Below, piece by piece: positions 1 to 64,000 of a DNA stretch of 64,000 nt; positions within the stretch are counted from its first letter, which is position 1; every line of letters begins with the position of its first letter. The notes beneath the pieces are model-generated. The model had not been told where the DNA came from. It did no database searches and worked only from the letters and a program-made list of their open reading frames with translations. The translations under genes and the position numbers were made by a program. The stretch spans positions 12,644 through 76,643 of the forward strand of contig CAYHBA010000004.1 of NCBI GenBank assembly GCA_964354755.1, written 5' to 3'. This DNA comes from an uncultured Thermoplasmata archaeon. GTDB lineage: Archaea > Thermoplasmatota > Thermoplasmata > SG8-5.

Positions 1-1
1 T

Positions 2-1993
2 ACGGGCAGCTCAAGAGCCCTGATAAACAACCTGGACCTTAGGGTAACATCATCAAATGGGACTATGTACTACGGTAACAACGGCCTGTGGGACAACCTT
101 TACTCTGTTTCCGGAACCGGGGTGAACCACTGGTCAACTTCCGGTGGCCACCGCGACGACCTGAACAATGTCGAGAATGTGTTCATACAGACGCCACAGG
201 CCGGCATATGGACGATAGAGGTTTCTGGTAGGACCGGTGATGTGGCGCAAGGACCGCAGGACTTCAGTCTGGTGTCATCCGGGGCCATGTTTCCCATCCC
301 CTCAGAGGGAAGCATAGTGCTCGACTCCGAGCTGTACCCGAGAGAGGCCACAGTCGGCATGGAAGTGGTGGACAGGGACCTGAACACAGATCCCTTTACC
401 GCGCAGACTGTGAACGTTAACCTGAAGAGCATTGCCGAGCCTGCCGGCGAAACCACAATTCTCACCGAGACCGGCCCGAACACCTGCACATTCCAGGGGA
501 CGAAGAATATATCCGGCACCAACTCGGCCGGCGTTGTCTGGGTGAACGCGATGGACACAATCACAGCCACCTACGACGATGCGGATGATGGCACGGGCAA
601 TCCCGCGGTCGTAACGGACACTGCTGCTGTGGACGGGCTCGCGCCAGCTGCGCCGAGCGGTTTGACAGTGCAACACTGGGGCATGACTTCAGGCAACGAA
701 GTTCGGTTCATGAGGGGTATCGCCAGCGAGGCCAATGTCAACGGTCTCACCGCCTACCTTGCCGGAACCACGCAATCCACAACGGCGGCCAATGCTGGCA
801 ATCTCGGAAACAATGTCAACTTATATGCGGGCATCAGGGCGTGGGTGCGCCACTCTGGTGGTGCTGAGACTGAGTTAACAGCCGGCACGGCCGTCGCCCT
901 TGTCTACGGTAATGCCACGGGCACTTATTCGGCACTTTGGACCCCGCCCTTCACAGTCCTAGCACCCACAGATTCGGTCGTTGTCAGGTTCTATGTCAAC
1001 ACAGCCACCCCGCCGACCACTGTCCGGGCCACTTTCACGACCGAGCAGCTTGGGGCCACCCAGCTTGACGCAAACTTGTGGAACATGACATATTTCCTCA
1101 GGAAAGGCACTGTCGCGCAAGGGGGCTCGTCCCTGCTCTGGGGTACGACAGCATACAACACGAGGATATCCGGGTTCTCCTGGAAATCGACTGCGAACTA
1201 CCAGGACCATAACACACTGAACTGGACTCACAATGGCGCGGACGTTGACCATTATGTGATATACCGTTCGGAGGTAAATTCTGGGCCCTGGGACGAATCC
1301 CATGTCATAGACTCAGTCCCGGTCGGAACCAACACCTACACGGACTTCAACAGGGGCCTGGGCGACAGCATCATCTGGTGGTATGTCGTGCGGGCTGAGG
1401 ACGATATGGGCAACCGTGAAGCGAACATGAATTCAATACCTGAACCGGGCGCTGCACCGCCGTATGCTATCAATCTTGCCGGAAAAAGCGCCAACAGCTG
1501 GGTATTCGTATCCTTCCCGAGCGACATCACTGGCAATATACAGGACATACTGAACGACGCGGCTGCTGGCGACGGAGCCACAACATGGACGGTTGCCAAG
1601 TGGTTCAACAAACAGACACCATCTGACCCGTGGAAGACGTATAGGGTCGGAAGCACTGTCAACGACCTTGCGACAATATCCAGCACCATGGGCGTGTGGC
1701 TTTGGATAACGGCCAATGGCGGAGACCAAGCGCTCACGCTGAACGCTTATGTTGCACCATCCGCGACCGCGGTGGCCATCAATCTGTACACAGGCTGGAA
1801 CATGGTCGGATACCCCACCATGACGAGCAGAGCGGAATCAGCCACGCTGCCCGTACAAGCGGACTATGTGGCAGTGTGGCAGGCTGCAACGCCATACATA
1901 ACGCAGCATGCCAAGGGAGCCACACCGATGTCCCACGGAAACGCATACTGGGTGCATGTCACAGCAGACTGTGTGTGGACTGTGCAGCCATAA
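2..1993 (+). CDS. Secreted subtilisin-like (peptidase S8) multidomain protein, 5' end outside window; paralog of 2121..5804
   Basis: The frame is open from nt 2 (TGSSRALINNLDLRVTSSNGTMYYGNNGLW...). It is colinear without indels with the C-terminal ~663 codons of the next gene (constant offset 3811 nt). It contains a P-domain-like segment, a beta-sandwich module, an FN3 with a large insertion, and the shared 176-aa C-terminal domain. Confidence 0.85.
   Translation, partial: TGSSRALINNLDLRVTSSNGTMYYGNNGLWDNLYSVSGTGVNHWSTSGGHRDDLNNVENVFIQTPQAGIWTIEVSGRTGDVAQGPQDFSLVSSGAMFPIPSEGSIVLDSELYPREATVGMEVVDRDLNTDPFTAQTVNVNLKSIAEPAGETTILTETGPNTCTFQGTKNISGTNSAGVVWVNAMDTITATYDDADDGTGNPAVVTDTAAVDGLAPAAPSGLTVQHWGMTSGNEVRFMRGIASEANVNGLTAYLAGTTQSTTAANAGNLGNNVNLYAGIRAWVRHSGGAETELTAGTAVALVYGNATGTYSALWTPPFTVLAPTDSVVVRFYVNTATPPTTVRATFTTEQLGATQLDANLWNMTYFLRKGTVAQGGSSLLWGTTAYNTRISGFSWKSTANYQDHNTLNWTHNGADVDHYVIYRSEVNSGPWDESHVIDSVPVGTNTYTDFNRGLGDSIIWWYVVRAEDDMGNREANMNSIPEPGAAPPYAINLAGKSANSWVFVSFPSDITGNIQDILNDAAAGDGATTWTVAKWFNKQTPSDPWKTYRVGSTVNDLATISSTMGVWLWITANGGDQALTLNAYVAPSATAVAINLYTGWNMVGYPTMTSRAESATLPVQADYVAVWQAATPYITQHAKGATPMSHGNAYWVHVTADCVWTVQP
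296..1993 (+). repeat. 1698-nt 3' cassette, copy 1 (direct repeat)
   Basis: From codons IPSEG to the stop. Same length and no indels relative to 4107..5804 and 8317..10014. Confidence 0.85.
1463..1990 (+). other. Shared C-terminal domain (CTD), copy 1, 176 aa
   Basis: YAINLAGKSANSWVFVSFP...TGWNMVGYP...[18 protein letters not shown]-stop. Confidence 0.85.
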
Positions 1994-2120
1994 AACACGA
2001 AACAGAATGGGGGGCCGATCGACTCCCCTCCTTTTCCAATTTTTCATTATTCTTTTGAATAGGTATTAATACTCATTAAGCAATACGTAAATGTCACAAA
2101 TAAGTGTTTAGCACGGATGC

Positions 2121-5100
2121 ATGGCACCGTTTTACATAATGTGGCGCAAGGAGCCGGGTGTTTGTATGTTCGGAGAAACAAGGGCGAAATATTGTGGGTT
2201 GGCAGTGTTGATTGTAGCGGCAGTTTTGTTGGTTCCAACGACTTTGACATTTGCGAGACAAACAGCTGTTGAAAATACCACAGAAAATTATTACTTAGTG
2301 ACATTTTCCGAGCTTCCGTCCGACTGCCTAAGGCTCGAATTGGCAGAGGCTTTTGACATGGAGTTCTTGGAGTACCACCAGGACAATACCTACATGGTCA
2401 AGGCGCCTGTTGACCGCATCGATCAGATTTCGGCAATGCCGCAGGTTGCGGGCGTGGTACAATATGCTCCAGCCCAGAAGATTGCGTCCGAGTTGCATCA
2501 TCTTACGGGCCCAGTGTCCCTACGCGTGGACCTGCACTCGGGCAACTATGTTCAGGCCGTCGCCCAAATCCTGGAGGGCTTGGGCGCCAGCGTGACCAAG
2601 ACAAACTCGGTTGTTGTCGATTACCTGTACTGCGACGTCGACGCATCAGCCATACCGGAGATTGCCGACATAGTCCAAGTCAAGTCCATCTATCCCCAGG
2701 GCGAGAAGTCGACCTTCATGAACCTGATATCCTCCAATCCATACATGGGGAGCGACACACCCCAGGCGAACGCATTCCTGGGCAGCGGCATACTGGCAGA
2801 GGTTCAGGACAATGGCATCGACCGCCTTCATATAGACCTGCAGAACGTTGATTATACGGACGGAAGTGTCGTCGCAGATGCCCACGGGACATGCACGAGC
2901 GGCGAGATGTTCGGCACCGGCACGGGAGACTCGGATGCCCTGGGAAGCTTGCCCCAGGCAGTTGGGGCATTCGCAGACTGGGGAACGGGAAATGCCGTTT
3001 CGATTGCAAACCTATGGAACGGCGACTTCAACGAAGGCTCAGCCGGCATGAACGGCATCGTGCAGACCAATTCATGGTATGCCGGTGGCACGATGGACGG
3101 CGGCTACGCCCCGGTATCGAACGAGATTGACAACGCTGCGCGGGACTATCCCCATGTGCTGAACCATTGGGCCATCGGTAACAGCAACCAGGGAACCCAA
3201 CTTGGCGGCATGAGCTGGGACAGCTCGGGCAAGAACAGCATCGCGGTCGGGGCGATATTCCACGGCGATACGGCGGCCCTAAACGATGACGAATGGCATG
3301 ACGCGGGCGCGGGCATGACTCCGTCTAGGGGTCCGTGCGCCGACGGAAGGCAGCACCCAGACATGTGCGGGCCGTTCGACTGGATATATACTGTGGACTG
3401 GAGCGGAGCCAACGGGTATGCACCCGGTAACTATTACGATGATTTCGGAGGCACGAGCGGCGCCACCCCCAGCGTTGCAGGCTGTTCAGGCCTTACTTAC
3501 GAGATGTACCGTGAAAACTTCTTCGGAAACAATCCCGGCGGCGCATGGCCGTACTCGTGCACGGTAAAGGCATTGATGATTGCGGACGCCCACCAATACA
3601 TGATAGGCATCAACTCCATTGACAGAAATGTGGAGGGCTGGGGAACTCCGGACATGGAGAACATGTACAACCTGGGGGCCGAATACCATATGATAGACGA
3701 ATACCCTCAGGCCTTGTCCTCGGGCGGCATCTGGACCCGCGCCGTGTATAGCGACGGCGTCCACCCGTTGAAGATCACGCTCTGCTGGATAGATCCGGCC
3801 GCGCCCGGGACCACAGGCCACGCGAGAGCCCTCATTAACAACCTGGACCTGAAGGTGACGTCACCAGGCGGCACTGTCTACTATGGCAATAACGGCCTCT
3901 GGGGCAACCTTGACTCCACTTCGGGCACAGGAGTCAACCACTGGTCGTTGTCAAGCAGCTACAGAGACGACCTGAACAATCTCGAGAACGTGTTCATGCA
4001 GACGCCGCAGCTCGGCATATGGACGATAGAAGTCTCAGGCAGAACTGGCGATGTCGCTCAGGGCCCGCAAGACTTCAGTCTGGTGTCATCCGGAGCAATG
4101 GAACCGATCCCCTCCCAGGGAACAATGACGCTCGACTCCGAGCTGTACCCGAGGGAAGCTACCGTCTCAATGGAGGTTGTGGACAGGGACCTGAACACTG
4201 ATCCCTTTTCCGCGCAGACCGTCAACATTAACCTGAAGAGCGTAGCCGAGCCTGCCGGCGAAACTACCATTCTCACCGAGACAGGCCCGAACACCTGCAT
4301 ATTCCAAGGGACCGGAACCATATCTGGCACCAATTCAGCCGGCGTTGTCTGGGTGAATGTGGTGGACACGATCACAGCCACCTACAACGATGCAGATGAC
4401 GGCACGGGCAGTCCAGCCATCGTGACTGACACTGCCGCGGTGGACGGTGCCGCACCCACTGCACCAAGCGGCCTAACCGTGCAACACTGGGGCCTTGTCA
4501 CAGGCAACGAGGTTCGGTTCATGAGGGGCGTAGCCAGCGAAGCCAATGTCAACGGCCTCACCGCCTACCTTGCCGGAACCGCCCAATCCACGACATCGGC
4601 CAATGCTGGCAATCTCGGAAACAATGTCAACCTGTATGCGGGCATCAGGGCATGGGTGCGCCACTCTGGCGGGACAGAGACAGAGTTAACCGCCGGTACG
4701 GCCGCGGCTGTTGTCTACGGCAATGGCACGGGCACTTATTCGTCCCTTTGGACCCCGCCCTTCACAATACTGCAACCCACAGATTCGGTCGTTGTCAGGT
4801 TCTACGTCAACACTGCCACACCGCCGACCACTGTCCGGGCGACTTTCACGACCGAGCAGCTTGGGGCCACCCAGCTTGACGCAAATTTGTGGAACGTGAC
4901 ATATTTCCTTAGGAAAGCCGGCATTGCGCAGGGCGGCTCGTCCCTGGTCTGGGGGACGACATCATATGACACGAGGATTTCCGGTTTCTCCTGGAAATCG
5001 GCTGCGAACTACCAGGACCACAACACGCTCAACTGGACGCACACGGGCGCGGACGTTGACCATTATGTGATATACCGCTCGGAGATGAGTTCCGGACCCT

Positions 5101-5804
5101 GGGACGAATCCCATGTCATAGACACAGTCCCGGTCGGAACCAACACCTACACGGACTTCAACAGGGGCCTGGGCGACACCACCATCTGGTGGTATGTCGT
5201 GCGCGCAGAGGACGGGATAGGTAACCGCGAGTCCAACACCATCTCGGTGCCCGAACCCGGCGCCGCGCCGCCGTATGCCATAAACCTTGCCGGCAAAAGC
5301 GCCAACAGCTGGGTATTCGTATCCTTCCCGTCCGCGACCAGCGGCAATATCCAGACCATACTGAACGACGCCACCGTCGGCGACGGGCTCACGACCTGGA
5401 CCGTAGCCAAGTGGTTCAACATACAGACGCCTTCAGATCCGTGGAAGACCTACAGGGTCGGAAGCACTGTCAACGACCTCACGACGATATCCAGCACCAT
5501 GGGCGTGTGGCTCTGGATAACGGCCAACGGCGGGGACCAAGCGCTCACGCTGAACGCTTATGCGGCACCGGCCGCGACCCCGGTGACCATCAATCTGCGC
5601 ACAGGCTGGAACATGGTCGGATACCCGAGCATGACAAGCAGGTCAGAATCCGCCACCCTGCCGGCAGCGGCAGACTTCGTCGCAACCTGGCAGGCTGCAA
5701 CGCCATACATAACACAGCATGCAAAGGGAGCAAGCATGATGTCCCACGGAAACGCATACTGGGTGCATGTCACGGCAGACTGCACATGGTCTGTAAACCC
5801 GTAA
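2121..5804 (+). CDS. Secreted subtilisin-like serine protease (peptidase S8) with 565-aa shared tail
   Basis: 1227-aa ORF. Hydrophobic signal/anchor GLAVLIVAAVLLVPTTLTFA. Subtilase triad motifs AEVQDNGID (Asp), HGTCTSGEMFG (His) and GGTSGATPSVAGCSG (Ser). The true start may be ATG 2166 (AAGGAG at 2148-2153). Confidence 0.9.
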   Translation: MAPFYIMWRKEPGVCMFGETRAKYCGLAVLIVAAVLLVPTTLTFARQTAVENTTENYYLVTFSELPSDCLRLELAEAFDMEFLEYHQDNTYMVKAPVDRIDQISAMPQVAGVVQYAPAQKIASELHHLTGPVSLRVDLHSGNYVQAVAQILEGLGASVTKTNSVVVDYLYCDVDASAIPEIADIVQVKSIYPQGEKSTFMNLISSNPYMGSDTPQANAFLGSGILAEVQDNGIDRLHIDLQNVDYTDGSVVADAHGTCTSGEMFGTGTGDSDALGSLPQAVGAFADWGTGNAVSIANLWNGDFNEGSAGMNGIVQTNSWYAGGTMDGGYAPVSNEIDNAARDYPHVLNHWAIGNSNQGTQLGGMSWDSSGKNSIAVGAIFHGDTAALNDDEWHDAGAGMTPSRGPCADGRQHPDMCGPFDWIYTVDWSGANGYAPGNYYDDFGGTSGATPSVAGCSGLTYEMYRENFFGNNPGGAWPYSCTVKALMIADAHQYMIGINSIDRNVEGWGTPDMENMYNLGAEYHMIDEYPQALSSGGIWTRAVYSDGVHPLKITLCWIDPAAPGTTGHARALINNLDLKVTSPGGTVYYGNNGLWGNLDSTSGTGVNHWSLSSSYRDDLNNLENVFMQTPQLGIWTIEVSGRTGDVAQGPQDFSLVSSGAMEPIPSQGTMTLDSELYPREATVSMEVVDRDLNTDPFSAQTVNINLKSVAEPAGETTILTETGPNTCIFQGTGTISGTNSAGVVWVNVVDTITATYNDADDGTGSPAIVTDTAAVDGAAPTAPSGLTVQHWGLVTGNEVRFMRGVASEANVNGLTAYLAGTAQSTTSANAGNLGNNVNLYAGIRAWVRHSGGTETELTAGTAAAVVYGNGTGTYSSLWTPPFTILQPTDSVVVRFYVNTATPPTTVRATFTTEQLGATQLDANLWNVTYFLRKAGIAQGGSSLVWGTTSYDTRISGFSWKSAANYQDHNTLNWTHTGADVDHYVIYRSEMSSGPWDESHVIDTVPVGTNTYTDFNRGLGDTTIWWYVVRAEDGIGNRESNTISVPEPGAAPPYAINLAGKSANSWVFVSFPSATSGNIQTILNDATVGDGLTTWTVAKWFNIQTPSDPWKTYRVGSTVNDLTTISSTMGVWLWITANGGDQALTLNAYAAPAATPVTINLRTGWNMVGYPSMTSRSESATLPAAADFVATWQAATPYITQHAKGASMMSHGNAYWVHVTADCTWSVNP
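4107..5804 (+). repeat. 1698-nt 3' cassette, copy 2
   Basis: See copy 1. Contains a 319-bp tract (5011..5329) identical to 9221..9539. Confidence 0.85.
5274..5801 (+). other. Shared CTD, copy 2, 176 aa
   Basis: Same module, ends [16 protein letters not shown]-stop. Confidence 0.85.
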
Positions 5805-5815
5805 CAATGAATAAT

Positions 5816-5850
5816 GCCGGCGTTCCTACGAACGCCGGCCCATTTGATTT
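5816..5850 (+). terminator. Hairpin plus T-rich tract after S8 gene
   Basis: GCCGGCGTT-cctacg-AACGCCGGC (9-bp stem), then CCATTTGATTTC. Confidence 0.5.
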
Positions 5851-5935
5851 CAATCTTCAATATCATGAAATACGTTATTATTAATTAACCTTGAACAGCA
5901 GGTTATAAATACTATGAAAATGGTAATTCACATAC

Positions 5936-5945
5936 ATTTAAATAT
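5936..5945 (+). promoter_or_regulatory. TATA-box-like element upstream of C11 gene
   Basis: ATTTAAATAT about 47 nt upstream of ATG 5992. Confidence 0.4.
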
Positions 5946-5991
5946 TTCGCGCTCATTGATTATCCAGATGATTTCAAAAGGAGATTGAACC

Positions 5992-8900
5992 ATGAAATCT
6001 AAAGTTTTGAAGAACGTGGCAGTGGTGGTATTGGCAGTTCTGATGGCCCTGCCAGTCGGAATGGCAGTGGGCAGCAATGAACCGGTAACTGATGCCGGAA
6101 TGGGCGATTCGCCCGGGTTTGCTTTCGGGGAAAGGGCCGTTGCAAGCCTCGGCGACTCGAATTACGAGGTCTGGGTCGAGGGTCCGCAGCATGATGCAAG
6201 GCTGATGTTCGCGATGAGCTCCGGCTCAGGCGGGTGGACCGGGCCAAAACAGATTACTGGCTCGGAATTCAACCCGATGAGCGTTCAGATGGTGGCGGGA
6301 AGCCAGACATTGCATGTTGTATGGCAGGACGGCCTGACCAAACTTCTGCGAACAGGATACATGACAATTAATGCGGGCGGCAAGTGCTCTGAACCGACAG
6401 TATTCCAGGGCGAGAAACCATCGTTGGCCATATGCGGCGAGACTGTTGCATTTTCATATATATATTTTGGAACTACGAATGTCCAAGTGAGCCATGACTC
6501 GGGCATCGGATTTACATCTTACACCATTTTTGACGGACTATTCAGCCAGAACAACCGGTTATCTTTCAGTGAGGGCAAACTCGAGGCCGTTGCCAGCGCA
6601 GGCATAAGAGACCAGGAAACCGGCCAACTCTCCTCAAGGGGATTATACTATACTTCCTTTGATGACCTATCATGGTCTATGCCTAGCATGATCGCAGAAG
6701 CAGGCCCGGTCAACGACCTATCATTTACCGAAGGCACTCTGACCTGGACCGAGACTTCGGATTTCACAAAGAACTCGTATGAAATGACAGAAAATGGTCT
6801 GGGAATTTTCACCGACAAAGTTCTTGTTTCTTCTGAGAACATCCAGAAAACGCCTGCGGGAACGCAGCAGCCTCTGCCCAGGCTTCCCCCGAAGAAATGG
6901 ACATACATCGGCTATGTGGACGCCGATAACAGCCTTAACAGCTGCGGTCTGGAGGACCTTAATGAAATGGAACAGATTGGTTCTAATGCGGACCTCAACA
7001 TCATAGCCCTTTTTGACGGGAGCTCCAGCGGAGATTCGAAAGCCTATTATATCCAGCAGGATGCAAACATGGGCGCCATCACCTCGCCCCAGATACCGTT
7101 GAACACCATCAACTCCTCCTGGGGCATGGAGCTAAACATGGGCGCTCCTCAAACATCAATCGATTTCGTGAATTATATTTATGTGAATTATCCAGCCGAA
7201 CACTACATGTGGGACATGTGGGACCACGGTGGCAGCTGGCTTTACGGCATGTGCTCCGACGATACGAATGGCGATGACTATACTATGCTCGAAGTGCGCA
7301 CGATATACGAAACATTAAGGATAGACAACAGCAAACTAAAACTGTTCGACGTGGCCGGCTATGACGAATGCCTGATGTCGGATGTGGAGGTCGACTATGA
7401 TGAAATCCCGTTCATCGATTACATCTGCAACTCTGAGGACAGCATCCCCGGGGACGGCTGGGAGTACAACATGGTGCTCGGCCCGTTGGCGGCGAATCCT
7501 GACATGGGCGGCGAGCGAGCAGCCTGGCTAATATTCGATGCATACGTCGATTATTATGGGACGAACAGCGGCCCCACAATGTCAATAATCAACTCGACAG
7601 TGTTCTTCTACGAGTTGATTCCTGCGATTAACAACCTCGCCCAGAAAGGCATTCATAACATTACGGCAAACAGGGCTGTGCTGCAATCGGCGGCCAATAA
7701 TGCAAAATCATGGCAGGGTTATACTTGGAACAAGGACCTAATAGATTTCTGCAACAGGGCCGTTGCCGCACTCCCGGCCAACGAGATAAAGACAGCCGCG
7801 CAGGGCGTGGTAACGGCAGGAGAGTCCAACCCGCCTGGCACACAGTACGGGGGGCCTTCATGGCAGCATGACAGGGCAATCCTCATCCACAACCAGAATT
7901 CCGGAGAGGAGGGCATCACGATATATGTGGCCAGTCCGCCTTATAACACCCTGTACAATACCCTGACATTCACCGAGAACAAGTGGGACGAGTTCTACAA
8001 GGTGCTGTGGGGCAGCGACGCCAGCGATCCGAACATCGAACCCGCCGTCATCATAACAAGCCCAGCGAATGGCGGTTACGTGACCATTGACGCATATGTG
8101 GTCATAAACGGGACAGCAAGCGACGCAGATGGCTCCGTCCAAGGTGTGGAGGTCTCAATGGACACAGAGCACTGGGAGCCGGCCACAGGCACGACCTCGT
8201 GGTCGTTCGGCTGGGACACTACAGGTTGGTCATTCGGCCCGCACTGGATTCAGGCGCGTTCATATGACGGCCAGGATTACAGCGCCCCTTACCAGATACA
8301 GGTCGAGATGGTTGATATTCCCTCCGAGGGAACAATTGAGCTCGACTCCGAGCTGTACCAACAAGAGGCCACGGTCGCCATGGAAGTGGTGGACAGAGAC
8401 CTGAACACAGATCCCTTGACCGCGCAGACCGTCAACATTAACCTGAAGAGCGTAGCCGAGCCTGCCGGCGAAACTACCATTCTCACCGAGACAGGCCCGA
8501 ACACCTGCATGTTCCAAGGGGCCGGAACCATATCCGGAACAAACTCAGCCGGCGTTGTCTGGGTGAACGCGATGGACACCATAACCGCCACCTACAACGA
8601 TGCAGATGACGGCACGGGCAGTCCCGCGGTCGTAACGGACACTGCCGCTGTGGACGGGCTCGCGCCGGCTGCGCCGAGCGGTCTGACAGTGGACCACTGG
8701 GGCATGATATCCAGCAACGAAGTCAGGTTCATGAGGGGTATCGCCAGCGAAGCCAATGTCAACGGCCTCACCGCCTACCTTGCCGGAACCGCCCAATCCA
8801 CAACGGTGGCCAATGCTGGCAATCTCGGAAACAATGTCAACTTGTATGCGGGCATCAGGGTGTGGGTGCGCCACTCCGGCGGCACCGAGACAGAGTTAAC

Positions 8901-10014
8901 TGCCGGCACGGCTGTCGCCATCGTCTACGGCACCGCCACGGGCACTTATTCAGCCCTTTGGACCCCGCCCTTCACAATCCTGCAACCCACAGATTCGGTC
9001 GTTGTCAGGTTCTATGTCAACACAGCCACCCCGCCGACCACGGTCCGAGCCACATTCACGACAGAGCAGCTCAGCGCGACCCAGCTTGATGCGGACGAAT
9101 GGAACATGACATATTTCCTCAGGAAAGCCGGCATAGCTCCGGGCGGCTCGTCCCTGGTCTGGGGGACGACAGCATATGACACGAGGATTTCCGGCTTCTC
9201 CTGGAAATCGTCGGCCAATTACCAGGACCACAACACGCTCAACTGGACGCACACGGGCGCGGACGTTGACCATTATGTGATATACCGCTCGGAGATGAGT
9301 TCCGGACCCTGGGACGAATCCCATGTCATAGACACAGTCCCGGTCGGAACCAACACCTACACGGACTTCAACAGGGGCCTGGGCGACACCACCATCTGGT
9401 GGTATGTCGTGCGCGCAGAGGACGGGATAGGTAACCGCGAGTCCAACACCATCTCGGTGCCCGAACCCGGCGCCGCGCCGCCGTATGCCATAAACCTTGC
9501 CGGCAAAAGCGCCAACAGCTGGGTATTCGTATCCTTCCCAAGCGACATCACCGGCAATATCCATACGATACTGGACGACGCTGCGGCCGGCGACGGACTC
9601 ACGACCTGGACAGTGGCCAAGTGGTTCAACATACAGACGCCCGCTGACCCGTGGAAGACATACAGGGTCGGAGTAACAACCAATGACCTCGCAACAATCA
9701 CGAATGCAATGGGCCTGTGGCTCTGGATAACGGCCAACGGCGGGGACCAGGCTCTCACGCTGAACGCTTATGCGGCACCGTCCACGACCCCGGTGACCAT
9801 CAATCTGCGCACAGGCTGGAACATGGTCGGTTACCCGACCATGACAAGCAGGTCAGAATCCGCCACGCTGCCGGCACAGGCAGACTTCGTCGCAACCTGG
9901 CAGGCTGCGACGCCATACATATCGCAACACGCCAAGGGCGCGGCCCTGTTGTCCAACGGGAACGCCTACTGGGTGCACGTGACGGCTGACTGCGTGTGGA
10001 CAGTACAGCCTTAA
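5992..10014 (+). CDS. Secreted clostripain-like cysteine peptidase (family C11) with Asp-box-like N-region, Ig-like domain and 565-aa shared tail
   Basis: 1340-aa ORF with GGAG 8 nt upstream. Signal peptide MKSKVLKNVAVVVLAVLMALPVGMAVG. C11 hallmarks WTYIGYVDADNSL, WDMWDHGGSW (His) and DVAGYDECLMSDVE (Cys). The last 1698 nt are a copy of the tail of the two S8 genes. Confidence 0.9.
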   Translation: MKSKVLKNVAVVVLAVLMALPVGMAVGSNEPVTDAGMGDSPGFAFGERAVASLGDSNYEVWVEGPQHDARLMFAMSSGSGGWTGPKQITGSEFNPMSVQMVAGSQTLHVVWQDGLTKLLRTGYMTINAGGKCSEPTVFQGEKPSLAICGETVAFSYIYFGTTNVQVSHDSGIGFTSYTIFDGLFSQNNRLSFSEGKLEAVASAGIRDQETGQLSSRGLYYTSFDDLSWSMPSMIAEAGPVNDLSFTEGTLTWTETSDFTKNSYEMTENGLGIFTDKVLVSSENIQKTPAGTQQPLPRLPPKKWTYIGYVDADNSLNSCGLEDLNEMEQIGSNADLNIIALFDGSSSGDSKAYYIQQDANMGAITSPQIPLNTINSSWGMELNMGAPQTSIDFVNYIYVNYPAEHYMWDMWDHGGSWLYGMCSDDTNGDDYTMLEVRTIYETLRIDNSKLKLFDVAGYDECLMSDVEVDYDEIPFIDYICNSEDSIPGDGWEYNMVLGPLAANPDMGGERAAWLIFDAYVDYYGTNSGPTMSIINSTVFFYELIPAINNLAQKGIHNITANRAVLQSAANNAKSWQGYTWNKDLIDFCNRAVAALPANEIKTAAQGVVTAGESNPPGTQYGGPSWQHDRAILIHNQNSGEEGITIYVASPPYNTLYNTLTFTENKWDEFYKVLWGSDASDPNIEPAVIITSPANGGYVTIDAYVVINGTASDADGSVQGVEVSMDTEHWEPATGTTSWSFGWDTTGWSFGPHWIQARSYDGQDYSAPYQIQVEMVDIPSEGTIELDSELYQQEATVAMEVVDRDLNTDPLTAQTVNINLKSVAEPAGETTILTETGPNTCMFQGAGTISGTNSAGVVWVNAMDTITATYNDADDGTGSPAVVTDTAAVDGLAPAAPSGLTVDHWGMISSNEVRFMRGIASEANVNGLTAYLAGTAQSTTVANAGNLGNNVNLYAGIRVWVRHSGGTETELTAGTAVAIVYGTATGTYSALWTPPFTILQPTDSVVVRFYVNTATPPTTVRATFTTEQLSATQLDADEWNMTYFLRKAGIAPGGSSLVWGTTAYDTRISGFSWKSSANYQDHNTLNWTHTGADVDHYVIYRSEMSSGPWDESHVIDTVPVGTNTYTDFNRGLGDTTIWWYVVRAEDGIGNRESNTISVPEPGAAPPYAINLAGKSANSWVFVSFPSDITGNIHTILDDAAAGDGLTTWTVAKWFNIQTPADPWKTYRVGVTTNDLATITNAMGLWLWITANGGDQALTLNAYAAPSTTPVTINLRTGWNMVGYPTMTSRSESATLPAQADFVATWQAATPYISQHAKGAALLSNGNAYWVHVTADCVWTVQP
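8317..10014 (+). repeat. 1698-nt 3' cassette, copy 3 (fused to a C11 head instead of S8)
   Basis: See copy 1. Confidence 0.85.
9484..10011 (+). other. Shared CTD, copy 3, 176 aa
   Basis: Same module, ends [16 protein letters not shown]-stop. Confidence 0.85.
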
Positions 10015-10028
10015 ACACGAATCAGAAT

Positions 10029-10057
10029 GGGGAGCCGGTCGGCTCCCCTCCTTTTCT
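10029..10057 (+). terminator. Hairpin plus T-rich tract after C11 gene
   Basis: GGGGAGCC-ggtc-GGCTCCCC, then TCCTTTTCT. Confidence 0.5.
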
Positions 10058-10109
10058 AATTTCCTGCGGGCCGGTCGCTAATGCAGTAACCATGGATTCC
10101 AAATGAGCA

Positions 10110-10123
10110 TAATTTAAATACAT
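10110..10123 (+). promoter_or_regulatory. TATA-box-like element upstream of C1 gene
   Basis: TAATTTAAATACAT 35-48 nt upstream of ATG 10158. The identical 14-mer occurs at 13780..13793. Confidence 0.45.
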
Positions 10124-10157
10124 CCAAAGGTATGTTATATGTACAAGAGGTTGGAAA

Positions 10158-13100
10158 ATGGTTCAGATTATGAATTGGAAGTGCGTATTCTCCTGTCTGG
10201 CCGCTGGGCTGCTGATAAGCTCTGCCTTGGGTCTTGCCGCAGGAAGCCTTGAGAGTGGGAATGCAGTCTTGATTGCGGACCCTTTGGAGAATCTTGCTCC
10301 GCCGACCACCTTCGACCTGCGCAACGTCGGCGGACACAATTATGTCACATCGGTAAAAAGCCAGTCAGGAGGGACCTGCTGGACGCACGGCACGATGGCG
10401 GCCATCGAGGGCAACCTGCTGATGACGGGCGAATGGGCCGCGGCAGGGGAGAGCGGCGAGCCGAACCTGGCCGAGTATCATCTGGACTGGTGGAACGGGT
10501 TCAACCAGCACAACAATGACGACACGGTTCCGCCGACAGGCGGAGGCCTGGAGGTGCACCAGGGCGGAGACTATCTAGTGACCTCGGCCTACCTTGGCAG
10601 GGGAGAAGGCGCGGTCAGGGACATTGACGGGCAGTCATACGACATCCCGCCGGAGAGATACGATGACAGCTACCACTATTACTGGGTGAACGATATGGAA
10701 TGGCTGGTTGCCGGCCCCGGCCTAGAGCACATAGACGACATCAAGACCACCATAATGACGGAGGGCGTCATGGGGACATGCATGTGCTATGACAGTGCCT
10801 TCATGTCAGCAACCTACGAGCACTATCAACCTCCCAGCAGCCCGCTCGAACCGAACCACGCGATTGCCATAATCGGCTGGGACGACAACAGGGACACTCC
10901 CGCGCCTGCGAACGGTGCATGGCTATGCAAGAACAGCTGGGGCACAGGCTGGGGATATGCCGGCTACTTCTGGATATCGTACTATGACAAATATAGCTGC
11001 CAGCACCCGGAGATGGGTGCTGTGTCTTTCCAGGATGTCGAACCCATGCCCTACGAGAATGTGTACTATCACGATTATCATGGCTGGCGCGCGACCATGA
11101 CGGACTGCACCGAGGCGTTCAACGCGTTCAACGGGACTGGCATAAACGGCAATGCCGAGCTTCTGGAAGCAGTGAGCTTCTGCACGGCAGAGGACAATGT
11201 AAACTACACCATATGCATATACAACGACTTCATCGGCGGGGAGCTGGCCAACCAGGCCTCCGAGCAATCCGGGTACCTGGCGAGGAAGGGCTTGCACACA
11301 GTAACACTCGACCAGACTGCTTTCGTGTGCCAGAATGACGATTTCTTTGTTTACCTGTCCCTATCCTCCGGAGGGCAACCTTACGATTGCACGTCCGAGG
11401 TTCCGGTGCTCCTGGATTCCGATTCCACCCCTGCATCCTACCAGAAAACCATGGCAGGTACGGTGGTAATATCTGCGGCCGAGCCTGGCCAGAGCTATTA
11501 CAGGGACGGGGGGAATTGGCTAGACCTATACAATTACGACACCAACCACAGCGCCAACTTCTGCATCAAGGCACTGACTGTGGGATGTCCGCCCCTTCCC
11601 ATGTTCGATGGCATCGGTTCCGTGAAGAACGGAGGCACCGGGGAGAGCCTGAGATTGTACTGGAACGCAGCAGAAGATCCTTTCCAGCCTGTCACATACA
11701 ACATATGCAGATGGGACCACAGCCCGAGCAGCGCCGAGATAGCCAACTCATTCTCGGGCTCCGCCTGGTTATACAACGGGACAGCGCTGACATACGAGGA
11801 CACGACCCTGACAGCCGGGCAGCAGTATTACTATGTGGTGCGCGCATACGACAGCATCGGCGAGTCAGACGCGAACGAGGTCATAGGGAGCGGCACACCG
11901 TCGATCGAGTGGTGGCTTCAGAGCTCGGAATCAATAATCATTGGATATCAGGAAATGAACACGGACCCGCTGGACGACCCCTCGGCGGTACAAACGACAT
12001 CCCTAGCCACTTTGGGGGACTTCCGGGTGGGAAACGTTGAGTGGATGAGCGAGGCCTTCGCCGCGCCGCAGGACCCCGCGGGAACATGGACATTCAATGC
12101 GTATGGACATGCATCCTCCCCACTGGTGGCAGGCAATCTCTATGCTAAAATATATCGGTACAACGGCGGTACTCCCTCATTGCTGTTCGCGACCGGATAT
12201 GACGACGAGGACATTGGCGATTACACGGCAACGCATCTGTTCGCATGGACATATACCGCAGGCGCGGGCATCATTCTGGCCGGCGACAGGGTCTATGTTG
12301 AGTACTGGGTGCATGTCACTGCGACCGATGGAAGCGAAACACTGACCACATTCGGAACAACACAATCCGGCGGGCCGCACGATGTGTGGTTCTGCGATGT
12401 GGACGACGCGGTCTCTTCGGAGTTCACAATCCCGAACATCGGAAGCTCAGAATTCACCGATGCGGCCTATGCTAACGCAGCTGCATCGGACAATATCCGG
12501 GCTGGACCGACTGGTTCCTCCGGCGTAGGCGACGAATGGTTCGTCAGGTGCAATTTCACGACCAGAGTGGACCCGGTCACAATCACCGAAATAGACTTGA
12601 CATTCGAAGGCCTGTGGAGTGTTGGCGGCACTGCGACAATGTACGCATATGATGCCGCGTCCGCAACCTGGGTGACAGTAGGCGCAACAGCGCCGATAAT
12701 TGCAGGCACTGACTTGACAATGACCCGAACCATTGCCTCCGGCATGACCGATTACTTCTCCGGGGGCGTCATCAGGTGGGGCGTCTACGGCAGCGGGCCC
12801 ATGAGCACCTGTGCCGTCGACTTCCTGCAGTGTGTCATCACCGCCCCCACAGCATTCACCGTGAATTACGACGATCCTGCCGCCCCAACGAGCATAAACC
12901 CCGCACTGACGGCCGCAGGACCCCAGCCCGAGTACAGCATCGACCTCGCAGGAAAGCCCGCGAACAGCTGGGCGTTCGTGTCCTTCCCCATCGCGGTGAG
13001 CGGCAATGTCCAGGCCATTCTCAACGATATGACCCTTGGCGACGGGGCCACAACCTGGACTGTCGCCAAGTGGTACGACCCAGCAACACCCGCGGACCCA

Positions 13101-13463
13101 TGGAAGACCTACAGGGTCGGCAGCACGACGAATGACCTGGCCACAATCACCAACCTGATGGGTGTGTGGCTGTGGATAACCGCGAACGGCGGGGACCAGA
13201 TGCTGACCGTCGGTGTCAACGGCGACTACCCTGCAACAGCAGTGAACATCAACCTGTACACGGGCTGGAACATTGTCGGATACCCCACTGCAACGAGCAG
13301 GGCAGAATCCGCAACGCTGCCGGCAGCAGCGGACTTTGTAGCAGTCTGGCAGGCAGCAACACCGTACATAACGCAGCATGCCAAGGGCGCGGCCATGATG
13401 TCCCACGGAAACGCCTACTGGGTACATGTGACAGCTGATTGTTTATGGGTTGTAAACCCGTAA
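10158..13463 (+). CDS. Secreted papain-like cysteine peptidase (family C1) with FN3-like and unknown modules plus shared C-terminal domain
   Basis: 1101-aa ORF with an N-terminal signal-like hydrophobic segment. C1 motifs [19 protein letters not shown] (Cys), [11 protein letters not shown] (His) and [21 protein letters not shown] (Asn-Ser-Trp). Confidence 0.9.
12933..13460 (+). other. Shared CTD, copy 4, 176 aa
   Basis: [19 protein letters not shown]...[16 protein letters not shown]-stop. Confidence 0.85.
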
Positions 13464-13666
13464 TCCACATCCAAAGATAGCAATAACTGGCGCTTCATCG
13501 AGCGCCAGCGTTACGGAGGACGAGCATGTGCACCGGAGGTTTTTCATTTACTGAATAATTCTTTTTGCCGAAGGTGCGCCCCGCAGGCGAATAGGTCGCC
13601 GAGGCAAAGACGAATCCGCAGATTCGTCTGAGAGCGCAGTCCGAAGTTCAAAAAGAAATACTCGCA
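13464..13666 (+). repeat. Structured post-stop repeat element, copy A (MITE-like, unclassified)
   Basis: 203 bp starting right after the stop of the C1 peptidase gene, with 4 mismatches and no indels versus 23284..23486. Perfect hairpins CTGGCGCT-n6-AGCGCCAG (13487..13508) and GACGAATC-CGCA-GATTCGTC (13609..13628). Outer inverted repeat TTCTTTTTG...CAAAAAGAA. Confidence 0.8.
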
Positions 13667-13668
13667 TA

Positions 13669-13716
13669 CTTTGGGTGCATGTGACGGCAGATTGTACTTG
13701 GGTTGTTAATCCTTAA
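13669..13716 (+). pseudogene. Orphan copy of a CTD gene 3' end ([15 protein letters not shown]-stop) downstream of element A
   Basis: In-frame 16-codon fragment. It differs from the live 3' end (13419..13463) at 9 of 44 aligned nt, yet only one amino acid changes. Confidence 0.6.
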
Positions 13717-13779
13717 TTAGAACTGCTCGTATAAAATTCGGATTGGATATGCAATAATGAAAGATATATCCTTTAGGTG

Positions 13780-13793
13780 TAATTTAAATACAT
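13780..13793 (+). promoter_or_regulatory. TATA-box-like element upstream of C13 gene
   Basis: TAATTTAAATACAT about 110 nt upstream of ATG 13903. Confidence 0.4.
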
Positions 13794-13902
13794 TTAAGTA
13801 TACCATAACCTATTATATTTCTCAAGATGCGCAGTTGCATGAATTTACATTGCGTCATGTTTCGTGCGTATTTTGTGAGTCATTCAGAGGAGCGGTTGAA
13901 AA

Positions 13903-16851
13903 ATGAAGACTAAAAACAGTAATTGTGTGGGTTTGACATTGTTGATTGTTGGTGTGTTATTGATGGCAATACCCATTCCTTTGTCCGGGATCCCAGTTCA
14001 GTCCAATGAGGCTGAAGGGTCCGTATTATTCGGTCAGCCAGCATCAATCGGCAGTCCTGACGAGGCGTTTGATGCCGTGGCCGGTGACATCGGTCCTGGA
14101 AAGGTTGACGGATTGGGGATCTTTGTATCCCGGGAAACATTGCCAGAAGGCACCGTCATCACAAACTATAAGGGTCCGTTTTATGCGCTACAACAAGCCC
14201 AATGGTTTGTTATGATTGACGATCATCCGGGGGCTAACTGGGAGCATCCCTGCCGCTATGTGTTCGTTGATCCTGAAACGGGAGAATGTCAATTTATTGA
14301 AGCGACAAGTCCACCGAGTATGCTGAAGGATATGATCCGATTTCAGGGACCCGATCCATTCGGAGGTGAAAACAGGAAAGGCGGTCAGTCCAGCGATGTT
14401 AACATGCAATCCCGTTCGCCCGAACATTTATGGGCCGTCATTCTCTCCGGAGGTTATGATTCCGGCAACAATCATGTTCGTTACTGGAACGATTGTTCGG
14501 AGATATATAAGACCCTCGTTAACGTTTACGGTTATTTAGATTCACAGATTATTGTGGCAATATCCGACGGTCTTAATCCGGCGGTGGACCAGTCGAACGG
14601 TCAGAATTCCGATCCTGACCTTGATGGCGACGGTGACGACGATATCATGTATCCCTGTCTGTATGCTGATGTTGACTCCATCTTCGCCAATCTTGCTGCA
14701 ACGCTGACCTCGACGGACAGCTTATTTATCTTCACAACGGACCATGGTAGCGGGCAGTATGGCGTCCCGGGACAACCGGTCTGCATGAACCTCTGGAATG
14801 CAGGAGAGTTATGGGATTATCAACTCGCCAGTATGCTCGAACCCATAAACTGTCGTGGAATGATCATAACGATGGAACCTTGTTTTTCAGGAGGTTTTGT
14901 CAATGATATCATAGGCATGAGTTCGACAGTGCCGCGTGTTATTTCCACGGGTGCAAATGATATGGAGTATTCCTGGGCCATGGGCCCCGACTATATTTAC
15001 GATACATACGTCTTTCACTGGACTGCCGCGGTAAGGTGGATGGATGCGTACGGCGTGCCGGTTGATGCCGACACCAACAGTGACACAAAAATAACCATGG
15101 ATGAGGCTTACAACTACGCTCTTTCCATGGACACCGATGACGAACACCCACAGTATGGTGAATGGCCGGTCGGTTTCGGCTCGACTATTACACTGGCCGG
15201 CTCTGGACCTATTTCTATGGGTGAGGTAAAACTGGATAGCACTGGTTACAACTGTAATGATGTGGTAAATATCGTAGTCGAGGATCTCGATCTCGAAGGC
15301 GCCGGGACTGTTCAGGTCTATATCGAAAGCAATACAGAGACCACCCCTGAAACTGTGACTCTGACCGAGACGGATACGGCCCATTTCGAGGGTTCGATTA
15401 CAATGGCCATCGGAGCGCCCTCACCGGACGGTGTTCTGCAGGTTAATGTTGTGGACTTGATAACTGTCACCTACAATGATGCAGATGACGGTACCGGTTC
15501 GCCGGCAATTGCTACTGACACTGCAACCGTTGATGGATTGCCCCCCGGACCTGTGACTGGGCTGACTGTCGAATGGTGGGGAGAGATTTTCGTCACATTG
15601 ATAGACGAGCATTTCTCGACCAATCCGGGCTGGACTATAACGCACACTGCCGGCACAGCCTGGACATATTCTGCGACCAACCAGAGAATGGAGAACACCT
15701 ACGGCTATCCGAACTCCGGATACCTTGACAGCCCGGTGGTTGACTGCACGGGTCTAACTGGCACCACGCTGTCGTTCTGGCATTTCTGGCAGGCTAACTA
15801 CGCCGGCGGGACGCAGGACGGATACGTCCGAGGCAGCATCGACGGCGGTTCTACCTGGCCTCACCTCGTGGACGAGTTCCATCACAACGATCCGGCCACG
15901 GAGACCGCTGTGAAGAATTACACGATACCCTGGGCAGACGGCCACAGTCTGGTGAGAATACGCTACGACATCTACAACTACGATGATTGGTACTGGCGCA
16001 TAGACGATGTGCTCATGACCGCGGGTGGCGGGAGCACGACAGAGCACAACTGGCTGAATTGGACGCTTTCGGCGGACGACGGGGCAGGCGCGAACGACGT
16101 GGACCATTACAACATCTACCGGGCCTTGGCAGCGTCCGGGCCATGGGACGCAACGGCGCTTATTGACACCGCGCCCGCGGGTACGGCCACCTACATGGAC
16201 CTCGGCCGGGGGGAACCGGACGGTATCAACTGGTGGTACGTGGTTCGCGCTGAGGATATCTGGGGCAACGAGGAGATGAACACAATCGCGGTTCCAGAAA
16301 TCTCAACCGGGCTGACTGCCTACAATATCGACCTGACAGGCCATGCGAGCAACAGCTGGGTGTTCGTCTCGTTCCCGCATGCGGTGAGCGGCAATATCCA
16401 GGCCATGCTGAACGATGCGACATTGGGCGACGGAGCCACGACCTGGACCGTGGCCAAGTGGTACAACCCGCAGACACCGAACGACCTGTGGAAGACCTAC
16501 AGGGTCGGAAGTACAGTGAACGACCTTGCCACAATAAGCAACCTCATGGGCGTGTGGCTCTGGATCACTGCGAATGGCGGGGACCAGCATCTCACGGTCG
16601 GCGTCAACGGGGACTATTCGTCAACGGCTGTGACCGTCAACCTGTACACTGGCTGGAACATGGTCGGATACCCGAGTGCGACAAGCAGGGCGGAATCAGC
16701 CACGTTGCCGGCAGCAGCGGACTTTGTGGCAGTGTGGCAGGCTGCAACGCCGTACATAACGCAGCACGCTAAAGGCGCGGCCTTGATGGCCGCGGGCAAT
16801 GCCTACTGGGTGCATGTCACGGCAGACTGCACCTGGACAGTGGACCCGTAA
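13903..16851 (+). CDS. Secreted legumain-like cysteine peptidase (clan CD, family C13-like) with beta-sandwich, MAM-like, FN3 and shared C-terminal domain
   Basis: 982-aa ORF with GAGGAG 11 nt upstream. Signal/anchor VGLTLLIVGVLLMAIPIPLSG. Legumain-like block WAVILSGGYDSGNNHVRYWNDCSEIYKTL. Catalytic dyad contexts FIFTTDHGSG (His) and IITMEPCFSGGF (Cys). Confidence 0.85.
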   Translation: MKTKNSNCVGLTLLIVGVLLMAIPIPLSGIPVQSNEAEGSVLFGQPASIGSPDEAFDAVAGDIGPGKVDGLGIFVSRETLPEGTVITNYKGPFYALQQAQWFVMIDDHPGANWEHPCRYVFVDPETGECQFIEATSPPSMLKDMIRFQGPDPFGGENRKGGQSSDVNMQSRSPEHLWAVILSGGYDSGNNHVRYWNDCSEIYKTLVNVYGYLDSQIIVAISDGLNPAVDQSNGQNSDPDLDGDGDDDIMYPCLYADVDSIFANLAATLTSTDSLFIFTTDHGSGQYGVPGQPVCMNLWNAGELWDYQLASMLEPINCRGMIITMEPCFSGGFVNDIIGMSSTVPRVISTGANDMEYSWAMGPDYIYDTYVFHWTAAVRWMDAYGVPVDADTNSDTKITMDEAYNYALSMDTDDEHPQYGEWPVGFGSTITLAGSGPISMGEVKLDSTGYNCNDVVNIVVEDLDLEGAGTVQVYIESNTETTPETVTLTETDTAHFEGSITMAIGAPSPDGVLQVNVVDLITVTYNDADDGTGSPAIATDTATVDGLPPGPVTGLTVEWWGEIFVTLIDEHFSTNPGWTITHTAGTAWTYSATNQRMENTYGYPNSGYLDSPVVDCTGLTGTTLSFWHFWQANYAGGTQDGYVRGSIDGGSTWPHLVDEFHHNDPATETAVKNYTIPWADGHSLVRIRYDIYNYDDWYWRIDDVLMTAGGGSTTEHNWLNWTLSADDGAGANDVDHYNIYRALAASGPWDATALIDTAPAGTATYMDLGRGEPDGINWWYVVRAEDIWGNEEMNTIAVPEISTGLTAYNIDLTGHASNSWVFVSFPHAVSGNIQAMLNDATLGDGATTWTVAKWYNPQTPNDLWKTYRVGSTVNDLATISNLMGVWLWITANGGDQHLTVGVNGDYSSTAVTVNLYTGWNMVGYPSATSRAESATLPAAADFVAVWQAATPYITQHAKGAALMAAGNAYWVHVTADCTWTVDP
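16321..16848 (+). other. Shared CTD, copy 5, 176 aa
   Basis: YNIDLTGHASNSWVFVSFP...[16 protein letters not shown]-stop. Confidence 0.85.
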
Positions 16852-16864
16852 AACGCAAAAGAAT

Positions 16865-16910
16865 GGGGCGCTGAGAGGCGCCCCTCCCTTCAATTTTGTT
16901 TATTTTCTTT
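16865..16910 (+). terminator. Hairpin plus T-rich tract after C13 gene
   Basis: GGGGCGC-tgagag-GCGCCCC, then TCCCTTCAATTTTGTTTATTTTCTTT. Confidence 0.5.
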
Positions 16911-16940
16911 ACTCCACAAATTTTTCGAAGCTCCAAAACA

Positions 16941-16948
16941 TTAAAATA
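16941..16948 (+). promoter_or_regulatory. TATA-box-like element upstream of metallopeptidase gene
   Basis: TTAAAATA 36-43 nt upstream of ATG 16984. Confidence 0.4.
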
Positions 16949-16983
16949 GACAACCCTCCATGTTTAAGTTAAGGAGTTCCGAC

Positions 16984-19900
16984 ATGAAGATATTTACTTT
17001 GCAGGCATTTGTTTGGATACTGATTTTAAACCTCATGATTTCCGGTATTATCTTCAATTTTGGTGATTCCCAGGCGGGCTCTGCCGACCTGGAAACAAAG
17101 AGCCAGGACGAATCACTCGCCGACGCCGATCCATGCCCGACTGCGGCATCAGAATCTCCAGCAGTTCCGCAACTGAGGCATATCGGGACATATCCGATCG
17201 CATCCCCGGATGCCAATCTGGATAATCCCAACGACCCGTATTATACCGAATCCCTATACTTCATTAACAATCAAGCTTCGGGCGCTCCAGAAGAAAGTCC
17301 TCCATTGAAAACCGAAAACACGCAATCCCGATTGGCCGGACCTCCTGCCACATCAGATACTGGCAGCGTTGGGTATGAACCTAGGGCGATATACAGCGTT
17401 CAGGGGATTTTCAGATATCAGGACAGGGAGCAGGATGAGACTGGATTCACCGGAGTAAATCCATTATTGCCAATCAGGTTCGCGGATGTCGAAGTATATG
17501 ACGTCAACACACAGCAGGTATTGGCCTCGGGCCACACTGACTTCAACGGTTATTTTTCAATCATGGTCAACGATGCTGTGATTCGGGACATTGCGATTCG
17601 GGCCATAACCACTTCAAATGACCATCCCGGCCTGACAAATCATTCCGTGACACTGACTCCCGGTGACGGCGGTGCCCCCTACACGATAAGTACCCCAACA
17701 TATTTCAATCATCCATTGACAGACATTGATTTCACCGGAACGCCAGTCAATGCAATGGCCGGCGGTGCAGGGAACGCATTCCACCTCTTCGATTGCCAGG
17801 AGAACGTTGAAAGGTACGCTGAAAACCTCACTAGCGCCCAGCCCAGGCACAATCTCACAATATACTGGAGAGCCGGAGCGTCCTATGGCAAGGAGTATGA
17901 CACTAATGGACACATTTATCTGATGGGTTCAAGCGCGGATGACGATTCATACGACGACACTGTGGTTTACCATGAAATGGGGCATTACCTCGCTGGCTGC
18001 TATTCGAAAGATGCAGGATATTACGGCGCTCATAGTCTGAATGGCAACTACGACATCCGGCTTTCATATACCGAGGGCCTGGGCAGTTATTTCATGGGGG
18101 CAGTCAGAGATTATCTGGGTGTGGTTCAGCCCCTTATCTACATCGAGACGAACGGCGTGAGCCTGAACTGGTACGGATACTCGATTAGCTACGACACAGA
18201 CACGCCCTCGGGATATTCCAACCAGCCCCGCCCGTACTCCATGTGCACCGCTGAAAACGAGGCTACGGTCGGTCATGCGCTATTCGACATCGTGGACAGC
18301 TCCGCATCTGACGATGGCACTCCGGGAGTCGACGACGATTTGTTCGACCTGTCAGGATTGCAGGGCGACCAGCTTGTCTGGGACGTTTTGGTTTCCATCG
18401 ACGAAAATGCAACATCATTCACAAAGAAGATCACCATGGAGACCTTCATCGATACTTTCAGGACTATGTACCCTGTATATAATGCGCAACTTACACAGGT
18501 ACTGGCGGACAGCGGTATAGAATACCTCGACGATGCCTATGAGAATGATGACACTTATCTCCAAGCGCAGCCCAAACTTATCGGCAGTGAATATCATCAT
18601 ACGTATTTTGGGGCGGGCGACCAGGACTGGTCGTCATATGGTTTAACCGTAGGAACAGACTATGTTTTCAAGACGATTGACCTGTACGATTGGGCGGACA
18701 CCAAACTTGAGCTTTATGATACTGATGGAATTTCACTGTTAGATTCAAACGACAACCGGGACGACGGAACCAAAGAATCTCTAATAAGATTCTTAGCCCC
18801 AGCAAACGGCCAGTATTACATCAAATCCACAAGAACACCGGAAACGCCGATGCCCACCGGCGAATATGGCAAATATAATCTAACATCATACATAGTTTTC
18901 AATCCCGTGGTTGTTTCCATTGTCCCAAACACAGGGCCAGTTCCTGGGGGGACCACTGTATGTATCACAGGCGAGAATTTCACTGCCAGCGGATCAATCC
19001 TCTTTGGTGTGTATGAGGCGACAGGCGCAATTCTGGCAGGCAATGTCTACACTGTGACCACGCCAGCTAATGTGCCTGGTCCAGTTGACGTGGTTGTGAA
19101 TAATCCTCCTACACAGGATGGCATCATTCCAAGCGGCAAAATGGTAAATGGTTTCACTTACACAGGCACACCGCTGGCCCCGATTGTCAGAGAGGTGTCT
19201 CCGCCCTTTGGGTCGTCAATAACCACGAATGATGTAACAGTCGAGGGCGATTATTTCATGAGTGGAGCCAGCTTGTATTTTGACGACTTGGTGATTATTA
19301 CACCATCCGTAATCAATCCGAAGATGATAACAGCGACTTTACAGATTTTACCCGCCGACATGTATGATGTGAACGTCACAAACCCGGACATGCAATATGA
19401 TGTGCTTGCCAACAGTTATGAGAGCACGCTTCAAATGTTCAACTCGACTACAGTCATTTTCGACTATTACAGCCCACTCACGACAACGATCTTTGTTCCG
19501 GACGATTTCATTATTTCGGACCTCTATGTTTTCGTTAATGTTTCTTATCCCGGGGACGAGCCCGTGGTGGAACTCGAGAGCCCCATTGGCACCACAGCAA
19601 AAGTATTTGATGAAATTCAAGTTGTTGAAGATGATGAAAACTGGCGTACGCAAATGAGTTCCTGGTTCGGGTACGCCGAAGCCCCTTCGGAGGGGCTTTA
19701 CCAGTACAAGGGAGAACACACCCAGGGAGAGTGGACCCTGCGGCTGACCAGCCCAACAAGCTGGGATAGCACCCTGCACTCATGGGGCATCTGTTTCCTG
19801 CAATACAGCCATAGGAACATCTCCAGAATCCTTTACACGCCTTGCGAGTACAGGAATTACCTTCTGGCTGTGGACGGAACCACGGGCGAGCATCTCTATC

Positions 19901-22900
19901 GGGCCAAGCTCGAAACCTGGCCCGGAAGGGTCACTGTTTCGGCTGACCAGACTAAAGTTTACTCCAGTACTTTTAGCTATTATAATGCCACAACAGGCGG
20001 TTACACGGATTCTTTATTGAATTGTTTCCAGAGTTTCACCGGCAAGAAGATCCAATCGATAATTCTCGAAGGCAAGATGGGCCGTCAGGCACTGGCGACG
20101 ATACCCAACAGCAATAAAATAGTGGCAATTACATCTCACAATCTCTACGTAATAAATACCGACACCCAGGCAATGGAAGACTACATTGTATTACCCTCAG
20201 TATACAATACATTGGAGCTCGGTGTAGCTGTTTCGCCCGACGGCCTTACTGCATACTGCACCCCGAACACCGGAACCCTGGAATATGTTCAGATGGTGGA
20301 TTTATCGACAATGACATTATCCGGCCAGATATCCACTCCAGGTAAGATTCCATACGATGTTGAAATCTCGAATGACGGTGCGACAGGTGTTATTGGCTAT
20401 ACCACTAATACAATGGACGTTTTTGACACCTCGACCGATACAATATTCGACACAATCAATCTCCCCTCCTGGGCCGCTTGGATAAGCCTTACTCCCGATG
20501 CCACAAAGGCTTTTTACACGACTTATCAATGGTATGCTGGATTTGGTACAGCTAACCTGACCACGCATGCAACCCACAATGTAATGGACGATCCCGAATC
20601 CACAACAATTGGGGTCAAAATCTCCAATGATTACAGGTCATATGTCGTTGATTGGTACAGGGGGAAGATATTGATTTACGATGCCAGGACCGAGTTGAAA
20701 ATCGACGAATTCGATGTGATGGACGGCATAAGCCTGTACCCATCCGGCATAGACATTGTGGATATGGTTGGTGCTCCATCATTATCGGCGAATGTGGTCA
20801 TGGGAGGGAACATCAGTTTATCCTGGTCGGCCCCATCAAGCCCCGGCACCCCAATATCCTATTATAAAATCTATCGCGGCACTTCATCCGGGCGGGAGGT
20901 GTTCTACAGGAACACAGCCTCTACTGGTTTCCTCGACTACAACATCACTAATGGCCAGTATTTCTATAGGGTTGGCGCTGTGAATGGGGCTGGAGAGGGC
21001 GGCCTTTCAAACGAGGCACAGGCAGTCTCGATGGCCCCAACAGTGACTGTTGACCACCCGACAGCACCCGATACAATAGAATCCGGCAATGTGAACATCT
21101 TCTGGGCAATTACTGACAATGACCCGCTGCCCAATGGCGGGAATGTCGTTAACATATCTTACTCGGACGATTGCGGGGCAAGCTGGATTCCGCTGGCAAC
21201 AAATGCCGGCGCGAACTCGGACCCGTTTACATGGAATGCCGGCTCACTGCCTGACGGAGTGAGTTACATAATAAAAATCACCGCATACGATGCCACCGGG
21301 CAGAAAGGAATAGGCTATTCGGACAACCCCTTTTCACTGGACAATGTTCCTGACGACAGATGGCATTTCCAAACCCAGTTCAGCGGTCCGCTCAAGGATC
21401 TTGACATGAAGCCCGTCGAGCTTAGCCAGCAGGTCATTCCAATTCCTGTGGATGGGGCAGACGAGTACGTAATCGGTAAATGGGAAGGGAGAGCATATCC
21501 TTCGGGAAGGGACATCTCCGGGCAATGGAACTTCAGCGTCTGGGGTTTTGTGTCCATCGAAGGCCTTTGCAGTGCACACCTCAAAGCGAAAATATACACG
21601 TCCAGCAATCCGACGCCACTTTACACGACAGTTTCCGATAATGAGGATATCAATGAATTTTCCTCCGCATATCACGAATATTGCTGGCAGGATTTCGGTG
21701 TATCTGGCATGACAATTCCTGGGGATCATGTCCAGGTCGAACTGGTGTTGGACGCGTCCTTCGGGACACCCACGGATTTCGTTTACAACAACACGGACAG
21801 CGACATTCCCGGCAACGGCACGGTAACCGGAACACATGTGGCCACCCAAGTATCCGATGATGTTTATCAAACAATACAAGAGATACCGGCAGGCAAGACA
21901 ATCTTAATTGCCGAGACCTTTGACGGTTCCTTCCCACCTGCGGGATGGGCCAAATACACAGGCAATCCGGCCACAACATGGCAGACCTCCGGGGGAAGCC
22001 CGAGCGGAGACCCTCCCGACGCATATATATACCGCTGTTCCACGGACGGACTCAGTTCTGTCTGGAGGCTCTATGCAGGACCGATTGACACGAGCCAGGT
22101 GACTTCATTGACGCTAGAATGGGCCTGCAATTTCAACCAATGGAACGGCGCGGGTTGTTTCGGGAAAGTCCAGACAAGCACTGACGGAATAACTTGGCAT
22201 GACACCTCATGGATTAAGCCCACAGATGGCCCCGATGTCATAGGGCCTCAGAGCCTGTTGATTGAAACAGGCGACGAAGGCTCGGGCACGTTCTATTTCA
22301 GTTTGACATTGGAAGGAGAGCCTTACCACATGAACTCCTGGGCGGTGGATGATGTCAATCTTACCGGACTGACCACCTCCATTCTGGACCACAAATGGCC
22401 AGTGATAGTCGAAGGCAGCATGACAGAAGTCCTGTTCGGAATAGAAGCCCATGTCTCATCTGGAGAAGCTGTTTCTGTATATTACTCAGCAACAGGCTCA
22501 GGGCCAGTCGGTGGTGTGGGCTGGTGCCACATGCTCGAAGTGATAAAAACATCAGACGACGACTCGCTCCAGACCTATGTGTTGCCAGTTAGCACTTCCG
22601 GTACGATATGCATCGGCGCCAAGGACATCGACCGTGCAGCCGGCGACATCACCCTGGACACATTCTATATCGACAGGATGTTCGTCAGGTCTGAATTCGC
22701 CAGCCCAATTTTTAATTTCGGATACGACTCCAGCCAGACACAATCCTATGTCGAACCGCCTGCATCGCAATCAATCTTCAGCATTCCGGTGCTGCCCGGC
22801 TGGAATCTAATCTCGTTCCCGATTCAGGCATCGGGCTCACCGCTGGACGTACTGAACGATATGGGCGGCGACACAATCTGGGACATTGTCAAACGGTTCG

Positions 22901-23283
22901 ACCCGCTAAGCCCCGCAGACCCATGGAAGACTTATCGCGTCGGTTCTACAGTTAATGACCTATTGAACATCGACAACACCATGGGTCTCTGGGTACACAT
23001 CACCAATGCCGGAACCGACAGCCTTCTGACTGTGCCGGGTGCAGAGCCAGGCATTACGGTCATCAGCCTTCGCACAGGCTGGAACCTTGTCAGTTATGCA
23101 TCATTGACCCCGAGAACCGCAAACGTCGCCCTTTCAGGCACATCCACGGATATGATAGCCTATTATCAAGCAGCCTCGCCCTACATCACGGACACTGCAG
23201 ACCTGGAGACCGTGACCATGGAGGCCGGAAAGGCGTACTGGGTGCATGTGACGGCTGATTGTTTGTGGATTGTAAACCCGTAA
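16984..23283 (+). CDS. Giant secreted zinc metallopeptidase (HExxH) with CarboxypepD_reg-like, PPC-like, IPT/TIG, P-domain-like, beta-propeller, FN3, MAM-like and shared C-terminal domains
   Basis: The ORF is open from 16960. ATG 16984 has AAGGAG 7 nt upstream and a TTAAAATA box at 16941-16948. Motifs seen: VVYHEMGHYLAG (HExxH); YENDDTYLQAQ...DQDW (pre-peptidase C-terminal-like); VSIVPNTGPVPGGTTVCITGENF (IPT/TIG); GEHTQGEWTLRLTS (P-domain-like); LYVINTDT/AVSPDGLTAY (YVTN-type propeller). Confidence 0.85.
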   Translation: MKIFTLQAFVWILILNLMISGIIFNFGDSQAGSADLETKSQDESLADADPCPTAASESPAVPQLRHIGTYPIASPDANLDNPNDPYYTESLYFINNQASGAPEESPPLKTENTQSRLAGPPATSDTGSVGYEPRAIYSVQGIFRYQDREQDETGFTGVNPLLPIRFADVEVYDVNTQQVLASGHTDFNGYFSIMVNDAVIRDIAIRAITTSNDHPGLTNHSVTLTPGDGGAPYTISTPTYFNHPLTDIDFTGTPVNAMAGGAGNAFHLFDCQENVERYAENLTSAQPRHNLTIYWRAGASYGKEYDTNGHIYLMGSSADDDSYDDTVVYHEMGHYLAGCYSKDAGYYGAHSLNGNYDIRLSYTEGLGSYFMGAVRDYLGVVQPLIYIETNGVSLNWYGYSISYDTDTPSGYSNQPRPYSMCTAENEATVGHALFDIVDSSASDDGTPGVDDDLFDLSGLQGDQLVWDVLVSIDENATSFTKKITMETFIDTFRTMYPVYNAQLTQVLADSGIEYLDDAYENDDTYLQAQPKLIGSEYHHTYFGAGDQDWSSYGLTVGTDYVFKTIDLYDWADTKLELYDTDGISLLDSNDNRDDGTKESLIRFLAPANGQYYIKSTRTPETPMPTGEYGKYNLTSYIVFNPVVVSIVPNTGPVPGGTTVCITGENFTASGSILFGVYEATGAILAGNVYTVTTPANVPGPVDVVVNNPPTQDGIIPSGKMVNGFTYTGTPLAPIVREVSPPFGSSITTNDVTVEGDYFMSGASLYFDDLVIITPSVINPKMITATLQILPADMYDVNVTNPDMQYDVLANSYESTLQMFNSTTVIFDYYSPLTTTIFVPDDFIISDLYVFVNVSYPGDEPVVELESPIGTTAKVFDEIQVVEDDENWRTQMSSWFGYAEAPSEGLYQYKGEHTQGEWTLRLTSPTSWDSTLHSWGICFLQYSHRNISRILYTPCEYRNYLLAVDGTTGEHLYRAKLETWPGRVTVSADQTKVYSSTFSYYNATTGGYTDSLLNCFQSFTGKKIQSIILEGKMGRQALATIPNSNKIVAITSHNLYVINTDTQAMEDYIVLPSVYNTLELGVAVSPDGLTAYCTPNTGTLEYVQMVDLSTMTLSGQISTPGKIPYDVEISNDGATGVIGYTTNTMDVFDTSTDTIFDTINLPSWAAWISLTPDATKAFYTTYQWYAGFGTANLTTHATHNVMDDPESTTIGVKISNDYRSYVVDWYRGKILIYDARTELKIDEFDVMDGISLYPSGIDIVDMVGAPSLSANVVMGGNISLSWSAPSSPGTPISYYKIYRGTSSGREVFYRNTASTGFLDYNITNGQYFYRVGAVNGAGEGGLSNEAQAVSMAPTVTVDHPTAPDTIESGNVNIFWAITDNDPLPNGGNVVNISYSDDCGASWIPLATNAGANSDPFTWNAGSLPDGVSYIIKITAYDATGQKGIGYSDNPFSLDNVPDDRWHFQTQFSGPLKDLDMKPVELSQQVIPIPVDGADEYVIGKWEGRAYPSGRDISGQWNFSVWGFVSIEGLCSAHLKAKIYTSSNPTPLYTTVSDNEDINEFSSAYHEYCWQDFGVSGMTIPGDHVQVELVLDASFGTPTDFVYNNTDSDIPGNGTVTGTHVATQVSDDVYQTIQEIPAGKTILIAETFDGSFPPAGWAKYTGNPATTWQTSGGSPSGDPPDAYIYRCSTDGLSSVWRLYAGPIDTSQVTSLTLEWACNFNQWNGAGCFGKVQTSTDGITWHDTSWIKPTDGPDVIGPQSLLIETGDEGSGTFYFSLTLEGEPYHMNSWAVDDVNLTGLTTSILDHKWPVIVEGSMTEVLFGIEAHVSSGEAVSVYYSATGSGPVGGVGWCHMLEVIKTSDDDSLQTYVLPVSTSGTICIGAKDIDRAAGDITLDTFYIDRMFVRSEFASPIFNFGYDSSQTQSYVEPPASQSIFSIPVLPGWNLISFPIQASGSPLDVLNDMGGDTIWDIVKRFDPLSPADPWKTYRVGSTVNDLLNIDNTMGLWVHITNAGTDSLLTVPGAEPGITVISLRTGWNLVSYASLTPRTANVALSGTSTDMIAYYQAASPYITDTADLETVTMEAGKAYWVHVTADCLWIVNP
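22777..23280 (+). other. Shared CTD, copy 6 (divergent), 168 aa
   Basis: FSIPVLPGWNLISFP...[15 protein letters not shown]...TGWNLVSYA...[17 protein letters not shown]-stop. Confidence 0.8.
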
Positions 23284-23486
23284 TTCACAACCAAAGATAG
23301 CAATAACTGGCGCTTCAGCGAGCGCCAGCGTTACGGAGGACGAGCATGTGCACCGGAGGTTTTTCATTTACTGAATAATTCTTTTTGCCGAAGGTGCGCC
23401 CCGCAGGCGAATAGGTCGCCGAGGCAAAGACGAATCCGCAGATTCGTCTGAGAGCGCAGTCCGAAGTTCAAAAAGAAATACTCGCG
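23284..23486 (+). repeat. Structured post-stop repeat element, copy B
   Basis: Starts right after the stop of the metallopeptidase gene. About 98% identical to copy A. Confidence 0.8.
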
Positions 23487-23488
23487 TA

Positions 23489-23536
23489 CTTTGGGTGCAT
23501 GTGACATCAGACTGTATTTGGACAATTACTCCATAA
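23489..23536 (+). pseudogene. Orphan copy of a CTD gene 3' end (LWVHVTSDCIWTITP-stop) downstream of element B
   Basis: Same architecture as at element A. The distal part differs from orphan A, so each locus keeps its own remnant. Confidence 0.6.
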
Positions 23537-23634
23537 ACCGCTCAGTGATAATTCATGAAAAATTACTGGCGTTGAAGCGAACACTAGAGTTATGGATTTC
23601 CGAGCAGGCGAGGGCGGTTTCTCCGAGGCGCGCC

Positions 23635-24258
23635 TCATTTTTCGTAATTGACTAATGCCTTTTCATATGCCAATTGCACTCTTTCGTTGAAGCAAACAAT
23701 GACCACCAACTCCAATGGCACATCCGAATCGATGAAACGGCCAATCTCAGTTATAGCAATCTTCGCAGCCCTCTCCAACGGAAATCCGTACGCCCCGGTG
23801 CTTATGGAGGGGAATGCGACCTCATGGATGCCGTTCTCGACAGCCAGCTTCAACGAATTTCGATAACAGCTCGCCAGGAGTTCGTCCTCGCCATGCCCGC
23901 CCCCTTTCCAGACAGGCCCCACAGTGTGTATGACCCACTTGGCCGGAAGGTTGTGTCCCTTGGTAATCTTCGCTTCCCCAGTATCGCAACGAATGACATC
24001 ACCAAACGCTACAGAGTCATTCGTCTCACTCGCATTGATGAATGGAGAATGTTCCTGAGCTACAATGCTCGTGCAGCCCCCGAGTTTCCGGCATTCCTCC
24101 AGCAATCCCGGGCCCGCCGCCCTGTGGATGGCCCCGTCCACCCCGCCCCCGCCCAGCAGGGAATTGTTTGCCGCATTGACAATGGCCTCTATCTCAAGCT
24201 TGGCGATGTCTCCCTTTATAATCTCTATTCTTGCAGGCATGTCCTCGCCGCATGACAA
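23635..24258 (-). CDS. Macro domain protein (ADP-ribose / O-acetyl-ADP-ribose hydrolase-like)
   Basis: Motifs [36 protein letters not shown] and [14 protein letters not shown]. An extra segment of about 28 aa sits between GGC and DTGEAKIT. Confidence 0.85.
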
Positions 24259-24320
24259 TCATCGCCCGCCGATAAAACCCTTTTTATGGCAGTGTTGCAT
24301 CTCTTCTCACGGGAAGAGTC

Positions 24321-26027
24321 ATGGGCACATGGGCATTTCTGCTTGCCATCATAGTGTTCACATTGCTCGGCTGCGTCGCCGGCATAGTCACGGGATTAAT
24401 CCCAGGCATACATGTCAACAATGTTGCCGCCCTGACCCTGGCCTCCCAGTCCCTGCTTCTGTCACTTGCCATGTCAGCGTTCGGATGGGCTCAGCCATCC
24501 GCCTCCCAGCTCATAATCATAGTCTGCTCGCTGGTGATTGGGAATGCCATATCCCACACATTCATGGACTTCATCCCCTCGGTGTTCCTAGGTGCTCCTG
24601 ACAGCGAAACGGCGCTTACGCTTCTTCCCGGCCACAGGATGATGCTGGCCGGGAGAGGGTACGAAGCCGTGAAATGCTCGGTGATAGGCAGCTTCGGGGC
24701 CGTCATCGGAGCCCTCGTCCTGCTGGTGCCCATCCGCCTGGTGATAGGCTCCCCGATCAATGCATACGATGCCCTGGCCAAGTGGATGCACCTTCTGCTC
24801 ATATGCGTGAGCGTGTTCCTGATATTGACTGAAACGGCCAGACCGGGAGATGCTTCCATCGGAAAATGGAAAATGCATGTGCGCGGCCATGTGCTGCTGG
24901 GACCCTTATCTCCGGACGCGGTGAGGCATGAAGGCCAGACAGTGATGTCCGCGAAAGGCCTCAATGTGAATGTTCAAGGCCAAGTGGTCTTCGAAGCCAA
25001 TGTTGCTAACTGTTTCTCAGACGCAGGCGAAGAATACCTGCTCCTTGAAACCGGGGCCGAACCTGTTGTGCTGGAACTGGCAGACAAACCGAATATCGGG
25101 CCTCGCAGGGGCGAGCGCGTCGTGGCAGTCGGCTATGTCAACCGAACCGTTACATGGAAGGACCATGCCGTAAAAAGGGCGCTGGCTGCGGGCGTGTTCA
25201 TGTTGGCCGGAATGCTGGGCATAGCCCTTCTTTACATGCCAGGAACCGCCTCCAGAAACATCTTCCTGGTCAGCATACCATCCGTCGAGCAAAGCACCGT
25301 GCTGATGTTTCCGCTGTTCACGGGCCTGTTCGGGGTTTCCACCCTCCTCCTCAGCGTCAGGGACTCCCCCCGGATACCGGAACAGAAGGTCGAAAAGGTG
25401 AGGGTGAAGATCGGCAAGCTGAGGCAGCTCAGGTCCATAGCATCAGGATGCGCTGCCAGCCTGGCATCCTGGTTTCCCGGCATCTCTTCGGCCATATCGA
25501 CCCTGATATCCGTGTTCCTGACGCGCTCGTCGGACAGGGGCATGGAAAAAGAGGGCACTGATTCAGAGACCCAGGAATTCATAATATCGGTTTCGGCGGT
25601 CAACACATCAGTGGCGCTGTTCAACCTTGTCGCGCTGTTCGTCATACTGAAGTCAAGGAGCGGCGCGATGAAGGCCGTTGAAGGCCTGATTTCGAACGAC
25701 CTGGTGGCCTGGGACCCGTTCGGCAACGTGCCAATGGCAATGGCCGCGCTCCTGGTTTCAGCGCTGGTGGCCGGTATCGTGTCTGTTCCGCTTACTTTGT
25801 TCTTCGGAAAGCTGTTCGCCAGGAAATGCTCGAGAGTGAACTACCCCCTCCTTGTGAAATCAGTCATCATCTTCCTGGCCGTGATGGTGGCGATATTCTC
25901 TGGTCTGCTGGGAATCGTGATACTGGCCGTGAGCACATGTGTCGGCATGATACCGCCCCTCATCGGCGTGAAGAGGGTGCATCTGATGGGCTGCCTAATC
26001 GTCCCGGTGATTCTCTTTTTCCTGTGA
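24321..26027 (+). CDS. TctA/DUF112-family polytopic membrane protein with inserted soluble segment
   Basis: 568-aa ORF with many hydrophobic helices. The N-terminus (GIVTGLIPGIHVNNVAALTLA) resembles archaeal COG1784/TctA-like proteins. The central ~120 aa are non-hydrophobic. Confidence 0.6.
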   Translation: MGTWAFLLAIIVFTLLGCVAGIVTGLIPGIHVNNVAALTLASQSLLLSLAMSAFGWAQPSASQLIIIVCSLVIGNAISHTFMDFIPSVFLGAPDSETALTLLPGHRMMLAGRGYEAVKCSVIGSFGAVIGALVLLVPIRLVIGSPINAYDALAKWMHLLLICVSVFLILTETARPGDASIGKWKMHVRGHVLLGPLSPDAVRHEGQTVMSAKGLNVNVQGQVVFEANVANCFSDAGEEYLLLETGAEPVVLELADKPNIGPRRGERVVAVGYVNRTVTWKDHAVKRALAAGVFMLAGMLGIALLYMPGTASRNIFLVSIPSVEQSTVLMFPLFTGLFGVSTLLLSVRDSPRIPEQKVEKVRVKIGKLRQLRSIASGCAASLASWFPGISSAISTLISVFLTRSSDRGMEKEGTDSETQEFIISVSAVNTSVALFNLVALFVILKSRSGAMKAVEGLISNDLVAWDPFGNVPMAMAALLVSALVAGIVSVPLTLFFGKLFARKCSRVNYPLLVKSVIIFLAVMVAIFSGLLGIVILAVSTCVGMIPPLIGVKRVHLMGCLIVPVILFFL

Positions 26028-26029
26028 CA

Positions 26030-27403
26030 TCATTCTCCGGGCGGCGCGGATTTTCTTCGGAAAGCCATGAACCCTGTTGCGGCGGCGGTTGCGAAAAAAA
26101 TCAGCATGACTGTCATCCACGAGCAATCCGGCAAATTCCCCGAGTCATCCTCTTCCGATGTCGGGCCGTCCTCGGACACTTGAACAAGCATTGTCTCCGT
26201 GTCCGAGTTTCCGGCCGCATCTCTGACAGTCAGGGTAACGGTGTAGTTACCCAGTGTCCAGAACCTGAAATGTAGCGTGGCCCCGTAAAGGGCCGCGGCA
26301 GTCCCGTTGTAAGTGAATGTCCAGGTATAGTTTGTCACTCCGACATTGTCCGAGGATGTGATGCCCGTGAACGCGGCCTGCGTGCCCAAGGCCACATGCT
26401 GGTCCTGGCCTAACCTGGCCACAGGAGCCGTCGTATCCGGTCCCACAGGCGCGCCGCCTGTCTGGTCCCATCCGGCCAAGGCTGCCCACAGCCACCAGGC
26501 AGCGTATGCCTTCCGGTTGCCGTTCAGAGGCTGGGTGTGCGCGGCCGAGCAGTCATACCAATCGACATCCTGGGCATGCGAACCCTGCCATTCCGTAGCC
26601 CAGTTGCCGTCCAGGGAACCGTCCCCGTCCGTGTCATAGTCACATGCGTCGTTGGGCGTTTTGTCTCCGAAGTAAGTTCCGTCTGGGTCGTACATCTCGA
26701 TATCGTTGAAATCGTAAAGCACCTTGTCGTTCGCGCTGCAGTAGGCCCTTATCTGCTCGTTCCGAAGATGAAGGTTGCCAGTGAGCCCGGAACCGTCCAG
26801 GTGGCCGGTCATGTACACGAACCTGACTGCCGGGTAATCCGATTCCAATCCGTCCATGAGATTGGTGTATGCGCTGATGTCAGCCTCGGAGGCCGAGCTC
26901 ACCTGGCCGCACCAGGACCATATGACAACGTTCAGGTCTGTGTGGCTGTCCAGGTATGTCCTTGTAGCTGCCTCCCAAGCCGTAAAGTCCGGGTTGCCCA
27001 GGTCGCTGGCCCCCGAGAAGCAGCTGTCTCTCAGGTCGAGGGCTCCGCCTGTTCCGCCGTTGTTGTATTCGTACAGGCCGCTTGGATAGCCTAGGCCGTC
27101 CATGAACCCGACCAGCCCGTCCATTCCTGTGGTAAGCTGGCTGCCATGCGACGTGTGGCCGTAGCCTATGCGGAGTTCAGCTTTTGCCTCCAGGATGGCA
27201 GACTCGGGTATGGCAGTTATGTCCGTGCATGTGTGGTCTATGATGTTCCATTCCTGGGCGCTCCTGACCTGGAAATCGCGAGCGCAGTCCTTGGCACGCC
27301 CTGCTTTTCCCAGGGACTCAGAGCAAAAACCCGCAATCATGGGGCATAGGAGCAAACCTGCCAACATTGCGCACAGTAATTTATTCAAGCTTCCGAACGA
27401 CAT
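26030..27403 (-). CDS. Secreted, C-terminally membrane-anchored protein with PKD domain; N-terminal domain of unknown function
   Basis: Start chosen at MSFGSLNKLLCAMLAGLLLCPMIAGF (signal peptide). The longer ORF reaching 28018 overlaps the divergent gene. PKD-like SSDNVGVTNYTWTF...YTVTLTVRDAAGNS. DxDxDG-like DYDTDGDGSLDG. C-terminal TM WMTVMLIFFATAAATGFMAF followed by RRK. Confidence 0.7.
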   Translation of the reverse strand: MSFGSLNKLLCAMLAGLLLCPMIAGFCSESLGKAGRAKDCARDFQVRSAQEWNIIDHTCTDITAIPESAILEAKAELRIGYGHTSHGSQLTTGMDGLVGFMDGLGYPSGLYEYNNGGTGGALDLRDSCFSGASDLGNPDFTAWEAATRTYLDSHTDLNVVIWSWCGQVSSASEADISAYTNLMDGLESDYPAVRFVYMTGHLDGSGLTGNLHLRNEQIRAYCSANDKVLYDFNDIEMYDPDGTYFGDKTPNDACDYDTDGDGSLDGNWATEWQGSHAQDVDWYDCSAAHTQPLNGNRKAYAAWWLWAALAGWDQTGGAPVGPDTTAPVARLGQDQHVALGTQAAFTGITSSDNVGVTNYTWTFTYNGTAAALYGATLHFRFWTLGNYTVTLTVRDAAGNSDTETMLVQVSEDGPTSEEDDSGNLPDCSWMTVMLIFFATAAATGFMAFRRKSAPPGE

Positions 27404-27474
27404 GCTGTTCACCACTTTCCTGAACAATGGTCTTAGTAGAATATAATCATTTGCTTGGCAAGGAAATGCGAGGG

Positions 27475-27483
27475 TTAAAATAT
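27475..27483 (+). promoter_or_regulatory. TATA-box-like element upstream of LTD-PLD gene (near-leaderless spacing)
   Basis: TTAAAATAT 20-28 nt upstream of ATG 27503. Confidence 0.35.
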
Positions 27484-27502
27484 CGCCCGGCAATGTCATG
27501 TC

Positions 27503-30172
27503 ATGGGGTCGTGTCTCAGCATTTTCCTGGTCGCCTGCCTTCTGTTTGCAGCACTGCCGATGGCGAACCGTGTGTCTGAAGAGAGACCCATTGAAGCGGA
27601 CCAAACCCGCGCCTCGGCCCTTGCAGGTTCGGTATTCATAAACGAGATATTGTTCGACCCCGAAGGCGACGAAGTCTCGGGGGAATGGGTCGAGGTGCTG
27701 AATGCGGCCGGAACATCGATCAATCTGGTGGGCTGGGCCCTCTCCGACCAGGAGGGCGGCGTCGATTTCACATTCCCCAGCATAATATTTCCGCAGGCCG
27801 GAATCGCCGTGGTGCATGCGGGTTCCGGAACCAATGCCACGGCATTCGCCGGAGGGCGCGCTGAGTTCTACATGGGAAAGGCTTCGGCCCTGCTCTCGAA
27901 CACCGGCGATGACGTTCTCCTCCGTGATGCCGCGAATGCCACCGTAGACTTCGTGTCCTACGGCCAGTGGGACGGCGCGTCCGTGCAGCCGCCGCCCGCT
28001 GATTTCCAATATGAGCACAGCAATGCCACAGCCCCGGAAGGATTCTCACTTGCATTGTGCAGCGGCATTCTTAGGCAGTCCGTGCCAACGCCGCTTTTCG
28101 GCAACAATGAGGACTGGCCGCATGGGGCCGGTGTCCTGCTGAGGCAGGTCCATTACTATGCCTGGGGCGAGAATGAGTTTGTCAGCATATTCAACCCGCT
28201 TTCGGTCCAGGTGGACATATCCTCATGGTTCATCACTGACAGCGAGGGCATTGCGGCCTTCCCCCCTGGAACGGCCATAGGCTCGGGCGAGGAGCTGGTC
28301 ATGGCCCAGAACGCCACCAATTACTGCATGCAATTGCTGCGCAGCCCCGATTTCGAGTATGGCGGAAGCAATCTCTCTGTGCCGGACGCAGCCGTCATCG
28401 GCTCGGCTCCGGCTCTGTCCAACGCCGGCGATGAAGTACTGCTCATGAACAATTACGGCACCTGCATGGACGCCTATGTCTACGGCAGCTCATTCTATGT
28501 GGCAGCAAGCTGGACCTCGGGACCAGCAGGGGTCTTGGGCCAGGGCCAGATTGCCAGAAGGAATCCGGGCCAGGACACGAACACGTCCGGGGATTGGTCC
28601 TGCATCAGGCCCTATGTGTTGGGCCAATCTGACTTTTCAAGCGCCCAGTACACGGCCGACGGGGCAATTACCGCTTTCGTATCCCCTGACTGCAGCTTCG
28701 GCGCAGTTTCAGGGACCGTCGACAATGCCAGCTCCAGCATATGGCTGAGTGTCTACGAATTCACGAGCCCGCCTCTCGCGGAAAGGCTGGTTGCGGCTGC
28801 CCAGCGCGGCCTTGATGTCCGCCTCTTCCTGGAAGGAAGCCCAGTCGGAGGCCTCACGCCTGAAGAGATATACCTGGCAAGGCTGGTGGTGCAGGCCGGC
28901 GGCCATGTTCGCATAATGACAAATGACCCCGACAATGGCATCCACGAGCGCTATACATATATCCATGCGAAATACGCCATCTTCGATTCAGACACAATGC
29001 TCATCACGTCGGAGAACTGGGGGCCAAGCGGGATACCCGAACCCGGAGAGGCAGGGAACAGGGGGTGGGGTGCAATAATAAAAGACACGGACCTTGCCTC
29101 CTACTTCGCCGGCGTCTTCGCCGAGGACTGGAACCCGTCGAGGCCAGACAGCGTCTCATTCGATCAGAGCCATCCGCTCTGGAACGCTGGAACAGCGCCA
29201 TCCGGCAATGCCACACATTACACGCCTGCATTTGAGCCATTGACAGTGACCTCGCAGGCCAGCGTCATCCCGATTCTGGCGCCGGACACATCCCTGGCTG
29301 AAGAAACAGTCCTGGGCATGATGGATTCGGCAACCGAGAGGGTGTATGTCGAGCAGTTCTATGCCTACAAGCACTGGGGAGACAGGTACGCTGACACACC
29401 GGTCACGGCCCCGGACCTTTACCTCGAAGCGGCAATAGACGCGGCCAGGCGGGGCTGCGAGGTGAAAATCCTGCTCGACGCGACATATTACAACGTCGAT
29501 GAAACAGACCCGATAGACAATGACGACACGGCCGCTTACATCAACGCCATAGCTGCAGCCGAGGCTCTTGACCTGGAATCCAAGCTGGTGAACCTGACAG
29601 AGCATGATTTCGACAAGATTCACAACAAGGGCGTGATAGCGGATAATTCCGTCCTCATATCCAGCATCAACTGGAATCTCAATTCTGTCACATGCAACCG
29701 CGAGTCCGGCGTCATCATAGGAAACAACGAGGTGGCTGATTATTTCACCGGCGCATTCATGCTTGATTGGCAGGACGACTGGACGCCGCCGTTCGCGCAT
29801 TTCGGGCTGAACACCTCCTACGCGGCCAATTCCACGGTCGTGATAAACGCGACCACATCATCGGACAATGTGGGCATAGTGAATTACACATGGACGCTGG
29901 ATAGCCAAGTCGTATGCTGGGGCATTGTTTTCTCCCATGTGATTGCCGAGCCCGGTCAGTACATTGTAAACCTGACTGTGAGGGATGCATGGGACAATGC
30001 CGGGACATATGAGCGCACCCTGAATGTGGTGCCAGCCGATGAGATGCAGGCAAACGAGACTGATTCGGGCGGCATGGACTCGTCCACTGCCAAGATGCTG
30101 CTCATGTTCCTTCTGATTCCGCTTTTCATTTTCATAGCCATATTGGCCGTGGCAAGACTCAAGCGCCGGTGA
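27503..30172 (+). CDS. Secreted phospholipase D/nuclease-family (two HKD motifs) enzyme with two lamin-tail domains, PKD domain and C-terminal TM anchor
   Basis: Signal peptide MGSCLSIFLVACLLFAALPMA. LTD signatures VFINEILFDPEGDEVSGEWVEVLNAAGTSINLVGWALSD, plus a second weaker copy. HKD motifs IHAKYAIFDSDTMLITSENW and IHNKGVIADNSVLISSINW. PKD SSDNVGIVNYTWT...YIVNLTVRDAWDN. TM LLMFLLIPLFIFIAILAVA followed by RLKRR. Confidence 0.85.
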   Translation: MGSCLSIFLVACLLFAALPMANRVSEERPIEADQTRASALAGSVFINEILFDPEGDEVSGEWVEVLNAAGTSINLVGWALSDQEGGVDFTFPSIIFPQAGIAVVHAGSGTNATAFAGGRAEFYMGKASALLSNTGDDVLLRDAANATVDFVSYGQWDGASVQPPPADFQYEHSNATAPEGFSLALCSGILRQSVPTPLFGNNEDWPHGAGVLLRQVHYYAWGENEFVSIFNPLSVQVDISSWFITDSEGIAAFPPGTAIGSGEELVMAQNATNYCMQLLRSPDFEYGGSNLSVPDAAVIGSAPALSNAGDEVLLMNNYGTCMDAYVYGSSFYVAASWTSGPAGVLGQGQIARRNPGQDTNTSGDWSCIRPYVLGQSDFSSAQYTADGAITAFVSPDCSFGAVSGTVDNASSSIWLSVYEFTSPPLAERLVAAAQRGLDVRLFLEGSPVGGLTPEEIYLARLVVQAGGHVRIMTNDPDNGIHERYTYIHAKYAIFDSDTMLITSENWGPSGIPEPGEAGNRGWGAIIKDTDLASYFAGVFAEDWNPSRPDSVSFDQSHPLWNAGTAPSGNATHYTPAFEPLTVTSQASVIPILAPDTSLAEETVLGMMDSATERVYVEQFYAYKHWGDRYADTPVTAPDLYLEAAIDAARRGCEVKILLDATYYNVDETDPIDNDDTAAYINAIAAAEALDLESKLVNLTEHDFDKIHNKGVIADNSVLISSINWNLNSVTCNRESGVIIGNNEVADYFTGAFMLDWQDDWTPPFAHFGLNTSYAANSTVVINATTSSDNVGIVNYTWTLDSQVVCWGIVFSHVIAEPGQYIVNLTVRDAWDNAGTYERTLNVVPADEMQANETDSGGMDSSTAKMLLMFLLIPLFIFIAILAVARLKRR

Positions 30173-30197
30173 TGAAAGCTTAATCAACATCAACCTA

Positions 30198-31160
30198 TTG
30201 CGCCATCCGATGAAGACCACAGTCATCAGCATACTGAACTCGGAAAAGCTCGCCGCCAGCTTGGGCAAGAAGGGCACGGAGAGCGACATCACCCTGTACA
30301 ATCACAAACAGGAGGAGAGGGCCATTTCGGCAGTCTGCCCGAGCCGGTACCCGGAAAAACTCGCGCCCCTGCTCTTCGCGCTATACCTGGGCTCTGAAGT
30401 GTTCATGGTGGTCGACAGGCTGGACAAGACCCTGGGGGAGGAGATAGTCGCCTGCGACGTCATGGGAAAGGCGAGAGGCAGGGTTTTCCTGGACAATTAC
30501 ATCACGCCCGACCAAGTGAAACCCCTTCTCAAGGACACGGCCATGAGAGACTGGCCTGTTGTCGAGGGCATGGGCAATCCGAACGAGATGCGCGAAGAAC
30601 TCATGGCCAGGGAGCCTGTACCGAGAGAAGGGCCGACAAGGGTCAGCATAGACCATTCCTTCCCGGTCAAAGGCCTCGGAACCGTATGCCTGGGGATAGT
30701 GGACCAGGGCATCGTCAGGAAGCATCAGGAGCTCCGGATATTTCCGACCGAGAAGAAAACCCAGATACGGTCGATTCAGGTTCACGACAATGATGTGGAC
30801 GAGGCAGGCTCAGGCAGCCGCGTGGGTCTGGCCGTGAAGGGACTGGAACCGGAAGACATCGGCCGCGGGACCATCCTGGCCGAGGAAGGGATTCTCCAGG
30901 TCAGGAAGGAACTGGACCTAACATTGTCAGTGAACAGGTTCTGGAAAGGCGTGCTGAAGAGCGGCATGGTGGTTCACGCCGCCTGCGGCATGCAGTTCAT
31001 TCCCGGAACTGTGACCATGGAGGGGGAACTGAAGGCGGGGCAGTCGGGAAAGATTCATGTTGCGCTGGAGACGCCGATGGCGATTGCTCCTACCGATTCG
31101 GTCGTGATATGCTGGCTGGAGTCGGTGGGGTCGAGGGTGGTGGGGAAGGGGACGCAGTGA
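30198..31160 (+). CDS. EF-Tu/EF-1alpha-like protein with degenerate G domain (EF-Tu domain 2 present)
   Basis: SIDHSFPVKGLGTVCLGIVDQGIVRKHQELRIFP...IRSIQVHDNDVDEAGSGSRVGLAVKG...RGTIL is a typical EF-Tu domain-2 barrel. The P-loop position reads SLGKKGTESD rather than GHxDxGKS. Confidence 0.65.
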   Translation: MRHPMKTTVISILNSEKLAASLGKKGTESDITLYNHKQEERAISAVCPSRYPEKLAPLLFALYLGSEVFMVVDRLDKTLGEEIVACDVMGKARGRVFLDNYITPDQVKPLLKDTAMRDWPVVEGMGNPNEMREELMAREPVPREGPTRVSIDHSFPVKGLGTVCLGIVDQGIVRKHQELRIFPTEKKTQIRSIQVHDNDVDEAGSGSRVGLAVKGLEPEDIGRGTILAEEGILQVRKELDLTLSVNRFWKGVLKSGMVVHAACGMQFIPGTVTMEGELKAGQSGKIHVALETPMAIAPTDSVVICWLESVGSRVVGKGTQ

Positions 31161-33164
31161 TTACCAATCAACCGTCCAGACCGAATCAGCAATTGTGTGC
31201 ACCCAGTAGCCTTCCCCCGCGTGCATGATATATGTCGGCCCCGCTTCCTTGATTAAACACGGTTCTGCCGGGTCGAAGACCCCCACGCGGTCCACGCCAG
31301 TGCCCCAGAGGGCATTGGCCACTGTCTCGGGCGTCAGGCTCGGATAACCCACAAGGTTCCAGCCGACGTACAGCGGGATGTTCGTCGTGCCCGGGTCATC
31401 CCCCTCCACCCGCAGCATCCCGTCAGAGCCAATGTCAGTTATGCAAATCCACAGGCCCATTGTGTTGTCGATGTATGTGAGGTCATTGACCGGAGAACCG
31501 ATCCTGTATGTCTTCCATAGGTCTTCCGGGGTCAGTGGATTGAACCACTTGATGACGCTCCATGCAGTGTCTCCGCCCATGTCATCCAGCACTGCCGCGG
31601 GCGGGCCGGAGGCCATCACAGGGAAAGACATGAGGTTCCAGCCGCTGACGATCGGGATGTCGAAGAACCCCCCGTCCGCGATTATTTGGCATGAGCCCTG
31701 CATCAGAATCGCGGTGTTCGGCGTCGCCGCAGTGTCCCTCACCTGTCCGCAGTAATCGACCCAGTCGCCTACGGCGAATGTGTCACCAGGTATTGTGTAA
31801 GTTAGATTGTTCATATAGCTGCCCCAGGTGAAGGATTGATTGACCCAGGAAAAGTTGTTCCATGAGCCATTGTTTACCCTGTACTGGAAATAAGAAGCGG
31901 CAACAGCCGGGTTGTAAGGCCTGAAATCCCCATAGCTAGCATTGAAGTACAAAGATTGATTGATATATGCTGTTGCTCCGGGGACAGTGTTCCACACAGC
32001 CACAGGTGCGGTAGTGTCAGTGATGGTGAAAATGCTCCCCACCCAATCGCCCCAGAAATAATCACATCCCCGGACTTCGAAAGCATGGGCGCCCTCGGAA
32101 TAACCGTTGGGGAAGTAGTAGTAGAAGATGACATCCTCGGTTACTTCGTCGTAAGCGCCGTCCAAGGCCATCATGGCAAAGGTAACGCCTCCATCGATGC
32201 GGACTTCAGCGGCTGTGATTATATCGCCCTCATTTGCTGAATCGGAGACTATTGCGGTCAGAGTCACATACTCGTAGATGATGTTGCCGTCGTGCGGATT
32301 GGGGCTGGCCGCGAGGTTGAATGTATAAGGTCCCGGGGGTGGTGGATATGCCCAAAGGTTGTTCGACATCCCGTAGCTGTACAATGGCGCGTAGAACGGG
32401 AATGTGCCACCGTCCCATTTGACCCTGACCGCATACCAGGAATCGAAAACCCATGCAGGGTCGGTGTATTTCCAGATACTTCCGTCGAAAGTTGCATCCC
32501 CCAAGAATGTGCCCTGATTGGTCTGAGTTATCGGGCCAGCAGTGCTTTTATACACGCCGTAGCCGTCGAAGAGGCTCGATACCTCGAATCCGGTCGTCTG
32601 CTGGGATATGCCTATCACACAAGTATAACCCTCCAATGAGATCAAGTATGGGTCGTTGATGGGTGTCAGTATGTTCGGCGCCACCGGGTACACCCCGCCC
32701 CCGTAGTTCGTAGAGCCGTCCCCGTCCATCTGGTCCTCGTAAATCATTGTGTAATTGCGGCCGGTGGTTGACTGGTCATCGAACACCTCGTAGACCATGA
32801 CCGCGTTCTCGCCGGGGTACCATGCGTCCCATATCGAGCCGACATCGCCGCCGGACTGGTCGTATGTGGCATTGTAAATCCAGAATCCCGGTGTGTCGGT
32901 GGCAATGCCCTTGGTGTTGGTTCCGAATGTGCAGACACTGACGCTTGGGCTGAATGGCTCGGCCTGTTCCCAGACATAGCATATCCCATTCGGCTGATTG
33001 CCCGGCAGCGAGGCATGGGTGCCGTCAGTCGCTGGAGCCACCCTGGATATGACAATCTCCGGCGTTCCGCGGAACCGGTCAACCGGTTCCGAGGCCATGC
33101 CCAGGAAAGGAACTGCAACCATACTCAATCCTATCAGTGCTACAATGATTTTCAGTTTCATCAT
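31161..33164 (-). CDS. Secreted protein of unknown function, third member of a three-gene paralog operon; ends in the shared C-terminal domain
   Basis: Start at ATGATGA, overlapping the upstream stop (ATGA coupling). Signal peptide MMKLKIIVALIGLSMVAVPFLGMA. The N-terminal ~250 aa are homologous to the two upstream genes (GTPEIVISRVAPATDGTHASLPGNQPNGICYVWEQAE...YAVRVKWDGGTFPFYAPLYSYGMSN). The ORF-track extension to 33437 is rejected. Confidence 0.8.
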   Translation of the reverse strand: MMKLKIIVALIGLSMVAVPFLGMASEPVDRFRGTPEIVISRVAPATDGTHASLPGNQPNGICYVWEQAEPFSPSVSVCTFGTNTKGIATDTPGFWIYNATYDQSGGDVGSIWDAWYPGENAVMVYEVFDDQSTTGRNYTMIYEDQMDGDGSTNYGGGVYPVAPNILTPINDPYLISLEGYTCVIGISQQTTGFEVSSLFDGYGVYKSTAGPITQTNQGTFLGDATFDGSIWKYTDPAWVFDSWYAVRVKWDGGTFPFYAPLYSYGMSNNLWAYPPPPGPYTFNLAASPNPHDGNIIYEYVTLTAIVSDSANEGDIITAAEVRIDGGVTFAMMALDGAYDEVTEDVIFYYYFPNGYSEGAHAFEVRGCDYFWGDWVGSIFTITDTTAPVAVWNTVPGATAYINQSLYFNASYGDFRPYNPAVAASYFQYRVNNGSWNNFSWVNQSFTWGSYMNNLTYTIPGDTFAVGDWVDYCGQVRDTAATPNTAILMQGSCQIIADGGFFDIPIVSGWNLMSFPVMASGPPAAVLDDMGGDTAWSVIKWFNPLTPEDLWKTYRIGSPVNDLTYIDNTMGLWICITDIGSDGMLRVEGDDPGTTNIPLYVGWNLVGYPSLTPETVANALWGTGVDRVGVFDPAEPCLIKEAGPTYIMHAGEGYWVHTIADSVWTVDW
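31164..31664 (-). other. Shared CTD, copy 7 (divergent), 167 aa
   Basis: FDIPIVSGWNLMSFP...LWKTYRIGSPVNDL...VGWNLVGYP...EGYWVHTIADSVWTVDW-stop. Confidence 0.8.
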
Positions 33165-34894
33165 GGCACCACCGGTGTTATCAGCGCTGGGGTCCACGTG
33201 AAGCTGGACGTGACGCTGATATAGATGCCGTAGCCCGAAGTGATGGTGAAATCGTCCCCTGTCCATTCCTCGAATATCCCGTCGTACAGATAGGGGGTGG
33301 ATGACTGATATCCGGGCATCCACATTCCGACAACATTGATTTTCGTGTCGAGGCCGGGGCCCATGAGTGCCCCCTCCAGCTCCATGACTATGTCGCTCGC
33401 GGAAACATAGGAGCATGTCGCAGGCAGGTTGAACCACATGATGTTGGTCTTGGGCAGGCTGTTGTGCGTGAATGAAAGCATCGTGTTTGTGTCAATCCCG
33501 CACACGACCCAGTTGAAACTTGATGTAATGGACAGATATATTGCGTCGCCCGGGCCAATAGTGAAATCGTCGCCTGTCCATTCCTCGAAATCAGAATCAT
33601 AGACGAAACATGTCGAGTACTGGCCGCTCGGGACCCACTTTCCGACCACGTTTATTTTAGAGTCTAGGCCCGGGCCCATCAATGCCCCTTCAAGTTCAAT
33701 GACTATGTCGCTGGCCGTGTCGTATCCCGAGTCCTGGGGGATGGTTATCCACATGATGTTCGTCCTCGGCGGGCTGTTGTGCGCCATTGCGATGTTCAGC
33801 TTGACGCCCATTGTCGAATTCTCCGATTCAGTACCCACCTCATCGCGCCCTATGACCAGGTAGTACCAGGTGTTGCCGTCTGTCTGCGCGCCTACATGTG
33901 TGTATGTTCCGACGCCTGAGGGCACCGTGCCGAGCAAGTTGGCCGGTTGCTTGACCGAGGTCTTGTCAGTGCCGGCATAGACATCCCAGAAGTTGGATGC
34001 GTTCGGGTTGGTCCAGGTTATAAGAACATCGCTGGCTCCGGATTTGACCACATTGAGGCCTGTCGCCTTTCCAGACACAAATAAATCGTTTGACATCCCA
34101 TAGCTGTACAGCGGGGCATAGAACGGGTATGTCCCGCCGTCCCACTTCACCTTGACGGCGTAATAGGCGGGTTCAGTCCAACCCATGTCCCTGTACACCC
34201 ACTGGCCTCCTTCCAAGGTCGCATCTCCCAGGGAGGTTCCCTGGTTGGCCTGCGTTATCGGGCTCAGGCTCTTCCAGACGCCGTAGCCGTCGAACAGCGC
34301 GGGGACCTCGAATCCGGTCGTCTGCGCGCCTATTGTGATACAACATGATGAGTTGCCCGCGCTTCCCCATGCATAGACCGGGTCAGGAATAGGGGTAAGG
34401 ATGTTCGGCGCAACCGGAACCGCTCCGCCGCCGAAACCTGTACCACCATCCCCCTCCATCTGGTCCTCGTAGATCATCGTGTAATTGCGCCCGGTCGTGG
34501 ACTGGTCGTCGAACACCTCGTATATCATGACCGCATTCTCATTGATAGCCCATGCATCCCAGACGCTTCCTGCGTCTCCCGAGCACTGGTCGTATGCTGC
34601 CCAATAATTCCAAAACCCTGGTGTGTCGATGGCGATGCCCTTGGTGTTGGTCCCAAATGTCGCGACAGTCACACTGGGATTGAAGGCCTCTGCCTGTTCC
34701 CACACATAGCAGATGCCATTCGGTTGGTTGCCTGGGAGCGAGGCATGGGTGCCGTCTGTCGCCGGGGCAACCCGGGATATCACGTTTTCCGGAGTCCCTT
34801 GCGTGTCGGTTTCCAGATTGCCTGCCATCGCGGTGAATGCCGCGAGGGAAATGGCGAATCCGATGATTATGGCAAGGATTTTTCCACCCATCAC
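33161..34894 (-). CDS. Secreted protein of unknown function, second paralog; FN3-like middle, tandem ~100-aa C-terminal repeat
   Basis: 577-aa ORF. Signal peptide MMGGKILAIIIGFAISLAAFTAMA. Shares its N-domain with the neighbours. 4-nt ATGA overlaps at both ends. Confidence 0.8.
   Translation of the reverse strand: MMGGKILAIIIGFAISLAAFTAMAGNLETDTQGTPENVISRVAPATDGTHASLPGNQPNGICYVWEQAEAFNPSVTVATFGTNTKGIAIDTPGFWNYWAAYDQCSGDAGSVWDAWAINENAVMIYEVFDDQSTTGRNYTMIYEDQMEGDGGTGFGGGAVPVAPNILTPIPDPVYAWGSAGNSSCCITIGAQTTGFEVPALFDGYGVWKSLSPITQANQGTSLGDATLEGGQWVYRDMGWTEPAYYAVKVKWDGGTYPFYAPLYSYGMSNDLFVSGKATGLNVVKSGASDVLITWTNPNASNFWDVYAGTDKTSVKQPANLLGTVPSGVGTYTHVGAQTDGNTWYYLVIGRDEVGTESENSTMGVKLNIAMAHNSPPRTNIMWITIPQDSGYDTASDIVIELEGALMGPGLDSKINVVGKWVPSGQYSTCFVYDSDFEEWTGDDFTIGPGDAIYLSITSSFNWVVCGIDTNTMLSFTHNSLPKTNIMWFNLPATCSYVSASDIVMELEGALMGPGLDTKINVVGMWMPGYQSSTPYLYDGIFEEWTGDDFTITSGYGIYISVTSSFTWTPALITPVVP
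33164..33778 (-). repeat. Tandem pair of ~100-aa modules at C-terminus (CTD-related pattern)
   Basis: NSPPRTNIMWITIPQDSGYDTASDIVIELEGAL...KINVVGKWVP...EEWTGDDFTIGPGDAIYLSITS, then NSLPKTNIMWFNLPATCSY...ISVTSSFTWTPALITPVVP-stop. Confidence 0.75.
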
Positions 34895-36942
34895 GGCACC
34901 ACCGGCGTTATGAGGGCGGGCGTCCAGGTGAAATCCGATGTGATGCTGAGGTAGATGCCCGTTCCGGGCGCGATGGCGAAATCGTCACCGCACCATTCCT
35001 CGAAATCAGTGTCATAGAGGAAACATGTCGAATACTGGCCTGGGAAGATCCAGAGGCCGATGACATTTATCTTGCTGTCAAGGCCCGGCCCCGTTAGGGC
35101 GCCTTCCAGTTCCAGCACTATACTGCTCGCGCTCATGTACGAGCATGTTGCCGGGAGGTTGAAGAACATGATGTTGGTCTTGGGTACGGCATTGTGCACG
35201 AAGCTCAGCTGGCTGTCCGTGTCCACGCCGCACACCACCCAGGCGAAGTTTGATTTCACGGAGAGGTAGATGCCGTCGCCCGGCGCGATTGCGAAGTCGT
35301 CCCCTGTCCATTCCTCGAATATGTCATCGTACAAATAGGCGGTCGAAGCCTGGTCCCCCGGCACCCACTTGCCCACGACGTTAATCTTGCCGTCAAGTCC
35401 GGAGCCTACCAGCGCGCCCTCGAGTTCCATCACTATGTCGCTGGCCTTGGTGTATCCGGAGTCCTGGGGTATGGTTATGAACATTATGTTGGTTTTTGGG
35501 TACGCGTTATGGGTGAATGCCATGTGCTGCTTCACGCCCATCGAAGATAATCCCGGCCAACCATCCTCTGCCTCAACCATGTAGTACCACGTGTTACCGT
35601 CATTAGCCGCGCCTGTGTGCGCCCAGGAGAGTGAGGTCCCGGGTATCGTCACCATCGTCCAGGCCGATGGGAAGGTCGCGAATTTATCCAGGGACCTGTA
35701 TACGTTCCATGAGTTGGGGCCTATGTTGCCGTATATGCCCCACTCCAGGACAACATCAGAGCCGTCGGTGCTGACAGTGAGCCCGTAAGGCGCGAACAGC
35801 TCTGGGTGCACCTCTGTCTCAAACTCCTTGACCAGATCGCCCTGCGCTGGGTTGCCTGCAAGGTCCTCGAAGTTACAGAAGGTCAGCGTGTAATGTGTGT
35901 TCCAGTCCCACATGGTCGGCGTGTAGGTAAACTGGGTGTCATTGCCGGACCACCCCCAAACGCCAGGGCAATACGGCGATATGTCCACGTACCCCTTGGA
36001 GGTGTCCATGGACTCAGACCAGTAAGCTGTGAACGGCTGGCTGGGATTGACCGGGACTTGGTTGTCGGCCGGCATCGTGGCCGCGATTACCGGGGGCGTG
36101 GGGTCGTACAGCGCGAACGTGTCGTTCGACATCCCGTAGCTGTACAGCGGGGCGTAGAACGGGTATGTGCCACCGTCCCACTTTACTTTAACCGCGTAGT
36201 AGGCCGATTCAATGAAGCTCGTGTCCCTGTACACCCAGGCACCTCCCTCAAGCGTTGCATCCCCCAGTGCAGTTCCCTGGTTGGTCTGCGTTATCGGGCT
36301 CGTGCTCTTGTACACACCATAGCCGTCAAAGAGTGAAGGAACCTCGAGACCCATGGTTTGTGTGGCAATGGTAATCATGGCAGTACTGTTGCTCGGCCAG
36401 GCGTCGACCAGGGTCGGGTCGTTGATTGGCGTCATTATATTTGGTGGCCCCGGATTTGCACCTCCGCCAAAGTTAGTTGAACCGTCCCCCTCCATTGTGT
36501 CTTCCTTTATAGCAGTATAGTTTCTGCCCGAGACAGACCTGTCGTTGAAAATCTCATGAATTTGGACTGCTTTTTCATTAGTAGCCCAGGCGTCCCAAAT
36601 AGAGCCTGCATCTCCTTCACCATCGCCGTGGTCCGTGAAATAAAGCCATGTTCCTATGCTGTCAATCGTAATACCAGGATAACTGAGACCGAATGTGGCT
36701 ACTGTATGCGACGGGCTGAACGCCTCTTCCTGTTCCCAGTAATAAGCTATCCCGTTGGGTAAGTTACCAGGAAGACAAGGGTGGGTGCCGTCAGTTGCCA
36801 TCCTAACATAACCAAACACCATCTCCGGCGTCCCCCGCGCCCCACTCGCGCCTGGCCTCCCCATCGCCAGCCCCGAGCTGGCAATGAGCATGAATGCGAC
36901 AACCGCAATCACGGCCGACTTGTACTCGCCCCTTCCTTCCAT
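34891..36942 (-). CDS. Secreted protein of unknown function, first paralog; Ig/FN3-like middle, tandem ~100-aa C-terminal repeat
   Basis: 683-aa ORF. Signal-like AVIAVVAFMLIASSGLAMG. Same N-domain (GTPEMVFGYVRMATDGTHPCLPGNLPNGIAYYWEQEE...YAVKVKWDGGTYPFYAPLYSYGMSND). TATA-like run 24-32 nt upstream. Confidence 0.8.
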   Translation of the reverse strand: MEGRGEYKSAVIAVVAFMLIASSGLAMGRPGASGARGTPEMVFGYVRMATDGTHPCLPGNLPNGIAYYWEQEEAFSPSHTVATFGLSYPGITIDSIGTWLYFTDHGDGEGDAGSIWDAWATNEKAVQIHEIFNDRSVSGRNYTAIKEDTMEGDGSTNFGGGANPGPPNIMTPINDPTLVDAWPSNSTAMITIATQTMGLEVPSLFDGYGVYKSTSPITQTNQGTALGDATLEGGAWVYRDTSFIESAYYAVKVKWDGGTYPFYAPLYSYGMSNDTFALYDPTPPVIAATMPADNQVPVNPSQPFTAYWSESMDTSKGYVDISPYCPGVWGWSGNDTQFTYTPTMWDWNTHYTLTFCNFEDLAGNPAQGDLVKEFETEVHPELFAPYGLTVSTDGSDVVLEWGIYGNIGPNSWNVYRSLDKFATFPSAWTMVTIPGTSLSWAHTGAANDGNTWYYMVEAEDGWPGLSSMGVKQHMAFTHNAYPKTNIMFITIPQDSGYTKASDIVMELEGALVGSGLDGKINVVGKWVPGDQASTAYLYDDIFEEWTGDDFAIAPGDGIYLSVKSNFAWVVCGVDTDSQLSFVHNAVPKTNIMFFNLPATCSYMSASSIVLELEGALTGPGLDSKINVIGLWIFPGQYSTCFLYDTDFEEWCGDDFAIAPGTGIYLSITSDFTWTPALITPVVP
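34894..35508 (-). repeat. Tandem pair of ~100-aa modules at C-terminus (CTD-related pattern)
   Basis: NAYPKTNIMFITIPQDSGY... and NAVPKTNIMFFNLPATCSY...SITSDFTWTPALITPVVP-stop. The last 12 aa are identical to the next gene's C-terminus. Confidence 0.75.
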
Positions 36943-36965
36943 GGATTAGAATAGGTGTTTGTCAG

Positions 36966-36974
36966 TATATATAT
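36966..36974 (-). promoter_or_regulatory. (TA)n TATA-like run upstream of the three-gene paralog operon
   Basis: TATATATAT 24-32 nt upstream of ATG 36942. Confidence 0.4.
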
Positions 36975-36983
36975 GTTATTGGA

Positions 36984-36992
36984 GGGGGGGGG
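36984..36992. repeat. G9/C9 homopolymer just upstream of the operon TATA run
   Basis: GGAGGGGGGGGGA on the + strand. Confidence 0.9.
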
Positions 36993-37004
36993 ATTGCTGG
37001 CCGC

Positions 37005-39440
37005 TCAGGCCACCGTGAACACATGCGGGTCCGGGCTTCCGATAATCGGGTGTGTCTCCGTCCTGCCCGACGCATCCGAAGCGCTGATGTAGTACTGTAT
37101 CGTGGCTCCCGAGGCCTGGCCCGGTATGGTCGCGGTGTACTGGTCGAATTCTACATTGGTCATGGCGACTGTATTGTACGTTGGGGCCGTGGACAGCTTC
37201 CAGTGCAGCTCGTAGGTTGTGAGCGCGGAGCCGGAGTACGCCGTGATGTTGGCCGTTATCCCGACCGGGGTGCTGGCCGTCACCGGGCCTATGACAGGGT
37301 AATGCATGATGTACAGCGTTCCCAGGTCAGGTATGCCTATTGCCCGGCAGTGCAGGGCGTCGGTGGAGAGCCACGAACCAGTAAAGCCCAGCACCTCGTA
37401 CCCGGGCATGGCAGCTTGGTAAGACGCGATGGCCTCGTCATCCCAGGAGCCGCCCATTATTGGCAACAAGACCTTATCGTTCAGTATCAGGCAGTTCGAG
37501 TATGGCTCGTCGTTGGGCGTGTACACCCTGTACACCTGGTACGGTGTGCCGTAGGCCGATGTCTGGCCCTCGAAGTAGGTTACTGCGGCCTCGATCTCGT
37601 CATACTGGGCATGCCCCACCGGGACCTCCCGAATAATTATCTTGTCCACGTCGAGGAACTTGCCCCAGCAGTCGATGTGCTTGATGGTGGTGGTCGGGTA
37701 ATTGGCGTCGGGGACTATGTGATATGTATCTATGCCAAGATAGTCCTGATGAAGCTGTTTTATCTGAGCTTCGGTGAGGCCAGTGTTCTCCTCCAAAACC
37801 AAGTCTGTGGAAGCGGAAATGCCCAAACCATCTGTCATATAGTTACCACCCGTGTGGGTCACTCCCATGTAGTCCATGGGCACACCCAGGAAGCTGGCCA
37901 CGGCTCCCGGCACAATGTCGTCGTTAGGCCTGGGCCTGTTGTACGGGAAGTCCACGATGCCGAACTCGCCGTTCTCGTCCGTTATCCACCAGGGGCCGTA
38001 GTCCCTGGTCCAGTAGCTGTCAGTCGTGGCGATTATCCACTGGCAGTTGGTCATGTTGACGCCGTTGCTGGCATAGTTGTTCTGGGCCTGGGTCAGGTAG
38101 CTGTTGGTCAGCACAGTGTAGACAATGGCGTCCTCGGACATCTCCCTGATGACGCTGTACGATATACCCAGAGGATATCGGATAAGGACGCCCTGCATCC
38201 TCTCGAATTCAGCAATCTGGCGTATCGGGAGAGTTGGCGGCGGTATCGTCTCGACTGTCCAGACGCAGTCGGCAGTGACGCGTATCCAGTAACCGTTGCC
38301 GTCCGACATGGTGACCAGCGACTTGTCAGTGAAGTCCTGGATGTAGGGGCTCGATTCCTGCCAGACGCTCACATAGTCGGCCTGCGCAGGCAGGGTCTCG
38401 GATGCCAGCATCTGAGTGAGGCACGGAAACCCGACCATGTTCCAGCCCGTGTAAAGGGTTATCGACTCCACCGCCGGGTTCTCTCCGGTCGGCAGTATGG
38501 AGAGGGCCTGGTCGCCGCCGTTTGAAGTGACATGCAGCCAGATGCCCATGAGGTTGCTGACATCCGTGAACGTGTTGACGCTGCTGCCCTTCCTGTGCGT
38601 CATCCACATCTTTGCCACATTGTCAAAGACCTTGGCAACGTCCCAATCCGTGCCTCCGTCGCCGTTCGTTGCGTCGTCAAACACGGTCTCGATATTCCCG
38701 GCCACAGTGATTGGGTACGAGACGAACATCCAGCCGGGCGACCTTCCTGTGAAGTCCAGGGAGTACGGCGTCTCCGCACTGGAAAGCTGGACATCGTCGA
38801 TGTACCAGTAATCTATGTTGTACGCATAGCCGTCCACGGTCCATGCCATGTAGAAAGTGCCTGAGCCCACGTCGACGGTGCTCACGGTGAGAGCCTGCAG
38901 GACAGGCCCGTAGTTGGAAGCGGTTGCGGTCCATGACCACCCTGCATCGTGCCAGGTGGAGAGGTCTGTGCTGGTCTGGACCTTCAAGGTCACGCTGCCT
39001 GCCGCGAAAGCGTCTATGAACTGCCTGAACTCGAGGTCGATGGAGGCGAGGCTCGTTGTGTCGATTGGGCCGCAGTAGAGTCTCCACTGATCCGTAGCGT
39101 CAACATATGCGAATCTTGCCTCAGGCGATGTGCCGCCGGCATTGTTAGTGGTCCTGCGCGACCATTGACTGGTGGGGCCACTCTGCGCCCAGCCGGTCGG
39201 CGGGAATGTTGTGGAAGAGAAATCCTGGGATATAAGTACCGCCCTGGTGTCGGCGGGTCTTTCCTTGGAAGGAAGTGTCGGCGATTCTTGCAGAAACATT
39301 GACTCTGCCTTCTCAGGCAAACAGTCTGTCGGGGCATATGCGCCTCCAGTACAATCGGCCGCGCCAATGGGGGCAATTCCTGGTATAATCAAAGACACTA
39401 CAACTATCAGGCTCAACATGGCGATATAAAGCGGTTTCAT
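37005..39440 (-). CDS. Secreted Porphyromonas-type peptidyl-arginine/agmatine deiminase family (PF04371-like) protein with MAM-like domain and internal copy of the shared domain
   Basis: Start taken at MKPLYIAMLSLIVVVSLIIPGIAPIGA (the ORF is open to 39473). Deiminase motifs WTRDYGPWW, HTGGNYMTDGLG, IKHIDCWGKF and STDALHCRAIG (catalytic Cys context). Confidence 0.85.
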   Translation of the reverse strand: MKPLYIAMLSLIVVVSLIIPGIAPIGAADCTGGAYAPTDCLPEKAESMFLQESPTLPSKERPADTRAVLISQDFSSTTFPPTGWAQSGPTSQWSRRTTNNAGGTSPEARFAYVDATDQWRLYCGPIDTTSLASIDLEFRQFIDAFAAGSVTLKVQTSTDLSTWHDAGWSWTATASNYGPVLQALTVSTVDVGSGTFYMAWTVDGYAYNIDYWYIDDVQLSSAETPYSLDFTGRSPGWMFVSYPITVAGNIETVFDDATNGDGGTDWDVAKVFDNVAKMWMTHRKGSSVNTFTDVSNLMGIWLHVTSNGGDQALSILPTGENPAVESITLYTGWNMVGFPCLTQMLASETLPAQADYVSVWQESSPYIQDFTDKSLVTMSDGNGYWIRVTADCVWTVETIPPPTLPIRQIAEFERMQGVLIRYPLGISYSVIREMSEDAIVYTVLTNSYLTQAQNNYASNGVNMTNCQWIIATTDSYWTRDYGPWWITDENGEFGIVDFPYNRPRPNDDIVPGAVASFLGVPMDYMGVTHTGGNYMTDGLGISASTDLVLEENTGLTEAQIKQLHQDYLGIDTYHIVPDANYPTTTIKHIDCWGKFLDVDKIIIREVPVGHAQYDEIEAAVTYFEGQTSAYGTPYQVYRVYTPNDEPYSNCLILNDKVLLPIMGGSWDDEAIASYQAAMPGYEVLGFTGSWLSTDALHCRAIGIPDLGTLYIMHYPVIGPVTASTPVGITANITAYSGSALTTYELHWKLSTAPTYNTVAMTNVEFDQYTATIPGQASGATIQYYISASDASGRTETHPIIGSPDPHVFTVA
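38250..38765 (-). other. Shared domain, copy 8, internal (N-terminal to the deiminase domain)
   Basis: YSLDFTGRSPGWMFVSYP...TGWNMVGFP...NGYWIRVTADCVWTVE, followed by a PPPTLP linker and the catalytic domain. Confidence 0.8.
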
Positions 39441-39526
39441 GTGTTCCCTCTTGGTTAACCGAAAGTTTGTCATATGTAATAAAGGTTATGAGGGGTTACG
39501 AGAACCACTCATTTTAAATGGGGGGC

Positions 39527-40096
39527 TCACTCGTCCCACCTGAAGGAGAATATGCAGCTCTCCGCGCCCTTGTGAACACACTTTTCCTCCGTGACCTTGA
39601 TGTCCGCAGCCCTGGCCACCTTTGTCCCTACCCCGTGGAAGAACCCTGCCAGGTATGTGCAGAGTATCGGGGAATGCTTGAAATCGCTGAGCGCAAGCCT
39701 TCCTCTGCCCGTTTCGTTTTCCAGGACCTGGATTTTCCCGGTGCTGTAGTTCCTGGCCCAGATCTCCGGGGCATGGTGCAGGGCTTTGTTGACGGTGAGG
39801 AAGTAGGAAATTAACGACATGATGATGGATGATTGCCGGGCCGCATCCGCGCCCATCTGCTGAAGCCGTTTATCGTCCCAGCCCAGCTCGCTTTTGCAGG
39901 CCTCAAGGAAGCCGATGCGCATTTCCAAAGGCATCCAGTCCTTTTCCCTTATGCCCGCTATGTTGAAATGGGGCCATTTCCTCCCGACCTTCGAGACAAC
40001 CCTGTCCAGGCCGTCCTGGCCGCCGATTTTCTTTATGTAATTGGCATTGGTCCTGAATATGGCGCCCTTGCACATCGGCTCCAGCCCGGTGTTCAT
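39527..40096 (-). CDS. Small soluble protein, possibly V4R/DUF2378-like ligand-binding domain
   Basis: Start set at MNTGLEPMCKG, because the longer ORF runs into the ABCE1 start region. The family call rests only on overall length and the C-terminal ...KGAESCIFSFRW pattern, which is weak. Confidence 0.4.
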   Translation of the reverse strand: MNTGLEPMCKGAIFRTNANYIKKIGGQDGLDRVVSKVGRKWPHFNIAGIREKDWMPLEMRIGFLEACKSELGWDDKRLQQMGADAARQSSIIMSLISYFLTVNKALHHAPEIWARNYSTGKIQVLENETGRGRLALSDFKHSPILCTYLAGFFHGVGTKVARAADIKVTEEKCVHKGAESCIFSFRWDE

Positions 40097-40181
40097 GATG
40101 AAACATATAGACTCATGCGTAATAACTATTTCGCTGAAATTCCTGGGAATGCTTTTATGCCCCGGCACAATCCCCGGCTCA

Positions 40182-41951
40182 ATGAGAATTGCCACGCTGA
40201 ACAAGGACAGATGCCAGCCGAAGAGGTGCAACAAGGAGTGCATAAGCTACTGCCCCAGGGTGAGGAGCGGGGACGAGACGATAGTCATGGGCGACAAGGG
40301 CAAGCCAGTCATCAACGAGAACCTGTGCGTGGGCTGCGGCATCTGCGTCCACAAATGCCCGTTCGGGGCAATACAGATAATCAATCTCGCTGAGGAGCTG
40401 GAGGGCGAGCTTGTCCAGCAGTACGGCGTGAACGGATTCAGGCTGTACAGGCTTCCCGTGCCTAGGGCCGGCGATGTGGTGGGAATGCTCGGCCCCAATG
40501 CCATAGGCAAGACAACGGCGTTCAAGATACTGAGCGGCCAGGAGATTCCAAACCTGGGAAACCTGGATTCCCCGCCGGAATGGGGTCCGGTGCTCGAGAA
40601 GTACGCCGGCACGGAGCTTCACGGCCATCTTGTGAAGGTCGCGGATGGCAAGCTGACATTCGCCTTCAAGCCCCAGTACGTGGACATGCTGCCCAGGGTG
40701 CACAAAGGCAGGGTCAGAAAACTGCTGAAATCCGTGGATACAGACAAAGACCTCGACGATGTCGCGGCCCGGCTGGACCTCGAATCATGCCTTGACAGGG
40801 ACATTGCCAAACTTTCCGGCGGGGAGCTGCAGCGAGTGGCCATTGCGGCAACGGTGCTGAAGGAGGCGGACATGTATTTCTTCGACGAGCCTTCCTCTTA
40901 CCTGGACATATTCCAGAGGCTGAAGATTGCCAAGGTCATCCAGGGCATGGCCCAGACCAAGGGGGTGATGGTGATCGAGCATGACCTGGCTGTGCTGGAT
41001 TTTCTCGCAGACACAGTCTACCTGATGTACGGCCTCGAAGGGAGTTTCGGCGTGCTGGCGCAGCCCAGGACAGTCAGAAACGCCATCAATACCTACCTGG
41101 ACGGATTCCTGAAGGAGGAAAACATCCGAATCAGGGACAGGAACATCAAGTTCGAGACGCGCGCGCCCAAGAAGGACTGGAAGGCCGTCTCCCTGGTCTC
41201 CTTCGGCAAGCTGAAGAAAAAATTCGAGAAATTCACCCTGACCACAGAGCCCGGTTCCATAAAGGCCGGCGAAGTCGTGGGCATCGTGGGCCCCAACGCC
41301 ACAGGCAAAACCACATTCGTGAAGATGCTGGCCGGTGAAATCTCCCCGGATTCGGGGAAAATAGACGCCAATGTGAAAGTCTCGTACAAGCCCCAGTACA
41401 TCGAGCCGACCTTCGGCGGCACTGTGGCGGAATTGTTCATGACAGAACTTGGGGGGCGCTCCACGTCGGGATTCTTCAAATCCGAAGTGCATGAACCCCT
41501 GACCCTGGAGCCACTAATGAACAGGGAGTTGAAATCCCTGTCCGGCGGAGAACTGCAGCGCGTGGCCATTGCGCTTGCCTTGGCCAGGGAGGCGGACATA
41601 TATCTCATCGACGAGCCGTCCGCGTACCTGGATTCCAACCAGAGGATGGAGGCGGCCAGGACCATACGCAGGGTCATGGAGAAATCAGGCCGCTCCGGCA
41701 TGATAGTGGACCATGACGTCTATTTCATAGACATGGTTTCCGATTCCTTGATGGTGTTCAGCGGCACGCCGTCCGTCAGGGGAAAGGGCGAGGGGCCCAT
41801 GGGCATGAGGGACGGCATGAACATGTTCCTGAAGAATGTGGACATCACCTTCAGGCGGGACAACGACACCAACAGGCCGAGGATAAACAAGAAGGGCTCG
41901 AGGCTGGACAGAGAACAGAAATCGTCCGGGGAATTTTATTATATTGAATGA
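40182..41951 (+). CDS. ABCE1: ABCE1 / RNase L inhibitor-type ribosome recycling ATPase
   Basis: MRIATLNKDRCQPKRCNKECISYCP and CVGCGICVHKCP (two 4Fe-4S clusters). Two ABC cassettes (GPNAIGKTT, LSGGELQRVAIA, GPNATGKTT, LSGGELQRVAIALAL). Confidence 0.95.
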   Translation: MRIATLNKDRCQPKRCNKECISYCPRVRSGDETIVMGDKGKPVINENLCVGCGICVHKCPFGAIQIINLAEELEGELVQQYGVNGFRLYRLPVPRAGDVVGMLGPNAIGKTTAFKILSGQEIPNLGNLDSPPEWGPVLEKYAGTELHGHLVKVADGKLTFAFKPQYVDMLPRVHKGRVRKLLKSVDTDKDLDDVAARLDLESCLDRDIAKLSGGELQRVAIAATVLKEADMYFFDEPSSYLDIFQRLKIAKVIQGMAQTKGVMVIEHDLAVLDFLADTVYLMYGLEGSFGVLAQPRTVRNAINTYLDGFLKEENIRIRDRNIKFETRAPKKDWKAVSLVSFGKLKKKFEKFTLTTEPGSIKAGEVVGIVGPNATGKTTFVKMLAGEISPDSGKIDANVKVSYKPQYIEPTFGGTVAELFMTELGGRSTSGFFKSEVHEPLTLEPLMNRELKSLSGGELQRVAIALALAREADIYLIDEPSAYLDSNQRMEAARTIRRVMEKSGRSGMIVDHDVYFIDMVSDSLMVFSGTPSVRGKGEGPMGMRDGMNMFLKNVDITFRRDNDTNRPRINKKGSRLDREQKSSGEFYYIE

Positions 41952-42319
41952 TCATCCCGAATCATGGGAGGTTTGGCATGAAGCACATGCATTATACGGA
42001 AGTGGAGGAACAGATACCCACCGAGGAAGGGGTGCAGGGCACGGCAGTCCGTTGGCTCATATCGGACAAGGACGGAGCCAAGAACTTCGCCATGAGGGTG
42101 TTCACGATACAACCGGGTGGCAACACGCCCCACCACCAGCATGACTGGGAGCATGAAATATTCGTGCTCGAGGGGAATGGCGTTCTCCGGTCCGGCGAAA
42201 AGCGAGAGCCCCTGAGGCCGGGCGATTTCATCTTCATCAAGCCGGGCAAGATGCACCAGATGCGGAACGAATCCGGAAAGGTGTTTAGGGTGTTGTGCCT
42301 CATCCCCTACAAAAAATAG
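41948..42319 (+). CDS. Cupin-2 domain protein
   Basis: GGNTPHHQHDWEHEIFVLEGNG...PGDFIFIKPGKMHQMRN. ATGA overlap with the ABCE1 stop. An alternative start at MKHMHY (41978) is possible. Confidence 0.75.
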   Translation: MIIPNHGRFGMKHMHYTEVEEQIPTEEGVQGTAVRWLISDKDGAKNFAMRVFTIQPGGNTPHHQHDWEHEIFVLEGNGVLRSGEKREPLRPGDFIFIKPGKMHQMRNESGKVFRVLCLIPYKK

Positions 42320-42418
42320 GCAAGGGCATGTTCTCGGGGTTGTGACATAAAATCGCACATCCCATTCAGGCCAACTCTTAAATACACCCATCATTTCCGG
42401 CAGAATGCGTGAGTTGAC

Positions 42419-42610
42419 ATGGGCAATATAAGACCGACGTACATCAAAAGAGTCGCAATCGACCTGGTAAAGAAGTTTCCTGACAAGTTCAACGCTGACT
42501 TCCAGCACAACAAGGCCATGGTCACCCTTTACACGGATATCACAAACATAAAATTCCGGAACAGGGTGGCCGGGTATGTGACCCGCTTCAGGAAGCATTA
42601 CGAAGCGTGA
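42419..42610 (+). CDS. rps17e: 30S ribosomal protein S17e (eS17)
   Basis: 63 aa, MGNIRPTYIKRVAIDLVKKFPDKF...NRVAGYVTR, a typical archaeal eS17. Confidence 0.9.
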   Translation: MGNIRPTYIKRVAIDLVKKFPDKFNADFQHNKAMVTLYTDITNIKFRNRVAGYVTRFRKHYEA

Positions 42611-42684
42611 CCATTCCAGTATTCCTTTCTGCTGGGTTGGTATTTGGCATCTGTTTTGATGCGTGAAGGTTATGAGATGATTGA

Positions 42685-43686
42685 ATGACGCGGTACGCTG
42701 TCGAAGTAAAAAACCTGAACAGGGTATTCGTGACCAAGGCGGTCAGGGGCAAGAGCAAGAAGGAGACAGTGAAAGCCCTGAACGACGTCAGCCTCACCAT
42801 CAACGAGGGAGAGCTGTTCGGCCTTCTGGGCCCGAACGGCGCGGGCAAGACCACCCTCATAAAGATCCTCTGCACGCTGCTGCTGCCCACTTCGGGCCAA
42901 GCCCGAGTTCTGGGGCATGATGTGCAAAAGGAGACAAATGCCATACGCCAGAAGATTAACATGGTGTCGGGCGGCGAGACCTCCGGATACGGCCTGCTCA
43001 CTGTCCGCGAGAACATATGGCTCTTCTCCCAGCTCTACGGCATACCATCGAAAGAAGCCAACCGCCGAATAGACATGCTGATGAAGGAACTTGGCCTTGA
43101 GCACAAGAAGAACTCAAAAGTGAGGACACTCTCCACGGGCCTGAGGCAGAAGGCCAACATGGTCAGGGGCTTCATGACGGATCCGGCCCTCATCTTCCTG
43201 GACGAGCCCACACTGGGCCTTGACGTAAACGCCTCAAGGCTGATAAGGGACTTCATCAAGAACTGGATGAAAGAGAAGCCCGGGCGCACGGTGCTGCTCA
43301 CGACCCATTACATGATGGAGGCGGACGAGCTGTGCGACCGCGTGGCAATAATCAACGACGGTCGGGTTCTTGCTTGCGACACGCCCCAGAACCTGAAGCG
43401 GCTGATTCGCCAGGAAGCTGTGTTGAAGCTGGAGATTCGGCAGATAGACAATATCGGCGCGTTCGAGAACCTCCCTGGCGTGAGGAACTTCACCCATGTC
43501 CAAGACATGGCTGCCGGCATCACCAAGCTGAAATTCATACTGGATGACGAGTCCGCGGTTGCCGACATCGTGGCAGCGGTGCCGAAATCGGGCTCGAGAA
43601 TACTTAGCGTGCAGAAGACAGAGCCAACACTCGAGGACGTGTTCGTGACCCTGGTGGGAAGGAGCCTGACGAACCATGAAATTTGA
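42685..43686 (+). CDS. ABC-2-type exporter ATP-binding protein
   Basis: Walker A GLLGPNGAGKTTLIK, signature LSTGLRQKANMV, Walker B LIFLDEPTLGLD. Confidence 0.9.
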   Translation: MTRYAVEVKNLNRVFVTKAVRGKSKKETVKALNDVSLTINEGELFGLLGPNGAGKTTLIKILCTLLLPTSGQARVLGHDVQKETNAIRQKINMVSGGETSGYGLLTVRENIWLFSQLYGIPSKEANRRIDMLMKELGLEHKKNSKVRTLSTGLRQKANMVRGFMTDPALIFLDEPTLGLDVNASRLIRDFIKNWMKEKPGRTVLLTTHYMMEADELCDRVAIINDGRVLACDTPQNLKRLIRQEAVLKLEIRQIDNIGAFENLPGVRNFTHVQDMAAGITKLKFILDDESAVADIVAAVPKSGSRILSVQKTEPTLEDVFVTLVGRSLTNHEI

Positions 43687-44533
43687 GGAGTACAAGAAAC
43701 CTTCCTGGGCAGTGATGAACATGAGGGCAGTGTTCGGGCGCGCCTACCCGCGCATAATCGGCGTGAACAGGGAGCTCTCCTGGGTATTCTTCGAAACTGT
43801 TCTCCCGCTTCTGGGAGTGGCGGCGTATGTCTTCGTCTACAAGGCGCTGGAGGCCCCGCCCGAGTACATAGGCTACGTCATAATCGGCGGAGCCATGACA
43901 GCGTACTGGATGAATGTGCTCTGGAGCATGGCCGCGCAAATGTACTGGGAGAAGGAGATGGGCAACCTCGAGCTTTACCTCGTCGCGCCCATATCCAGGA
44001 TGTCAGTCCTCGGTGGCATGGCCCTGGGAGGCATGTTCTCCTCGTCAGTGAGGGCGCTAAGCACCATAGTCGTGGGAATGGTCATCTTCGGGATTTCACT
44101 TTCTCTTCCTGACCCGCTCATGTTCGCCGGCATATTCATATTCACCATGATTGCGCTGTACGGCATGGGCATGATGTTCGCCTCGCTGTACATGCTGTGG
44201 GGCAGGGAGGCGTGGCACATGTCCTCCCTGTTCACCGAACCGATCTACCTTGTGTCAGGCTTCTATTTCCCAGTGAAGGGATTCACTGCTATGCTGGACA
44301 ACCCAGGCACCTGGATAGCGGTGGGCGCATCCATAATTCCGATAACGCTGGGCCTTGACGGGATGCGGCAGTGCCTCTACCCGGGCACGATGGACGGGTT
44401 CATACCGGTGTGGCAAGAGCTGATAATCCTGGTCGGGCTCTCCGTGCTGTTCATGATACTGGCCAAATACAGCCTGCAGTATATGGAGAATCTCGGGAAG
44501 CGCGAGGGGAGGCTGACGATGAGATGGCAATGA
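43676..44533 (+). CDS. ABC-2-type transporter permease
   Basis: 285-aa polytopic membrane ORF overlapping the ATPase gene by 11 nt. Confidence 0.8.
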   Translation: MKFEEYKKPSWAVMNMRAVFGRAYPRIIGVNRELSWVFFETVLPLLGVAAYVFVYKALEAPPEYIGYVIIGGAMTAYWMNVLWSMAAQMYWEKEMGNLELYLVAPISRMSVLGGMALGGMFSSSVRALSTIVVGMVIFGISLSLPDPLMFAGIFIFTMIALYGMGMMFASLYMLWGREAWHMSSLFTEPIYLVSGFYFPVKGFTAMLDNPGTWIAVGASIIPITLGLDGMRQCLYPGTMDGFIPVWQELIILVGLSVLFMILAKYSLQYMENLGKREGRLTMRWQ

Positions 44534-45477
44534 ACATTCCACCCGTCAGACCTGGCGCTCTCAGGAAACACATTCCGAGACATCCGATAAGGCGCGCAAT
44601 CCAGGACAAGGCGAAGAACAGAGCAAGGTACATGAATACTCAGACCTTCAAATGGTCTGCCTGGCTGGGATGGCAGATGGAGAGCAACTGGGCCGACCCG
44701 TTCCTTTTTGCCGTGTACAGTATAGTCAAGCCGATTGCGGCGTCGCTCATACTTGTGGTGATGTACCAGATAATAGCGCTCCTGGGCGGCGGCACGGACA
44801 TAGGCCTGTTCTATTACATGTTCGTCAGCAACGCCTTCTTCATGTACGTGGGCCAGGTTCTGTTCGGCGTGGCCCAGATAGTGCATGACGACAGGGAGCA
44901 TTACCAGACTATTAGGTACATATACATCTCGCCGTCCAACTACTTCGCCTACATGATGGGCAGGAGCGTAAGCAAGCTCATCATAACGACGTTCGCGGTC
45001 GTCATAACCATGGCATTCGGCGTTCTCATGCTGGACGTGCCCCTGAGCATTATCGGAGCCAACTGGCCCCTGTTCTTCGTGGTCATGGTCATAGGCATAT
45101 TCTGCATCATGGCTTTCGGCCTGGCCCTGGCGGGGCTTTCCTTCCTCACGGCAAAGCACCAGGGCGGCATGAACGAGGGAATAGCCGGCCTATTCTACCT
45201 GTTCTGCGGCGTGGTGTTCCCGGTGAGCGTGCTGCCTTCCTGGGGCGTCTCGTTCGCCAAGATACTGCCCATAACATACTGGCTGGAGCTCGTCAGGCGC
45301 AGCCTCGACCTCGGCGTGGGCATGGACTCCGCCCTTGCGGGAACGTCCACGGCGACATGCATCATGATACTGTGCCTCAGTACGGTTGTGTTCACAATAC
45401 TGGCCCTGGCAATATTCAAGGCCGGGGACACCGTTGCCAGGAAGAAAGGCCTAATAGACACGACCACGGCTTACTGA
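44530..45477 (+). CDS. ABC-2-type transporter permease (second subunit)
   Basis: Start set at the ATGA overlap with the upstream stop (alternative ATG at 44524). The upstream part of the ORF lies inside the previous gene. Six or so hydrophobic helices. Confidence 0.75.
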   Translation: MNIPPVRPGALRKHIPRHPIRRAIQDKAKNRARYMNTQTFKWSAWLGWQMESNWADPFLFAVYSIVKPIAASLILVVMYQIIALLGGGTDIGLFYYMFVSNAFFMYVGQVLFGVAQIVHDDREHYQTIRYIYISPSNYFAYMMGRSVSKLIITTFAVVITMAFGVLMLDVPLSIIGANWPLFFVVMVIGIFCIMAFGLALAGLSFLTAKHQGGMNEGIAGLFYLFCGVVFPVSVLPSWGVSFAKILPITYWLELVRRSLDLGVGMDSALAGTSTATCIMILCLSTVVFTILALAIFKAGDTVARKKGLIDTTTAY

Positions 45478-45605
45478 ATGCTGACATTCGGATGGATGTC
45501 AGGAATGCGGAGGACGAGCATGATGGCCTGGAGTTTTTCTATTAATGAATTTTTCTTTTTGCGTAAGGCCATCCAGCGCAGTCCGAAGCCCAAAAAGAAA
45601 AACTC
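45478..45605 (+). repeat. Structured post-stop repeat element, copy C (short variant)
   Basis: 128 bp directly after the ABC-2 permease stop. Shares the left core GGAGGACGAGCATG...TTCTTTTTGC..AAGG (46/60 nt, ungapped) and the right core GCGCAGTCCGAAG..CAAAAAGAAA.ACTC (27/30) with copies A and B. It has its own hairpin CTGACAT-n8-ATGTCAG (45481..45502) and lacks the ~50-nt centre of A and B. Confidence 0.7.
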
Positions 45606-45629
45606 ATAGACACGACCACGGCCTACTGA
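45606..45629 (+). repeat. 24-bp direct repeat of the ABC-2 permease 3' end (ATAGACACGACCACGGCCTACTGA) flanking element C
   Basis: Matches 45454..45477 at 23 of 24 nt. Overlaps the stop codon of the convergent CN-hydrolase gene. Confidence 0.75.
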
Positions 45630-46450
45630 TCCTTCTGTTCAGGCTGGGCGAACTCGCCCAGCCTTTCCATGAGGTCCTGCCTTGTCTCCCGGATGGTCGG
45701 CCTGAACTGCCTCGCCACTTCTATCTCGTTCAGGTCCACTTCCGCTTTCACCAGGCCCTCCAGGAAGGGTTTGCCCCCCGCTTTGACATTGCCCCTCGGC
45801 CCTATGAGCTGGTCGCCTCCCCAGAACGTCATGTTCTGCTCAGTCCCGACAAGATTCGCGAAAGCCACGAAAATAGTGTTCTCTATTGCCCTGGCAAGCA
45901 GTATCTTCTCGAAATAATCCCTTGTGACTGACGGCGAAGCTGAAATGCACAGGACAATGTCCGCACCCTCCAGCGCGTAGAGCTTGGTTATCTCGGGGAA
46001 GAAAATGTCAAAGCAAATCTCTATGCCCATCCTCCCGACTGGCGTGTCGAATATGGGCATTTTGTCCCCGCGGGCGAAGTACAGGTCCTCCTCGAAAGGC
46101 CCGAAGTTGGCCAGAACCATCTTGCGGTATGTCTCCGGTTCCGAATCAGGGCTCAGCACCAGGGCGGAGTTGTAAATCACCCCTTTCCTGTCCGCGTCAA
46201 GCTCTGGCATTCCAACCACAAGCCAGCGGCCATTCTCCTTGGCTATTGCATCCAGCTTTCTGACGGAATGGCCGCCCAAGCCCTCGGCCAGCTCGGAATA
46301 CCTGTCGCGGAGAGTGTATCCGGTGAGAAACATCTCGGAGAATGCCAGCACCTCGGAGTCGGTGCTCCGCACGGCACGCTCGACAAGTTCAACGTTGTGA
46401 GCCTTGTCCCCCAGCCTGGGCTGGACCTGGACCAGCGCTATCTTCGCCAT
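45623..46450 (-). CDS. Carbon-nitrogen hydrolase (nitrilase superfamily)
   Basis: MAKIALVQVQPRLGDKAHN..., FSEMFLTGY (Glu), GIEICFDIFFPE (Cys). Confidence 0.85.
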   Translation of the reverse strand: MAKIALVQVQPRLGDKAHNVELVERAVRSTDSEVLAFSEMFLTGYTLRDRYSELAEGLGGHSVRKLDAIAKENGRWLVVGMPELDADRKGVIYNSALVLSPDSEPETYRKMVLANFGPFEEDLYFARGDKMPIFDTPVGRMGIEICFDIFFPEITKLYALEGADIVLCISASPSVTRDYFEKILLARAIENTIFVAFANLVGTEQNMTFWGGDQLIGPRGNVKAGGKPFLEGLVKAEVDLNEIEVARQFRPTIRETRQDLMERLGEFAQPEQKDQ

Positions 46451-46549
46451 GCACCATGATACAGATTCGTGCTAATATTGGTTTTGCAGCCCCTCTGCGG
46501 CCAAGGACCACCGGAAGGTTTTAAAAGAGGCTGCATATTGGCGGTTTCC

Positions 46550-47302
46550 ATGGCCCGAAGGAAGAAAGCCGGGGAGCTGCGCAACACCGAGGTCGAGTGC
46601 GGTTACTGCGGCGCCATCATCCAGGAGGACGCAATCAGGTGTTCGAGCTGCGGCAAGCTTTTCTCGGCGGCAAAGAAAATCATCGCGTTCACGGTGGTTA
46701 TGATCGTAGTCGTCGCTGGCATGTCCTACCTGATGTACTCGGCCTATATCACCGAACAGAATGCGGCCTGGAACGAGATTAACCCGGACGACGGAGATGG
46801 TACGACGACATCAGGCAAGACTATTATTTTCGAGCTCAAGGAATCGGACGCGCCCAACACCTGCGCCAACATCAAGAAATACGTGAGCGACGGGTTCTTC
46901 GACGGCCTGATATTCCACAGAGTCATCGATAACTTCATGATACAGGGCGGCGGGTACACACCGGACCTCACACAGAAAACCGCCACATACGGCCCGATAG
47001 CCCTTGAAATAAGCAGCCTCAAGCATACGGACGGGGCTGTGGCCATGGCCAGGACAAACGACCCGAACAGTGCGACAAGCCAGTTCTACATATGCGACGG
47101 CGCCCAAACCTCGCTGGACAACAACTACGCGGTGTTCGGATATGTCACGTCGGGCATAGAGCACGTGCGGGCGATTTCGGCCGTAGAAACAGGCACCGAG
47201 GGCGGCATGAGCGACGTCCCGGTGAGCGATGTCGTAATCCAGAGCGCAAGGCTGAGCACATCCGGCGGAAAGGCCTATGTCACGCTCACGGTGACCTATT
47301 GA
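46550..47302 (+). CDS. Cyclophilin-type peptidyl-prolyl isomerase with N-terminal zinc ribbon and TM helix
   Basis: CGYCGAIIQEDAIRCSSCG; TM IIAFTVVMIVVVAGMSYLMY; cyclophilin core FHRVIDNFMIQGGG...GAVAMARTNDPNSATSQFYI. Confidence 0.85.
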   Translation: MARRKKAGELRNTEVECGYCGAIIQEDAIRCSSCGKLFSAAKKIIAFTVVMIVVVAGMSYLMYSAYITEQNAAWNEINPDDGDGTTTSGKTIIFELKESDAPNTCANIKKYVSDGFFDGLIFHRVIDNFMIQGGGYTPDLTQKTATYGPIALEISSLKHTDGAVAMARTNDPNSATSQFYICDGAQTSLDNNYAVFGYVTSGIEHVRAISAVETGTEGGMSDVPVSDVVIQSARLSTSGGKAYVTLTVTY

Positions 47303-47308
47303 AACGGG

Positions 47309-47632
47309 TTACTTGTCTTTATTTCCTTCGGCCAGGGCCATCTCCGCAGCCTTCTTGGCCATCCTCATGCTGCCCATCACAACAAAAACCATGCCGGCAA
47401 TAACAAGTGTCAGCCCGAAATACATGAAGAAAGAGTCCTCCGAGGTTTCAGCGAACCTCGGAATCAAAACCCCGGCCACGCCGATTATCATCAGCCCATA
47501 TCCGAAATAATATAGGCCGTTGCGCCTGACATCCAGTGTCTCGCATTCGGAAGCGCAGTAAATGCACCTGTCCCCCTCCAGCCGGCTCTTGATGTAAGCC
47601 TTGCGGCATTTGGAGCAGTACTTGTACTTCAT
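47309..47632 (-). CDS. Small zinc-ribbon membrane protein
   Basis: Start at MKYKYCSKCRKAY...CIYCASEC, followed by two hydrophobic helices. The upstream part of the 198-aa ORF looks non-coding. Confidence 0.5.
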   Translation of the reverse strand: MKYKYCSKCRKAYIKSRLEGDRCIYCASECETLDVRRNGLYYFGYGLMIIGVAGVLIPRFAETSEDSFFMYFGLTLVIAGMVFVVMGSMRMAKKAAEMALAEGNKDK

Positions 47633-47961
47633 GCTCCTCCATCCGCATCCTGGATAAATCGGTTTGCATTTTTGTCGGCATCCAAAGTCCTGCTGGACAT
47701 TTGGAGCTGATGACTGGGTGTGAACGGCATCCGAACCCTGCGGGGATTTCGAACGACAAGCACGGTGTGTGTTGTGCCCTGGGAAAGTACAGGTCTGGAC
47801 AGTGCACAGAGGAATAATGCGCTCGTGATTAGAAACCAGGAATATTGGGGACATCCAAGGGGCATCATGGCTGCCCTTGTGGGTATACCAAGGGCATCCC
47901 CGCATAACGCTTATATGCTCCGGGAATGATTACCACACAGGAAAAACTGAGAGGGAGGAAA

Positions 47962-48648
47962 ATGAAAGATTCGGCAAAGCTGCTCAACTTCAACGTGAAC
48001 CGCGAGCTCAAGTTCAGCGTGTTCAGGCAGGTGGATTTCAACACAAGGAGAGAGCTGTCTTTCAATCTGAACCGGGACCTGAGCTTCTTGACAAACCGCG
48101 ACCTCGGTTTCGGCAAGCGCGGCGTTGTTTTCCGCGGGTACGTCTGCCCGGTATGCCGCTCCCCCGTGGCAAAGGATGCACTGCGCTGCGACGAGTGCGG
48201 CGTCAAGTTCGAGCAGCCGGCGAAGAAGGCCCAGAAGAAGGCTTCGACCGCTCCAGACCCCTCAAGGCTGGCGAAGCCAGACCGCGGGTTCGGCCTGCAC
48301 ACGGCCTACAAAGACGCAGTTCCCCAGCGCAGGAGCACTTTCGAGTGCCCGGGCTGCGGCAAGATACTCTACGTGGGTGCGGAGCAGTGCCCCGGATGCA
48401 TGACCCAGTTCACCGACAATGCGCCGCCCCCGGCCCCCCCGGTCAAGCCGAACTCAGAGGCGCCGAAGACAGCCGCATGCACGAATTGCGGGTACGGGAT
48501 TCCGCCCCAGGACAGGTTCTGCCGCAGGTGCGGCTCTCCCAAGCCGGCGCAGGCCAACCGGACCCTTGTCAGCTGGGACGAGTATGCCGACAGCCACAAG
48601 GACAGCGGTATGATTTCATGGGATGAATATTCGAAAAGAGGTGGTTAG
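47962..48648 (+). CDS. Multi-zinc-ribbon protein with N-terminal NR(E/D)L(S/K)F short repeats
   Basis: Three CxxC...CxxC pairs (CPVCRSP..CDECG, CPGCGK..CPGC, CTNCGY..CRRCG) select this frame over the overlapping 47877..48626 frame. The start could also be 47926. Confidence 0.6.
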   Translation: MKDSAKLLNFNVNRELKFSVFRQVDFNTRRELSFNLNRDLSFLTNRDLGFGKRGVVFRGYVCPVCRSPVAKDALRCDECGVKFEQPAKKAQKKASTAPDPSRLAKPDRGFGLHTAYKDAVPQRRSTFECPGCGKILYVGAEQCPGCMTQFTDNAPPPAPPVKPNSEAPKTAACTNCGYGIPPQDRFCRRCGSPKPAQANRTLVSWDEYADSHKDSGMISWDEYSKRGG

Positions 48649-48651
48649 ACA

Positions 48652-49260
48652 ATGGATATATTTACCATATATTTGCTGATAGCGATAGTATGCGTTGTGC
48701 TGCTTGTAGTGATGGCAGCCCTCGGGGGACTTGGTGGCGGCCATGACATGAACTTTGGCGGCCACGATGTGGATTTCGGCGGCCATGGGGACATTGGTGG
48801 CCATGACGCCGACCTGGGGCATTACGATGCAGGCCACGGGGACTACTCCGGCTCGCATCTAAGCCCGCTCAGTGTTCCGATACTGCTGGCGTTCGGCGCC
48901 ACGTTCGGAGCGATGGGGGCCATAATGGACGAGCTGATAACGAACGACTACATCGTTCTCGGCATAGCCGTCCTGGTCGGCATAATCGTGGCCGGCGGCA
49001 TGTATGCGCTCGTATACACCTTGCTCGTCAAGAGCCAGGCCAGCACCCACATCTCGATGAAGGACTACGTCGGGCTCGACGGACTGCTCACTGTCGGAAT
49101 CAGGAACAAGGAGCCTGGCGAAGTGGTCGTGAACACGGAGAAGAGAGGGCGCGTTCCCGTGCCAGCGACGGCAAGCCACGACATCGAAGCTGGCTCACAA
49201 GTCAAGGTCATAGGCATCGCGGGCGATGCAGTGATAGTGGAAAAGAAGAAGGAGGCATGA
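48652..49260 (+). CDS. NfeD-like membrane protein (flotillin partner) with Gly/His/Asp-rich loop
   Basis: N-terminal TM, a GGHD-type repeats segment, further TMs, and a C-terminal OB-like EPGEVVVNTEKRGRVPVPATA...VKVIGIAGDAVIV. ATGA coupled to the flotillin gene. Confidence 0.7.
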   Translation: MDIFTIYLLIAIVCVVLLVVMAALGGLGGGHDMNFGGHDVDFGGHGDIGGHDADLGHYDAGHGDYSGSHLSPLSVPILLAFGATFGAMGAIMDELITNDYIVLGIAVLVGIIVAGGMYALVYTLLVKSQASTHISMKDYVGLDGLLTVGIRNKEPGEVVVNTEKRGRVPVPATASHDIEAGSQVKVIGIAGDAVIVEKKKEA

Positions 49261-50678
49261 AAATGGACATAGTGATAGTGCTGTTGGGACTGATAATCGC
49301 GGCTACGATAATGTCGATATTCATCATATACGCCAGCCGCCTGAAGAAGGTCCCGCCGGACAAGGCAATGGTCGTATACGGCAGGGGAGGATTCCAATTG
49401 GTCACAGGCGGCGCCAGGTTCATCTGGCCCGTCGTGCAGTCCTATGAGTTCCTGCCCCTGGATGTAAGGACTCTGGAAGTGCATGTGCAGGAGATAGTCA
49501 CCGACGTCAAGAGGAGCGGCGCAAGGCTGAACATCAAATCCGTCGCCCAGGTCAAGATATCGAGCAACGATGCGATACTCAGGACAGCGGCAGAGAACCT
49601 GCTCCACAAGACAGACATGGCAATCAACGAGATTGCGCTGAAAACCCTGGAGGGGCATGTCCGTGGCGTGTGCGCCGTGCTGACGATAGAGGAGATAAAC
49701 TCCGACAGGGACAGCATCGCCTCGAAGATCCAGAACATGGCGGGAAACGACCTGAAGAACATGGGTATTGAGATCCGGTCTTTCGTCATCAAGGAGATCG
49801 AGGATGCATACGGCTACCTGGACGCACTCGGCGTCAAGAGGACCGAGGAGGTCAAGAGGGACGCCAGGGTGGGAAAGGCCATAGCCAACAGGGAGGCCAC
49901 CATCCAGGAAGCGAAAGCCGCTCAGGAGGGGGAGCAGGCCAATGCCGAAGCTGAAGCTCAAGTCGCCGTGTACCACAGGGACAGGGACATAACGCGCCAG
50001 AAGGCCGAAGGCGAGGTAGAGAAAGAGCGCGCGAACAGGGAGATTGCCTTCGCCATCCAGGACGCACGCAGGAAGCAGGAGCTCGTCGTGGAGCAGAGGA
50101 CCATAGACATACGCGACAAGGAGAAGAGCGTCGAGGTCCAGCGGCAGGAGGTCATGAGGCGTCAGCAGGAGCAGGAGGCCGTTCAGGTCGTGCCGGCCAA
50201 GGCCAAGGCCAACTCGGTCGTTGCCGAGGCCGAGGGGGAGAGGCAGAGGCTGACCATAGTGGCTGAAGGCGAGAAGCAGAAGCTCACACTCGTGGCCGAC
50301 GGCCAGGCAGAGAAAATCCGGAAGGAAGGAACTGCAGAGGCAGACATAATCAGGCTGAAAGGTCTCGCAGAGGCCGACGCCATCCGCGCGAAGGGCCTTG
50401 CAGAAGCCCAGGCGATGGAGAAGAAGGCCCAGGCATGGGAGATGTACGGAAAAGCGGCTCTCACTCAGCTCATAGTGGAGCAGCTGCCCGCGATAGTCGG
50501 AGAGGCTTCAAAGTCGCTCCAGAACACGGAGAAGATAATCGTGATGGGCGAGGGTGGCCCCTCAAAGCTGGTCGGCAGCGTAGTGGACATCGCAGCGCAG
50601 GCTCCGGCCCTGGTGAAGAGCCTAACCGGCATGGACATAGGCGAGCTCATCCAGAAGACCAAGGAACTGATAAAGTAG
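49257..50678 (+). CDS. Flotillin / SPFH (band 7) family protein
   Basis: N-terminal TM plus an SPFH core, followed by a long Ala/Glu-rich coiled-coil region (EAEAQ, AEGE repeats) typical of flotillins. Confidence 0.9.
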   Translation: MKMDIVIVLLGLIIAATIMSIFIIYASRLKKVPPDKAMVVYGRGGFQLVTGGARFIWPVVQSYEFLPLDVRTLEVHVQEIVTDVKRSGARLNIKSVAQVKISSNDAILRTAAENLLHKTDMAINEIALKTLEGHVRGVCAVLTIEEINSDRDSIASKIQNMAGNDLKNMGIEIRSFVIKEIEDAYGYLDALGVKRTEEVKRDARVGKAIANREATIQEAKAAQEGEQANAEAEAQVAVYHRDRDITRQKAEGEVEKERANREIAFAIQDARRKQELVVEQRTIDIRDKEKSVEVQRQEVMRRQQEQEAVQVVPAKAKANSVVAEAEGERQRLTIVAEGEKQKLTLVADGQAEKIRKEGTAEADIIRLKGLAEADAIRAKGLAEAQAMEKKAQAWEMYGKAALTQLIVEQLPAIVGEASKSLQNTEKIIVMGEGGPSKLVGSVVDIAAQAPALVKSLTGMDIGELIQKTKELIK

Positions 50679-50691
50679 ACACGCAGGAATA

Positions 50692-50730
50692 GCCCGCCTC
50701 TCCGAAGGCGGGCCAATTTTCATTTTTATA
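50692..50730. terminator. Hairpin between convergent flotillin and rsgA genes
   Basis: GCCCGCC-tctccgaa-GGCGGGC, then CAATTTTCATTTTTA. Confidence 0.45.
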
Positions 50731-50739
50731 TTTCTCTGA

Positions 50740-51807
50740 TTAGCGTCCTGTCTCTTCGAACCTTTTCCTGCGCCTCGCGGCCGCGGAGTTCTGCTGCCTC
50801 ACCCTGCTGCGCTGGCTTTTGGCCACGGAGACTATCGCAAGCTCCCTCTGGAATTTCAGGTAATTGTCGAACCTCTCCCTGGGCAGCTTCCCCGAGGCAA
50901 TGGCCTGCTTCACGGCGCAGCCAGGCTCAGTCATGTGTTGGCAGTTCCCGAACTTGCACTGCGTCACCAGCAGTTCTATGTCCCCGAACTCGGTGGCTAT
51001 GATGGACTCATCGCCAGTCACCCCGAAGCTGCGTATTCCAGGATTGTCTATCAGCATCCCGCCGCCCGGCAGGACCACGAGCTCGCGCCAGGTAGTAATG
51101 TGCCGGCCCTTCGAATCCGAATCCCTGACTTCCCCGACTACCAATCTTTCTTCGCCCAGCAGGGCGTTGATTATGGAGGATTTGCCGACACCGGACGGCC
51201 CTATGAGAGAGCCTGTTTTCCCCACGCCCAGGAACTTCCTTATGCCCTCTATTCCCTGGCCCGTGGAGGCGCTCATTACGAGAACCGGAATATCCTTCGC
51301 CACACTGCGGGCAGCGGATTCGGCCGCCGCAACGTCCCCGCAGAGGTCTGCCTTGTTCAGAACCACGGCGACTTCCGAGCCTGAGGCATTGGCCTGGGCT
51401 ATGAACCTCAGAAGCTTGTTCCCGTTGATTTCGGTGTCCAGGCCCATGACGACAAACAGGACATCGACATTGGCGCTAATGACCTGGTCACCCAGGTACC
51501 CGCCCTTGTTGTAATCCGCTCTGAGAAGCTGGGTCCGCCTTGGCAGCACGGCCCTTATCTGCATTAGCCCGGTCTCGGCATTGCCTTTGACAGCCGCCCA
51601 GTCGCCCACTGTCGGGTAGTCGATGCCCTGGGCAGTCTCGTACCGCATGCGGCCCGTCATCTTACCTTTGAGCTCTCCTATTTCCGAAAGGGCCGTGTAG
51701 AGATTGGCGTGCCTCGAGGTGATGCGGGCCGGTATGAAGCCGCCCTCCCTGTACATTGTGAATGCCCTGTCGTATTCGGCGTTCCAGCCGAGCGATTCCA
51801 AATCCAT
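50740..51807 (-). CDS. rsgA: Ribosome small-subunit-dependent GTPase RsgA (YjeQ)
   Basis: Circularly permuted GTPase: VLNKADL (G4) precedes GPSGVGKSSIINALL (G1). Zinc knuckle CKFGNCQHMTEPGCAV. Confidence 0.9.
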   Translation of the reverse strand: MDLESLGWNAEYDRAFTMYREGGFIPARITSRHANLYTALSEIGELKGKMTGRMRYETAQGIDYPTVGDWAAVKGNAETGLMQIRAVLPRRTQLLRADYNKGGYLGDQVISANVDVLFVVMGLDTEINGNKLLRFIAQANASGSEVAVVLNKADLCGDVAAAESAARSVAKDIPVLVMSASTGQGIEGIRKFLGVGKTGSLIGPSGVGKSSIINALLGEERLVVGEVRDSDSKGRHITTWRELVVLPGGGMLIDNPGIRSFGVTGDESIIATEFGDIELLVTQCKFGNCQHMTEPGCAVKQAIASGKLPRERFDNYLKFQRELAIVSVAKSQRSRVRQQNSAAARRRKRFEETGR

Positions 51808-52352
51808 GCGGAAGCGTATGAAAACACCGGCATATAATTATTTCGCTTATTTATATAAAATTAGTCAATTTAATATCCACTGATATCGGTGGAAAATGAG
51901 GGGGGCGCCTTGCCCAACAGGTAACGATTCGGTGTCGCCATCATAGGGCTTCCTCCTGCCTGAAATCGTATAGACTGTGGATGTATTTATTCCTGTCGGG
52001 AGCAGCGAATAATGCCTATTTCGCAATGAGTTGGGCCCAACCAGCCTCATTTTCCGACATGCTGGCTAATTTTTGGTTCAAGGGGTGGTTTAAATACCCT
52101 CGAAATAAGGAAAATCATCCCCCTTGTTCTTTTTTGATTTTAAGGCAGAATATATAAACAGGAAATCACAAGTGCAGATTCGGGAATTTGAATTTACAAG
52201 CAAATTGTAAGAAATCGATTAATACAGTTAGTGTCATTGCCATCGTGGTGAAATGAAACAATGCAAACATCAACTGTGAGAAAAAATGACATTTCAGCGG
52301 AGTGTGAGCGCCGCTGACCGATTGGTTCGCTTATGCACTTACAGACATTCAA

Positions 52353-52838
52353 TTGTACGCGCTCGCATTTTTGCTGGTCTCCATTTTTATTGCCTCCTTG
52401 ACCGACCTACAGCGCATGAGCGCGCAGCGCGGGTTCTTTGTATTCTGGCTATTGATAATTGTTGTTGTATTGATTTATGACATCTGCATGGCAATGGATT
52501 CGGAAGAATGGCTCATGGTGGCGGTGAAGTGGGGCTTGATATTGCTGTTTGCCATACTCTCCAACGGTTATATCGGCACCTACTTCAGGCTCGCCAAGGC
52601 GGATGTCGCTGCCTGCGCCGCTGCCGCCTGCATTCTGGCACCGATTCTGATAATTCTGTTATTCATAATGCTGAAAATCGCGGACCTGGCAATGAGGCCG
52701 GTTCTCCGCCTTTTCGGGAAGGATGGCGCATATCCGTTCATGCCAGTAGTTTTGGTTGGGCTCCTGAGCACGCTGGCGATTTCAATATGGGTTATGCCGT
52801 GGGTGATGGACATCGGAATTTTTTTGTTGGTTTTATAA
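52353..52838 (+). CDS. Small polytopic membrane protein (weak resemblance to A24 prepilin/preflagellin peptidases)
   Basis: 161 aa with 4-5 hydrophobic helices. Asp residues in SLTDLQRM and LAKADVAA contexts are the only hint of A24 family membership. Confidence 0.35.
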   Translation: MYALAFLLVSIFIASLTDLQRMSAQRGFFVFWLLIIVVVLIYDICMAMDSEEWLMVAVKWGLILLFAILSNGYIGTYFRLAKADVAACAAAACILAPILIILLFIMLKIADLAMRPVLRLFGKDGAYPFMPVVLVGLLSTLAISIWVMPWVMDIGIFLLVL

Positions 52839-52956
52839 TACTCAATAATTGCTCGTTCGGGAGACGACTTATTCTTATCATTTTGAAATTGAGAATAAAT
52901 ATCACAAGATTAATAAATGAAATGTGCTTATACATTTTATATAATTTGAGGAGGAG

Positions 52957-54417
52957 ATGCTTATACTGAGTGAAAACACACTCAAACAGACACTATCGTT
53001 TCTGCTTCTTGGCCAGCGCGGCGGACAGAACCGCGTGCAAATCATCGAGAAGCTGCGCGAGCGCCCTTACAACCTCAACCAGCTCTCCGAACAACTTAAC
53101 CTCAACTATCGTACGATTCGTCACCACATAGATTCACTCATTAAGCACGAGTTGGTTTATACACCCAAGGAAGGCGGGTACGGAGAGGTCTACTTCATCT
53201 CGCCCGATCTCGAAGCAAACATGCAGATTTTTGAAGATGTGAAGAAAAAGCTCACCACCATCATAACCTCTCCCGGGCTTTTCCAGAGCGTGATGGAGCA
53301 GACCAATGACTCAGTCATCGTAATCGATCCCTCAAGCGAGGTAATATTCTGGAACAACGCATCTGAGAAACTCTATGGGTGGACCAGCGAGATTGTGGGC
53401 CAACCTCTTCCCATATTCACCGATGAAGGTGTGTTGAACAAGGTTCAAGCCCTGCTAGGTGAGGACAAAACCGGCGTGAGTCTAGAGATGAAGGCCACGA
53501 GCAAGTCCGGTGCCTCCATTGACGTGAACATGACATTTAGCAGCATCATCGATGATCAGAGCAACCTGATGGGATATTCGCTCATTTCGATAGACATCAC
53601 CGAGCGAAAGAAGACCCAGGATGCTGTCAAGCGGCAGGCAGCGGAGCTGGAGGCGGTCGTCCTATCTGTCGCCGAATCGATATTGATGCTTGATGGGTCT
53701 GGCACGGTGGTCGTTTCAAACCGGGCGGCGGTCGAAAGCCTCGGATTCATGCCCATCGGCATACAATACCAGGTGCTGATGTCCCGGATAGGGCTTCGGG
53801 TGGAGAGCAATCTGCCAGTAAAGGATGGTGACTCGCCGTTCGCCATCGCGCAGCAAGGTGGGAAGCTGAAAGACATGCCATATACCATCAAGGACATCCA
53901 TGGTGGCGATAGGAGCATCATCCTCTCGGCTGCGCCGGTGAAGGCTGGTGAAATTGTGACGGGAACGGTGGTGGCGTGGCACGACGTCACTGAAGAGAAG
54001 GATCGCGTCCGCGAACTCCGGGAAAGCGAGGAGAAGCACCGCGTCCTTGTCGAGAACATGGACGTTGCCTATGCGATGCATAAAATTCTAGAGAATCAGA
54101 GCGGCAAGCCGATGGATTATGTGTATCTTGAGGTGAACGATGCCTTCGAACGGCTCACCGGCCTCAAGCGGGAAAACATCCTCAACAAACGGGCGACCGA
54201 GATATTCCCTGGCATTGAAACAGCCAAACCGGATCTGATAGGCCTCTACGGGAAGGTCGCACAGGCTGGCAAGACCCTGAAATTCGAGACGAATTTCGAA
54301 CCCTTGAGGAAAAGTTACTCAATTACCGCCTTCAGCACCCGACGTGGCTTTTTCACCACTACATTCCGAGAAATTGAGAGTGTGAAGGAAAAAGCCAAGC
54401 CCAAGAACCGTAAATGA
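52957..54417 (+). CDS. ArsR-type winged-HTH regulator fused to PAS sensor domains
   Basis: RVQIIEKLRERPYNLNQLSEQLNLNYRTIRHHIDSLIKHELV, followed by PAS-like blocks (VIVIDPSSEVIFWNNASEKLYGW etc.). Confidence 0.8.
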   Translation: MLILSENTLKQTLSFLLLGQRGGQNRVQIIEKLRERPYNLNQLSEQLNLNYRTIRHHIDSLIKHELVYTPKEGGYGEVYFISPDLEANMQIFEDVKKKLTTIITSPGLFQSVMEQTNDSVIVIDPSSEVIFWNNASEKLYGWTSEIVGQPLPIFTDEGVLNKVQALLGEDKTGVSLEMKATSKSGASIDVNMTFSSIIDDQSNLMGYSLISIDITERKKTQDAVKRQAAELEAVVLSVAESILMLDGSGTVVVSNRAAVESLGFMPIGIQYQVLMSRIGLRVESNLPVKDGDSPFAIAQQGGKLKDMPYTIKDIHGGDRSIILSAAPVKAGEIVTGTVVAWHDVTEEKDRVRELRESEEKHRVLVENMDVAYAMHKILENQSGKPMDYVYLEVNDAFERLTGLKRENILNKRATEIFPGIETAKPDLIGLYGKVAQAGKTLKFETNFEPLRKSYSITAFSTRRGFFTTTFREIESVKEKAKPKNRK

Positions 54418-54468
54418 GCATAATTTGTATGTCCGGTTCGATTCGCGAATCGTGCACTAGGTTTTAAT

Positions 54469-55227
54469 CTACTTTTTTCCTCTTCCTTTTGCCTCACTCT
54501 GGCTTTTCAAGTTCTGAGTGAGAATCATCATGCCCTCGGGCACTGGCTGTATCGATATCTCAAAGGAGCCCATAGACCCGTCAGGCCAAGCGAGCTCGCC
54601 TACGATCCGCTGAGGCTTGCGTTCCTTCATGCACCGATTGAAAGTGGCAAAGAGATCAGTGCCCTCTATTCCTGGGTAGATTTCCTTTAAAGTATGACCG
54701 AATAGTTCCTCTCGGTTCCTCCGCACTTGCAACATCGCTGAATCGTTGACATAGAGGCACTTCCAGTCGAAACCGATTATCTGGCAACCTTCTATGAGGC
54801 AATCAAGCGTATCACGCAGCCTTCCCTCCACATAACTCCGCTCCTTGCGGATTTTCACTTCCCGCATCTCGCGCTCGATAGCCGACACAAGGCGCGCAAG
54901 CTTGCCCTTCATCAGGTAATCGTGCGCACCCGCCTTCATCGCTTCGACCGCGATGTCCTCCCCGATTGCGCCGGAAATGATGATGAATGGGATGTCAAGG
55001 TTGCTTTCCTGGACAGTCTCAAGCGCTCGTTTGGCGCTGAATTTCGGCATGCTGTAGTCGCAGAGAATGACGTCCCAATGCTTCTTCCAAAGCGCAGTCT
55101 TCATCGCTTTTTCCGTCTCCACACGCTCCCACTGGACTTTGTAGCCACCGCGCTCGAGTTCGTGCACCGTCATCAGGGTATCGTCCTCGGAATCCTCCAC
55201 GATTAAAACAAGGAGTTCATGTCCCAT
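54469..55227 (-). CDS. Response regulator receiver domain fused to PAS domain
   Basis: LVLIVEDSEDD...WDVILCDYSMPKF...PFIIISG...AGAHDYLMK. Confidence 0.85.
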   Translation of the reverse strand: MGHELLVLIVEDSEDDTLMTVHELERGGYKVQWERVETEKAMKTALWKKHWDVILCDYSMPKFSAKRALETVQESNLDIPFIIISGAIGEDIAVEAMKAGAHDYLMKGKLARLVSAIEREMREVKIRKERSYVEGRLRDTLDCLIEGCQIIGFDWKCLYVNDSAMLQVRRNREELFGHTLKEIYPGIEGTDLFATFNRCMKERKPQRIVGELAWPDGSMGSFEISIQPVPEGMMILTQNLKSQSEAKGRGKK

Positions 55228-55244
55228 TGCCCAATCCCCATTTC

Positions 55245-55712
55245 CTAAGTTCCCGGTTCCGGCGGTAGCTCATTGAGCATGAGCCAGTAAAGGCCAAGCT
55301 GCCGTGCCGCCTCGATAAACTGGTTGAAATCGACTGGCTTTCGTATATAACTATTGCACCCAAGCGAGTAGCCGGCGAGCACGTCCTTCTGGTCCTTGGA
55401 CGATGTCAGAATGACAACGGGGGTAAATTTCGTTCGCTCGTCGGCGCGTATCCGCCGCAGCACTTCGATGCCGTCAACTTTGGGGAGTTTGAGGTCGAGA
55501 AGGACCACCGCCGGTATGTCGTTGTGTCCTTCCATTGCACACCCATGCGGACCAAAGAAGTAGTCCAGCGCCTCAGCACCATCGCGCACTACGACGATAT
55601 CGTTCAAAATAGCGTTCTTCTTGAACGCACGCAATGTCAGTTCCACATCGTCCGGGTTGTCCTCAACCAGGAGAATTTTCCTACTTTTCATCTTTCCACT
55701 CATTCTATCCAC
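55245..55712 (-). CDS. CheY-like single-domain response regulator
   Basis: KILLVEDNPDDVEL...VVLLDLKLPKVDG...PVVILTSS...GCNSYIRKP. Overlaps the kinase gene by 8 nt. Confidence 0.9.
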   Translation of the reverse strand: MDRMSGKMKSRKILLVEDNPDDVELTLRAFKKNAILNDIVVVRDGAEALDYFFGPHGCAMEGHNDIPAVVLLDLKLPKVDGIEVLRRIRADERTKFTPVVILTSSKDQKDVLAGYSLGCNSYIRKPVDFNQFIEAARQLGLYWLMLNELPPEPGT

Positions 55713-57294
55713 CTATATCTCCATCATCGTTCAAGGTAAAAAAGATTGTGGCGCCCTTTTCGATTGCCCCTTCCGCCCATATCTTTCCACCATGGCGGAT
55801 GACTATGCGCTGTGACGTCGCCAGCCCAATGCCAGTGCCGGGAAATTCATCGGCCGTATGCAGGCGATTGAAGGGGCTGAAAAGCTTGCTGACGTAGGTC
55901 ATATCGAATCCAGCTCCGTCGTCCTTGACGTAATAAACTGTTCGGCTTTTTTCGACCATCGAACCGAACTCAATGCGCGCGGAAGAGTGTCGGGTCGTGT
56001 ACTTCCACGCATTGCCTAAAAGATTCTCCAGAAGTATCCGAAGCAGATTCGGGTCACCATCGACGATAAGCCCGTCGGTAACCTTGAAGTCCACCAGACG
56101 GTCGGGTTGCGTGCATTGCTGTTCATTCATAACGGTCGAGGCAATTAGGCTGAGATTGACCGTTTGATATTTCATTCCCATACGTGTGATGCGCGAAAGT
56201 TTAAGCATATCGTCGATCAGTTGCGCCATGCGCTGGCTCGCCTTCCGTATACGCTGCAGGTAATCCTTACCAGTAGCATCCAATTTGCCGTCATAGTCCT
56301 CGAGCAAGGCCATGGAAAAACCGTCGAGGGAGCGTAACGGAGCGCGCAAATCATGCGACACGGAGTAAGCGAACGCTTCCAGTTCCTTGTTCACAGCTTC
56401 GAGTTCGGTACTCCGGCGGGCCAGCACTTCACGGGACGCCTTAAGCGCGAGTTCCACCGCCTTCCGCTCGGTGATATCCTCGATGGCCAGGAGAATGATG
56501 CGTTCTTTTCCCAACCCTCTTTGAATTTGTCGCGCATTCAAAAGCATGATGCGCCTGCCAATGGTGGTAAAATCGTGCTCAACTTCATAATTATCAAAGG
56601 TTGTCTTTTGGGGAAGGATGGTTTCCAACAGTTCCCGCAGTTTGGGAATGTCCCACTGATGATTTCCCAGGTCGTAGATAAGTTGGCCCACAGTTTCTTG
56701 AGGATTTACCATAAATACTCTATAGAAAGCCCGGCTGGCCGAGACTACTTTTAAATCTTGGTCCAGAACGATTAATGGTTCACGAATCGTATTAATGGTG
56801 CTGTCGGCATATTCCAGAGCATCATCTGCGGATTTTTTAATGACTTCCAGTTCTATTCGTGTCTTTTCCAGGCCGGCTTCTATCTCCTTCCGCTCGGTGA
56901 TATCCTCGATGGCCAGGAGGATGATGCGTTCTTTTCCCAATCCTCTTTGAATTTGTCGGGCATTCAAAAGCATGATGCGCCTGCCAATGGTGGCAAAATC
57001 ATGTTCAACTTCATAATTATCAAAAGTTGTCTTTTGGGGCAGGATGTCTTCCAGCAGTTCCCGCAGTTTGGGGATGTCCCACTGATGATTTCCCAGGTGA
57101 TAAATAAGCTGGCCCACGGTCTCTTCGTTCTTTACCTTAAAGACTTCATAGAAGGAACGACTAGCTGAAACTACTTTTAAATCTTGGTCCAGAACGATCA
57201 AGGGTTCGCGCACTGTGTTGATTATGCTCTCGGAGTATTCACTGACAACCATCATCGGCTTTACTTTTTCGGTTATATCGCTGAGATCGCCCAT
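55705..57294 (-). CDS. Sensor histidine kinase with two tandem near-identical PAS domains
   Basis: H-box FAYSVSHDLRAPLRSL. ATPase G-box FPGTGIGLATSQRIVIRHGGKIWAEG. Two REPLIVLDQDLKVVSASR...DITERK modules. Confidence 0.9.
   Translation of the reverse strand: MGDLSDITEKVKPMMVVSEYSESIINTVREPLIVLDQDLKVVSASRSFYEVFKVKNEETVGQLIYHLGNHQWDIPKLRELLEDILPQKTTFDNYEVEHDFATIGRRIMLLNARQIQRGLGKERIILLAIEDITERKEIEAGLEKTRIELEVIKKSADDALEYADSTINTIREPLIVLDQDLKVVSASRAFYRVFMVNPQETVGQLIYDLGNHQWDIPKLRELLETILPQKTTFDNYEVEHDFTTIGRRIMLLNARQIQRGLGKERIILLAIEDITERKAVELALKASREVLARRSTELEAVNKELEAFAYSVSHDLRAPLRSLDGFSMALLEDYDGKLDATGKDYLQRIRKASQRMAQLIDDMLKLSRITRMGMKYQTVNLSLIASTVMNEQQCTQPDRLVDFKVTDGLIVDGDPNLLRILLENLLGNAWKYTTRHSSARIEFGSMVEKSRTVYYVKDDGAGFDMTYVSKLFSPFNRLHTADEFPGTGIGLATSQRIVIRHGGKIWAEGAIEKGATIFFTLNDDGDIGG
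56461..57225 (-). repeat. Internal tandem duplication (period 426 nt) encoding two ~90% identical PAS modules
   Basis: Kinase aa 24-136 versus aa 166-278. Confidence 0.8.
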
Positions 57295-57490
57295 AAAACA
57301 TGAGAGACGGAGCCCTGATAAAACTCTTTCGACCTCTCACATAGTGCGTTAGCAGTCAAGATAAACGCAACTTATATTCAAATTTGTATCTAATCTTCCA
57401 CAAAACCGTTAGTGATGTTGAAATAACTAACTATACCGACAGGCTTATTCCATTTATATGAACGAGGAATAAAGCAATTGGAGGAATAAA

Positions 57491-57817
57491 ATGAAAACTA
57501 TAACGACATTTGGACTAATATGTGCGCTTGCCCCGTCATATAACAAGACGGACAAGAAGGAGAACCACAAGGCCGCCAAGATCGGCAAGAAACTCGGCGC
57601 AACCGTGGAGAATGCAGGTCACGAGATAATGGTGGCTGGCAAGAAATCGGGTTCCTTGATTATCGATGAAGCAAAGGAGTTCAGCGAAGCTGTGTCTGAC
57701 GCAGGTCATGACATGATGGTGGCTGGCAAGAAGGCCGGTCACGAGATAGCTGAGCAGGTCAAGGAAGCCGAAGAGAAAACAGAGAGGTTCTTCCACAAAG
57801 AAGAATCAGATAAGTAA
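57491..57817 (+). CDS. Small Lys/Glu-rich hypothetical protein with AGHE(I/M)MVAGKK repeats
   Basis: 108-aa ORF with GGAGG 6 nt upstream. Internal repeat GHEIMVAGKKSG / GHDMMVAGKKAG. Confidence 0.45.
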   Translation: MKTITTFGLICALAPSYNKTDKKENHKAAKIGKKLGATVENAGHEIMVAGKKSGSLIIDEAKEFSEAVSDAGHDMMVAGKKAGHEIAEQVKEAEEKTERFFHKEESDK

Positions 57818-57819
57818 AG

Positions 57820-58170
57820 ATGGAGGTAAAAAACATGACAGACATTTTGATATCAACGATAATATACTTCCTTATCGCACTGGCCATTTCGGCCATCATC
57901 ATTTACGCGATAACGAAGCTGTTCGGAGAAAGAGAAGGCATAGGGACAGCCATATTGGCGGCCCTGGTCGGAGCATTAGTGTACGCCCTGGCATACTATT
58001 TCCTGGGCGACGGACTATTATCTGCCTTGCTGGCCGGTATTGTCTGGACGCTTGCCCTGGGAAGCCTGTACAACATGAGCTGGTTAAAGGCGATCGGAAC
58101 GGCAGCAATAGTCTGGATTGTCGCGATAGTCGTCGGGATATTCCTGCCCACTATGGGGGGGCCCCTGTAA
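57820..58170 (+). CDS. Hypothetical membrane protein
   Basis: 116 aa with 3-4 hydrophobic helices. Begins 2 nt after the previous stop. Confidence 0.5.
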   Translation: MEVKNMTDILISTIIYFLIALAISAIIIYAITKLFGEREGIGTAILAALVGALVYALAYYFLGDGLLSALLAGIVWTLALGSLYNMSWLKAIGTAAIVWIVAIVVGIFLPTMGGPL

Positions 58171-58198
58171 GATAATAACAAGAAGGAGGTGATGTACA

Positions 58199-58381
58199 AT
58201 GGTAACAATCTCAATGGACTGGTCAAAAATTTCCTTGCTCTCCGTAATAGCATTCCTGGTTGGCTGGTTAATATTCGGCCTATTATGGGCTGTAGTATTG
58301 ACAATTGTAGTTCTAGTGCTGATGGGAACAATTAAAATAAAGAGCGGAAGCGACGAGAAGCAGAAGCATCCCCAGGTTTAA
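58199..58381 (+). CDS. Small hypothetical membrane protein
   Basis: 60 aa with two hydrophobic helices and AGGAGG upstream. Confidence 0.35.
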   Translation: MVTISMDWSKISLLSVIAFLVGWLIFGLLWAVVLTIVVLVLMGTIKIKSGSDEKQKHPQV

Positions 58382-58662
58382 GAAAAGAACAATGGTTTCG
58401 GGGCTCATCATCCAAGATGGTGGCTCGGAAACCAAATTTTTTTTATTTCTTTTGATTATAAATCATTCAGAACCGCTTTCTTCATATTTGCCCTGGAAAT
58501 CGCGACCGGATTTACACCTAATCCTGCCTTGAATTGCCTATGATTTTGAAATAACAGTATAGTGCCCGAGGCATATCTTGAATTAAGCAACATTCGGGAA
58601 AGTGTGAAATTAACACTTGTTAAGGATGATAGTAAGAAGAAACAGAATGGAGGTTAGATAAA

Positions 58663-60888
58663 ATGACAATAAAAAATGAATATGGAAAAGAAAGTATGAG
58701 TGTGGGCTATGCGGATGAAAAAAGTATGGGCGGAAATCGCTCGGTTGCCAATCACGGAAGGTCGGCACCCCCCGTTGGATCAAGACTTGGGAAAGGAGCG
58801 GGCTGTGCTCGATATTGGTCTGCGCTCTTCATTTCAATGATGTTTATTATTGGCGCCTTCGCGATAATCCCCGCCCAAGCAGCAGGTCCGGCGACAGTGA
58901 ACCTTGGAACAGCCGGCGATTTCGTAGTCCTGGCCAAAACCGGGATATCAACCACGGGAACCACCCATATTACTGGCGACATTGGTGTCAGTCCAGTCGC
59001 TGCAACATACATAACCGGATTTGGATTGACGAAGGTCGGCGCATATGCGACATCATCTTTAGTCACCGGAAAGGTATATGCAGCTGACTATGCTCCCCCG
59101 ACTCCGGCTAAAATGACTACGGCTGTAGGCGATATGGGGACTGCATACACCGACGCAGCTGGACGGACATTGCCAGATTATACCGAACTGTACGCCGGAG
59201 ACTTGACCGGGAAGACCCTCACACCTGGCCTCTATAAATGGGGCACCGGGGTCCTGATATCTGCCGGCGGGGTCACCATCTCGGGCGCCGCAAGCGATGT
59301 GTGGATCTTCCAGATTGCGCAGACCCTAAAGTTGGCCAACAACGCCAAGGTCACCCTAATCGGCGGCGCGCAGGCTTCCCACATCTTCTGGCAGGTCGCA
59401 AGCCAAGTTACGCTTGGAACGACGGCGGCCATGAAGGGAATCATATTGTGCAAAACACTGATTGCGATGAATACAGGCGCGACGCTGGAGGGTAGGGCAT
59501 TGTCACAGACTGCAGTAACATTAAATGCCAATACCGTCACCATCTCGGTGATTGCAGACATCGCTGCCCCCACGGTGAGTTCCACCATTCCGGCTAATGC
59601 GGCCACTGGTGTGTCAGTCAACAGCGCAATGGCCGCCACATTCAATGAGGCGATGAATCCCATAACGATAAACACCACCACATTTACCTTGACGCAGGGA
59701 GTTACGTCTGTTTCAGGAACCGTGACTTATACTGGCGTCACCGCGACCTTTACGCCAGCTGCCAATCTCGCATCCAGCACCGTGTATACAGCTACGATTA
59801 CCACCGGAGCCAAAGACATGGCGGGCAATGCAATAGCAAGTAACTATGCATGGAGCTTTACCACAGGTGCGGTTTCAGACACTACCGCCCCCACGGTGAG
59901 TTCCACCGTGCCGACTAACGCCGCCACGGGTGTGGCAATCGACAGTGAAATGGACGCCACCTTCAGTGAGGCCATAAATCACATAACGATAACCACCGCC
60001 ACATTCACCCTGAAGCAGGGAGCAACGTCTGTTTCCGGAGCTGTGACTTACGCTGGCGTCAAGGCGACCTTCACACCGATAGCCGATCTCGCAACCAGCA
60101 CCGCATACACTGCCACGATCACCACTGGCGCCAAAGACCTGGCGGGCAATGCAATGGCAAGTAACTATGTATGGAGCTTTACCACAGCTAGTGCGGCATC
60201 AGACATCACCGCACCCACGGTAAGTTCCACCATCCCGGCCAATGCTGCTACGGGCGTGGCAGTCAACGGCGCAATAACCGCAACCTTCAGCGAGGCTATA
60301 AATCCCATAACGATAACTACTGCCACTTTTACCTTGAAGCATGGTGTTACGGCTGTTTCAGGTGCAGTGACCTATACTGGCACCACAGCGACCTTTACGC
60401 CGGCAGCCAATCTCGCATCAAGCACAGTGTATACTGCGACGATAACCACTGGGACCAAGGATATTGCTGGCAATGCAATGGCAAGTAACCACATATGGAG
60501 CTTTACCACGGGTACTGCATCATCATCTACCGGAACAATCAGTGGCAGGCTCGTTGATAATGATGGCAACCCTGTTGCGAACGCGACAGTTTCTCTTGGA
60601 AATACTGGAATGGATACAATCACCGATGCCAACGGGAACTACTCCTTCTCTGGTGTCGAGCCGGGTACGTACTCAGTCGGGTTCAACGCAACTGGCTACG
60701 AACCAAGCGCTGCAACGAGTACTGTCAATTCCGGCCAAACAACCACTGTGCCAGACACTGTAATATCTCCGGATGACAGCGGGGTCGGCAACCTGTTGTG
60801 GATATTCGGTGCAATCGCAGTTGCCTTGGCGGCCGTGCTCATCGGTTGGAAGCTGATGATCCAAAGAAAGAAGGACAAGCCTGCATAA
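58663..60888 (+). CDS. Surface protein with DUF3494 ice-binding-like domain, three Big_5/SbsA-type Ig repeats, CarboxypepD_reg-like domain and C-terminal TM anchor
   Basis: NLGTAGDFVVLAKTGISTTGTTHITGDIGVSP...TLTPGLYKWGTGV...IFWQVASQVTLGT...LEGRALSQTAVTL is a DUF3494 signature. Three ~107-aa repeats APTVSST(I/V)P(A/T)NAATGV.... TM LLWIFGAIAVALAAVLIGW. The true start may be downstream of 58663. Confidence 0.85.
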   Translation: MTIKNEYGKESMSVGYADEKSMGGNRSVANHGRSAPPVGSRLGKGAGCARYWSALFISMMFIIGAFAIIPAQAAGPATVNLGTAGDFVVLAKTGISTTGTTHITGDIGVSPVAATYITGFGLTKVGAYATSSLVTGKVYAADYAPPTPAKMTTAVGDMGTAYTDAAGRTLPDYTELYAGDLTGKTLTPGLYKWGTGVLISAGGVTISGAASDVWIFQIAQTLKLANNAKVTLIGGAQASHIFWQVASQVTLGTTAAMKGIILCKTLIAMNTGATLEGRALSQTAVTLNANTVTISVIADIAAPTVSSTIPANAATGVSVNSAMAATFNEAMNPITINTTTFTLTQGVTSVSGTVTYTGVTATFTPAANLASSTVYTATITTGAKDMAGNAIASNYAWSFTTGAVSDTTAPTVSSTVPTNAATGVAIDSEMDATFSEAINHITITTATFTLKQGATSVSGAVTYAGVKATFTPIADLATSTAYTATITTGAKDLAGNAMASNYVWSFTTASAASDITAPTVSSTIPANAATGVAVNGAITATFSEAINPITITTATFTLKHGVTAVSGAVTYTGTTATFTPAANLASSTVYTATITTGTKDIAGNAMASNHIWSFTTGTASSSTGTISGRLVDNDGNPVANATVSLGNTGMDTITDANGNYSFSGVEPGTYSVGFNATGYEPSAATSTVNSGQTTTVPDTVISPDDSGVGNLLWIFGAIAVALAAVLIGWKLMIQRKKDKPA
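59557..60526 (+). repeat. Three tandem ~322-bp repeats encoding Big_5/SbsA-like Ig domains
   Basis: Repeat starts at 59557, 59878 and 60202 (GAC(A/T)(T/C).GC(T/C)CCCACGGT(G/A)AGTTCCACC...). Confidence 0.85.
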
Positions 60889-60925
60889 AACAAAATGAAT
60901 GAAAGCGGTCAAGTCGATCGCTTTT

Positions 60926-60963
60926 GCCAGGGCAGTAATCTATGCCCTGGCAATATATTTTTT
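60926..60963 (+). terminator. Hairpin plus T6 after DUF3494 gene
   Basis: GCCAGGGC-n10-GCCCTGGC, then CAATATATTTTTT. Confidence 0.5.
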
Positions 60964-61207
60964 ATGGATATTCAACTAAGGTGCGAGGATTCTTCTTGTG
61001 GTGATTCGGTCCACCTTTACTTCAAATTAACCAAGTTCGAGGGATATTATCTGAATTAATGGGTTTATACAGTCATACAACATCGGAAAAGTGAATGCTC
61101 CAAGCTGGCCACCTCGTGAAAGTGGGCCCCAAGGGATTCGATTCTGTCGCAAATGAATCCTTATGCATATAATTTCTATATCGATGATGATTATTGGGGT
61201 GACATCT

Positions 61208-61528
61208 ATGCCGAAGAAACTGCTCTTCGTCTGCAACCAGGGCCAAAATAGGTCACGTACAGGGGCCGAAATGTATGCCCAGAAAGGGTATGTGACCGAT
61301 TACGCCGGCATTTACTCGGACACCAGGCCGCTCACAGCGGAGATGCTGGAATGGGCAGACATGGTGTTCGTTTTCGAGCGGGACCAGCTGGACGTTATTA
61401 AAGCCAGGTGGCCGGACCTGGCCTTCGCCAAGCCCATCGTCGACCTTGAAGTGAGGAATTACTACTGCCACGGGGACCCAGAGCTCAAAGCCATCATCAG
61501 GAAGGGCGCGGACAGGCACATGGGCTAG
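61208..61528 (+). CDS. Low-molecular-weight phosphotyrosine phosphatase-like protein
   Basis: MPKKLLFVCNQGQNRSRTGAEMY fits the CX5R(S/T) P-loop. The ORF is open from 61163. Confidence 0.6.
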   Translation: MPKKLLFVCNQGQNRSRTGAEMYAQKGYVTDYAGIYSDTRPLTAEMLEWADMVFVFERDQLDVIKARWPDLAFAKPIVDLEVRNYYCHGDPELKAIIRKGADRHMG

Positions 61529-61593
61529 GGCCCCTCGCCAGGCCTGCCCCCTTCCTTGGCCCACTGCCCCTGTTCAGGAAGTATTGAGCGCGG

Positions 61594-62940
61594 TCACTTC
61601 CATGCTGCAAGTGCTTCTCTCATGTGCCCGATGGCCGCCTCCTCGTGTGGCTTGGCCGACCTGAGCAGTGCGGCGCCCCTCTTCCGCTTGTCCTTCGGAA
61701 GCGAGCCATCGAAGGCGAACGGGAAGAGCCTCTCTAGTTCGACCATAGCCCTTTCGGCCTCGCCATACTCCCTCGCGGCTTTCACCAGATGCTTCGACTG
61801 CGGCTTGGATGCGTGTTTCCTGGCAAGCCTCTTCAGGAACTCGGCTGCATTCCTCCGGCCCTCGCGGTAGCACGCAGTTACGTAGCTCTGGCCAAGGTAT
61901 GTGAGAGCCCCATCCCGATTCTCGCCGCCCTCGAGGACGCTTGCCCACTCCTCGTACGCTCCCGGCCCAGCCGCATACCTGGGACGGGCCCACCTGCCCT
62001 CGGCCATCTTCACTGCCCTGCGCACTGCTTCGCGGTCGTCCGGCTCCCCTTTGACCTTGCCCCCGAACGCGACCAAGTGCATGCACCCAGGTGCCTGCAG
62101 CTCGTCGTATCTGACCGGATCGTCCGGCTGCCCGGCGGCGTGCCTGCAAGTGCTCACGAGATAGCTGTCCCCCCTGTATCCCTTCACTATGCCATACTCC
62201 GGAATTGGCAGCCCCCATAGGACGACGGGTCTGCCCGCGTCAATCTCCCTCTTTATCATTCCGAAGACCTTCTTCGCCCTCTCGCGGTCGTAAGCGCTGA
62301 GCGGGCCGCCCTCCGTCTCCGGGAACCCCTTGTCGCTGCACCACGCATTGGCCCGGAATCCCAGGACGCTGGTTGCTTCGGTAATGTCATCCCAGACGCC
62401 AAGCGCCGTCGGGCCTGACAGGCAAGTCTGCCCCCTGCTCACGTTCAAGACGAACGCGTAGCCCGTGTAGCCCGCCACGTCCGTGACGTCCCTATCCTTA
62501 CCCATGGCTTTCAGCGCCCCCGACACAGCCCCCGTGTAAGAAATCCAAGACGGGGCGATGATTGGCTCGGGACTGCCCAACTTCGACTCCTCTTCGTACG
62601 CACGTGGCATCGCATACTGGCTCATCGTGCGCTTCGCATTGCGCTCCTCGCGCGACCTCGATCCGGCATAGAAGCCACCGATGGCCTCCAAGAGATGGAC
62701 GCCGTCCTCAGTCAGGATGTACCGTCCCCTCTCCCTGCGCCCCACCAGCCCCATCTCAACCATTTGGTTCATGTGGTTCGCCAGCGCTGTTTTGCTCAGG
62801 CCAACGTCCGCCTGCAGCGCCCCGAACTCCCGCGGCCCCTCGGCCAGCAGTGCCATCACCTTCAGCCTCGCTGGGTGCGCGCTCGCCTTGACTAGCTTGG
62901 ACGCCTGCGCGACGTCCGCAGCCTCTAATTTCTTGCGCAT
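61594..62940 (-). CDS. ArsR-type HTH protein fused to a large C-terminal domain (possibly BtrH_N/DUF4872-like)
   Basis: Start at MRKKLEAADVAQASKLVKASAHPARLKVMALLAEGPREFGALQADVGLSKTALANHMNQMVEMGLV. The upstream 42 codons of the ORF are unlikely to be coding. The C-domain call is tentative. Confidence 0.65.
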   Translation of the reverse strand: MRKKLEAADVAQASKLVKASAHPARLKVMALLAEGPREFGALQADVGLSKTALANHMNQMVEMGLVGRRERGRYILTEDGVHLLEAIGGFYAGSRSREERNAKRTMSQYAMPRAYEEESKLGSPEPIIAPSWISYTGAVSGALKAMGKDRDVTDVAGYTGYAFVLNVSRGQTCLSGPTALGVWDDITEATSVLGFRANAWCSDKGFPETEGGPLSAYDRERAKKVFGMIKREIDAGRPVVLWGLPIPEYGIVKGYRGDSYLVSTCRHAAGQPDDPVRYDELQAPGCMHLVAFGGKVKGEPDDREAVRRAVKMAEGRWARPRYAAGPGAYEEWASVLEGGENRDGALTYLGQSYVTACYREGRRNAAEFLKRLARKHASKPQSKHLVKAAREYGEAERAMVELERLFPFAFDGSLPKDKRKRGAALLRSAKPHEEAAIGHMREALAAWK

Positions 62941-63093
62941 TTCATAACCTCCGAGGAGGCGTATGGCACGGGGGTTGATAAATGTTTTGGTGAATTGAAG
63001 AACTAGAAATGGTGAACAGAGCTTCAACGTCACCTCGAGTTCGCATTTATCCTTTTCGAAACACACACCATTATGTCCTTTGGAAGATACGGG

Positions 63094-63693
63094 TCAAAGC
63101 CCATTGCTAGGGACATGATTCCCGACATGCCAGTTCCTGATTGTCTCGTACACTGTCCCGTCCTCGAAGGACTGGCGCAGCTGCCTCAGGTATTCATATG
63201 AGAACCTGTCAGCGAGTTCCTCGGGCGTCTGCGCGTATATGTGCGGCCCGCTGCCGAACCACTTGTAACCGGCCCAGTAATACAGTTCAGGCTTTCCGCC
63301 GCTCTCCCTGAGGTATGTCCTGGACCAGTTGCACGCTCCCCCTGCATCGGGCGTGTGGGCCCATCTCCATCCGTTTATGAACAGGCCCTTGCTGAAATTT
63401 GCCGGCGCCCGCTCCTTGAGTTTTCCAATGCGGGTGCACAGCTCGCTGTCCTGCCTCAGCTTTTCCAGGCGGCAGAATATGTCCCTTGCCAGCATGAGCT
63501 TCTCCGGAAACAGGTTCCTGTCCCGATCCGCTGCCCTTCCCAACAGGGCCTTCTCAAGCCTGCGCTTCTCATCCAGTGCCTCCTGGCTCGCCTTCAGTTT
63601 ATCCGTCTCCTGCCTCAGCGCCTCAAGCAGCCCCTGCCTGAACACCGAAGTCTCTTCTGTATTCCTGTCTGCCATGCTATCACGCATGTGCAA
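63094..63693 (-). CDS. Hypothetical protein (coiled-coil N-region)
   Basis: 199-aa ORF with no recognised motifs. Confidence 0.45.
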   Translation of the reverse strand: MHMRDSMADRNTEETSVFRQGLLEALRQETDKLKASQEALDEKRRLEKALLGRAADRDRNLFPEKLMLARDIFCRLEKLRQDSELCTRIGKLKERAPANFSKGLFINGWRWAHTPDAGGACNWSRTYLRESGGKPELYYWAGYKWFGSGPHIYAQTPEELADRFSYEYLRQLRQSFEDGTVYETIRNWHVGNHVPSNGL

Positions 63694-63767
63694 TCGTCAT
63701 TCCGGTTAATAATAATTTATTGACATAATTATTCTCAATAGGAATATTTATATGCTTCCGAAACAAT

Positions 63768-64000
63768 CCTGGCCGCATGATCACCGGTGTAAAGGACATC
63801 AGAAGGGCGAGAAAGTCAGTCGAATGGACACAGAGGGACCTGGCCGACGCGACCGGACTCTCCCAGTCAGCCATAGCCAAGATTGAGAAGGGCAGGTACA
63901 GTGTATCTCACGACACATTCCTGAAGATCGCGGGCGCTCTGGAGAGGCGCACCTCCGAACTCGGGCACAGCCTCACGCTGGGAAACGTGATGGTGGGGGA
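63768..64000 (+). CDS. XRE-family HTH regulator, 3' end outside window
   Basis: ATG 63768. MITGVKDIRRARKSVEWTQRDLADATGLSQSAIAKIEKGRYSVSHDTFLKIAGAL. The frame is open to the window end. Confidence 0.7.

What the first reader, a model, noticed from the sequence alone, without database searches (positions are those of the whole stretch)
2..23283. Six tandem secreted peptidases from five catalytic families all end in the same unassigned ~170-aa C-terminal domain
**What the sequence shows**
- Six consecutive same-strand genes carry different catalytic heads: S8 (Asp/His/Ser motifs), S8, C11 (WDHGGSW / DECLM), C1 (GGTCWTHG / NHAIAIIGW / KNSWG), C13-like (TDHGSG / EPCFSGG) and HEMGH.
- All six terminate in one module of 168-176 aa: 1463..1990, 5274..5801, 9484..10011, 12933..13460, 16321..16848 and 22777..23280.
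- The same module closes a protein of unknown function (31164..31664, minus strand) and sits internally in the deiminase homolog (38250..38765, minus strand).
- Landmarks in order: (S/G)W.(F/L/M)(V/I)S(F/Y)P, then D(I/V)LND, then TW.VAKW(F/Y), then [10 protein letters not shown].(V/T)NDL, then MG(V/L)W(L/V).IT, then TGWN(M/L/I)VGYP, then [13 protein letters not shown]-stop.
- Six of the seven terminal copies end in Pro.
- The module has no hydrophobic helix, so it is not a PGF-CTERM/archaeosortase-type signal. I cannot assign it to any family from memory.
- The module is itself a duplication. Each half starts with a GW/SW-x-hydrophobic-V-(S/G)-(F/Y)-P strand and ends with G-x-(W/Y)-(L/W)-(W/V)-(I/H)-(T/V).

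**Inference**
- It may be a common anchoring, sorting or assembly handle for an extracellular proteolytic arsenal. Analogies are the T9SS CTD on gingipains/PPAD, or the duplicated dockerin on cellulosomal enzymes.
- The internal copy in the deiminase argues for a binding module rather than a strictly C-terminal cleaved signal.
- Extracellular C11/C25/C1-type peptidases have been reported from sediment archaea that degrade detrital protein. This island fits that lifestyle, but the lineage is not determined here.
Basis: partly seen in the sequence, partly recalled or inferred. Interest (0 to 1): 0.85.

Follow-up and report, generated by a model that had tools for sequence, protein, structure and literature searches.

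The report
Unannotated shared end-domain on archaeal exoenzymes
Eight secreted proteins in this archaeal (Thermoplasmata) gene island carry the same ~170-residue all-beta domain, which matches no known family or solved fold, belongs to a very large unannotated superfamily, and most likely tethers exported enzymes to a surface.

Summary
Eight copies of a 167-176-aa module sit at the stated coordinates, seven at the extreme C terminus and one internal.

**What it is**
- It is a tandem duplication of an ~85-aa unit (hhalign 97%).
- The AlphaFold2 model is very confident (pLDDT 97).
- It has no Pfam, NCBIfam or PDB-sequence match and no Foldseek match in PDB or BFVD.

**How widespread**
- An exhaustive profile search finds 17,356 protein clusters, 1,954 of them at E<=1e-30.
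- The closest relatives are all Thermoplasmatota MAGs, with many copies per genome.
- A diverged branch occurs in bacteria and in DPANN archaea.

**What carries it**
- It is not protease-specific. Cargo includes NosD/beta-helix, BNR, M14, S8, C25, GH18, GH32, cyclophilin and adhesin-like repeats.
- About 90% of copies are the last domain.
- Exceptions are tandem or fivefold copies, stand-alone secreted copies, copies followed by a linker and a membrane helix, and a membrane-bound transcription factor.

These exceptions argue for an autonomous binding domain, not a cleaved sorting signal. No conserved partner gene was found.

The best guess, which is inferred and not shown, is a non-covalent tether to the producer's own surface. 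Targeting of substrate or particles is a close rival.

The parts
2..1993 (+). g1, 5'-truncated paralog of the S8 gene g2. The module is at 1463-1990.
   Evidence: 86% identical to g2 residues 565-1227. HMM hit E 8e-69.
2121..5804 (+). g2, signal peptide + S8 subtilase (KP-43-like) + stalk. The module is at 5274-5801.
   Evidence: PDB 5fax/1wmd E 1e-27. Motifs. Module.
5992..10014 (+). g3, signal peptide + C11 clostripain + Big_7 + the same 568-aa stalk as g1/g2. The module is at 9484-10011.
   Evidence: Pfam C11 E 2.5e-38. 87-89% identity over 568 aa with g1/g2.
10158..13463 (+). g4, signal peptide + C1 papain-like + Lectin_like. The module is at 12933-13460.
   Evidence: Pfam. Module.
13903..16851 (+). 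g5, signal peptide + C13 legumain-like. The module is at 16321-16848.
   Evidence: Pfam C13 E 5.9e-10. Module.
16960..23283 (+). g6, 2107-aa protein with an HEMGH motif, TIG, fn3 and P-domain-like repeats. The module is at 22777-23280.
   Evidence: no peptidase family assigned. Module.
31161..33164 (-). g7, signal peptide + ~270-aa cargo domain of unknown function shared with the two upstream genes. The module is at 31164-31664 and ends in Trp.
37005..39473 (-). g8, signal peptide + N-terminal domain + internal module (38250-38765, residues 237-408) + PAD_porph deiminase (residues 440-710) + C-terminal Ig-like part. It has no membrane helix.
   Evidence: Pfam PAD_porph E 4.5e-26. Module. Orthologs in L031 and L050 also have the module N-terminal to the rest of the protein.
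12933..13460 (+). Representative module copy, made of two homologous halves (about residues 1-98 and 99-176 of the module).
   Evidence: hhalign of the halves gives 97%. The AF2 model of copy 1 has pLDDT 97, with six strands plus short helices per half.

Best explanation
The ~170-aa unit is an autonomously folding, all-beta, Trp-rich extracytoplasmic domain. It arose by tandem duplication of an ~85-aa unit. That unit has a GWN-h-h-S/G-F/Y-P strand, a short helix, and a G-x-G/A-Y-W-V-H-V strand.

It is the Thermoplasmatota branch of a large cross-domain superfamily that is not annotated. Sec-exported enzymes and adhesin-like proteins carry it, nearly always as the last domain.

Most likely it is a non-catalytic binding module that holds the exported protein non-covalently on a solid surface. 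The most probable surface is the producer's own cell envelope (a surface glycan, lipoglycan or surface protein). In that role it does the job that a C-terminal membrane helix does for neighbouring secreted proteins. It is not a cleaved secretion signal.

**Shown:** the domain, its duplication, its strong C-terminal bias, signal peptides on the carriers, very diverse cargo, and the absence of any known family or fold match.

**Inferred:** that it binds something, and what it binds.
For: - **Same module on unrelated heads.** The module is 72-86% identical on S8, C11, C1 and C13 heads. In relatives it sits on M14, S8, C25, M6, GH18, GH32, amidase, NosD/beta-helix, BNR, FG-GAP, LTD and cyclophilin proteins. 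It therefore does not track any one substrate class, as a generic retention device would not.
- **Position.** It is the last domain in 118/118 short homologs with a complete module end, 117/132 representatives and 92/100 genome ORFs.
- **Signal peptides.** Carriers have N-terminal signal peptides.
- **Alternative ends in the window.** Secreted proteins here end in the module (8), in a C-terminal membrane helix plus basic tail (3: the 26030-28018 minus-strand gene, 27503-30172 and 58663-60888), or in a second tandem repeat (2). Module and membrane anchor co-occur in only 2 of 68 signal-peptide carriers near related loci.
- **Placement next to the membrane.** Where a membrane helix is present, the module lies just before a ~60-aa Ser/Thr/Gly/Pro linker and the helix, which is the membrane-proximal position.
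- **Expansion.** There are many copies per genome in Thermoplasmatota MAGs.
- **Not a signal peptide-like tag.** The module has no hydrophobic helix, is acidic, and has 7-10 Trp.
Against: - **No experiment or ligand.** Nothing here shows binding.
- **Distribution.** The superfamily also occurs in bacteria with quite different envelopes. That fits a generic ligand better than a lineage-specific envelope component.
- **Redundant anchors.** Some proteins have both the module and a membrane anchor.
- **Stand-alone and multi-copy forms.** Stand-alone secreted copies exist (P0018, P0089, P0278, P0280). One protein has five interspersed copies (P0123). These look like lectin or adhesin behaviour.
- **Sensor-like protein.** One membrane-bound wHTH regulator has two extracytoplasmic copies (P0124). 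That resembles sensors that detect external polymers.
- **No partner.** No partner gene recurs in the neighbourhoods.
- **Unknown envelope.** The cell envelope of these uncultured archaea has not been described.
Confidence: 0.38

Rival explanations
1. A substrate- or particle-targeting module that works like a CBM. It would bind an abundant insoluble environmental polymer or particle surface (a polysaccharide, cell-wall debris or detrital matrix). That would concentrate the exoenzyme on its food source and not on the cell.
For: - Cross-domain distribution, including bacteria.
- Fusion partners in the bacterial branch include CBM6, cohesin, TSP3 and RHS.
- Stand-alone and multi-copy forms exist.
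- P0124 has two modules outside a membrane-bound transcription factor. This recalls, from my own knowledge, the RsgI anti-sigma factors of Clostridium thermocellum, which sense biomass with CBMs.
- The two-fold repeat is rich in Trp and Asn/Asp, which is typical of lectins.
Against: - The same module is attached to enzymes for unrelated substrates (peptidases, GH18, GH32, deiminase, cyclophilin).
- It sits at the membrane-proximal end in anchored variants, where a substrate-binding module would be poorly placed.
- No sequence or fold similarity to any CBM or lectin.
Confidence: 0.3
2. An assembly handle. Modules would associate with each other or with a scaffold, so that soluble enzymes ride on the minority of module-bearing proteins that also have a membrane anchor. 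This would be a cohesin/dockerin-like or S-layer-like canopy.
For: - A minority of carriers combine the module with a linker and a membrane helix, on the same kinds of cargo.
- Natural tandem modules exist (P0124, P0121).
- The pseudo-two-fold architecture is like that of the duplicated dockerin.
Against:
- No dedicated scaffold or partner gene recurs near the carriers.
- Anchored variants are rare: about 4% of representatives and 2% of genome ORFs.
Confidence: 0.12
3. A C-terminal secretion or sorting signal that is recognised by dedicated machinery and then removed, in the manner of the T9SS CTD.
For: - Strong C-terminal bias and a conserved last residue, Trp or Pro.
- Cargo overlaps the Porphyromonas T9SS set (C25 gingipain-like, PAD_porph).
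Against: - Internal, N-terminal-side, tandem and fivefold copies exist, as do copies followed by more domains or by a membrane helix.
- Carriers already have Sec signal peptides.
- No machinery genes are nearby.
- No match to CTD models or structures.
- At 170 aa the module is large for a signal.
Confidence: 0.05
4. A passive structural end-cap or folding aid for long beta-rich stalks, with no specific ligand.
For: - It follows Ig-like, fn3, Big and PKD stalk domains.
- In g1-g3 it travels with a 568-aa stalk.
Against: - Very strong conservation, with 37 invariant columns among diverged copies and conserved Trp, Asn and Asp.
- Huge expansion of the family, stand-alone copies, and use in a sensor-type protein.
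Confidence: 0.1

Closest known systems
T9SS C-terminal domain (CTD) of Bacteroidota cargo such as gingipains and PPAD
   Same: A shared C-terminal beta domain on many otherwise unrelated secreted hydrolases. The cargo here includes C25-like peptidases and a Porphyromonas-type arginine deiminase. The domain ends exactly at the protein's C terminus.
   Different: - No sequence or fold match.
- About twice the size, and internally duplicated.
- Occurs internally, in tandem and stand-alone.
- The host is an archaeon, and no T9SS genes were seen in the window.
Dockerin (duplicated module) of cellulosomal enzymes
   Same: A C-terminal, internally duplicated, non-catalytic module shared by a whole set of exoenzymes.
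   Different: - About 170 aa and all-beta, against about 70 aa with Ca-binding helical repeats.
- No Pfam dockerin match.
- No cohesin partner in the window or in related archaeal loci.
Non-covalent cell-surface binding domains: the WxL domain of Enterococcus/Lactobacillus, GW modules of Listeria, SLH, and the pseudomurein-binding repeat of Methanobacteriales (recalled from my own knowledge)
   Same: - C-terminal, repeated, Trp-containing modules that keep many different secreted proteins on the cell surface.
- As I recall it, the WxL domain is also about 160-190 aa and has a conserved Trp-containing motif close to its C terminus.
   Different: - None of their Pfam models matches at E<=1.
- No PDB fold match.
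- The target polymers of those domains (peptidoglycan, teichoic acids, pseudomurein) are not known to exist in Thermoplasmatota.
Carbohydrate-binding modules and bacterial pre-peptidase C-terminal (PPC) or PKD domains on secreted peptidases
   Same: Non-catalytic beta domains appended to the C termini of exoenzymes, sometimes in several copies.
   Different: - No profile or structural similarity.
- Cargo is not restricted to one substrate class.

Membership tests
T9SS CTD (Por_Secre_tail / TIGR04183) | Sequence match to the CTD profile | tested here: not met
   No Pfam hit at E<=1 for module copies or for 89 family members. No NCBIfam hit at E<=0.1.
T9SS CTD (Por_Secre_tail / TIGR04183) | Ig-like beta-sandwich of about 70-100 aa, as in solved CTD structures | tested here: not met
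   The model has pLDDT 97. No Foldseek PDB match at E<=0.001; the best is E 0.12 with TM <=0.25. The module is 167-176 aa and internally duplicated.
T9SS CTD (Por_Secre_tail / TIGR04183) | Strictly C-terminal position together with T9SS machinery in the host | tested here: not met
   Internal, tandem and fivefold copies exist. The host is archaeal (RLI/ABCE1 gene, synteny to Thermoplasmata). No Por genes were found among the window ORFs scanned. The whole genome was not available.
Dockerin | Two Ca-binding repeats of about 22 aa (Pfam Dockerin_1) and a cohesin partner | tested here: not met
   No Pfam hit. No cohesin in the window or among recurrent neighbours.
PGF-CTERM / archaeosortase-type signal | C-terminal hydrophobic helix with a signature motif and a basic tail | tested here: not met
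   The maximum 19-residue hydropathy of every copy is <=1.27. No NCBIfam sorting-signal model hit.
WxL, GW (SH3_8), SLH, LysM and PMBR surface-binding domains | Match to the respective Pfam profile | tested here: not met
   None appears among the hits at E<=1 for 89 members or for the four window copies scanned alone.
Carbohydrate-binding modules / lectins | Profile or fold similarity to a CBM or lectin family | tested here: not met
   The only recurrent weak Pfam hit is DUF1737, in 10 of 89 members with best E 0.008.
Carbohydrate-binding modules / lectins | Demonstrated glycan binding | not testable with these tools
   This needs recombinant protein and binding assays.
Unnamed GWNL[IV]S-P ... 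G-x-G-Y-W-[VI] double-unit superfamily (defined here) | Profile-profile homology between the window copies and the diverged, partly bacterial branch | tested here: met
   hhalign of A1 against A7 gives 97.1% probability, E 5e-11, over 148 columns. The exhaustive HMM search finds 17,356 clusters.

The most novel reading that the evidence does not exclude
The module is a previously undescribed fold. It would be the main device by which sediment Thermoplasmatota, and in diverged form many bacteria, keep their exoenzymes and adhesins attached. Soluble cargo would dock through the module onto the cell surface or onto the minority of module-bearing proteins that also have a membrane anchor. This would be an archaeal functional counterpart of T9SS-CTD, SLH or cohesin-dockerin systems, with no homology to any of them.
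Probability: 0.2. Interest if true: 0.8.

Novelty: new variant of a known kind. Interest (0 to 1): 0.62.

Why it matters
Sediment Thermoplasmata such as SG8-5 (Ca. Proteinoplasmatales) have been shown to degrade detrital protein (PMC9123169). How they keep costly extracellular enzymes from diffusing away is not known.

This one domain marks a large part of their secretome. It is absent from Pfam and NCBIfam despite about 17,000 sequence clusters, and it has a confidently predicted structure with no known structural relative.

Defining the family would have three uses:
- It would improve annotation of thousands of "hypothetical" surface proteins.
- It would give a simple marker for the exported-enzyme repertoire of uncultured archaea.
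- It would provide a concrete, expressible 170-aa domain for testing whether these enzymes are cell-bound or substrate-bound.

Tried and rejected
**Family and fold searches that found nothing**
- Pfam, NCBIfam, a PDB sequence profile, Foldseek against PDB and Foldseek against BFVD gave no family or fold.
- The viral contig scan found no relative.
- Literature searches by motif strings and by topic found no description of the domain. The SG8-5 paper does not mention a C-terminal domain.

**Partner search**
- Clustering all ORFs >=150 aa in 76 related loci gave no plausible partner. It returned only shadow ORFs of the module itself, one syntenic block (TctA, LTD/PLD, EF-Tu-like, RLI), TPR/STAND ATPases and HdrA-like genes.

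**Ideas tested and dropped**
- N-glycosylation sequons are absent from all eight window copies. They are not depleted across the family, however: 1.54 per 100 aa in the module against 2.05 per 100 aa in the rest.
- I tested whether the different tandem repeat that ends the two genes upstream of g7 is a distant relative of the module. hhalign to module half 2 gave 57% probability over 39 columns, which is inconclusive. Its AF2 model was unusable at pLDDT 49, so I ran no fold search on it.
- A transmembrane beta-barrel or OMP-like reading of the conserved terminal Trp was rejected. The strands are only 3-9 residues long and the domain is acidic and soluble-like.
- The "Cloacimonetes" label on P0123 was not taken at face value. 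Its contig carries an Mbh/Mrp hydrogenase cluster. Bacterial occurrence rests instead on L078 (PorZ, beta-lactamase) and L079 (Amidase_3, LicD).

Full report
**1. Observation**

The window holds six same-strand genes: 2-1993, 2121-5804, 5992-10014, 10158-13463, 13903-16851 and 16960-23283. Each ends in the module at the stated coordinates. Two further copies lie on the minus strand, at 31164-31664 (terminal) and 38250-38765 (internal).

- The eight copies align with 37 invariant columns. Copies 2-5 are 76-86% identical to copy 1, and copies 6-8 are 43-50% identical.
- An HMM scan of all six frames finds exactly eight full copies.
- Six of the seven terminal copies end in Pro.
- No copy has a hydrophobic helix (maximum 19-mer hydropathy <=1.27). 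All are acidic (pI 4.0-6.3) with 7-10 Trp.
- The two halves are homologous: hhalign 97%, E 1e-10.

Catalytic heads:
- C11, C1, C13 and PAD_porph are found by Pfam.
- g2 is an S8 subtilase by PDB homology, E 1e-27.
- g6 has HEMGH but no assignable family.

- g1 has lost its catalytic part to the window edge. It is a paralog of g2, 86% identical over 663 aa.
- g1, g2 and g3 share 568 C-terminal residues at 86-89% identity. g5 shares 269 aa, and g4 shares only the 181 aa around the module. Different heads therefore sit on a recently exchanged common stalk.
- g7 most likely starts at 33164.

**2. What it is not**

- No Pfam hit at E<=1 for the module copies or for 89 family members. The only recurrent weak hit is DUF1737, in 10 of 89 members with best E 0.008.
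- No NCBIfam hit.
- No PDB sequence-profile hit.
- AlphaFold2 with an 89-sequence alignment gives pLDDT 97 and pTM 0.89. Each half has six strands and short helices.
- Foldseek finds nothing at E<=0.001 in the PDB (best E 0.12, TM <=0.25) or in BFVD.

For a model this confident, that points to a fold with no solved relative.

**3. Distribution**

- A word-indexed search gave 136 relatives, mostly fragments. The named ones were mostly Thermoplasmata MAGs, including Ca. Proteinoplasmatales SG8-5.
- The exhaustive profile search of 1.84 billion representatives gave 17,356 clusters at E<=1e-3, 6,755 at <=1e-10 and 1,954 at <=1e-30.
- The species-genome scan confirmed >=543 stretches with a single peptide pattern. 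The best 80 are all Thermoplasmatota MAGs, with 4-10 listed loci in each of several genomes.
- The window is syntenic over 24.4-47.7 kb with a contig of Methanomassiliicoccales archaeon UBA280, at 75-84% nucleotide identity. It also encodes RLI/ABCE1.
- A diverged branch was seeded with the five copies of P0123. It is homologous to the window copies (hhalign 97.1%, E 5e-11) and includes bacterial proteins. The source labels are Kapabacteria, Proteobacteria and Woesearchaeota.
- Two of its contigs have clearly bacterial neighbours: PorZ and beta-lactamase on one, Amidase_3 and LicD on the other.
- Pfam does not cover that branch either.

**4. Architecture rules**

- The module is the last domain in 118/118 short homologs with a complete module end, 117/132 representatives and 92/100 genome ORFs. 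The last residue is usually Trp or Pro.
- Cargo among 64 representatives: NosD/beta-helix (26), BNR (8), PKD, LTD, FG-GAP, DUF11, lectin-like, C1, C11 and cyclophilin.
- Cargo among 49 closer genome ORFs: M14 (6), S8 (4), M6/InhA, C11, C25, PAD (2), GH18, GH32, amidase, NosD (7) and BNR.

Exceptions to the C-terminal rule:
- The module is followed by a linker of about 60 aa rich in Ser/Thr/Gly/Pro, then a membrane helix and a basic tail. The cargo is of the same kinds.
- The module is followed by further domains that look CARDB-like by eye. Pfam CARDB was found in 4 of the 49 genome ORFs.
- Two to five copies occur in one protein.
- Stand-alone proteins consist of a signal peptide plus the module, in archaea and bacteria.
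- P0124 has a signal peptide, two modules, PKD, a membrane helix and a cytoplasmic wHTH. It is a membrane-bound regulator.
- The deiminase has its copy N-terminal to the catalytic domain. The module is also near the N terminus in its L031 and L050 orthologs.

**5. Context**

- No gene family recurs next to carriers in 76 loci, apart from one syntenic block and unrelated families.
- Other secreted proteins in the window end in a C-terminal membrane helix. These are the PKD protein, the LTD/PLD/PKD protein and the ice-binding-like/Big_5 protein.
- Near related loci, module and terminal helix rarely coincide: 2 of 68 signal-peptide carriers.

**6. Mechanism**

The exceptions rule out a strictly terminal, cleaved sorting tag and show an autonomous domain. 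Three things point to a non-catalytic binding or tethering function:
- a strongly conserved two-fold repeat rich in Trp, Asn and Asp;
- attachment to enzymes of unrelated specificity;
- multi-copy and stand-alone forms.

I favour retention on the producer's own surface (0.38), for these reasons:
- the module is indifferent to cargo;
- it alternates with membrane anchors;
- it is membrane-proximal when an anchor is present.

Substrate or particle targeting (0.30) is nearly as good. It is favoured by the cross-domain distribution and by the sensor-like P0124. An assembly handle (0.12), a passive structural cap (0.10) and a cleaved signal (0.05) follow. All of this is inference; no tool here reveals a ligand.

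**7. Comparison and novelty**

In function it resembles the T9SS CTD, dockerin, WxL/GW/SLH and CBM-type appendages. It fails every membership test that could be run (see the membership table).

The concept, a shared C-terminal domain on exoproteins, is known. The family and apparently the fold are not. I therefore rate it a new variant of a known kind.

Literature searches found no description of it.

Noticed in passing
window 13464-13672 and 23286-23492, with flanking 45-nt repeats at 13419-13463/13672-13716 and 23239-23283/23492-23536; partial copy at 45508-45605: - A hairpin-rich non-coding element of about 209 nt lies directly after the stop codons of g4 and g6. The two copies are 98.6% identical.
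- Similarity between the two loci begins about 58 nt before the stop, although the two modules are only about 52% identical in protein.
- Each element is followed by a 45-nt duplicate of the module's 3' end with its own stop codon ([30 protein letters not shown]).
- It looks like a small mobile element that targets the conserved end of the module ORF. It would bring a replacement end and displace the native one.
- No Rfam match.
   Followed up: partly
window 33161-34894 (-) and 34891-36942 (-): - The two genes upstream of g7 share g7's ~270-aa N-terminal domain of unknown function.
- They end in a different tandem repeat of 2 x ~105 aa (..KTNIMWITIP..GxGIYLSITSxFxW..PALITPVVP*).
- In this small cargo family of 15 proteins, five members carry the module and five others end in this repeat. 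The repeat therefore looks like an alternative to the module in the same position.
- Homology to the module is inconclusive: hhalign 57%, and the AF2 model has pLDDT 49.
- The whole 31161-36942 operon is absent from the syntenic UBA280 contig.
   Followed up: partly
window 2-10014: The S8 genes g1 and g2 and the C11 gene g3 share a 568-aa C-terminal stalk at 86-89% identity. This implies recent recombination or gene conversion that swaps catalytic heads on a common stalk within the tandem array.
   Followed up: partly
window 26030-28018 (-), 27503-30172 (+), 58663-60888 (+): Three other secreted proteins end in a C-terminal membrane helix plus basic tail instead of the module. They are a PKD protein, an LTD+PLD+PKD protein and an ice-binding-like+Big_5 protein. 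No NCBIfam sorting-signal model matches the two tails that were scanned (27503-30172 and 58663-60888).
   Followed up: partly
P0124 (862 aa, metagenome; 19-kb contig): Its architecture is signal peptide + two tandem modules + PKD + membrane helix + cytoplasmic HVO_0163-type/MarR wHTH. This is a membrane-bound one-component regulator that uses the module as its extracytoplasmic part.
   Followed up: partly
L078 650-6500: A bacterial contig with PorZ and beta-lactamase genes carries a run of small genes of 171-321 aa next to each other. Three of them (198, 198 and 321 aa) match P0278, P0280 and P0272 in length. Those three proteins lie on a 39,691-bp contig and each consists of a signal peptide plus the diverged double unit.
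   Followed up: no
window 2121-5804: Pfam (including Peptidase_S8) reports no family for g2 at E<0.01. Yet phmmer finds KP-43-like subtilases in the PDB at E 1e-27, so this is a divergent S8.
   Followed up: no
L077 (contig JAIPGP010000042.1, labelled Candidatus Cloacimonetes): The 3424-aa protein with five module copies lies beside an Mbh/Mrp-type membrane hydrogenase cluster. The taxonomic label of this MAG contig may deserve checking.
   Followed up: no

Follow-up and report, generated by a model that had tools for sequence, protein, structure and literature searches.

We favour, with moderate confidence, the reading that a MITE-sized cassette, made up of a gene-end arm and a structured, terminator-like core, enters homologous gene ends by short-homology recombination. 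Compared with one another, its copies form a family of small, ORF-less, structured repeats of uncultured Thermoplasmata, with a core of ∼100–155 nt; three copies lie in the window (the whole 64-kb stretch of DNA that was analyzed, apparently part of a metagenome assembly) and more in related genomes. In the copies designated A, B, C and D the layout is the same: a complete gene end is followed by the element, and the element by an orphan copy of the gene's last 8–17 codons and stop.

Gene ends, elements and orphan ends

The gene at copy A is a plus-strand ORF (10158..13463). As given in the first-pass annotation, its live 3′ end is at 13463 and is followed by 203 nt of non-coding DNA (13464..13666). 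These 203 nt contain no plus-strand ORF of ≥40 aa, and the sole ORF that touches them is on the minus strand (13249..13470) and reaches 7 nt in. Their left part resembles the native 3′ flank of the gene family. The orphan end occupies 13669..13716 and leads on into native intergenic DNA and the promoter area of the gene downstream. This second copy, described at first as in frame, is indeed present, but its stop lies 253 nt past the live stop and it is out of the live gene's reading frame, so that "in-frame" is true only internally. A longer decayed pseudogene unrelated to the element had been raised as another source of the orphan, but the orphan does not belong to one: in the flank alignment, similarity to the live end begins abruptly at the right end of the element (local alignment score 49; shuffles, mean 13.8 and maximum 22).

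Copy B (23284–23486) is a near-identical copy located after a paralogous gene, g6. Live arm A is 96% identical to the end of this paralog (16960..23283), which is otherwise very different from the gene at copy A. A decayed half-element in the flank of g6 (Table 1) keeps a P0-like hairpin and CGAGCAGGCGAGGGCGGTTTCT. Copy C is a shorter relative found after an unrelated ABC-permease gene, and its orphan end holds the stop codon (45623–45625, minus strand) of a convergent CN-hydrolase gene (45623..46450). Copy D lies in a further Thermoplasmata MAG (JAUSPR010000072), after a small zinc-ribbon gene. Tabulation of the insertion context, which had been recommended at the outset, showed that every copy flanked by direct repeats sits directly 3′ of a stop codon; only four such copies are known, at three gene-end sites.

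The recommended search for further copies thus recovered B and C in the window and D elsewhere, and covariance models added diverged members in L002, L044, L045, L052 and L067. The diverged members adjoin 5S rRNA genes, and a 5S-adjacent copy is kept in at least four diverged genomes. Flanking repeats are absent from the members in L045, L002 (3086–3204), L044 (895–1013) and L052 (6785–6876), giving four family copies with long repeats and four without. A search of the window with filters off and another with a broader model at default filters turned up no copy besides A, B and C. An exact core pattern of 21–24 nt yielded one true further copy among 185,579 genomes and none in JGI metagenomes, where all 41 matches were due to chance or to an unrelated IS gene; exact patterns miss diverged members, as the later covariance-model matches showed. 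A search for the C-terminal domain family returned only short metagenomic fragments, none of which ended in the element-borne ..CLWV/IVNP.

Table 1. Positions of features of copies A, B and C in the window.
Feature	Position	Strand	Remark
Live arm A: last 17 codons + TAA of gene 10158..13463	13412..13464	+	
14-nt block TGGGTACATGTGAC, crossover placed here	13419-13432	+	within live arm A
Spacer with hairpin P0	13465..13510	+	homologous to native 3′ flank of paralog g6 and to copy C hairpin
Hairpin P0, perfect	13487-13494/13501-13508	+	
Conserved core of element family	13511..13665	+	covariance-model matches, 111 bits and 78.6 bits
Block 1 CGGAGGACGAGCATG	13514-13528	+	in conserved core
Helix P2	13528-13534 / 13573-13579	+	pair counts, RNAalifold
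T-tract U1	13540-13545	+	core
T-tract U2, pairs with A-tract	13559-13567; A-tract 13649-13657	+	helix P4, pseudoknot with P2
52-nt insertion, two hairpins	13581..13632	+	A and B only; absent from C and D (alignments)
Insertion hairpins	GGCGA..TCGCC; 13608-13616/13621-13629 (perfect)	+	
Block 3 AGCGCAGTCCGAAG	13633-13646	+	core
Element right end, reads ...AAATACTC			
Element-borne orphan head CGCATACTTTGGGTGCATGTGAC, including TT indel	13663..13685	+	common to copy B
Native rest of displaced gene end, ..ADCTWVVNP-TAA	13686..13716	+	differs from orphan B counterpart
Copy B live arm, end of paralog g6 16960..23283, ..ADCLWIVNP-TAA	23232..23284	+	
Copy B element	23285..23482	+	3 differences from A over A 13464-13662
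Copy B orphan end: common head, then g6's own tail WVHVTSDCIWTITP-TAA	23483..23536	+	
Decayed left half of older family member, native 3′ flank of g6	23560..23625	+	aligns to A left half and L052 6785-6878
Copy C live end of ABC-2 permease gene, ATAGACACGACCACGGCTTACTGA	45454..45477	+	
Copy C element, 128 nt, P0 hairpin and core, without 52-nt insertion	45478..45605	+	covariance model, 129.9 bits
Copy C orphan end ATAGACACGACCACGGCCTACTGA	45606..45629	+	

Structure and terminator-like signals of the core

The core contains two invariant blocks, GGAGGACGAGCA and AGCGCAGTCCGAAG. To the left of it, hairpin P0 shows covariation among copies, pairing CTGGCGCT with AGCGCCAG in A and CTGACAT with ATGTCAG in C. 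In an alignment of eight copies helix P2 is 90–92% paired, compared with 20–51% when its 3′ partners are slid out of register; four of its pairs show compensatory changes, and the helix was predicted independently by RNAalifold. P4 joins a T-rich tract in the P2 loop to an A-rich 3′ tract, which produces a pseudoknot topology, and it consists of 9–15 perfect base pairs in 8/8 copies, a result matched by 0–9 of 500 composition-preserving shuffles. Judged by these alignments, in which both P2 and P4 covary, the core is under structural constraint; a check for covariation was among the tests first proposed. The G-U and U-G pairs of P2 speak for the strand that is read together with the upstream gene. 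A triple-helix (ENE-like or H-DNA) reading of the U1, U2 and A tracts was considered: U1 can be matched to the A-tract in parallel (Hoogsteen-type) or antiparallel orientation over the same length, owing to the mirror symmetry of the tracts.

Runs of five to six T residues are an archaeal termination signal. As a consequence of the T-rich and A-rich tracts of P4, such runs occur on both strands of the core. On the plus strand of copy A, T5 runs are located at 13540–13544 and 13562–13566; on the minus strand, the complement of CAAAAAGAA reads T5, and T5CT5 is found in C and D. These runs predict a terminator-like role for the core. Along with the T5 runs, the first-pass annotation had listed two perfect hairpins and an outer inverted repeat starting at 13559, and all of these hold in copy A (hairpin limits in Table 1; inverted repeat, TTCTTTTTG at 13559–13567 and CAAAAAGAA at 13649–13657). 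A cmscan of 13300–13950 against Rfam 15 at E≤10 returned two chance-level matches (18 and 14 bits, against gathering thresholds of 60 and 33), and in four related loci 5S rRNA alone reached the gathering threshold.

Origin of the two ends and proposed mode of entry

Over the 45 nt from TGG to TAA, the live and orphan ends of copy A differ at nine positions (1/1/7 at codon positions 1/2/3), with one amino-acid change (L to T), and by a TT indel (TACTGGGT vs. TACTTTGGGT), in agreement with the original count. The corresponding differences are 0/0/1 in C and 1/0/8 in D, and at A, C and D the encoded ends differ by zero or one amino acid. When the three are pooled, 16/19 differences fall at third codon positions (p = 5e-4, binomial, set against a third-position share of 45%, a hand estimate for a neutrally decaying orphan). 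This excess bears out the proposal that the orphan evolved under coding constraint; it indicates that both ends were coding at the time they diverged, and thus that the element brought one of them in. Flanking repeats measure 24, ∼53 and 54 nt, are 83–96% identical and significant (z = 10–26), and each has at its 5′ edge a block of complete identity: TGGGTGCATGTGAC in A and B (14 nt), ATGTCCAAGGATGC in D (14 nt), and a 17-nt block in C. The TT indel is present in both orphan heads and in neither live copy.

Copies A and B agree in live end, element and orphan head (23 nt, including the TT indel) and have unlike orphan tails. Over the 199 nt from 13464 to 13662 there are three differences (13465, 13470 and 13498), each of them in the spacer that precedes the core, and the 52-nt arm has six; the head has a single mismatch (13666) up to 13685, and the sequences diverge from 13686 on. 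They also differ upstream of 13412. As arm, element and head are common and the sequences outside them are not, the exchanged unit is bounded by the two copies of TGGGTGCATGTGAC, and the A/B crossover maps, on this comparison, inside that 14-nt sequence. Since the live ends are the same and the orphan ends different, at least one of the two genes acquired its live end together with the element. This imported end supports the original suggestion that a small unit without ORFs, mobile or recombining, arrives with a coding end of its own and a structured 3′ region and displaces the resident end.

Empty sites, also looked for on the advice of the first-pass annotation, are seen in related genomes at gene D orthologs (L044–L051) and at permease orthologs (L056/L057 and L062). 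The flank of orphan D is homologous to the native flank of L044, and orphan C keeps an ancestral 7-nt overlap with the convergent hydrolase gene, the same overlap that is found at the L056/L057 empty site. Set against these sites, the orphan and its flank represent the ancestral gene-end layout. At the permease site of two genomes, three lineage-specific substitutions are common to the live and orphan copies, which also show the same single T/C mismatch. This pattern needs either concerted evolution or independent insertions that duplicated the local target, and it fits target-site duplication at least as well as import. The live and orphan ends of D are equally distant (39–43/54) from orthologs L044, L045 and L066–L068, which are highly diverged at synonymous sites. 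The last 54 nt of gene D, 39/54 identical between L044 and L045, were considered as an end-swap footprint and rejected, as 54-nt windows of the neighbouring gene span 23–52/54.

Under the cassette reading, the arm left of the core at A, B, C and D is a functional copy of the last 8–17 codons and stop of the target gene, and entry would occur by recombination in the short identical block (14–17 nt) at the 5′ edge of the arm. It could proceed by a Campbell-type single crossover of an excised arm-plus-element circle, a putative intermediate, or by gene conversion with the arm and the orphan head serving as two homology arms; the enzyme may be host RadA-type recombination machinery or a trans-acting recombinase. 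After entry, the gene would finish in the element-borne arm and run into the terminator-like core, and it would stay intact because the terminal codons it needs come with the element in working form. The resident end would be shifted downstream as an untranslated orphan that is still on its native flank. The same cassette would spread to paralogs (between A and B) and across species (D), and the first arm of each type may have been born as a long target-site duplication. Several observations speak against this reading: identity blocks measure only 14–17 nt, compared with ∼100 bp or more in known archaeal cases (PMC5495485), the window encodes no recombinase, some members have no repeats, and copies flanked by direct repeats are few. 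The data at hand contain no circle junction, within-population site polymorphism or other direct sign of recent movement.

Ordinary transposition with a long, variable target-site duplication, in which a 24–54-nt stagger creates repeats that are identical at birth and later diverge in place, strikes us as unlikely. Variable direct repeats of 8–514 bp are made by IS1634 and IS1549 (PMC2266710), the 24-nt repeat of copy C has a single mismatch, in a second genome, L052, the substitutions peculiar to that genome occur in both repeat copies, and at the same gene junction in L058 there is a different MITE with terminal inverted repeats, flanked by a decayed ∼13-nt repeat. Neutral decay of an orphan, however, leads to equal change at all three codon positions, which A and D do not display, and target duplication explains neither the live end that A and B have in common despite unlike orphan tails nor the TT indel common to both orphan heads. 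Duplication could account for the origin of the cassette, but not for the present state of A, B and D. Site-specific integration by a tyrosine or serine recombinase encoded elsewhere is likewise an improbable account. It would make the copies CIME-like, integrase-less miniatures and their repeats attL/attR, and several features fit: the layout is classical for elements that integrate at gene 3′ ends and supply a substitute end (e14/icd-icdC), each flanking direct repeat has an identity core of 14–17 nt at its 5′ edge, relatives have precise empty sites, and the invariant core blocks could be recombinase binding sites. The element's core is joined, however, to at least three unrelated att-like sequences, the ends of surface-protein, permease and zinc-ribbon protein genes, all of which a single integrase with one att specificity would not recognize. 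No integrase was found in the window or in the retrieved loci, and neither phage and plasmid collections (blastn with the 205-nt element) nor IMG/VR (core pattern) contained a match.

That the element is instead a host-beneficial RNA or terminator module, a 3′-UTR structure or bidirectional terminator copied by selection and local gene conversion with incidental orphan ends, appears very unlikely. The T5–6 runs on both strands, the strand preference of the P2 G-U and U-G pairs, placement always just 3′ of a stop codon or of a 5S rRNA gene, retention of the 5S-adjacent copy, and a core conservation far above that of synonymous sites in the arm would all suit such a module, and an element can be functional and mobile at once. 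Such a module leaves unexplained both the presence of one 100-nt sequence in unrelated genes of different genomes with precise empty sites in relatives and the imported gene end, and the core matches no Rfam family. An assembly artefact (chimeric strain variants in the MAG) or a single local tandem duplication is scarcely credible. The window does appear to come from a metagenome assembly, and the element is repetitive and breaks some assemblies, three independent Logan assemblies among them, which end within the copy at the permease site. Against this, four independent assemblies (L052–L055; NCBI, Logan and two JGI samples) show the permease-site structure with identical junctions, the same layout is found at a different gene in a different MAG (copy D), the junction between element end and orphan shares no k-mer apt to cause a mis-join, and copies occur at three places in the window as well as in other genomes.

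We return to entry of an arm-bearing cassette by short-homology recombination as the preferred reading. What is new is a tiny non-coding element that sits within the coding end of essential, conserved genes and is made harmless by a replacement end, a strategy that is documented for large integrase-carrying prophages and plasmids and not for MITE-sized repeats. The motif, with its two covarying helices, is a new structured motif for uncultured Thermoplasmata that can be searched for, probed by experiment and tested as a bidirectional archaeal terminator. If spread by short-homology recombination is true, the element would amount to a minimal "knock-in cassette" made by nature, with a homology arm and a cargo, to a route by which terminator-like modules and synonymous recoding of gene termini pass between archaeal species, and to a source of orphaned gene ends that annotation pipelines will misread. 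A more far-reaching proposal is put forward tentatively. It describes a hitherto undescribed archaeal mobile-element class in which a ∼100-nt pseudoknotted core is coupled to a modular "homing arm", a synonymous copy of a conserved gene terminus, and which might use short-homology recombination to insert copies of itself at that terminus, both in paralogs and in other species, never inactivating the gene and repeatedly swapping its terminal codons. A dedicated trans-acting recombinase or nuclease might take part, and the mirror-symmetric T/A tracts (triplex or H-DNA) might act in recombination or RNA 3′-end formation.

Comparison with known systems

C-terminal displacement in polymorphic toxin and CDI loci is similar: through recombination at a conserved coding motif, an incoming cassette takes the place of the C-terminal coding end, and the former end persists downstream in an orphan CT–immunity module. 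Those cassettes swap hundreds of codons together with an immunity gene and change function, whereas the element swaps 8–17 codons for a near-synonymous copy and carries a non-coding structured element as cargo. A diversity-generating retroelement was considered and rejected: the window has no reverse transcriptase, and the differences involve all four bases, fall at third codon positions and are not adenine-specific. IS200/IS605-derived PATE and REP-like elements are marked by subterminal hairpins at both ends and by insertion that duplicates no target; here A, B and C have P0 close to their left end and D has none, the right end has no hairpin, long repeats flank four copies and are missing from four, and neither TnpA nor TnpB was seen.

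The element resembles MITEs and the small repeats REP/BIME, SPRITE, RUP and Correia (PMC10969869) in its size, absence of ORFs, multiple copies, stable structure and position just 3′ of genes, and a plausible terminator role is common to it and them. Unlike MITEs and small repeats, it has no outer terminal inverted repeats; its sole conserved inverted repeat (P4) is internal, starting ∼45–50 nt inside the core, and Block 1 and the 5′ strand of P2 lie outside this repeat yet are kept in all copies. In place of a short, identical target duplication of fixed length, it has repeats of 24–54 nt that vary in length, are diverged at synonymous sites and are made of the target gene's end, and some copies have no repeat. 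Gene-end displacement of this kind is not among the behaviours described in a review of prokaryotic MITEs and small repeats (PMC10969869). The search for enzymes detected no recombinase, transposase or reverse transcriptase in the 64-kb window (30 ORFs against Pfam) or beside the other copies, and no related autonomous IS that could supply a transposase in the window or the loci retrieved.

IS1634 and IS1549, which are autonomous DDE elements of 1.5–2 kb with repeats that are identical at insertion (PMC2266710), likewise have flanking direct repeats of variable length and tens of bases, a possible origin of the first arms; the repeats of A, B and D, in contrast, diverged as coding sequence before they were joined. 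The archaeal integrase Int-pTN3 of Thermococcales catalyses homology-dependent recombination between segments of ∼100 bp or more (PMC5495485). With an enzyme of this type, or with homology-facilitated illegitimate recombination, any homologous pair serves as a site, and a cassette whose arm mimics its target could be moved; no such enzyme was found here, and the blocks of identity are 14–17 nt.

A close parallel to the layout is prophage e14 of E. coli: it provides icd with a replacement end, and the displaced end persists as the icdC orphan, as summarized in PMC13626634, which cites Hill et al. 1989. Unlike e14, with its ∼15 kb, own integrase and one fixed att site in that account, the element is 130–250 nt long, has no ORF and has one core joined to at least three gene ends. 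Both bring their own terminal codons, keep the gene intact and displace the native end downstream as a pseudogene fragment; excision of e14 recombines the two end copies, which we count as a further likeness, and in both cases the two copies of the end differ mainly by conservative or synonymous changes.

Duplicated gene ends in a tandem paralog array

Six tandem paralogs span 65..23283 of the window and encode large secreted proteins (642-2107 aa) with a common C-terminal domain of ~175 aa and, in all six, a common ending. The domain had no Pfam match in the one paralog scanned (g4), and the homologs found are short metagenomic fragments only. As the first-pass annotation had described, downstream of one of these genes lie 203 nt that contain no ORF (element A), and then a second copy of its terminal codons, the orphan. 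Over the 45 nt from TGG to TAA, the orphan and the live end (the last codons and stop now used by the gene) differ at 9 positions, with a TT indel at the 5′ junction and one amino acid changed; the repeat scores 49 in flank comparison, versus a maximum of 22 for shuffled flanks. All hairpins reported in that annotation were also found in place, as were its T5 runs and its inverted repeat (TTCTTTTTG/CAAAAAGAA). Eight occurrences of the conserved coding motif lie in the window, at six gene ends and two orphans. Other paralogs in the window have, instead of the element, a simple GC hairpin with a T-rich run after it. Elsewhere in the window, 52001-53000 and 57001-59000 have lower G+C (0.43-0.46 vs. 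~0.55-0.58) and adjoin PAS/response-regulator genes and an ice-binding-like surface protein gene.

Coordinates of gene ends, element copies and associated features (window positions unless a locus is named)
Feature	Position	Strand	Description	Live/orphan differences at codon positions 1/2/3
Gene carrying A	10158..13463	+	1101-aa secreted protein, papain-like peptidase and lectin-like domains	
Copy A, orphan	13669..13716		second terminal-codon copy	1/1/7
Copy B	23226-23505	+	280 nt, 96% identical to 13406-13685; orphan after paralog 16960..23283	
Older element behind orphan B	23560..23625		decayed left half, L052-type subfamily	
Copy C	45478-45605		128-nt element after unrelated ABC-2 permease gene; shorter third copy	0/0/1
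Permease-end repeats, window	45454-45477 / 45606-45629		live / orphan	
Permease-end repeats, L052	10952-10975 / 11050-11073		live / orphan	
Copy D	JAUSPR010000072		after conserved 100-aa zinc-ribbon gene; live end ...LAMSKDARRQLDGDLGA-TAA, 111-nt element, orphan LAMSKDARRQLDGDLGT-TAA	1/0/8
5S-adjacent members	L002 2729-3204; L044 678-1016; L045 265-363; L067 371-476 (placed by synteny)		inverted relative to 5S gene	
Copies cut by contig ends	L063 10925-10967 (also L064, L065); L002 1-73			
Different MITE	L058 10878-11083 (also L059-L061)		206 nt, permease/hydrolase junction	

Copies A and B share live end, element and orphan head, attached to different native tails, and their host genes are dissimilar upstream of 13412. 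A 23-nt orphan head, CGC(A/G)TACTTTGGGTGCATGTGAC, TT indel included, is common to both, and the tails diverge downstream of 13685 (..ADCTWVVNP in A, ..SDCIWTITP in B). The present terminal codons of one or both genes must therefore have arrived along with the element. The exchanged unit has TGGGTGCATGTGAC at both boundaries, and alignment of the copies shows an exchange inside a 14-nt identity block; in D (ATGTCCAAGGATGC) and C (17 nt), a similar block marks the 5′ edge of the repeat. Of the A/B differences, 3 lie within the 199 nt from 13464 to 13662, every one of them in the spacer to the left of the conserved core, versus 6 in the 52-nt arm (the live end), which suggests constraint on the element. 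Paralog g6 has a sequence similar to this spacer as its native 3′ flank, and that flank holds the decayed older element downstream of orphan B. The g6 gene end has thus been visited at least twice, and arm plus spacer resemble the end of a family member already followed by an element.

Further copies and empty sites

The first-pass annotation took A for a small mobile unit, and A indeed has relatives: B and C in the window, D in another MAG, and diverged members found by covariance model. Scanning one genome per species with an exact pattern returned one true further copy, D, in a Thermoplasmata MAG; similar scans of JGI metagenomes and viral sequences gave chance matches only. The known copies flanked by direct repeats number four, at three gene-end sites. 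Empty sites, anticipated in the same annotation, occur in relatives at two of these genes. Gene D orthologs in other assemblies lack the element and have a 3′ flank homologous to that of orphan D. The permease site of copy C (live end ATAGACACGACCACGGCTTACTGA, orphan ATAGACACGACCACGGCCTACTGA) is without the element in GCA_018903355 and in one ERZ724100 contig. At the empty site of GCA_018903355 the permease gene runs 7 nt into the convergent CN-hydrolase gene, and orphan C overlaps the hydrolase stop in the window by the same 7 nt; orphan and flank thus represent the ancestral layout.

The permease site is occupied by a shorter, decayed element in GCA_002497815 and in three further assemblies of its population, where the repeat measures 24 nt. 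Three Logan assemblies from a third lineage stop within an element copy at this site, and such breaks are consistent with an element that is multi-copy enough to disrupt short-read assembly. Another lineage has a different MITE here, whose terminal inverted repeats are 12 nt long (TTCGAGATTGTT/AAAAATCTCGAA) and whose internal repeats measure 34 nt; it is bordered by a decayed ~13-nt permease-end repeat (GACGGCCTATTAG/GACGGCTTATTCTG). In the window and L052 genomes (~17% protein divergence), three substitutions specific to each genome occur in both its live and its orphan permease end, and the same single T/C mismatch separates the two ends in both genomes. This pattern would require either concerted repeat evolution or separate insertions that hit one and the same nucleotide.

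Covariance models built from the copies found further, more diverged members, including a solitary copy in L052 and another in L002, cut by the contig end. The flanking repeat was absent from diverged members outside tandem units. Tandem-unit members lie directly 3′ of the 5S rRNA gene, as placed by Rfam, in L002, L044 and L045; in L067 the copy lies upstream of the ArcTGT gene, in synteny with the others, the 5S scans having covered the other three loci. The 5S-adjacent arrays consist of one to three units of ~185 nt, in each of which the core is joined to a flank of ~60-73 nt that ends ..ATGTAGCTCGGAGAGGCA. Conservation of this position across genomes only ~80% identical suggests a retained, possibly terminator, role. 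Between L002 and L044, the block of element array and 5S rRNA is inverted relative to the adjoining ArcTGT and zinc-ribbon genes.

Structure of the conserved core

The core comprises, in order, block 1 (GGAGGACGAGCA), the 5′ strand of helix P2, T-tract U1, a variable apical region, T-tract U2, the 3′ strand of P2, block 3 (AGCGCAGTCCGAAG) and an A-tract, which pairs with U2 as helix P4. P2 (7-8 bp) is 90% paired in an 8-copy alignment, versus 20-51% with 3′ partners slid out of register, has compensatory changes in four of its eight pairs (the same four in a 3-copy alignment), and is predicted independently by RNAalifold. Its G-U and U-G pairs would mismatch on the other strand, which favours the strand sense to the upstream gene. 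P4 has 9-15 perfect bp in every copy despite differing tract sequences, and was matched by only 0-9 of 500 composition-preserving shuffles. The two helices interleave in a pseudoknot topology. A hairpin with covarying stems, P0, lies between stop and core in A, B and C; the structured character first ascribed to A is thus borne out by covariation in P0 and P2 of the folded copies. A and B have an extra 52-nt insertion holding two hairpins.

The U/A tracts place T5-6 runs, the archaeal termination signal, on both strands, and a search of Rfam gave no match to the element. Mirror symmetry links the two T-tracts and the A-tract, TTTTTCT ... TTTTTCTTTTTG ... CAAAAAGAAAAA (13540-13567 with 13649-13663; 45534-45561 with 45589-45605), with parallel and antiparallel matches equally long. 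A U.A-U / C+.G-C triple helix, as ENE-like RNA or H-DNA, is formally possible on this symmetry.

Origin, movement and known systems

Pure target-site duplication, with the copies diverging afterwards, accords with the nearly identical permease repeats and is a possible account of C. It fails for A, B and D, where codon positions, the common orphan head and the different tails contradict it. Third positions hold 16 of 19 differences over A, C and D (binomial p = 5e-4 against ~45%, our own estimate for a neutrally drifting orphan), so most divergence is older than the joining of live and orphan copies. This pattern indicates that both ends were coding while diverging, and that one copy derives from a functional homolog that had diverged: for A/B this was a paralog, for D a lineage ~17% diverged. 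Either copy of D may be the import, as ortholog comparison did not separate them.

A dedicated site-specific integrase is hard to reconcile with one core attached to three unrelated repeat sequences. Were the element solely a functional, non-mobile RNA or terminator module, the presence/absence pattern and the imported end would be left unexplained, although function and mobility may coexist. Assembly artefact is excluded for C, whose structure appears in four independent assemblies, and is unlikely for the other copies. We regard a real, mobile, gene-end-displacing element family as secure. Comparison of the loci shows a multi-copy structured element, precise empty sites, an ancestral orphan end and an imported gene end.

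The recombination mechanism is the uncertain part of this account. The mobile unit would consist of arm, spacer and core, possibly with the orphan head, and could enter a homologous gene end as an excised circle by single crossover, or by gene conversion with arm and orphan head as two homology arms. During spread between orthologs, the whole upstream gene would provide a long anchor, and the short block would be needed for the second crossover only. The outcome would be an intact gene that ends in element-borne codons and reads into the terminator-like core, with the old end stranded downstream. The first arm possibly began as a long target-site duplication, an origin that fits the near-identical permease repeats with genome-specific shared substitutions in two genomes; IS1634 and IS1549 generate repeats of 8-514 bp (PMC2266710). 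A Pfam scan of 30 ORFs in the window turned up no recombinase. Candidate agents are host homologous recombination and, by analogy with Int-pTN3, for which homology-dependent recombinase activity has been demonstrated (PMC5495485), a recombinase acting in trans.

The family departs from the definition of a MITE in lacking both terminal inverted repeats at its outer ends and a target duplication that is short and of fixed length, and a recent review of prokaryotic MITEs describes nothing comparable (PMC10969869). C-terminal displacement in toxin loci resembles it in a formal sense only. The same logic is seen in integrative elements such as e14 at icd, which, as outlined in PMC13626634, targets the 3′ end of the gene, supplies a replacement and leaves icdC; relative to e14 as outlined there, the family described here is MITE-scale, lacks a recombinase gene and has modular arms.

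Follow-up and report, generated by a model that had tools for sequence, protein, structure and literature searches.

The window analysed here, i.e. the whole 64,000-nt stretch of DNA from an uncultured Thermoplasmata archaeon, carries a gene whose large secreted product terminates in a shared C-terminal domain (CTD) of about 90 amino acids. The stop codon of this gene is directly followed by an element, hereafter termed B, and then by a second gene end. The gene end located in front of the element is referred to as live and the one located behind it as orphan (Table 1). The element itself comprises a leader, a hairpin (P1) and a core for which we predict an irregular helical rod. Modules related to the two-hairpin insert of the long form, to which B belongs, were found at another site in other copies.

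Table 1. Features of locus B and of related loci (window coordinates, unless a contig is named).
Feature	Position	Strand	Basis or remark
Host gene of B	16960..23283	+	ORF list, Pfam; 2107-aa secreted multidomain protein (TIG, fn3, HEMGH motif)
Live gene end of B	23236..23283	+	encodes 15 residues
Element B, long form	23284..23483	+	98-100% identical to 13464-13666 and C4:5217-5418
Layout of element B	leader 23284-23305; P1 hairpin 23306-23328; core through ...AAATACTC	+	
Irregular helical rod (predicted)	23338..23462	+	covariation
P3 strands (predicted)	23338-23341 and 23459-23462	+	covariation
P2 strands (predicted)	23349-23354 and 23393-23398	+	covariation
Invariant loops	CGAGCATG 23341-23348; AGCGCAG 23453-23459	+	
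U-rich motif 1, GTTTTTC	23359..23365	+	proposed Hoogsteen strand
U-rich motif 2, TTCTTTTTG	23379..23387	+	proposed Watson-Crick partner of the A-rich tract
Two-hairpin insert module	23399..23452	+	long form only; sits at an invariant internal loop
A-rich tract, CAAAAAGAAA	23469..23478	+	stops 5 nt short of the element 3' end
Orphan gene end of B	23487..23536	+	head 23487-23505, tail 23506-23536
Degenerate remnant of another copy	23563..23644	+	P1-like hairpin and 5' arm only; sequence inspection and weak 5'-arm HMM match at C4:36239-36263
Sister locus A	13416..13716	+	live end 13416-13463, element 13464-13666, orphan 13667-13716; in Peptidase_C1 gene
Short-form member	45454..45629	+	live end 45454-45477, element 45478-45605, repeat copy 45606-45629

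The initial annotation had described B as nearly identical to an element located elsewhere in the window (locus A), and this likeness proved exact: the segments 23284..23486 and 13464..13666 are both 203 nt long, and they differ by four mismatches (positions 2, 7, 35 and 203) and no indel. The 48 coding nucleotides preceding the two elements, also said to be alike, differ at four positions and encode 15 residues in A as in B. The junction is shared and the orphans diverge beyond it, as had been claimed, both loci reading TACTTTGGGTGCATGTGAC followed by GGCAGATTGTACTTGGGTTGTTAATCCTTAA in A and ATCAGACTGTATTTGGACAATTACTCCATAA in B, the latter translating as VHVTSDCIWTITP and a stop codon. Ungapped identity between A and B falls to background within about 60 nt upstream and about 50 nt downstream of the element, and the resulting repeat of about 300 nt (family D7), with its 94% identity, cannot be due to chance. 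A third long-form copy, Z (G000:C4:5217-5418), lies 7.4 kb before the start of the window and is 99-100% identical. Altogether, the elements of Z, A and B are 98-100% alike, and the long forms of other species, which occur in other contexts, are about 75% alike. As for the two peptidase hosts previously named, that of A indeed possesses a Peptidase_C1 domain together with a lectin domain, and that of B harbours a HEMGH motif at residue 338, its assignment being made from the motif alone.

Four lines of evidence bear on the origin of B. First, the A/B identity is stepwise, and not evenly extended far upstream as ordinary paralogy would have it: it is 40-60% in the upstream CTD, reaches about 88% over the final 48 nt of the coding sequence and 98-100% in the element and the 19-22 nt of orphan head that follow, and is back to about 72% for the orphan tail and 20-30% farther downstream. 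Second, a comparison of the CTD body with the 3' end among 37 paralogous CTDs, ranked from a multiple alignment, revealed the discordance expected of a transferred end. The 90-aa domain body of B is closest to that of C10+67434 (53% amino-acid identity), with A in 12th position (44%) and Z in 35th (38%), whereas the live tail of B is closest to those of A (90% nucleotide identity) and Z (81%), the sole other carriers of the long form. Third, the first 17 nt of the live end of B, TACTGGGTGCATGTGAC, are a conserved block, while its other 31 nt are of the A/Z type, and the orphan head TACTTTGGGTGCATGTGAC, with its 2-nt insertion, is common to A and Z. Fourth, the orphan tail encodes SDCIWTITP and a stop codon, so that the orphan end VTSDCIWTITP resembles the end VTSDCLWTVTY, likewise followed by a stop codon, of the closest homologue of the B host in another species of the genus (G002), where the element is lacking.

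Judged by these comparisons of sequence, an A/Z-like paralogue was the source of three adjoining parts of locus B, namely the live tail, the element and 19-22 nt at the start of the orphan, and both exchange points lie in, or adjoin, the conserved 17-nt block coding for YWVHVT. One crossover is placed within this block of the live end, the 31 nt after it being assigned to the import, and the orphan tail is identified as the native former gene end, in keeping with the proposal that the host gene had left its own terminus behind. Since such a copy requires only homologous recombination in the 17-nt block, the "move" was most likely a copying event, in which a paralogue bearing the element served as the source for recombination. 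The transfer of a unit between two peptidase genes, as suggested by the initial annotation, is thus supported, but not its single move as a rigid block: the live ends (84-92%) are less alike than the elements (98-100%), which argues that left crossovers vary or that conversion was repeated. By these identities, the history of Z, A and B does not reduce to one clean transfer.

The three long-form loci span no more than 31 kb and belong to a tandem array of nine CTD genes, and gene conversion could yield the observed mosaic of identities. This arrangement would suit a single ancient insertion into a CTD gene, which was duplicated and then homogenised by concerted evolution, no mobile unit being involved. 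Such a history is, however, very unlikely, because the six other CTD genes of the array with complete ends have no element between live and orphan ends, the domain body of B is among the most divergent, and the family is hosted by many unrelated genes, the repeats being the own ends of each gene. As the sole explanation, paralogy is contradicted by these family-wide data.

B belongs to a family, apparently undescribed so far, of gene-less structured elements of about 95-200 nt. Some 28-30 copies occur in the 2.25-Mb genome, including the short-form member of the window, and the family is present in 24 of 41 related genomes. An exact pattern returned 49 matches among 185,579 species genomes, all of them in Thermoplasmata or in MAGs labelled Methanomassiliicoccales, a distribution by which the family is confined to a clade of uncultured Thermoplasmata archaea. 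A typical copy starts directly past a stop codon, in the orientation of the gene, and terminates at a precise 3' end (...AAAGAAAWACTC), immediately after which the terminal 19-123 nt of the gene occur once more. Such a repeat of the host-gene 3' end accompanies about a third to a half of the copies (37 of 105 assessable ones, counting repeats that begin 0-12 nt past the core). In this genome it measures 19, 23, 27, 42-51, 54, 64, 91 or 123 nt, and the range across genomes is 23-123 nt. In 23 cases it covers the stop codon of a co-oriented gene, in one that of a convergent gene alone. In the short-form member of the window, the convergent gene 45623-46450 has its stop codon inside the repeat copy.

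The targets comprise CTD genes, a cysK-like gene, an ABC permease gene, a class II aminoacyl-tRNA synthetase-like gene (named by eye from its C-terminal sequence) and non-coding repeats. The differences between live and orphan ends at first, second and third codon positions number 31/17/72 in this genome and 22/5/96 across genomes; the W..D..W motif and the stop codon are preserved in every orphan examined in this genome. Similarly, the tails of the cysK-like gene (TNLYKSKDVA and TELYGDKAQVR, each before a stop codon) are homologous but use different codons. This excess of third-position changes implies that the orphans were once working ends, and the mainly silent nature of the differences implies that the two ends stem from different paralogues or alleles. 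On this codon-position evidence, the gene uses the upstream copy as its working end, the downstream copy having been a working end before its displacement. CTD genes account for less than 2% of the genes and yet for about half of the gene-associated copies, 8 of their 38 ends being occupied. This enrichment, together with the recurrence of the same host genes from species to species, argues that the spread is driven by homology. Two variants extend the picture. One copy (C10:11809-12569) is a cargo form with a toxin-antitoxin-like gene pair between the element arms. The other variant is a second, unrelated hairpin family (CCGGTAAT...ATTACCGG) that displays the same gene-end architecture, so that the displacement is not due to the B-type fold in particular.

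The direct repeats hold a gene 3' end, the element-side copy of which is functional, and the native end, displaced beyond a replacement bearing silent changes, is reminiscent of elements that integrate at the 3' ends of genes. The repeats could then be the attL and attR sites of a miniature integrative element, which would depend for its mobility on a site-specific recombinase supplied in trans and be gene-less like a cis-mobilisable element. The precise 3' junction and the copy with cargo between its arms would fit as well, but the targets share no core, let alone a single core site, and the repeats vary from 19 to 123 nt. Furthermore, neither an integrase nor any other dedicated recombinase adjoins any of the copies examined, and two pattern scans of viral contigs yielded no true carrier, the two hits within a coding region being due to chance. 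We consequently hold this explanation to be unlikely. A transposase-driven MITE or insertion sequence derivative does not fit, there being no short target-site duplication of fixed length. Arm-pair searches in this genome and in 115 loci, which outside this genome covered the windows around the copies, found no autonomous relative with the same ends and a transposase, only the toxin-antitoxin cargo form.

The fold of the element was deduced from covariation. In 88 distinct copies, 90.5% of the P2/P3 cells are paired, versus 69% after shuffling, with a covariation score of 0.52 versus 0.16. The two U-rich motifs and the A-rich tract display Watson-Crick antiparallel and Hoogsteen parallel complementarity, as in ENE elements. 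The registers of U-rich motif 2 and of the A-rich tract agree in 90 of 98 copies (37 expected; none of 10,000 shuffles as high), and that of U-rich motif 1 follows the A-rich tract in parallel in 69 of 95 copies (33 expected), an antiparallel arrangement fitting 2 of 95. The three tracts shift register jointly, and the classes 3-3-3, 4-4-4 and 5-5-5 recur in different P3 subfamilies. Eighteen U.G pairs at one position designate the sense strand of the gene as the folding strand, which probably folds as RNA. We propose that the P3-P2 rod, with its invariant loops, closes a loop bearing the two U-tracts, which would clamp the A-rich 3' tail of the same element, one of them through Watson-Crick pairs and the other in a Hoogsteen register with a C+.G-C triplet. 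A triple helix of the ENE-plus-A-tract type is thereby probable, as far as register covariation of low-complexity tracts in related sequences can tell. The spacing of 2-5 nt between P3 and the A-rich tract implies that P3 and the triplex are incompatible if P2 and P3 stack straight. In addition, the T5-C-T4/5 tracts within the element look like termination signals of archaea, at which the RNA might be cut before the A-rich tract is reached. As a speculative role, the predicted fold might stop 3'-to-5' exonucleases and so stabilise the upstream mRNA.

Reading the invariant loops as a K-turn was discarded, because the would-be conserved A covaries as a Watson-Crick pair. No Rfam family matched the element, whether the window was searched at gathering scores or the locus and seven other loci at E-values up to 10. 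We found no literature report of an ENE-like triple helix in archaea, and a 2026 review lists ENE-type triple helices only from viruses, eukaryotic lncRNAs and plant or fungal transposons (PMC13541005).

An element that ends in a stable RNA structure might also be copied through RNA: a stable 3' fragment of the host mRNA, terminated at the end of the element that its structure protects, would be converted into DNA, possibly circularised, and recombined into homologous genes. The sense-strand bias (23 to 1), the precise 3' end with a variable 5' boundary and the microhomology of 1-3 nt seen by eye at several junctions are compatible with this route. So are the stable 3' structure abutting the repeat in both hairpin families and the fact that retroelement RNAs typically bear ENE-type triple helices. 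However, no RVT_1 reverse transcriptase occurs in the genome, and reverse transcriptases are present in 4 of 24 element-bearing and 4 of 17 element-free genomes. This lack of correlation across the 41 genomes led us to reject a reverse transcriptase-dependent retroelement and to consider RNA-mediated copying in general as improbable. A diversity-generating retroelement was also dismissed, since the differing sites involve all four bases in both copies with no adenine bias, and no reverse transcriptase is found.

An IS200-type HUH (Y1) transposase could alternatively account for the strand specificity, for a recognition that depends on structure and for the precise end next to a hairpin; it would mobilise single-stranded DNA by cutting beside hairpins, as RAYT does with REP/REPIN. 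A Y1_Tnp gene without TnpB, with uniform scores, is indeed present in 1-3 copies here (one at C3:174851-175267) and in most of the element-bearing order, and its product is 60-85% conserved. HUH transposition makes no repeat, though, so that a one-ended excision product including upstream gene sequence would have to recombine later into a homologue. Moreover, the cross-tabulation of element and transposase is weak and confounded by phylogeny (16/8/6/11), and two genomes more than 90% complete (G029 and G032) have the element without the Y1 gene. The Y1_Tnp gene is not syntenic and has an element copy beside it at 1 of 15 loci; in front of the elements, no conserved target motif is seen. We view an HUH-driven origin as quite unlikely. 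Still less credible, to the point of being nearly negligible, is that the conserved scaffold, which is followed at once by locus-specific sequence, acts like a guide RNA that steers a TnpB/IscB-type nuclease to empty alleles for spread by homing. The TnpB-type domain (PF07282) is absent here and in nearly all element-bearing genomes, and it is abundant in element-free ones; TnpB-guided homing is refuted by this absence.

The explanation that we favour, and regard as probable, is that B is a recent copy of a small folded element of this family, that homologous recombination brought along a working gene end and orphaned the native one, and that the element encodes a likely triplex RNA. Ordinary homologous recombination would have produced B, with the downstream repeat as the right arm and the gene as the left arm. 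An element flanked by such a repeat would be self-sufficient as a homology cassette: any homologue of the host gene could receive it, in a manner equivalent to the Campbell-type integration of a circle bearing a 3' gene fragment. At B, an allele devoid of the insertion would join ...GGAAAGGCGTACTGGGTGCATGTGAC straight to ATCAGACTG..., the 3' end of the element reading ...AAAUACUC. No such allele was seen in the genomes of the same genus, which are just about 65-69% identical, and scans of metagenome contigs for empty sites, using a codon-degenerate pattern of the B host and an exact pattern of the long-form module, returned no match. Homologous recombination would cover the spread to homologous sites, but neither the first repeat at an unrelated gene nor the constant precise 3' end. 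It also counts against this explanation that about half of the copies are devoid of a repeat.

A bolder proposal, which we put forward tentatively as possible but doubtful, is that of a new class of mobile elements. These would be gene-less RNA-structured cassettes, made of a gene tail, an element and a gene fragment, and borne purely by homology among alleles, paralogues and species. Their core would, to our knowledge, be the first ENE-like triplex to be seen beyond eukaryotes and the viruses that infect them, and it would stabilise a 3' end, either that of the host mRNA or that of an RNA intermediate of the element itself. A general pathway, as suggested by the second hairpin family showing the same displacement, and possibly RNA-templated or HUH-dependent, would turn structure-protected 3' transcript ends into heritable insertions.

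If these propositions are true, a tiny gene-less element can colonise gene ends harmlessly through the working end that it carries, and its next jump uses the displaced end as a homology arm; selfish or mutualistic DNA would here be reduced to a minimum. The process would also be a route for the exchange of 3' ends between paralogues and species. Triple-helix protection of 3' ends, found in viral RNAs and in the lncRNAs and transposon RNAs of eukaryotes, would be extended to archaea, providing a testable handle on mRNA decay in these organisms. On the practical side, silent-site mosaics and duplicated gene ends may mislead annotation, recombination analysis and the assembly of Thermoplasmata MAGs.

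Like MITEs, the present elements are small, non-autonomous and multicopy, with rare longer relatives carrying cargo; unlike them, they show no fixed-length target-site duplication, no visible terminal inverted repeats and no parent transposon. With REP/BIME sequences and REPINs they share being short, abundant, structured, non-coding and located in 3' intergenic regions. REPs, to which a protective effect on the upstream mRNA is ascribed and which are linked to a single-copy HUH transposase (RAYT), make no gene-end repeats and no triple helix, whereas the transposase link is only putative here.

A substitute 3' end is carried by the lambdoid phage 21 and e14 (at E. coli icd), by integrators into tRNA genes and by the mobile ORF forming a hybrid gene with mitochondrial atp6 in Allomyces. 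As in these 3'-end integrators, the live end comes from the incoming DNA, the native end is displaced beyond it, the differences are mostly silent and the gene stays intact. The integrators, however, measure kilobases, have their own integrase or endonuclease and use one defined site each, whereas the present element is 0.1-0.2 kb long and gene-less, occupies many unrelated gene ends and apparently needs homology only.

The closest structural counterparts are the ENE triple helices of the KSHV PAN RNA, MALAT1, MEN-beta and plant or fungal transposon RNAs (PMC13541005). They differ from the present case in that the host is an archaeon, Rfam gives no match and the triplex is predicted from sequence, and in that the A-rich tract lies only a few nucleotides past the stem, so that the geometry must differ or the triplex alternate with P3. 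Yet the predicted organisation is the same: two U-rich strands, a G+C-rich closing stem and an A-rich tract near the 3' end, joined by Watson-Crick and parallel Hoogsteen pairing, with one C/G/C position in register in all three tracts and the whole structure placed at the very 3' end of the unit.

The 203-nt elements B (window 23284..23486) and A (window 13464..13666), which follow two different peptidase genes, differ at 4 positions with 0 indels, exactly as stated in the initial annotation. Its further statements that the 48 coding nucleotides preceding the two elements are nearly identical (4 positions differ), and that TACTTTGGGTGCATGTGAC stands directly after both elements before the sequences diverge, were also borne out. 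A third copy, Z, with an identity of 99-100%, was found at positions 5217-5418 of contig C4, 7.4 kb before the start of the window.

The initial annotation had proposed that a unit moved or was copied between the two peptidase genes. The following lines of evidence bear on this proposal, in which the live end is the working gene 3' end before the element and the orphan is the displaced former gene end after it. First, in a three-way alignment of Z, A and B, the identity between A and B is 40-60% in the upstream domain, 88% over the last 48 coding nucleotides, 98-100% across the element and the orphan head, and about 72% in the orphan tail, falling to background further on. The identity thus steps abruptly, and the uniform paralogy named beforehand as the refuting alternative therefore fails. 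Second, body and tail are discordant in B: among the 37 paralogous domains, its 90-residue domain body is closest to that of C10+67434 (53%), A ranking 12th (44%) and Z 35th (38%), whereas the live tail (31 nt) most resembles those of A (90%) and Z (81%). Third, the B orphan encodes VTSDCIWTITP*, and the closest homologue in another species ends in VTSDCLWTVTY*, followed by a plain hairpin terminator without the element, so that the orphan is the native end and the live tail an imported one. The proposal is thus supported, with the refinement that the live ends of Z, A and B (84-92% alike) resemble each other less than their elements do, so that either the left exchange points vary or an element-anchored conversion recurred. 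Since long forms in other species reach a similarity of only about 75% and occupy unrelated, repeat-free contexts, the trio is a recent expansion inside the peptidase cluster of this genome. The interpretation initially given of B is supported, B having been copied recently by recombination and belonging to a clade-restricted, apparently undescribed element family.

Two observations were made next to the elements. The orphan heads of three element subfamilies bear two inserted nucleotides at one common position (TACT-TT-GGG, TACT-AA-GGG and TATT-TT-GGA). Just past the B orphan (window 23563-23644), another element copy has left a degenerate remnant of its 5' arm, so this site was hit more than once.

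The same architecture recurs in the family. Where a flanking repeat exists (19-123 nt; clean in 37 of the 105 copies with sufficient flank), its right copy starts 0-12 nt past the element 3' end (...AAAGAAAWACTC), and its left copy terminates at or near the stop codon of the upstream gene. In 23 cases the repeat covers the stop codon of a co-oriented gene and in 1 case that of a convergent gene alone, the other 13 being non-coding. Live and orphan ends differ mostly at third codon positions (31/17/72 differences at positions 1/2/3 in this genome; 22/5/96 across genomes), and every orphan of this genome keeps the invariant W..D..W residues and the stop codon. The two copies of the 123-nt repeat at a cysK-like gene are 97.5% identical, and the tails that follow them, ...EKYISTNLYKSKDVA* and ...EKYISTELYGDKAQVR*, are homologous yet written in different codons. 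An in-situ duplicate undergoing decay was rejected as the source of such pairs, the silent-site pattern being not that expected from decay; the two ends must each have been shaped as coding ends in separate paralogues or alleles. Judging by this codon pattern, live end and orphan must be two different working ends of separate origin. A short-form copy (window 45454-45629) also lies between convergent genes (44371-45477, plus strand; 45623-46450, minus strand). Their ends had an original overlap of 7 nt, and a 24-nt repeat leaves both genes intact. In addition, an RNA-like repeat (...GGGCGGGGAGGTGTTAAAATCGGCA.ACAACCCGGC...GGCACC..TCAACCAYAWAG) without Rfam match directly precedes several element copies, its own 3' end being duplicated after them.

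We infer that the element spreads by homologous recombination of a donor cassette. A donor arranged as gene tail, element and head of a gene end would recombine with any homologue lacking the element, the left exchange occurring within the gene and the right one between the downstream repeat of the donor and the recipient's own end. The product would comprise the recipient upstream sequence, the donor tail, the element, the donor head and the recipient tail, as at B; in formal terms, this equals Campbell-type integration of a circle on which a 3' gene fragment resides. Under this model the element should be enriched at multi-copy targets, and it is: the element sits at 8 of the 38 large genes of the genome that end in the CTD (the ~90-aa C-terminal domain that these genes share), representing about half of all gene-associated copies, and CTD-ending genes are less than 2% of all genes. 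Nine large secreted peptidase genes, all with this end domain, form a tandem array over window 2-23283 and C4:1-12643 (C11 clostripain, C1, C13 legumain-like, and one with an HExxH motif). Host genes recur between species: in the cysK-like gene the repeat begins at the same point here and in a related genome (G005), and another gene, recognised by a 28-residue C-terminal sequence, carries the element in three species. Recombination leaves unaccounted for the first formation of a repeat at a new gene and the constant, precise 3' end of the element.

The fold was assessed on 88 distinct copies taken from genomes other than this one. Pairing in the P3 and P2 helices reaches 90.5% (69% in shuffled sequences), with a P3/P2 covariation score of 0.52 vs 0.16, slid controls being all far lower, and 18 U.G pairs at one position indicate that the gene-sense strand is the folding strand. 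U-motif 2 (U_a C U_b) pairs with the A-tract (A_c G A_d) as a further helix, b equalling c in 90 of 98 sequences of three length classes (shuffled mean 37; 0 of 10,000 shuffles reached 90), while a and d agree in most sequences. U-motif 1 (U_e C U_f) tracks the A-tract in parallel register (e = c in 69 of 95, 33 expected; only 2 of 95 fit the antiparallel register), and its 16 "5 vs 4" exceptions are attributed to variation at a neighbouring variable position, which gives GAT-TTTT-C. Each of the register classes 3-3-3, 4-4-4 and 5-5-5 is found again in different P3 subfamilies. Two pyrimidine tracts mirrored about a purine tract, with C/G/C in register, are the signature of a putative U.A-U triple helix with a C+.G-C triplet. 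Since P3 and the A-tract are only 2-5 nt apart, either P3 and the triplex alternate or the invariant loops CGAGCAGG/CCAGCGCAG, one of which is exactly the insertion site of the long-form module, bend the rod sharply. The internal T-tracts resemble archaeal terminators.

The genome (2.25 Mb, 30 contigs, uncultured Thermoplasmata archaeon, archaeal-type SSU rRNA present) holds 28-30 copies, as counted with an HMM built from short copies, including a short-form member at window 45478-45605. With a covariance model, the family was found in 24 of 41 related genomes (1-38 copies each): all genomes of the genus, most of those in four families of the order, and scattered members of the class. The exact pattern of one subfamily matched 49 times among 185,579 species genomes, always in MAGs labelled Thermoplasmata, Methanomassiliicoccales or Methanobacteriota. 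The element had no match in Rfam, and the viral contigs scanned held no true copy.

Candidate partners were then considered. A reverse transcriptase is absent from this genome and present in only 4 of the 24 element-bearing genomes. The TnpB-type nuclease domain is missing from this genome and from nearly all of the element-bearing ones. An IS200-type HUH transposase, 60-85% conserved, occurs in most of the order (1-3 copies, uniform scores, without TnpB); it is absent from two genomes over 90% complete that have the element, and its gene is not syntenic and is element-flanked in only 1 of 15 loci. The 138-aa Y1 enzyme has a conserved motif (ACTTTCGCCCACCCC...TTTAAATA) ahead of it and is possibly a domesticated enzyme of the RAYT-like kind.

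As a side observation, an ORF of 889 aa (window 27503-30172) encodes a phospholipase-D/NucT-like nuclease domain that bears a weak similarity to DISARM DrmC (63.6 bits, under the curated cutoff).

Coordinates of element-related and other features (contigs C2 to C19 belong to this genome; L numbers are loci in other genomes)
Feature	Coordinates	Remark
Orphan heads with 2-nt insertion	window 23487-23495, 13667-13675; C3:~121236; C2:~113100	
Tracts of B	window 23359-23365, 23379-23387, 23469-23478	class 5-5-5
RNA-like repeat before element copies	C8:68805-69060; C8:96800-96975; C19:12065-12260; C10:11700-11805	
Cargo-bearing unit	C10:11547-12620	between live and orphan CTD ends
Second hairpin family	C9:29707-30089; C9:~24240-24520; L164, L166, L172	
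IS200-type Y1 transposase, 138 aa	C3:174851-175267; orthologues L162-L175	without TnpB partner

The same live/element/orphan architecture is made at two loci of this genome by a second hairpin family that is unrelated to the present one (~200-330 nt, with the ending CCGGTAAT...ATTACCGG); its repeats are 74 and 131 nt long, their right copy beginning 0-2 nt past the terminal hairpin. In three other species this second family displaced the 3' two-thirds of the IS200-type tnpA gene. Each family terminates in a stable 3' structure directly abutting the repeat, which is compatible either with an RNA intermediate whose 3' end is protected or with a nuclease cutting beside hairpins. One element copy (C10:11809-12569) carries a cargo of ~700 nt between its two arms, with two small ORFs encoding a 108-aa zinc-ribbon MazE/AbrB-type antitoxin (PF04014, E = 1.3e-7) and an unclassified protein of 90 residues; arm-pair searches of this genome and the fetched loci revealed no further cargo forms.

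As a speculative function, the triplex-capped 3' structure, in sense orientation after the stop codon, could stand in the way of 3'-to-5' exonucleases like a roadblock, thereby stabilising the mRNA upstream, a role similar to that of bacterial REP elements via a different fold. Selection for such stabilisation would account for the 23:1 strand bias, and an RNA-mediated origin would account for it mechanistically. The tract arrangement is the same as in ENE-plus-A-tract elements, which a 2026 review (PMC13541005) lists for viruses, eukaryotic lncRNAs and plant or fungal transposons only. The closest known systems are of two kinds, the gene-end-restoring integrative elements and the ENE-type triple helices, and the present element is a member of neither.
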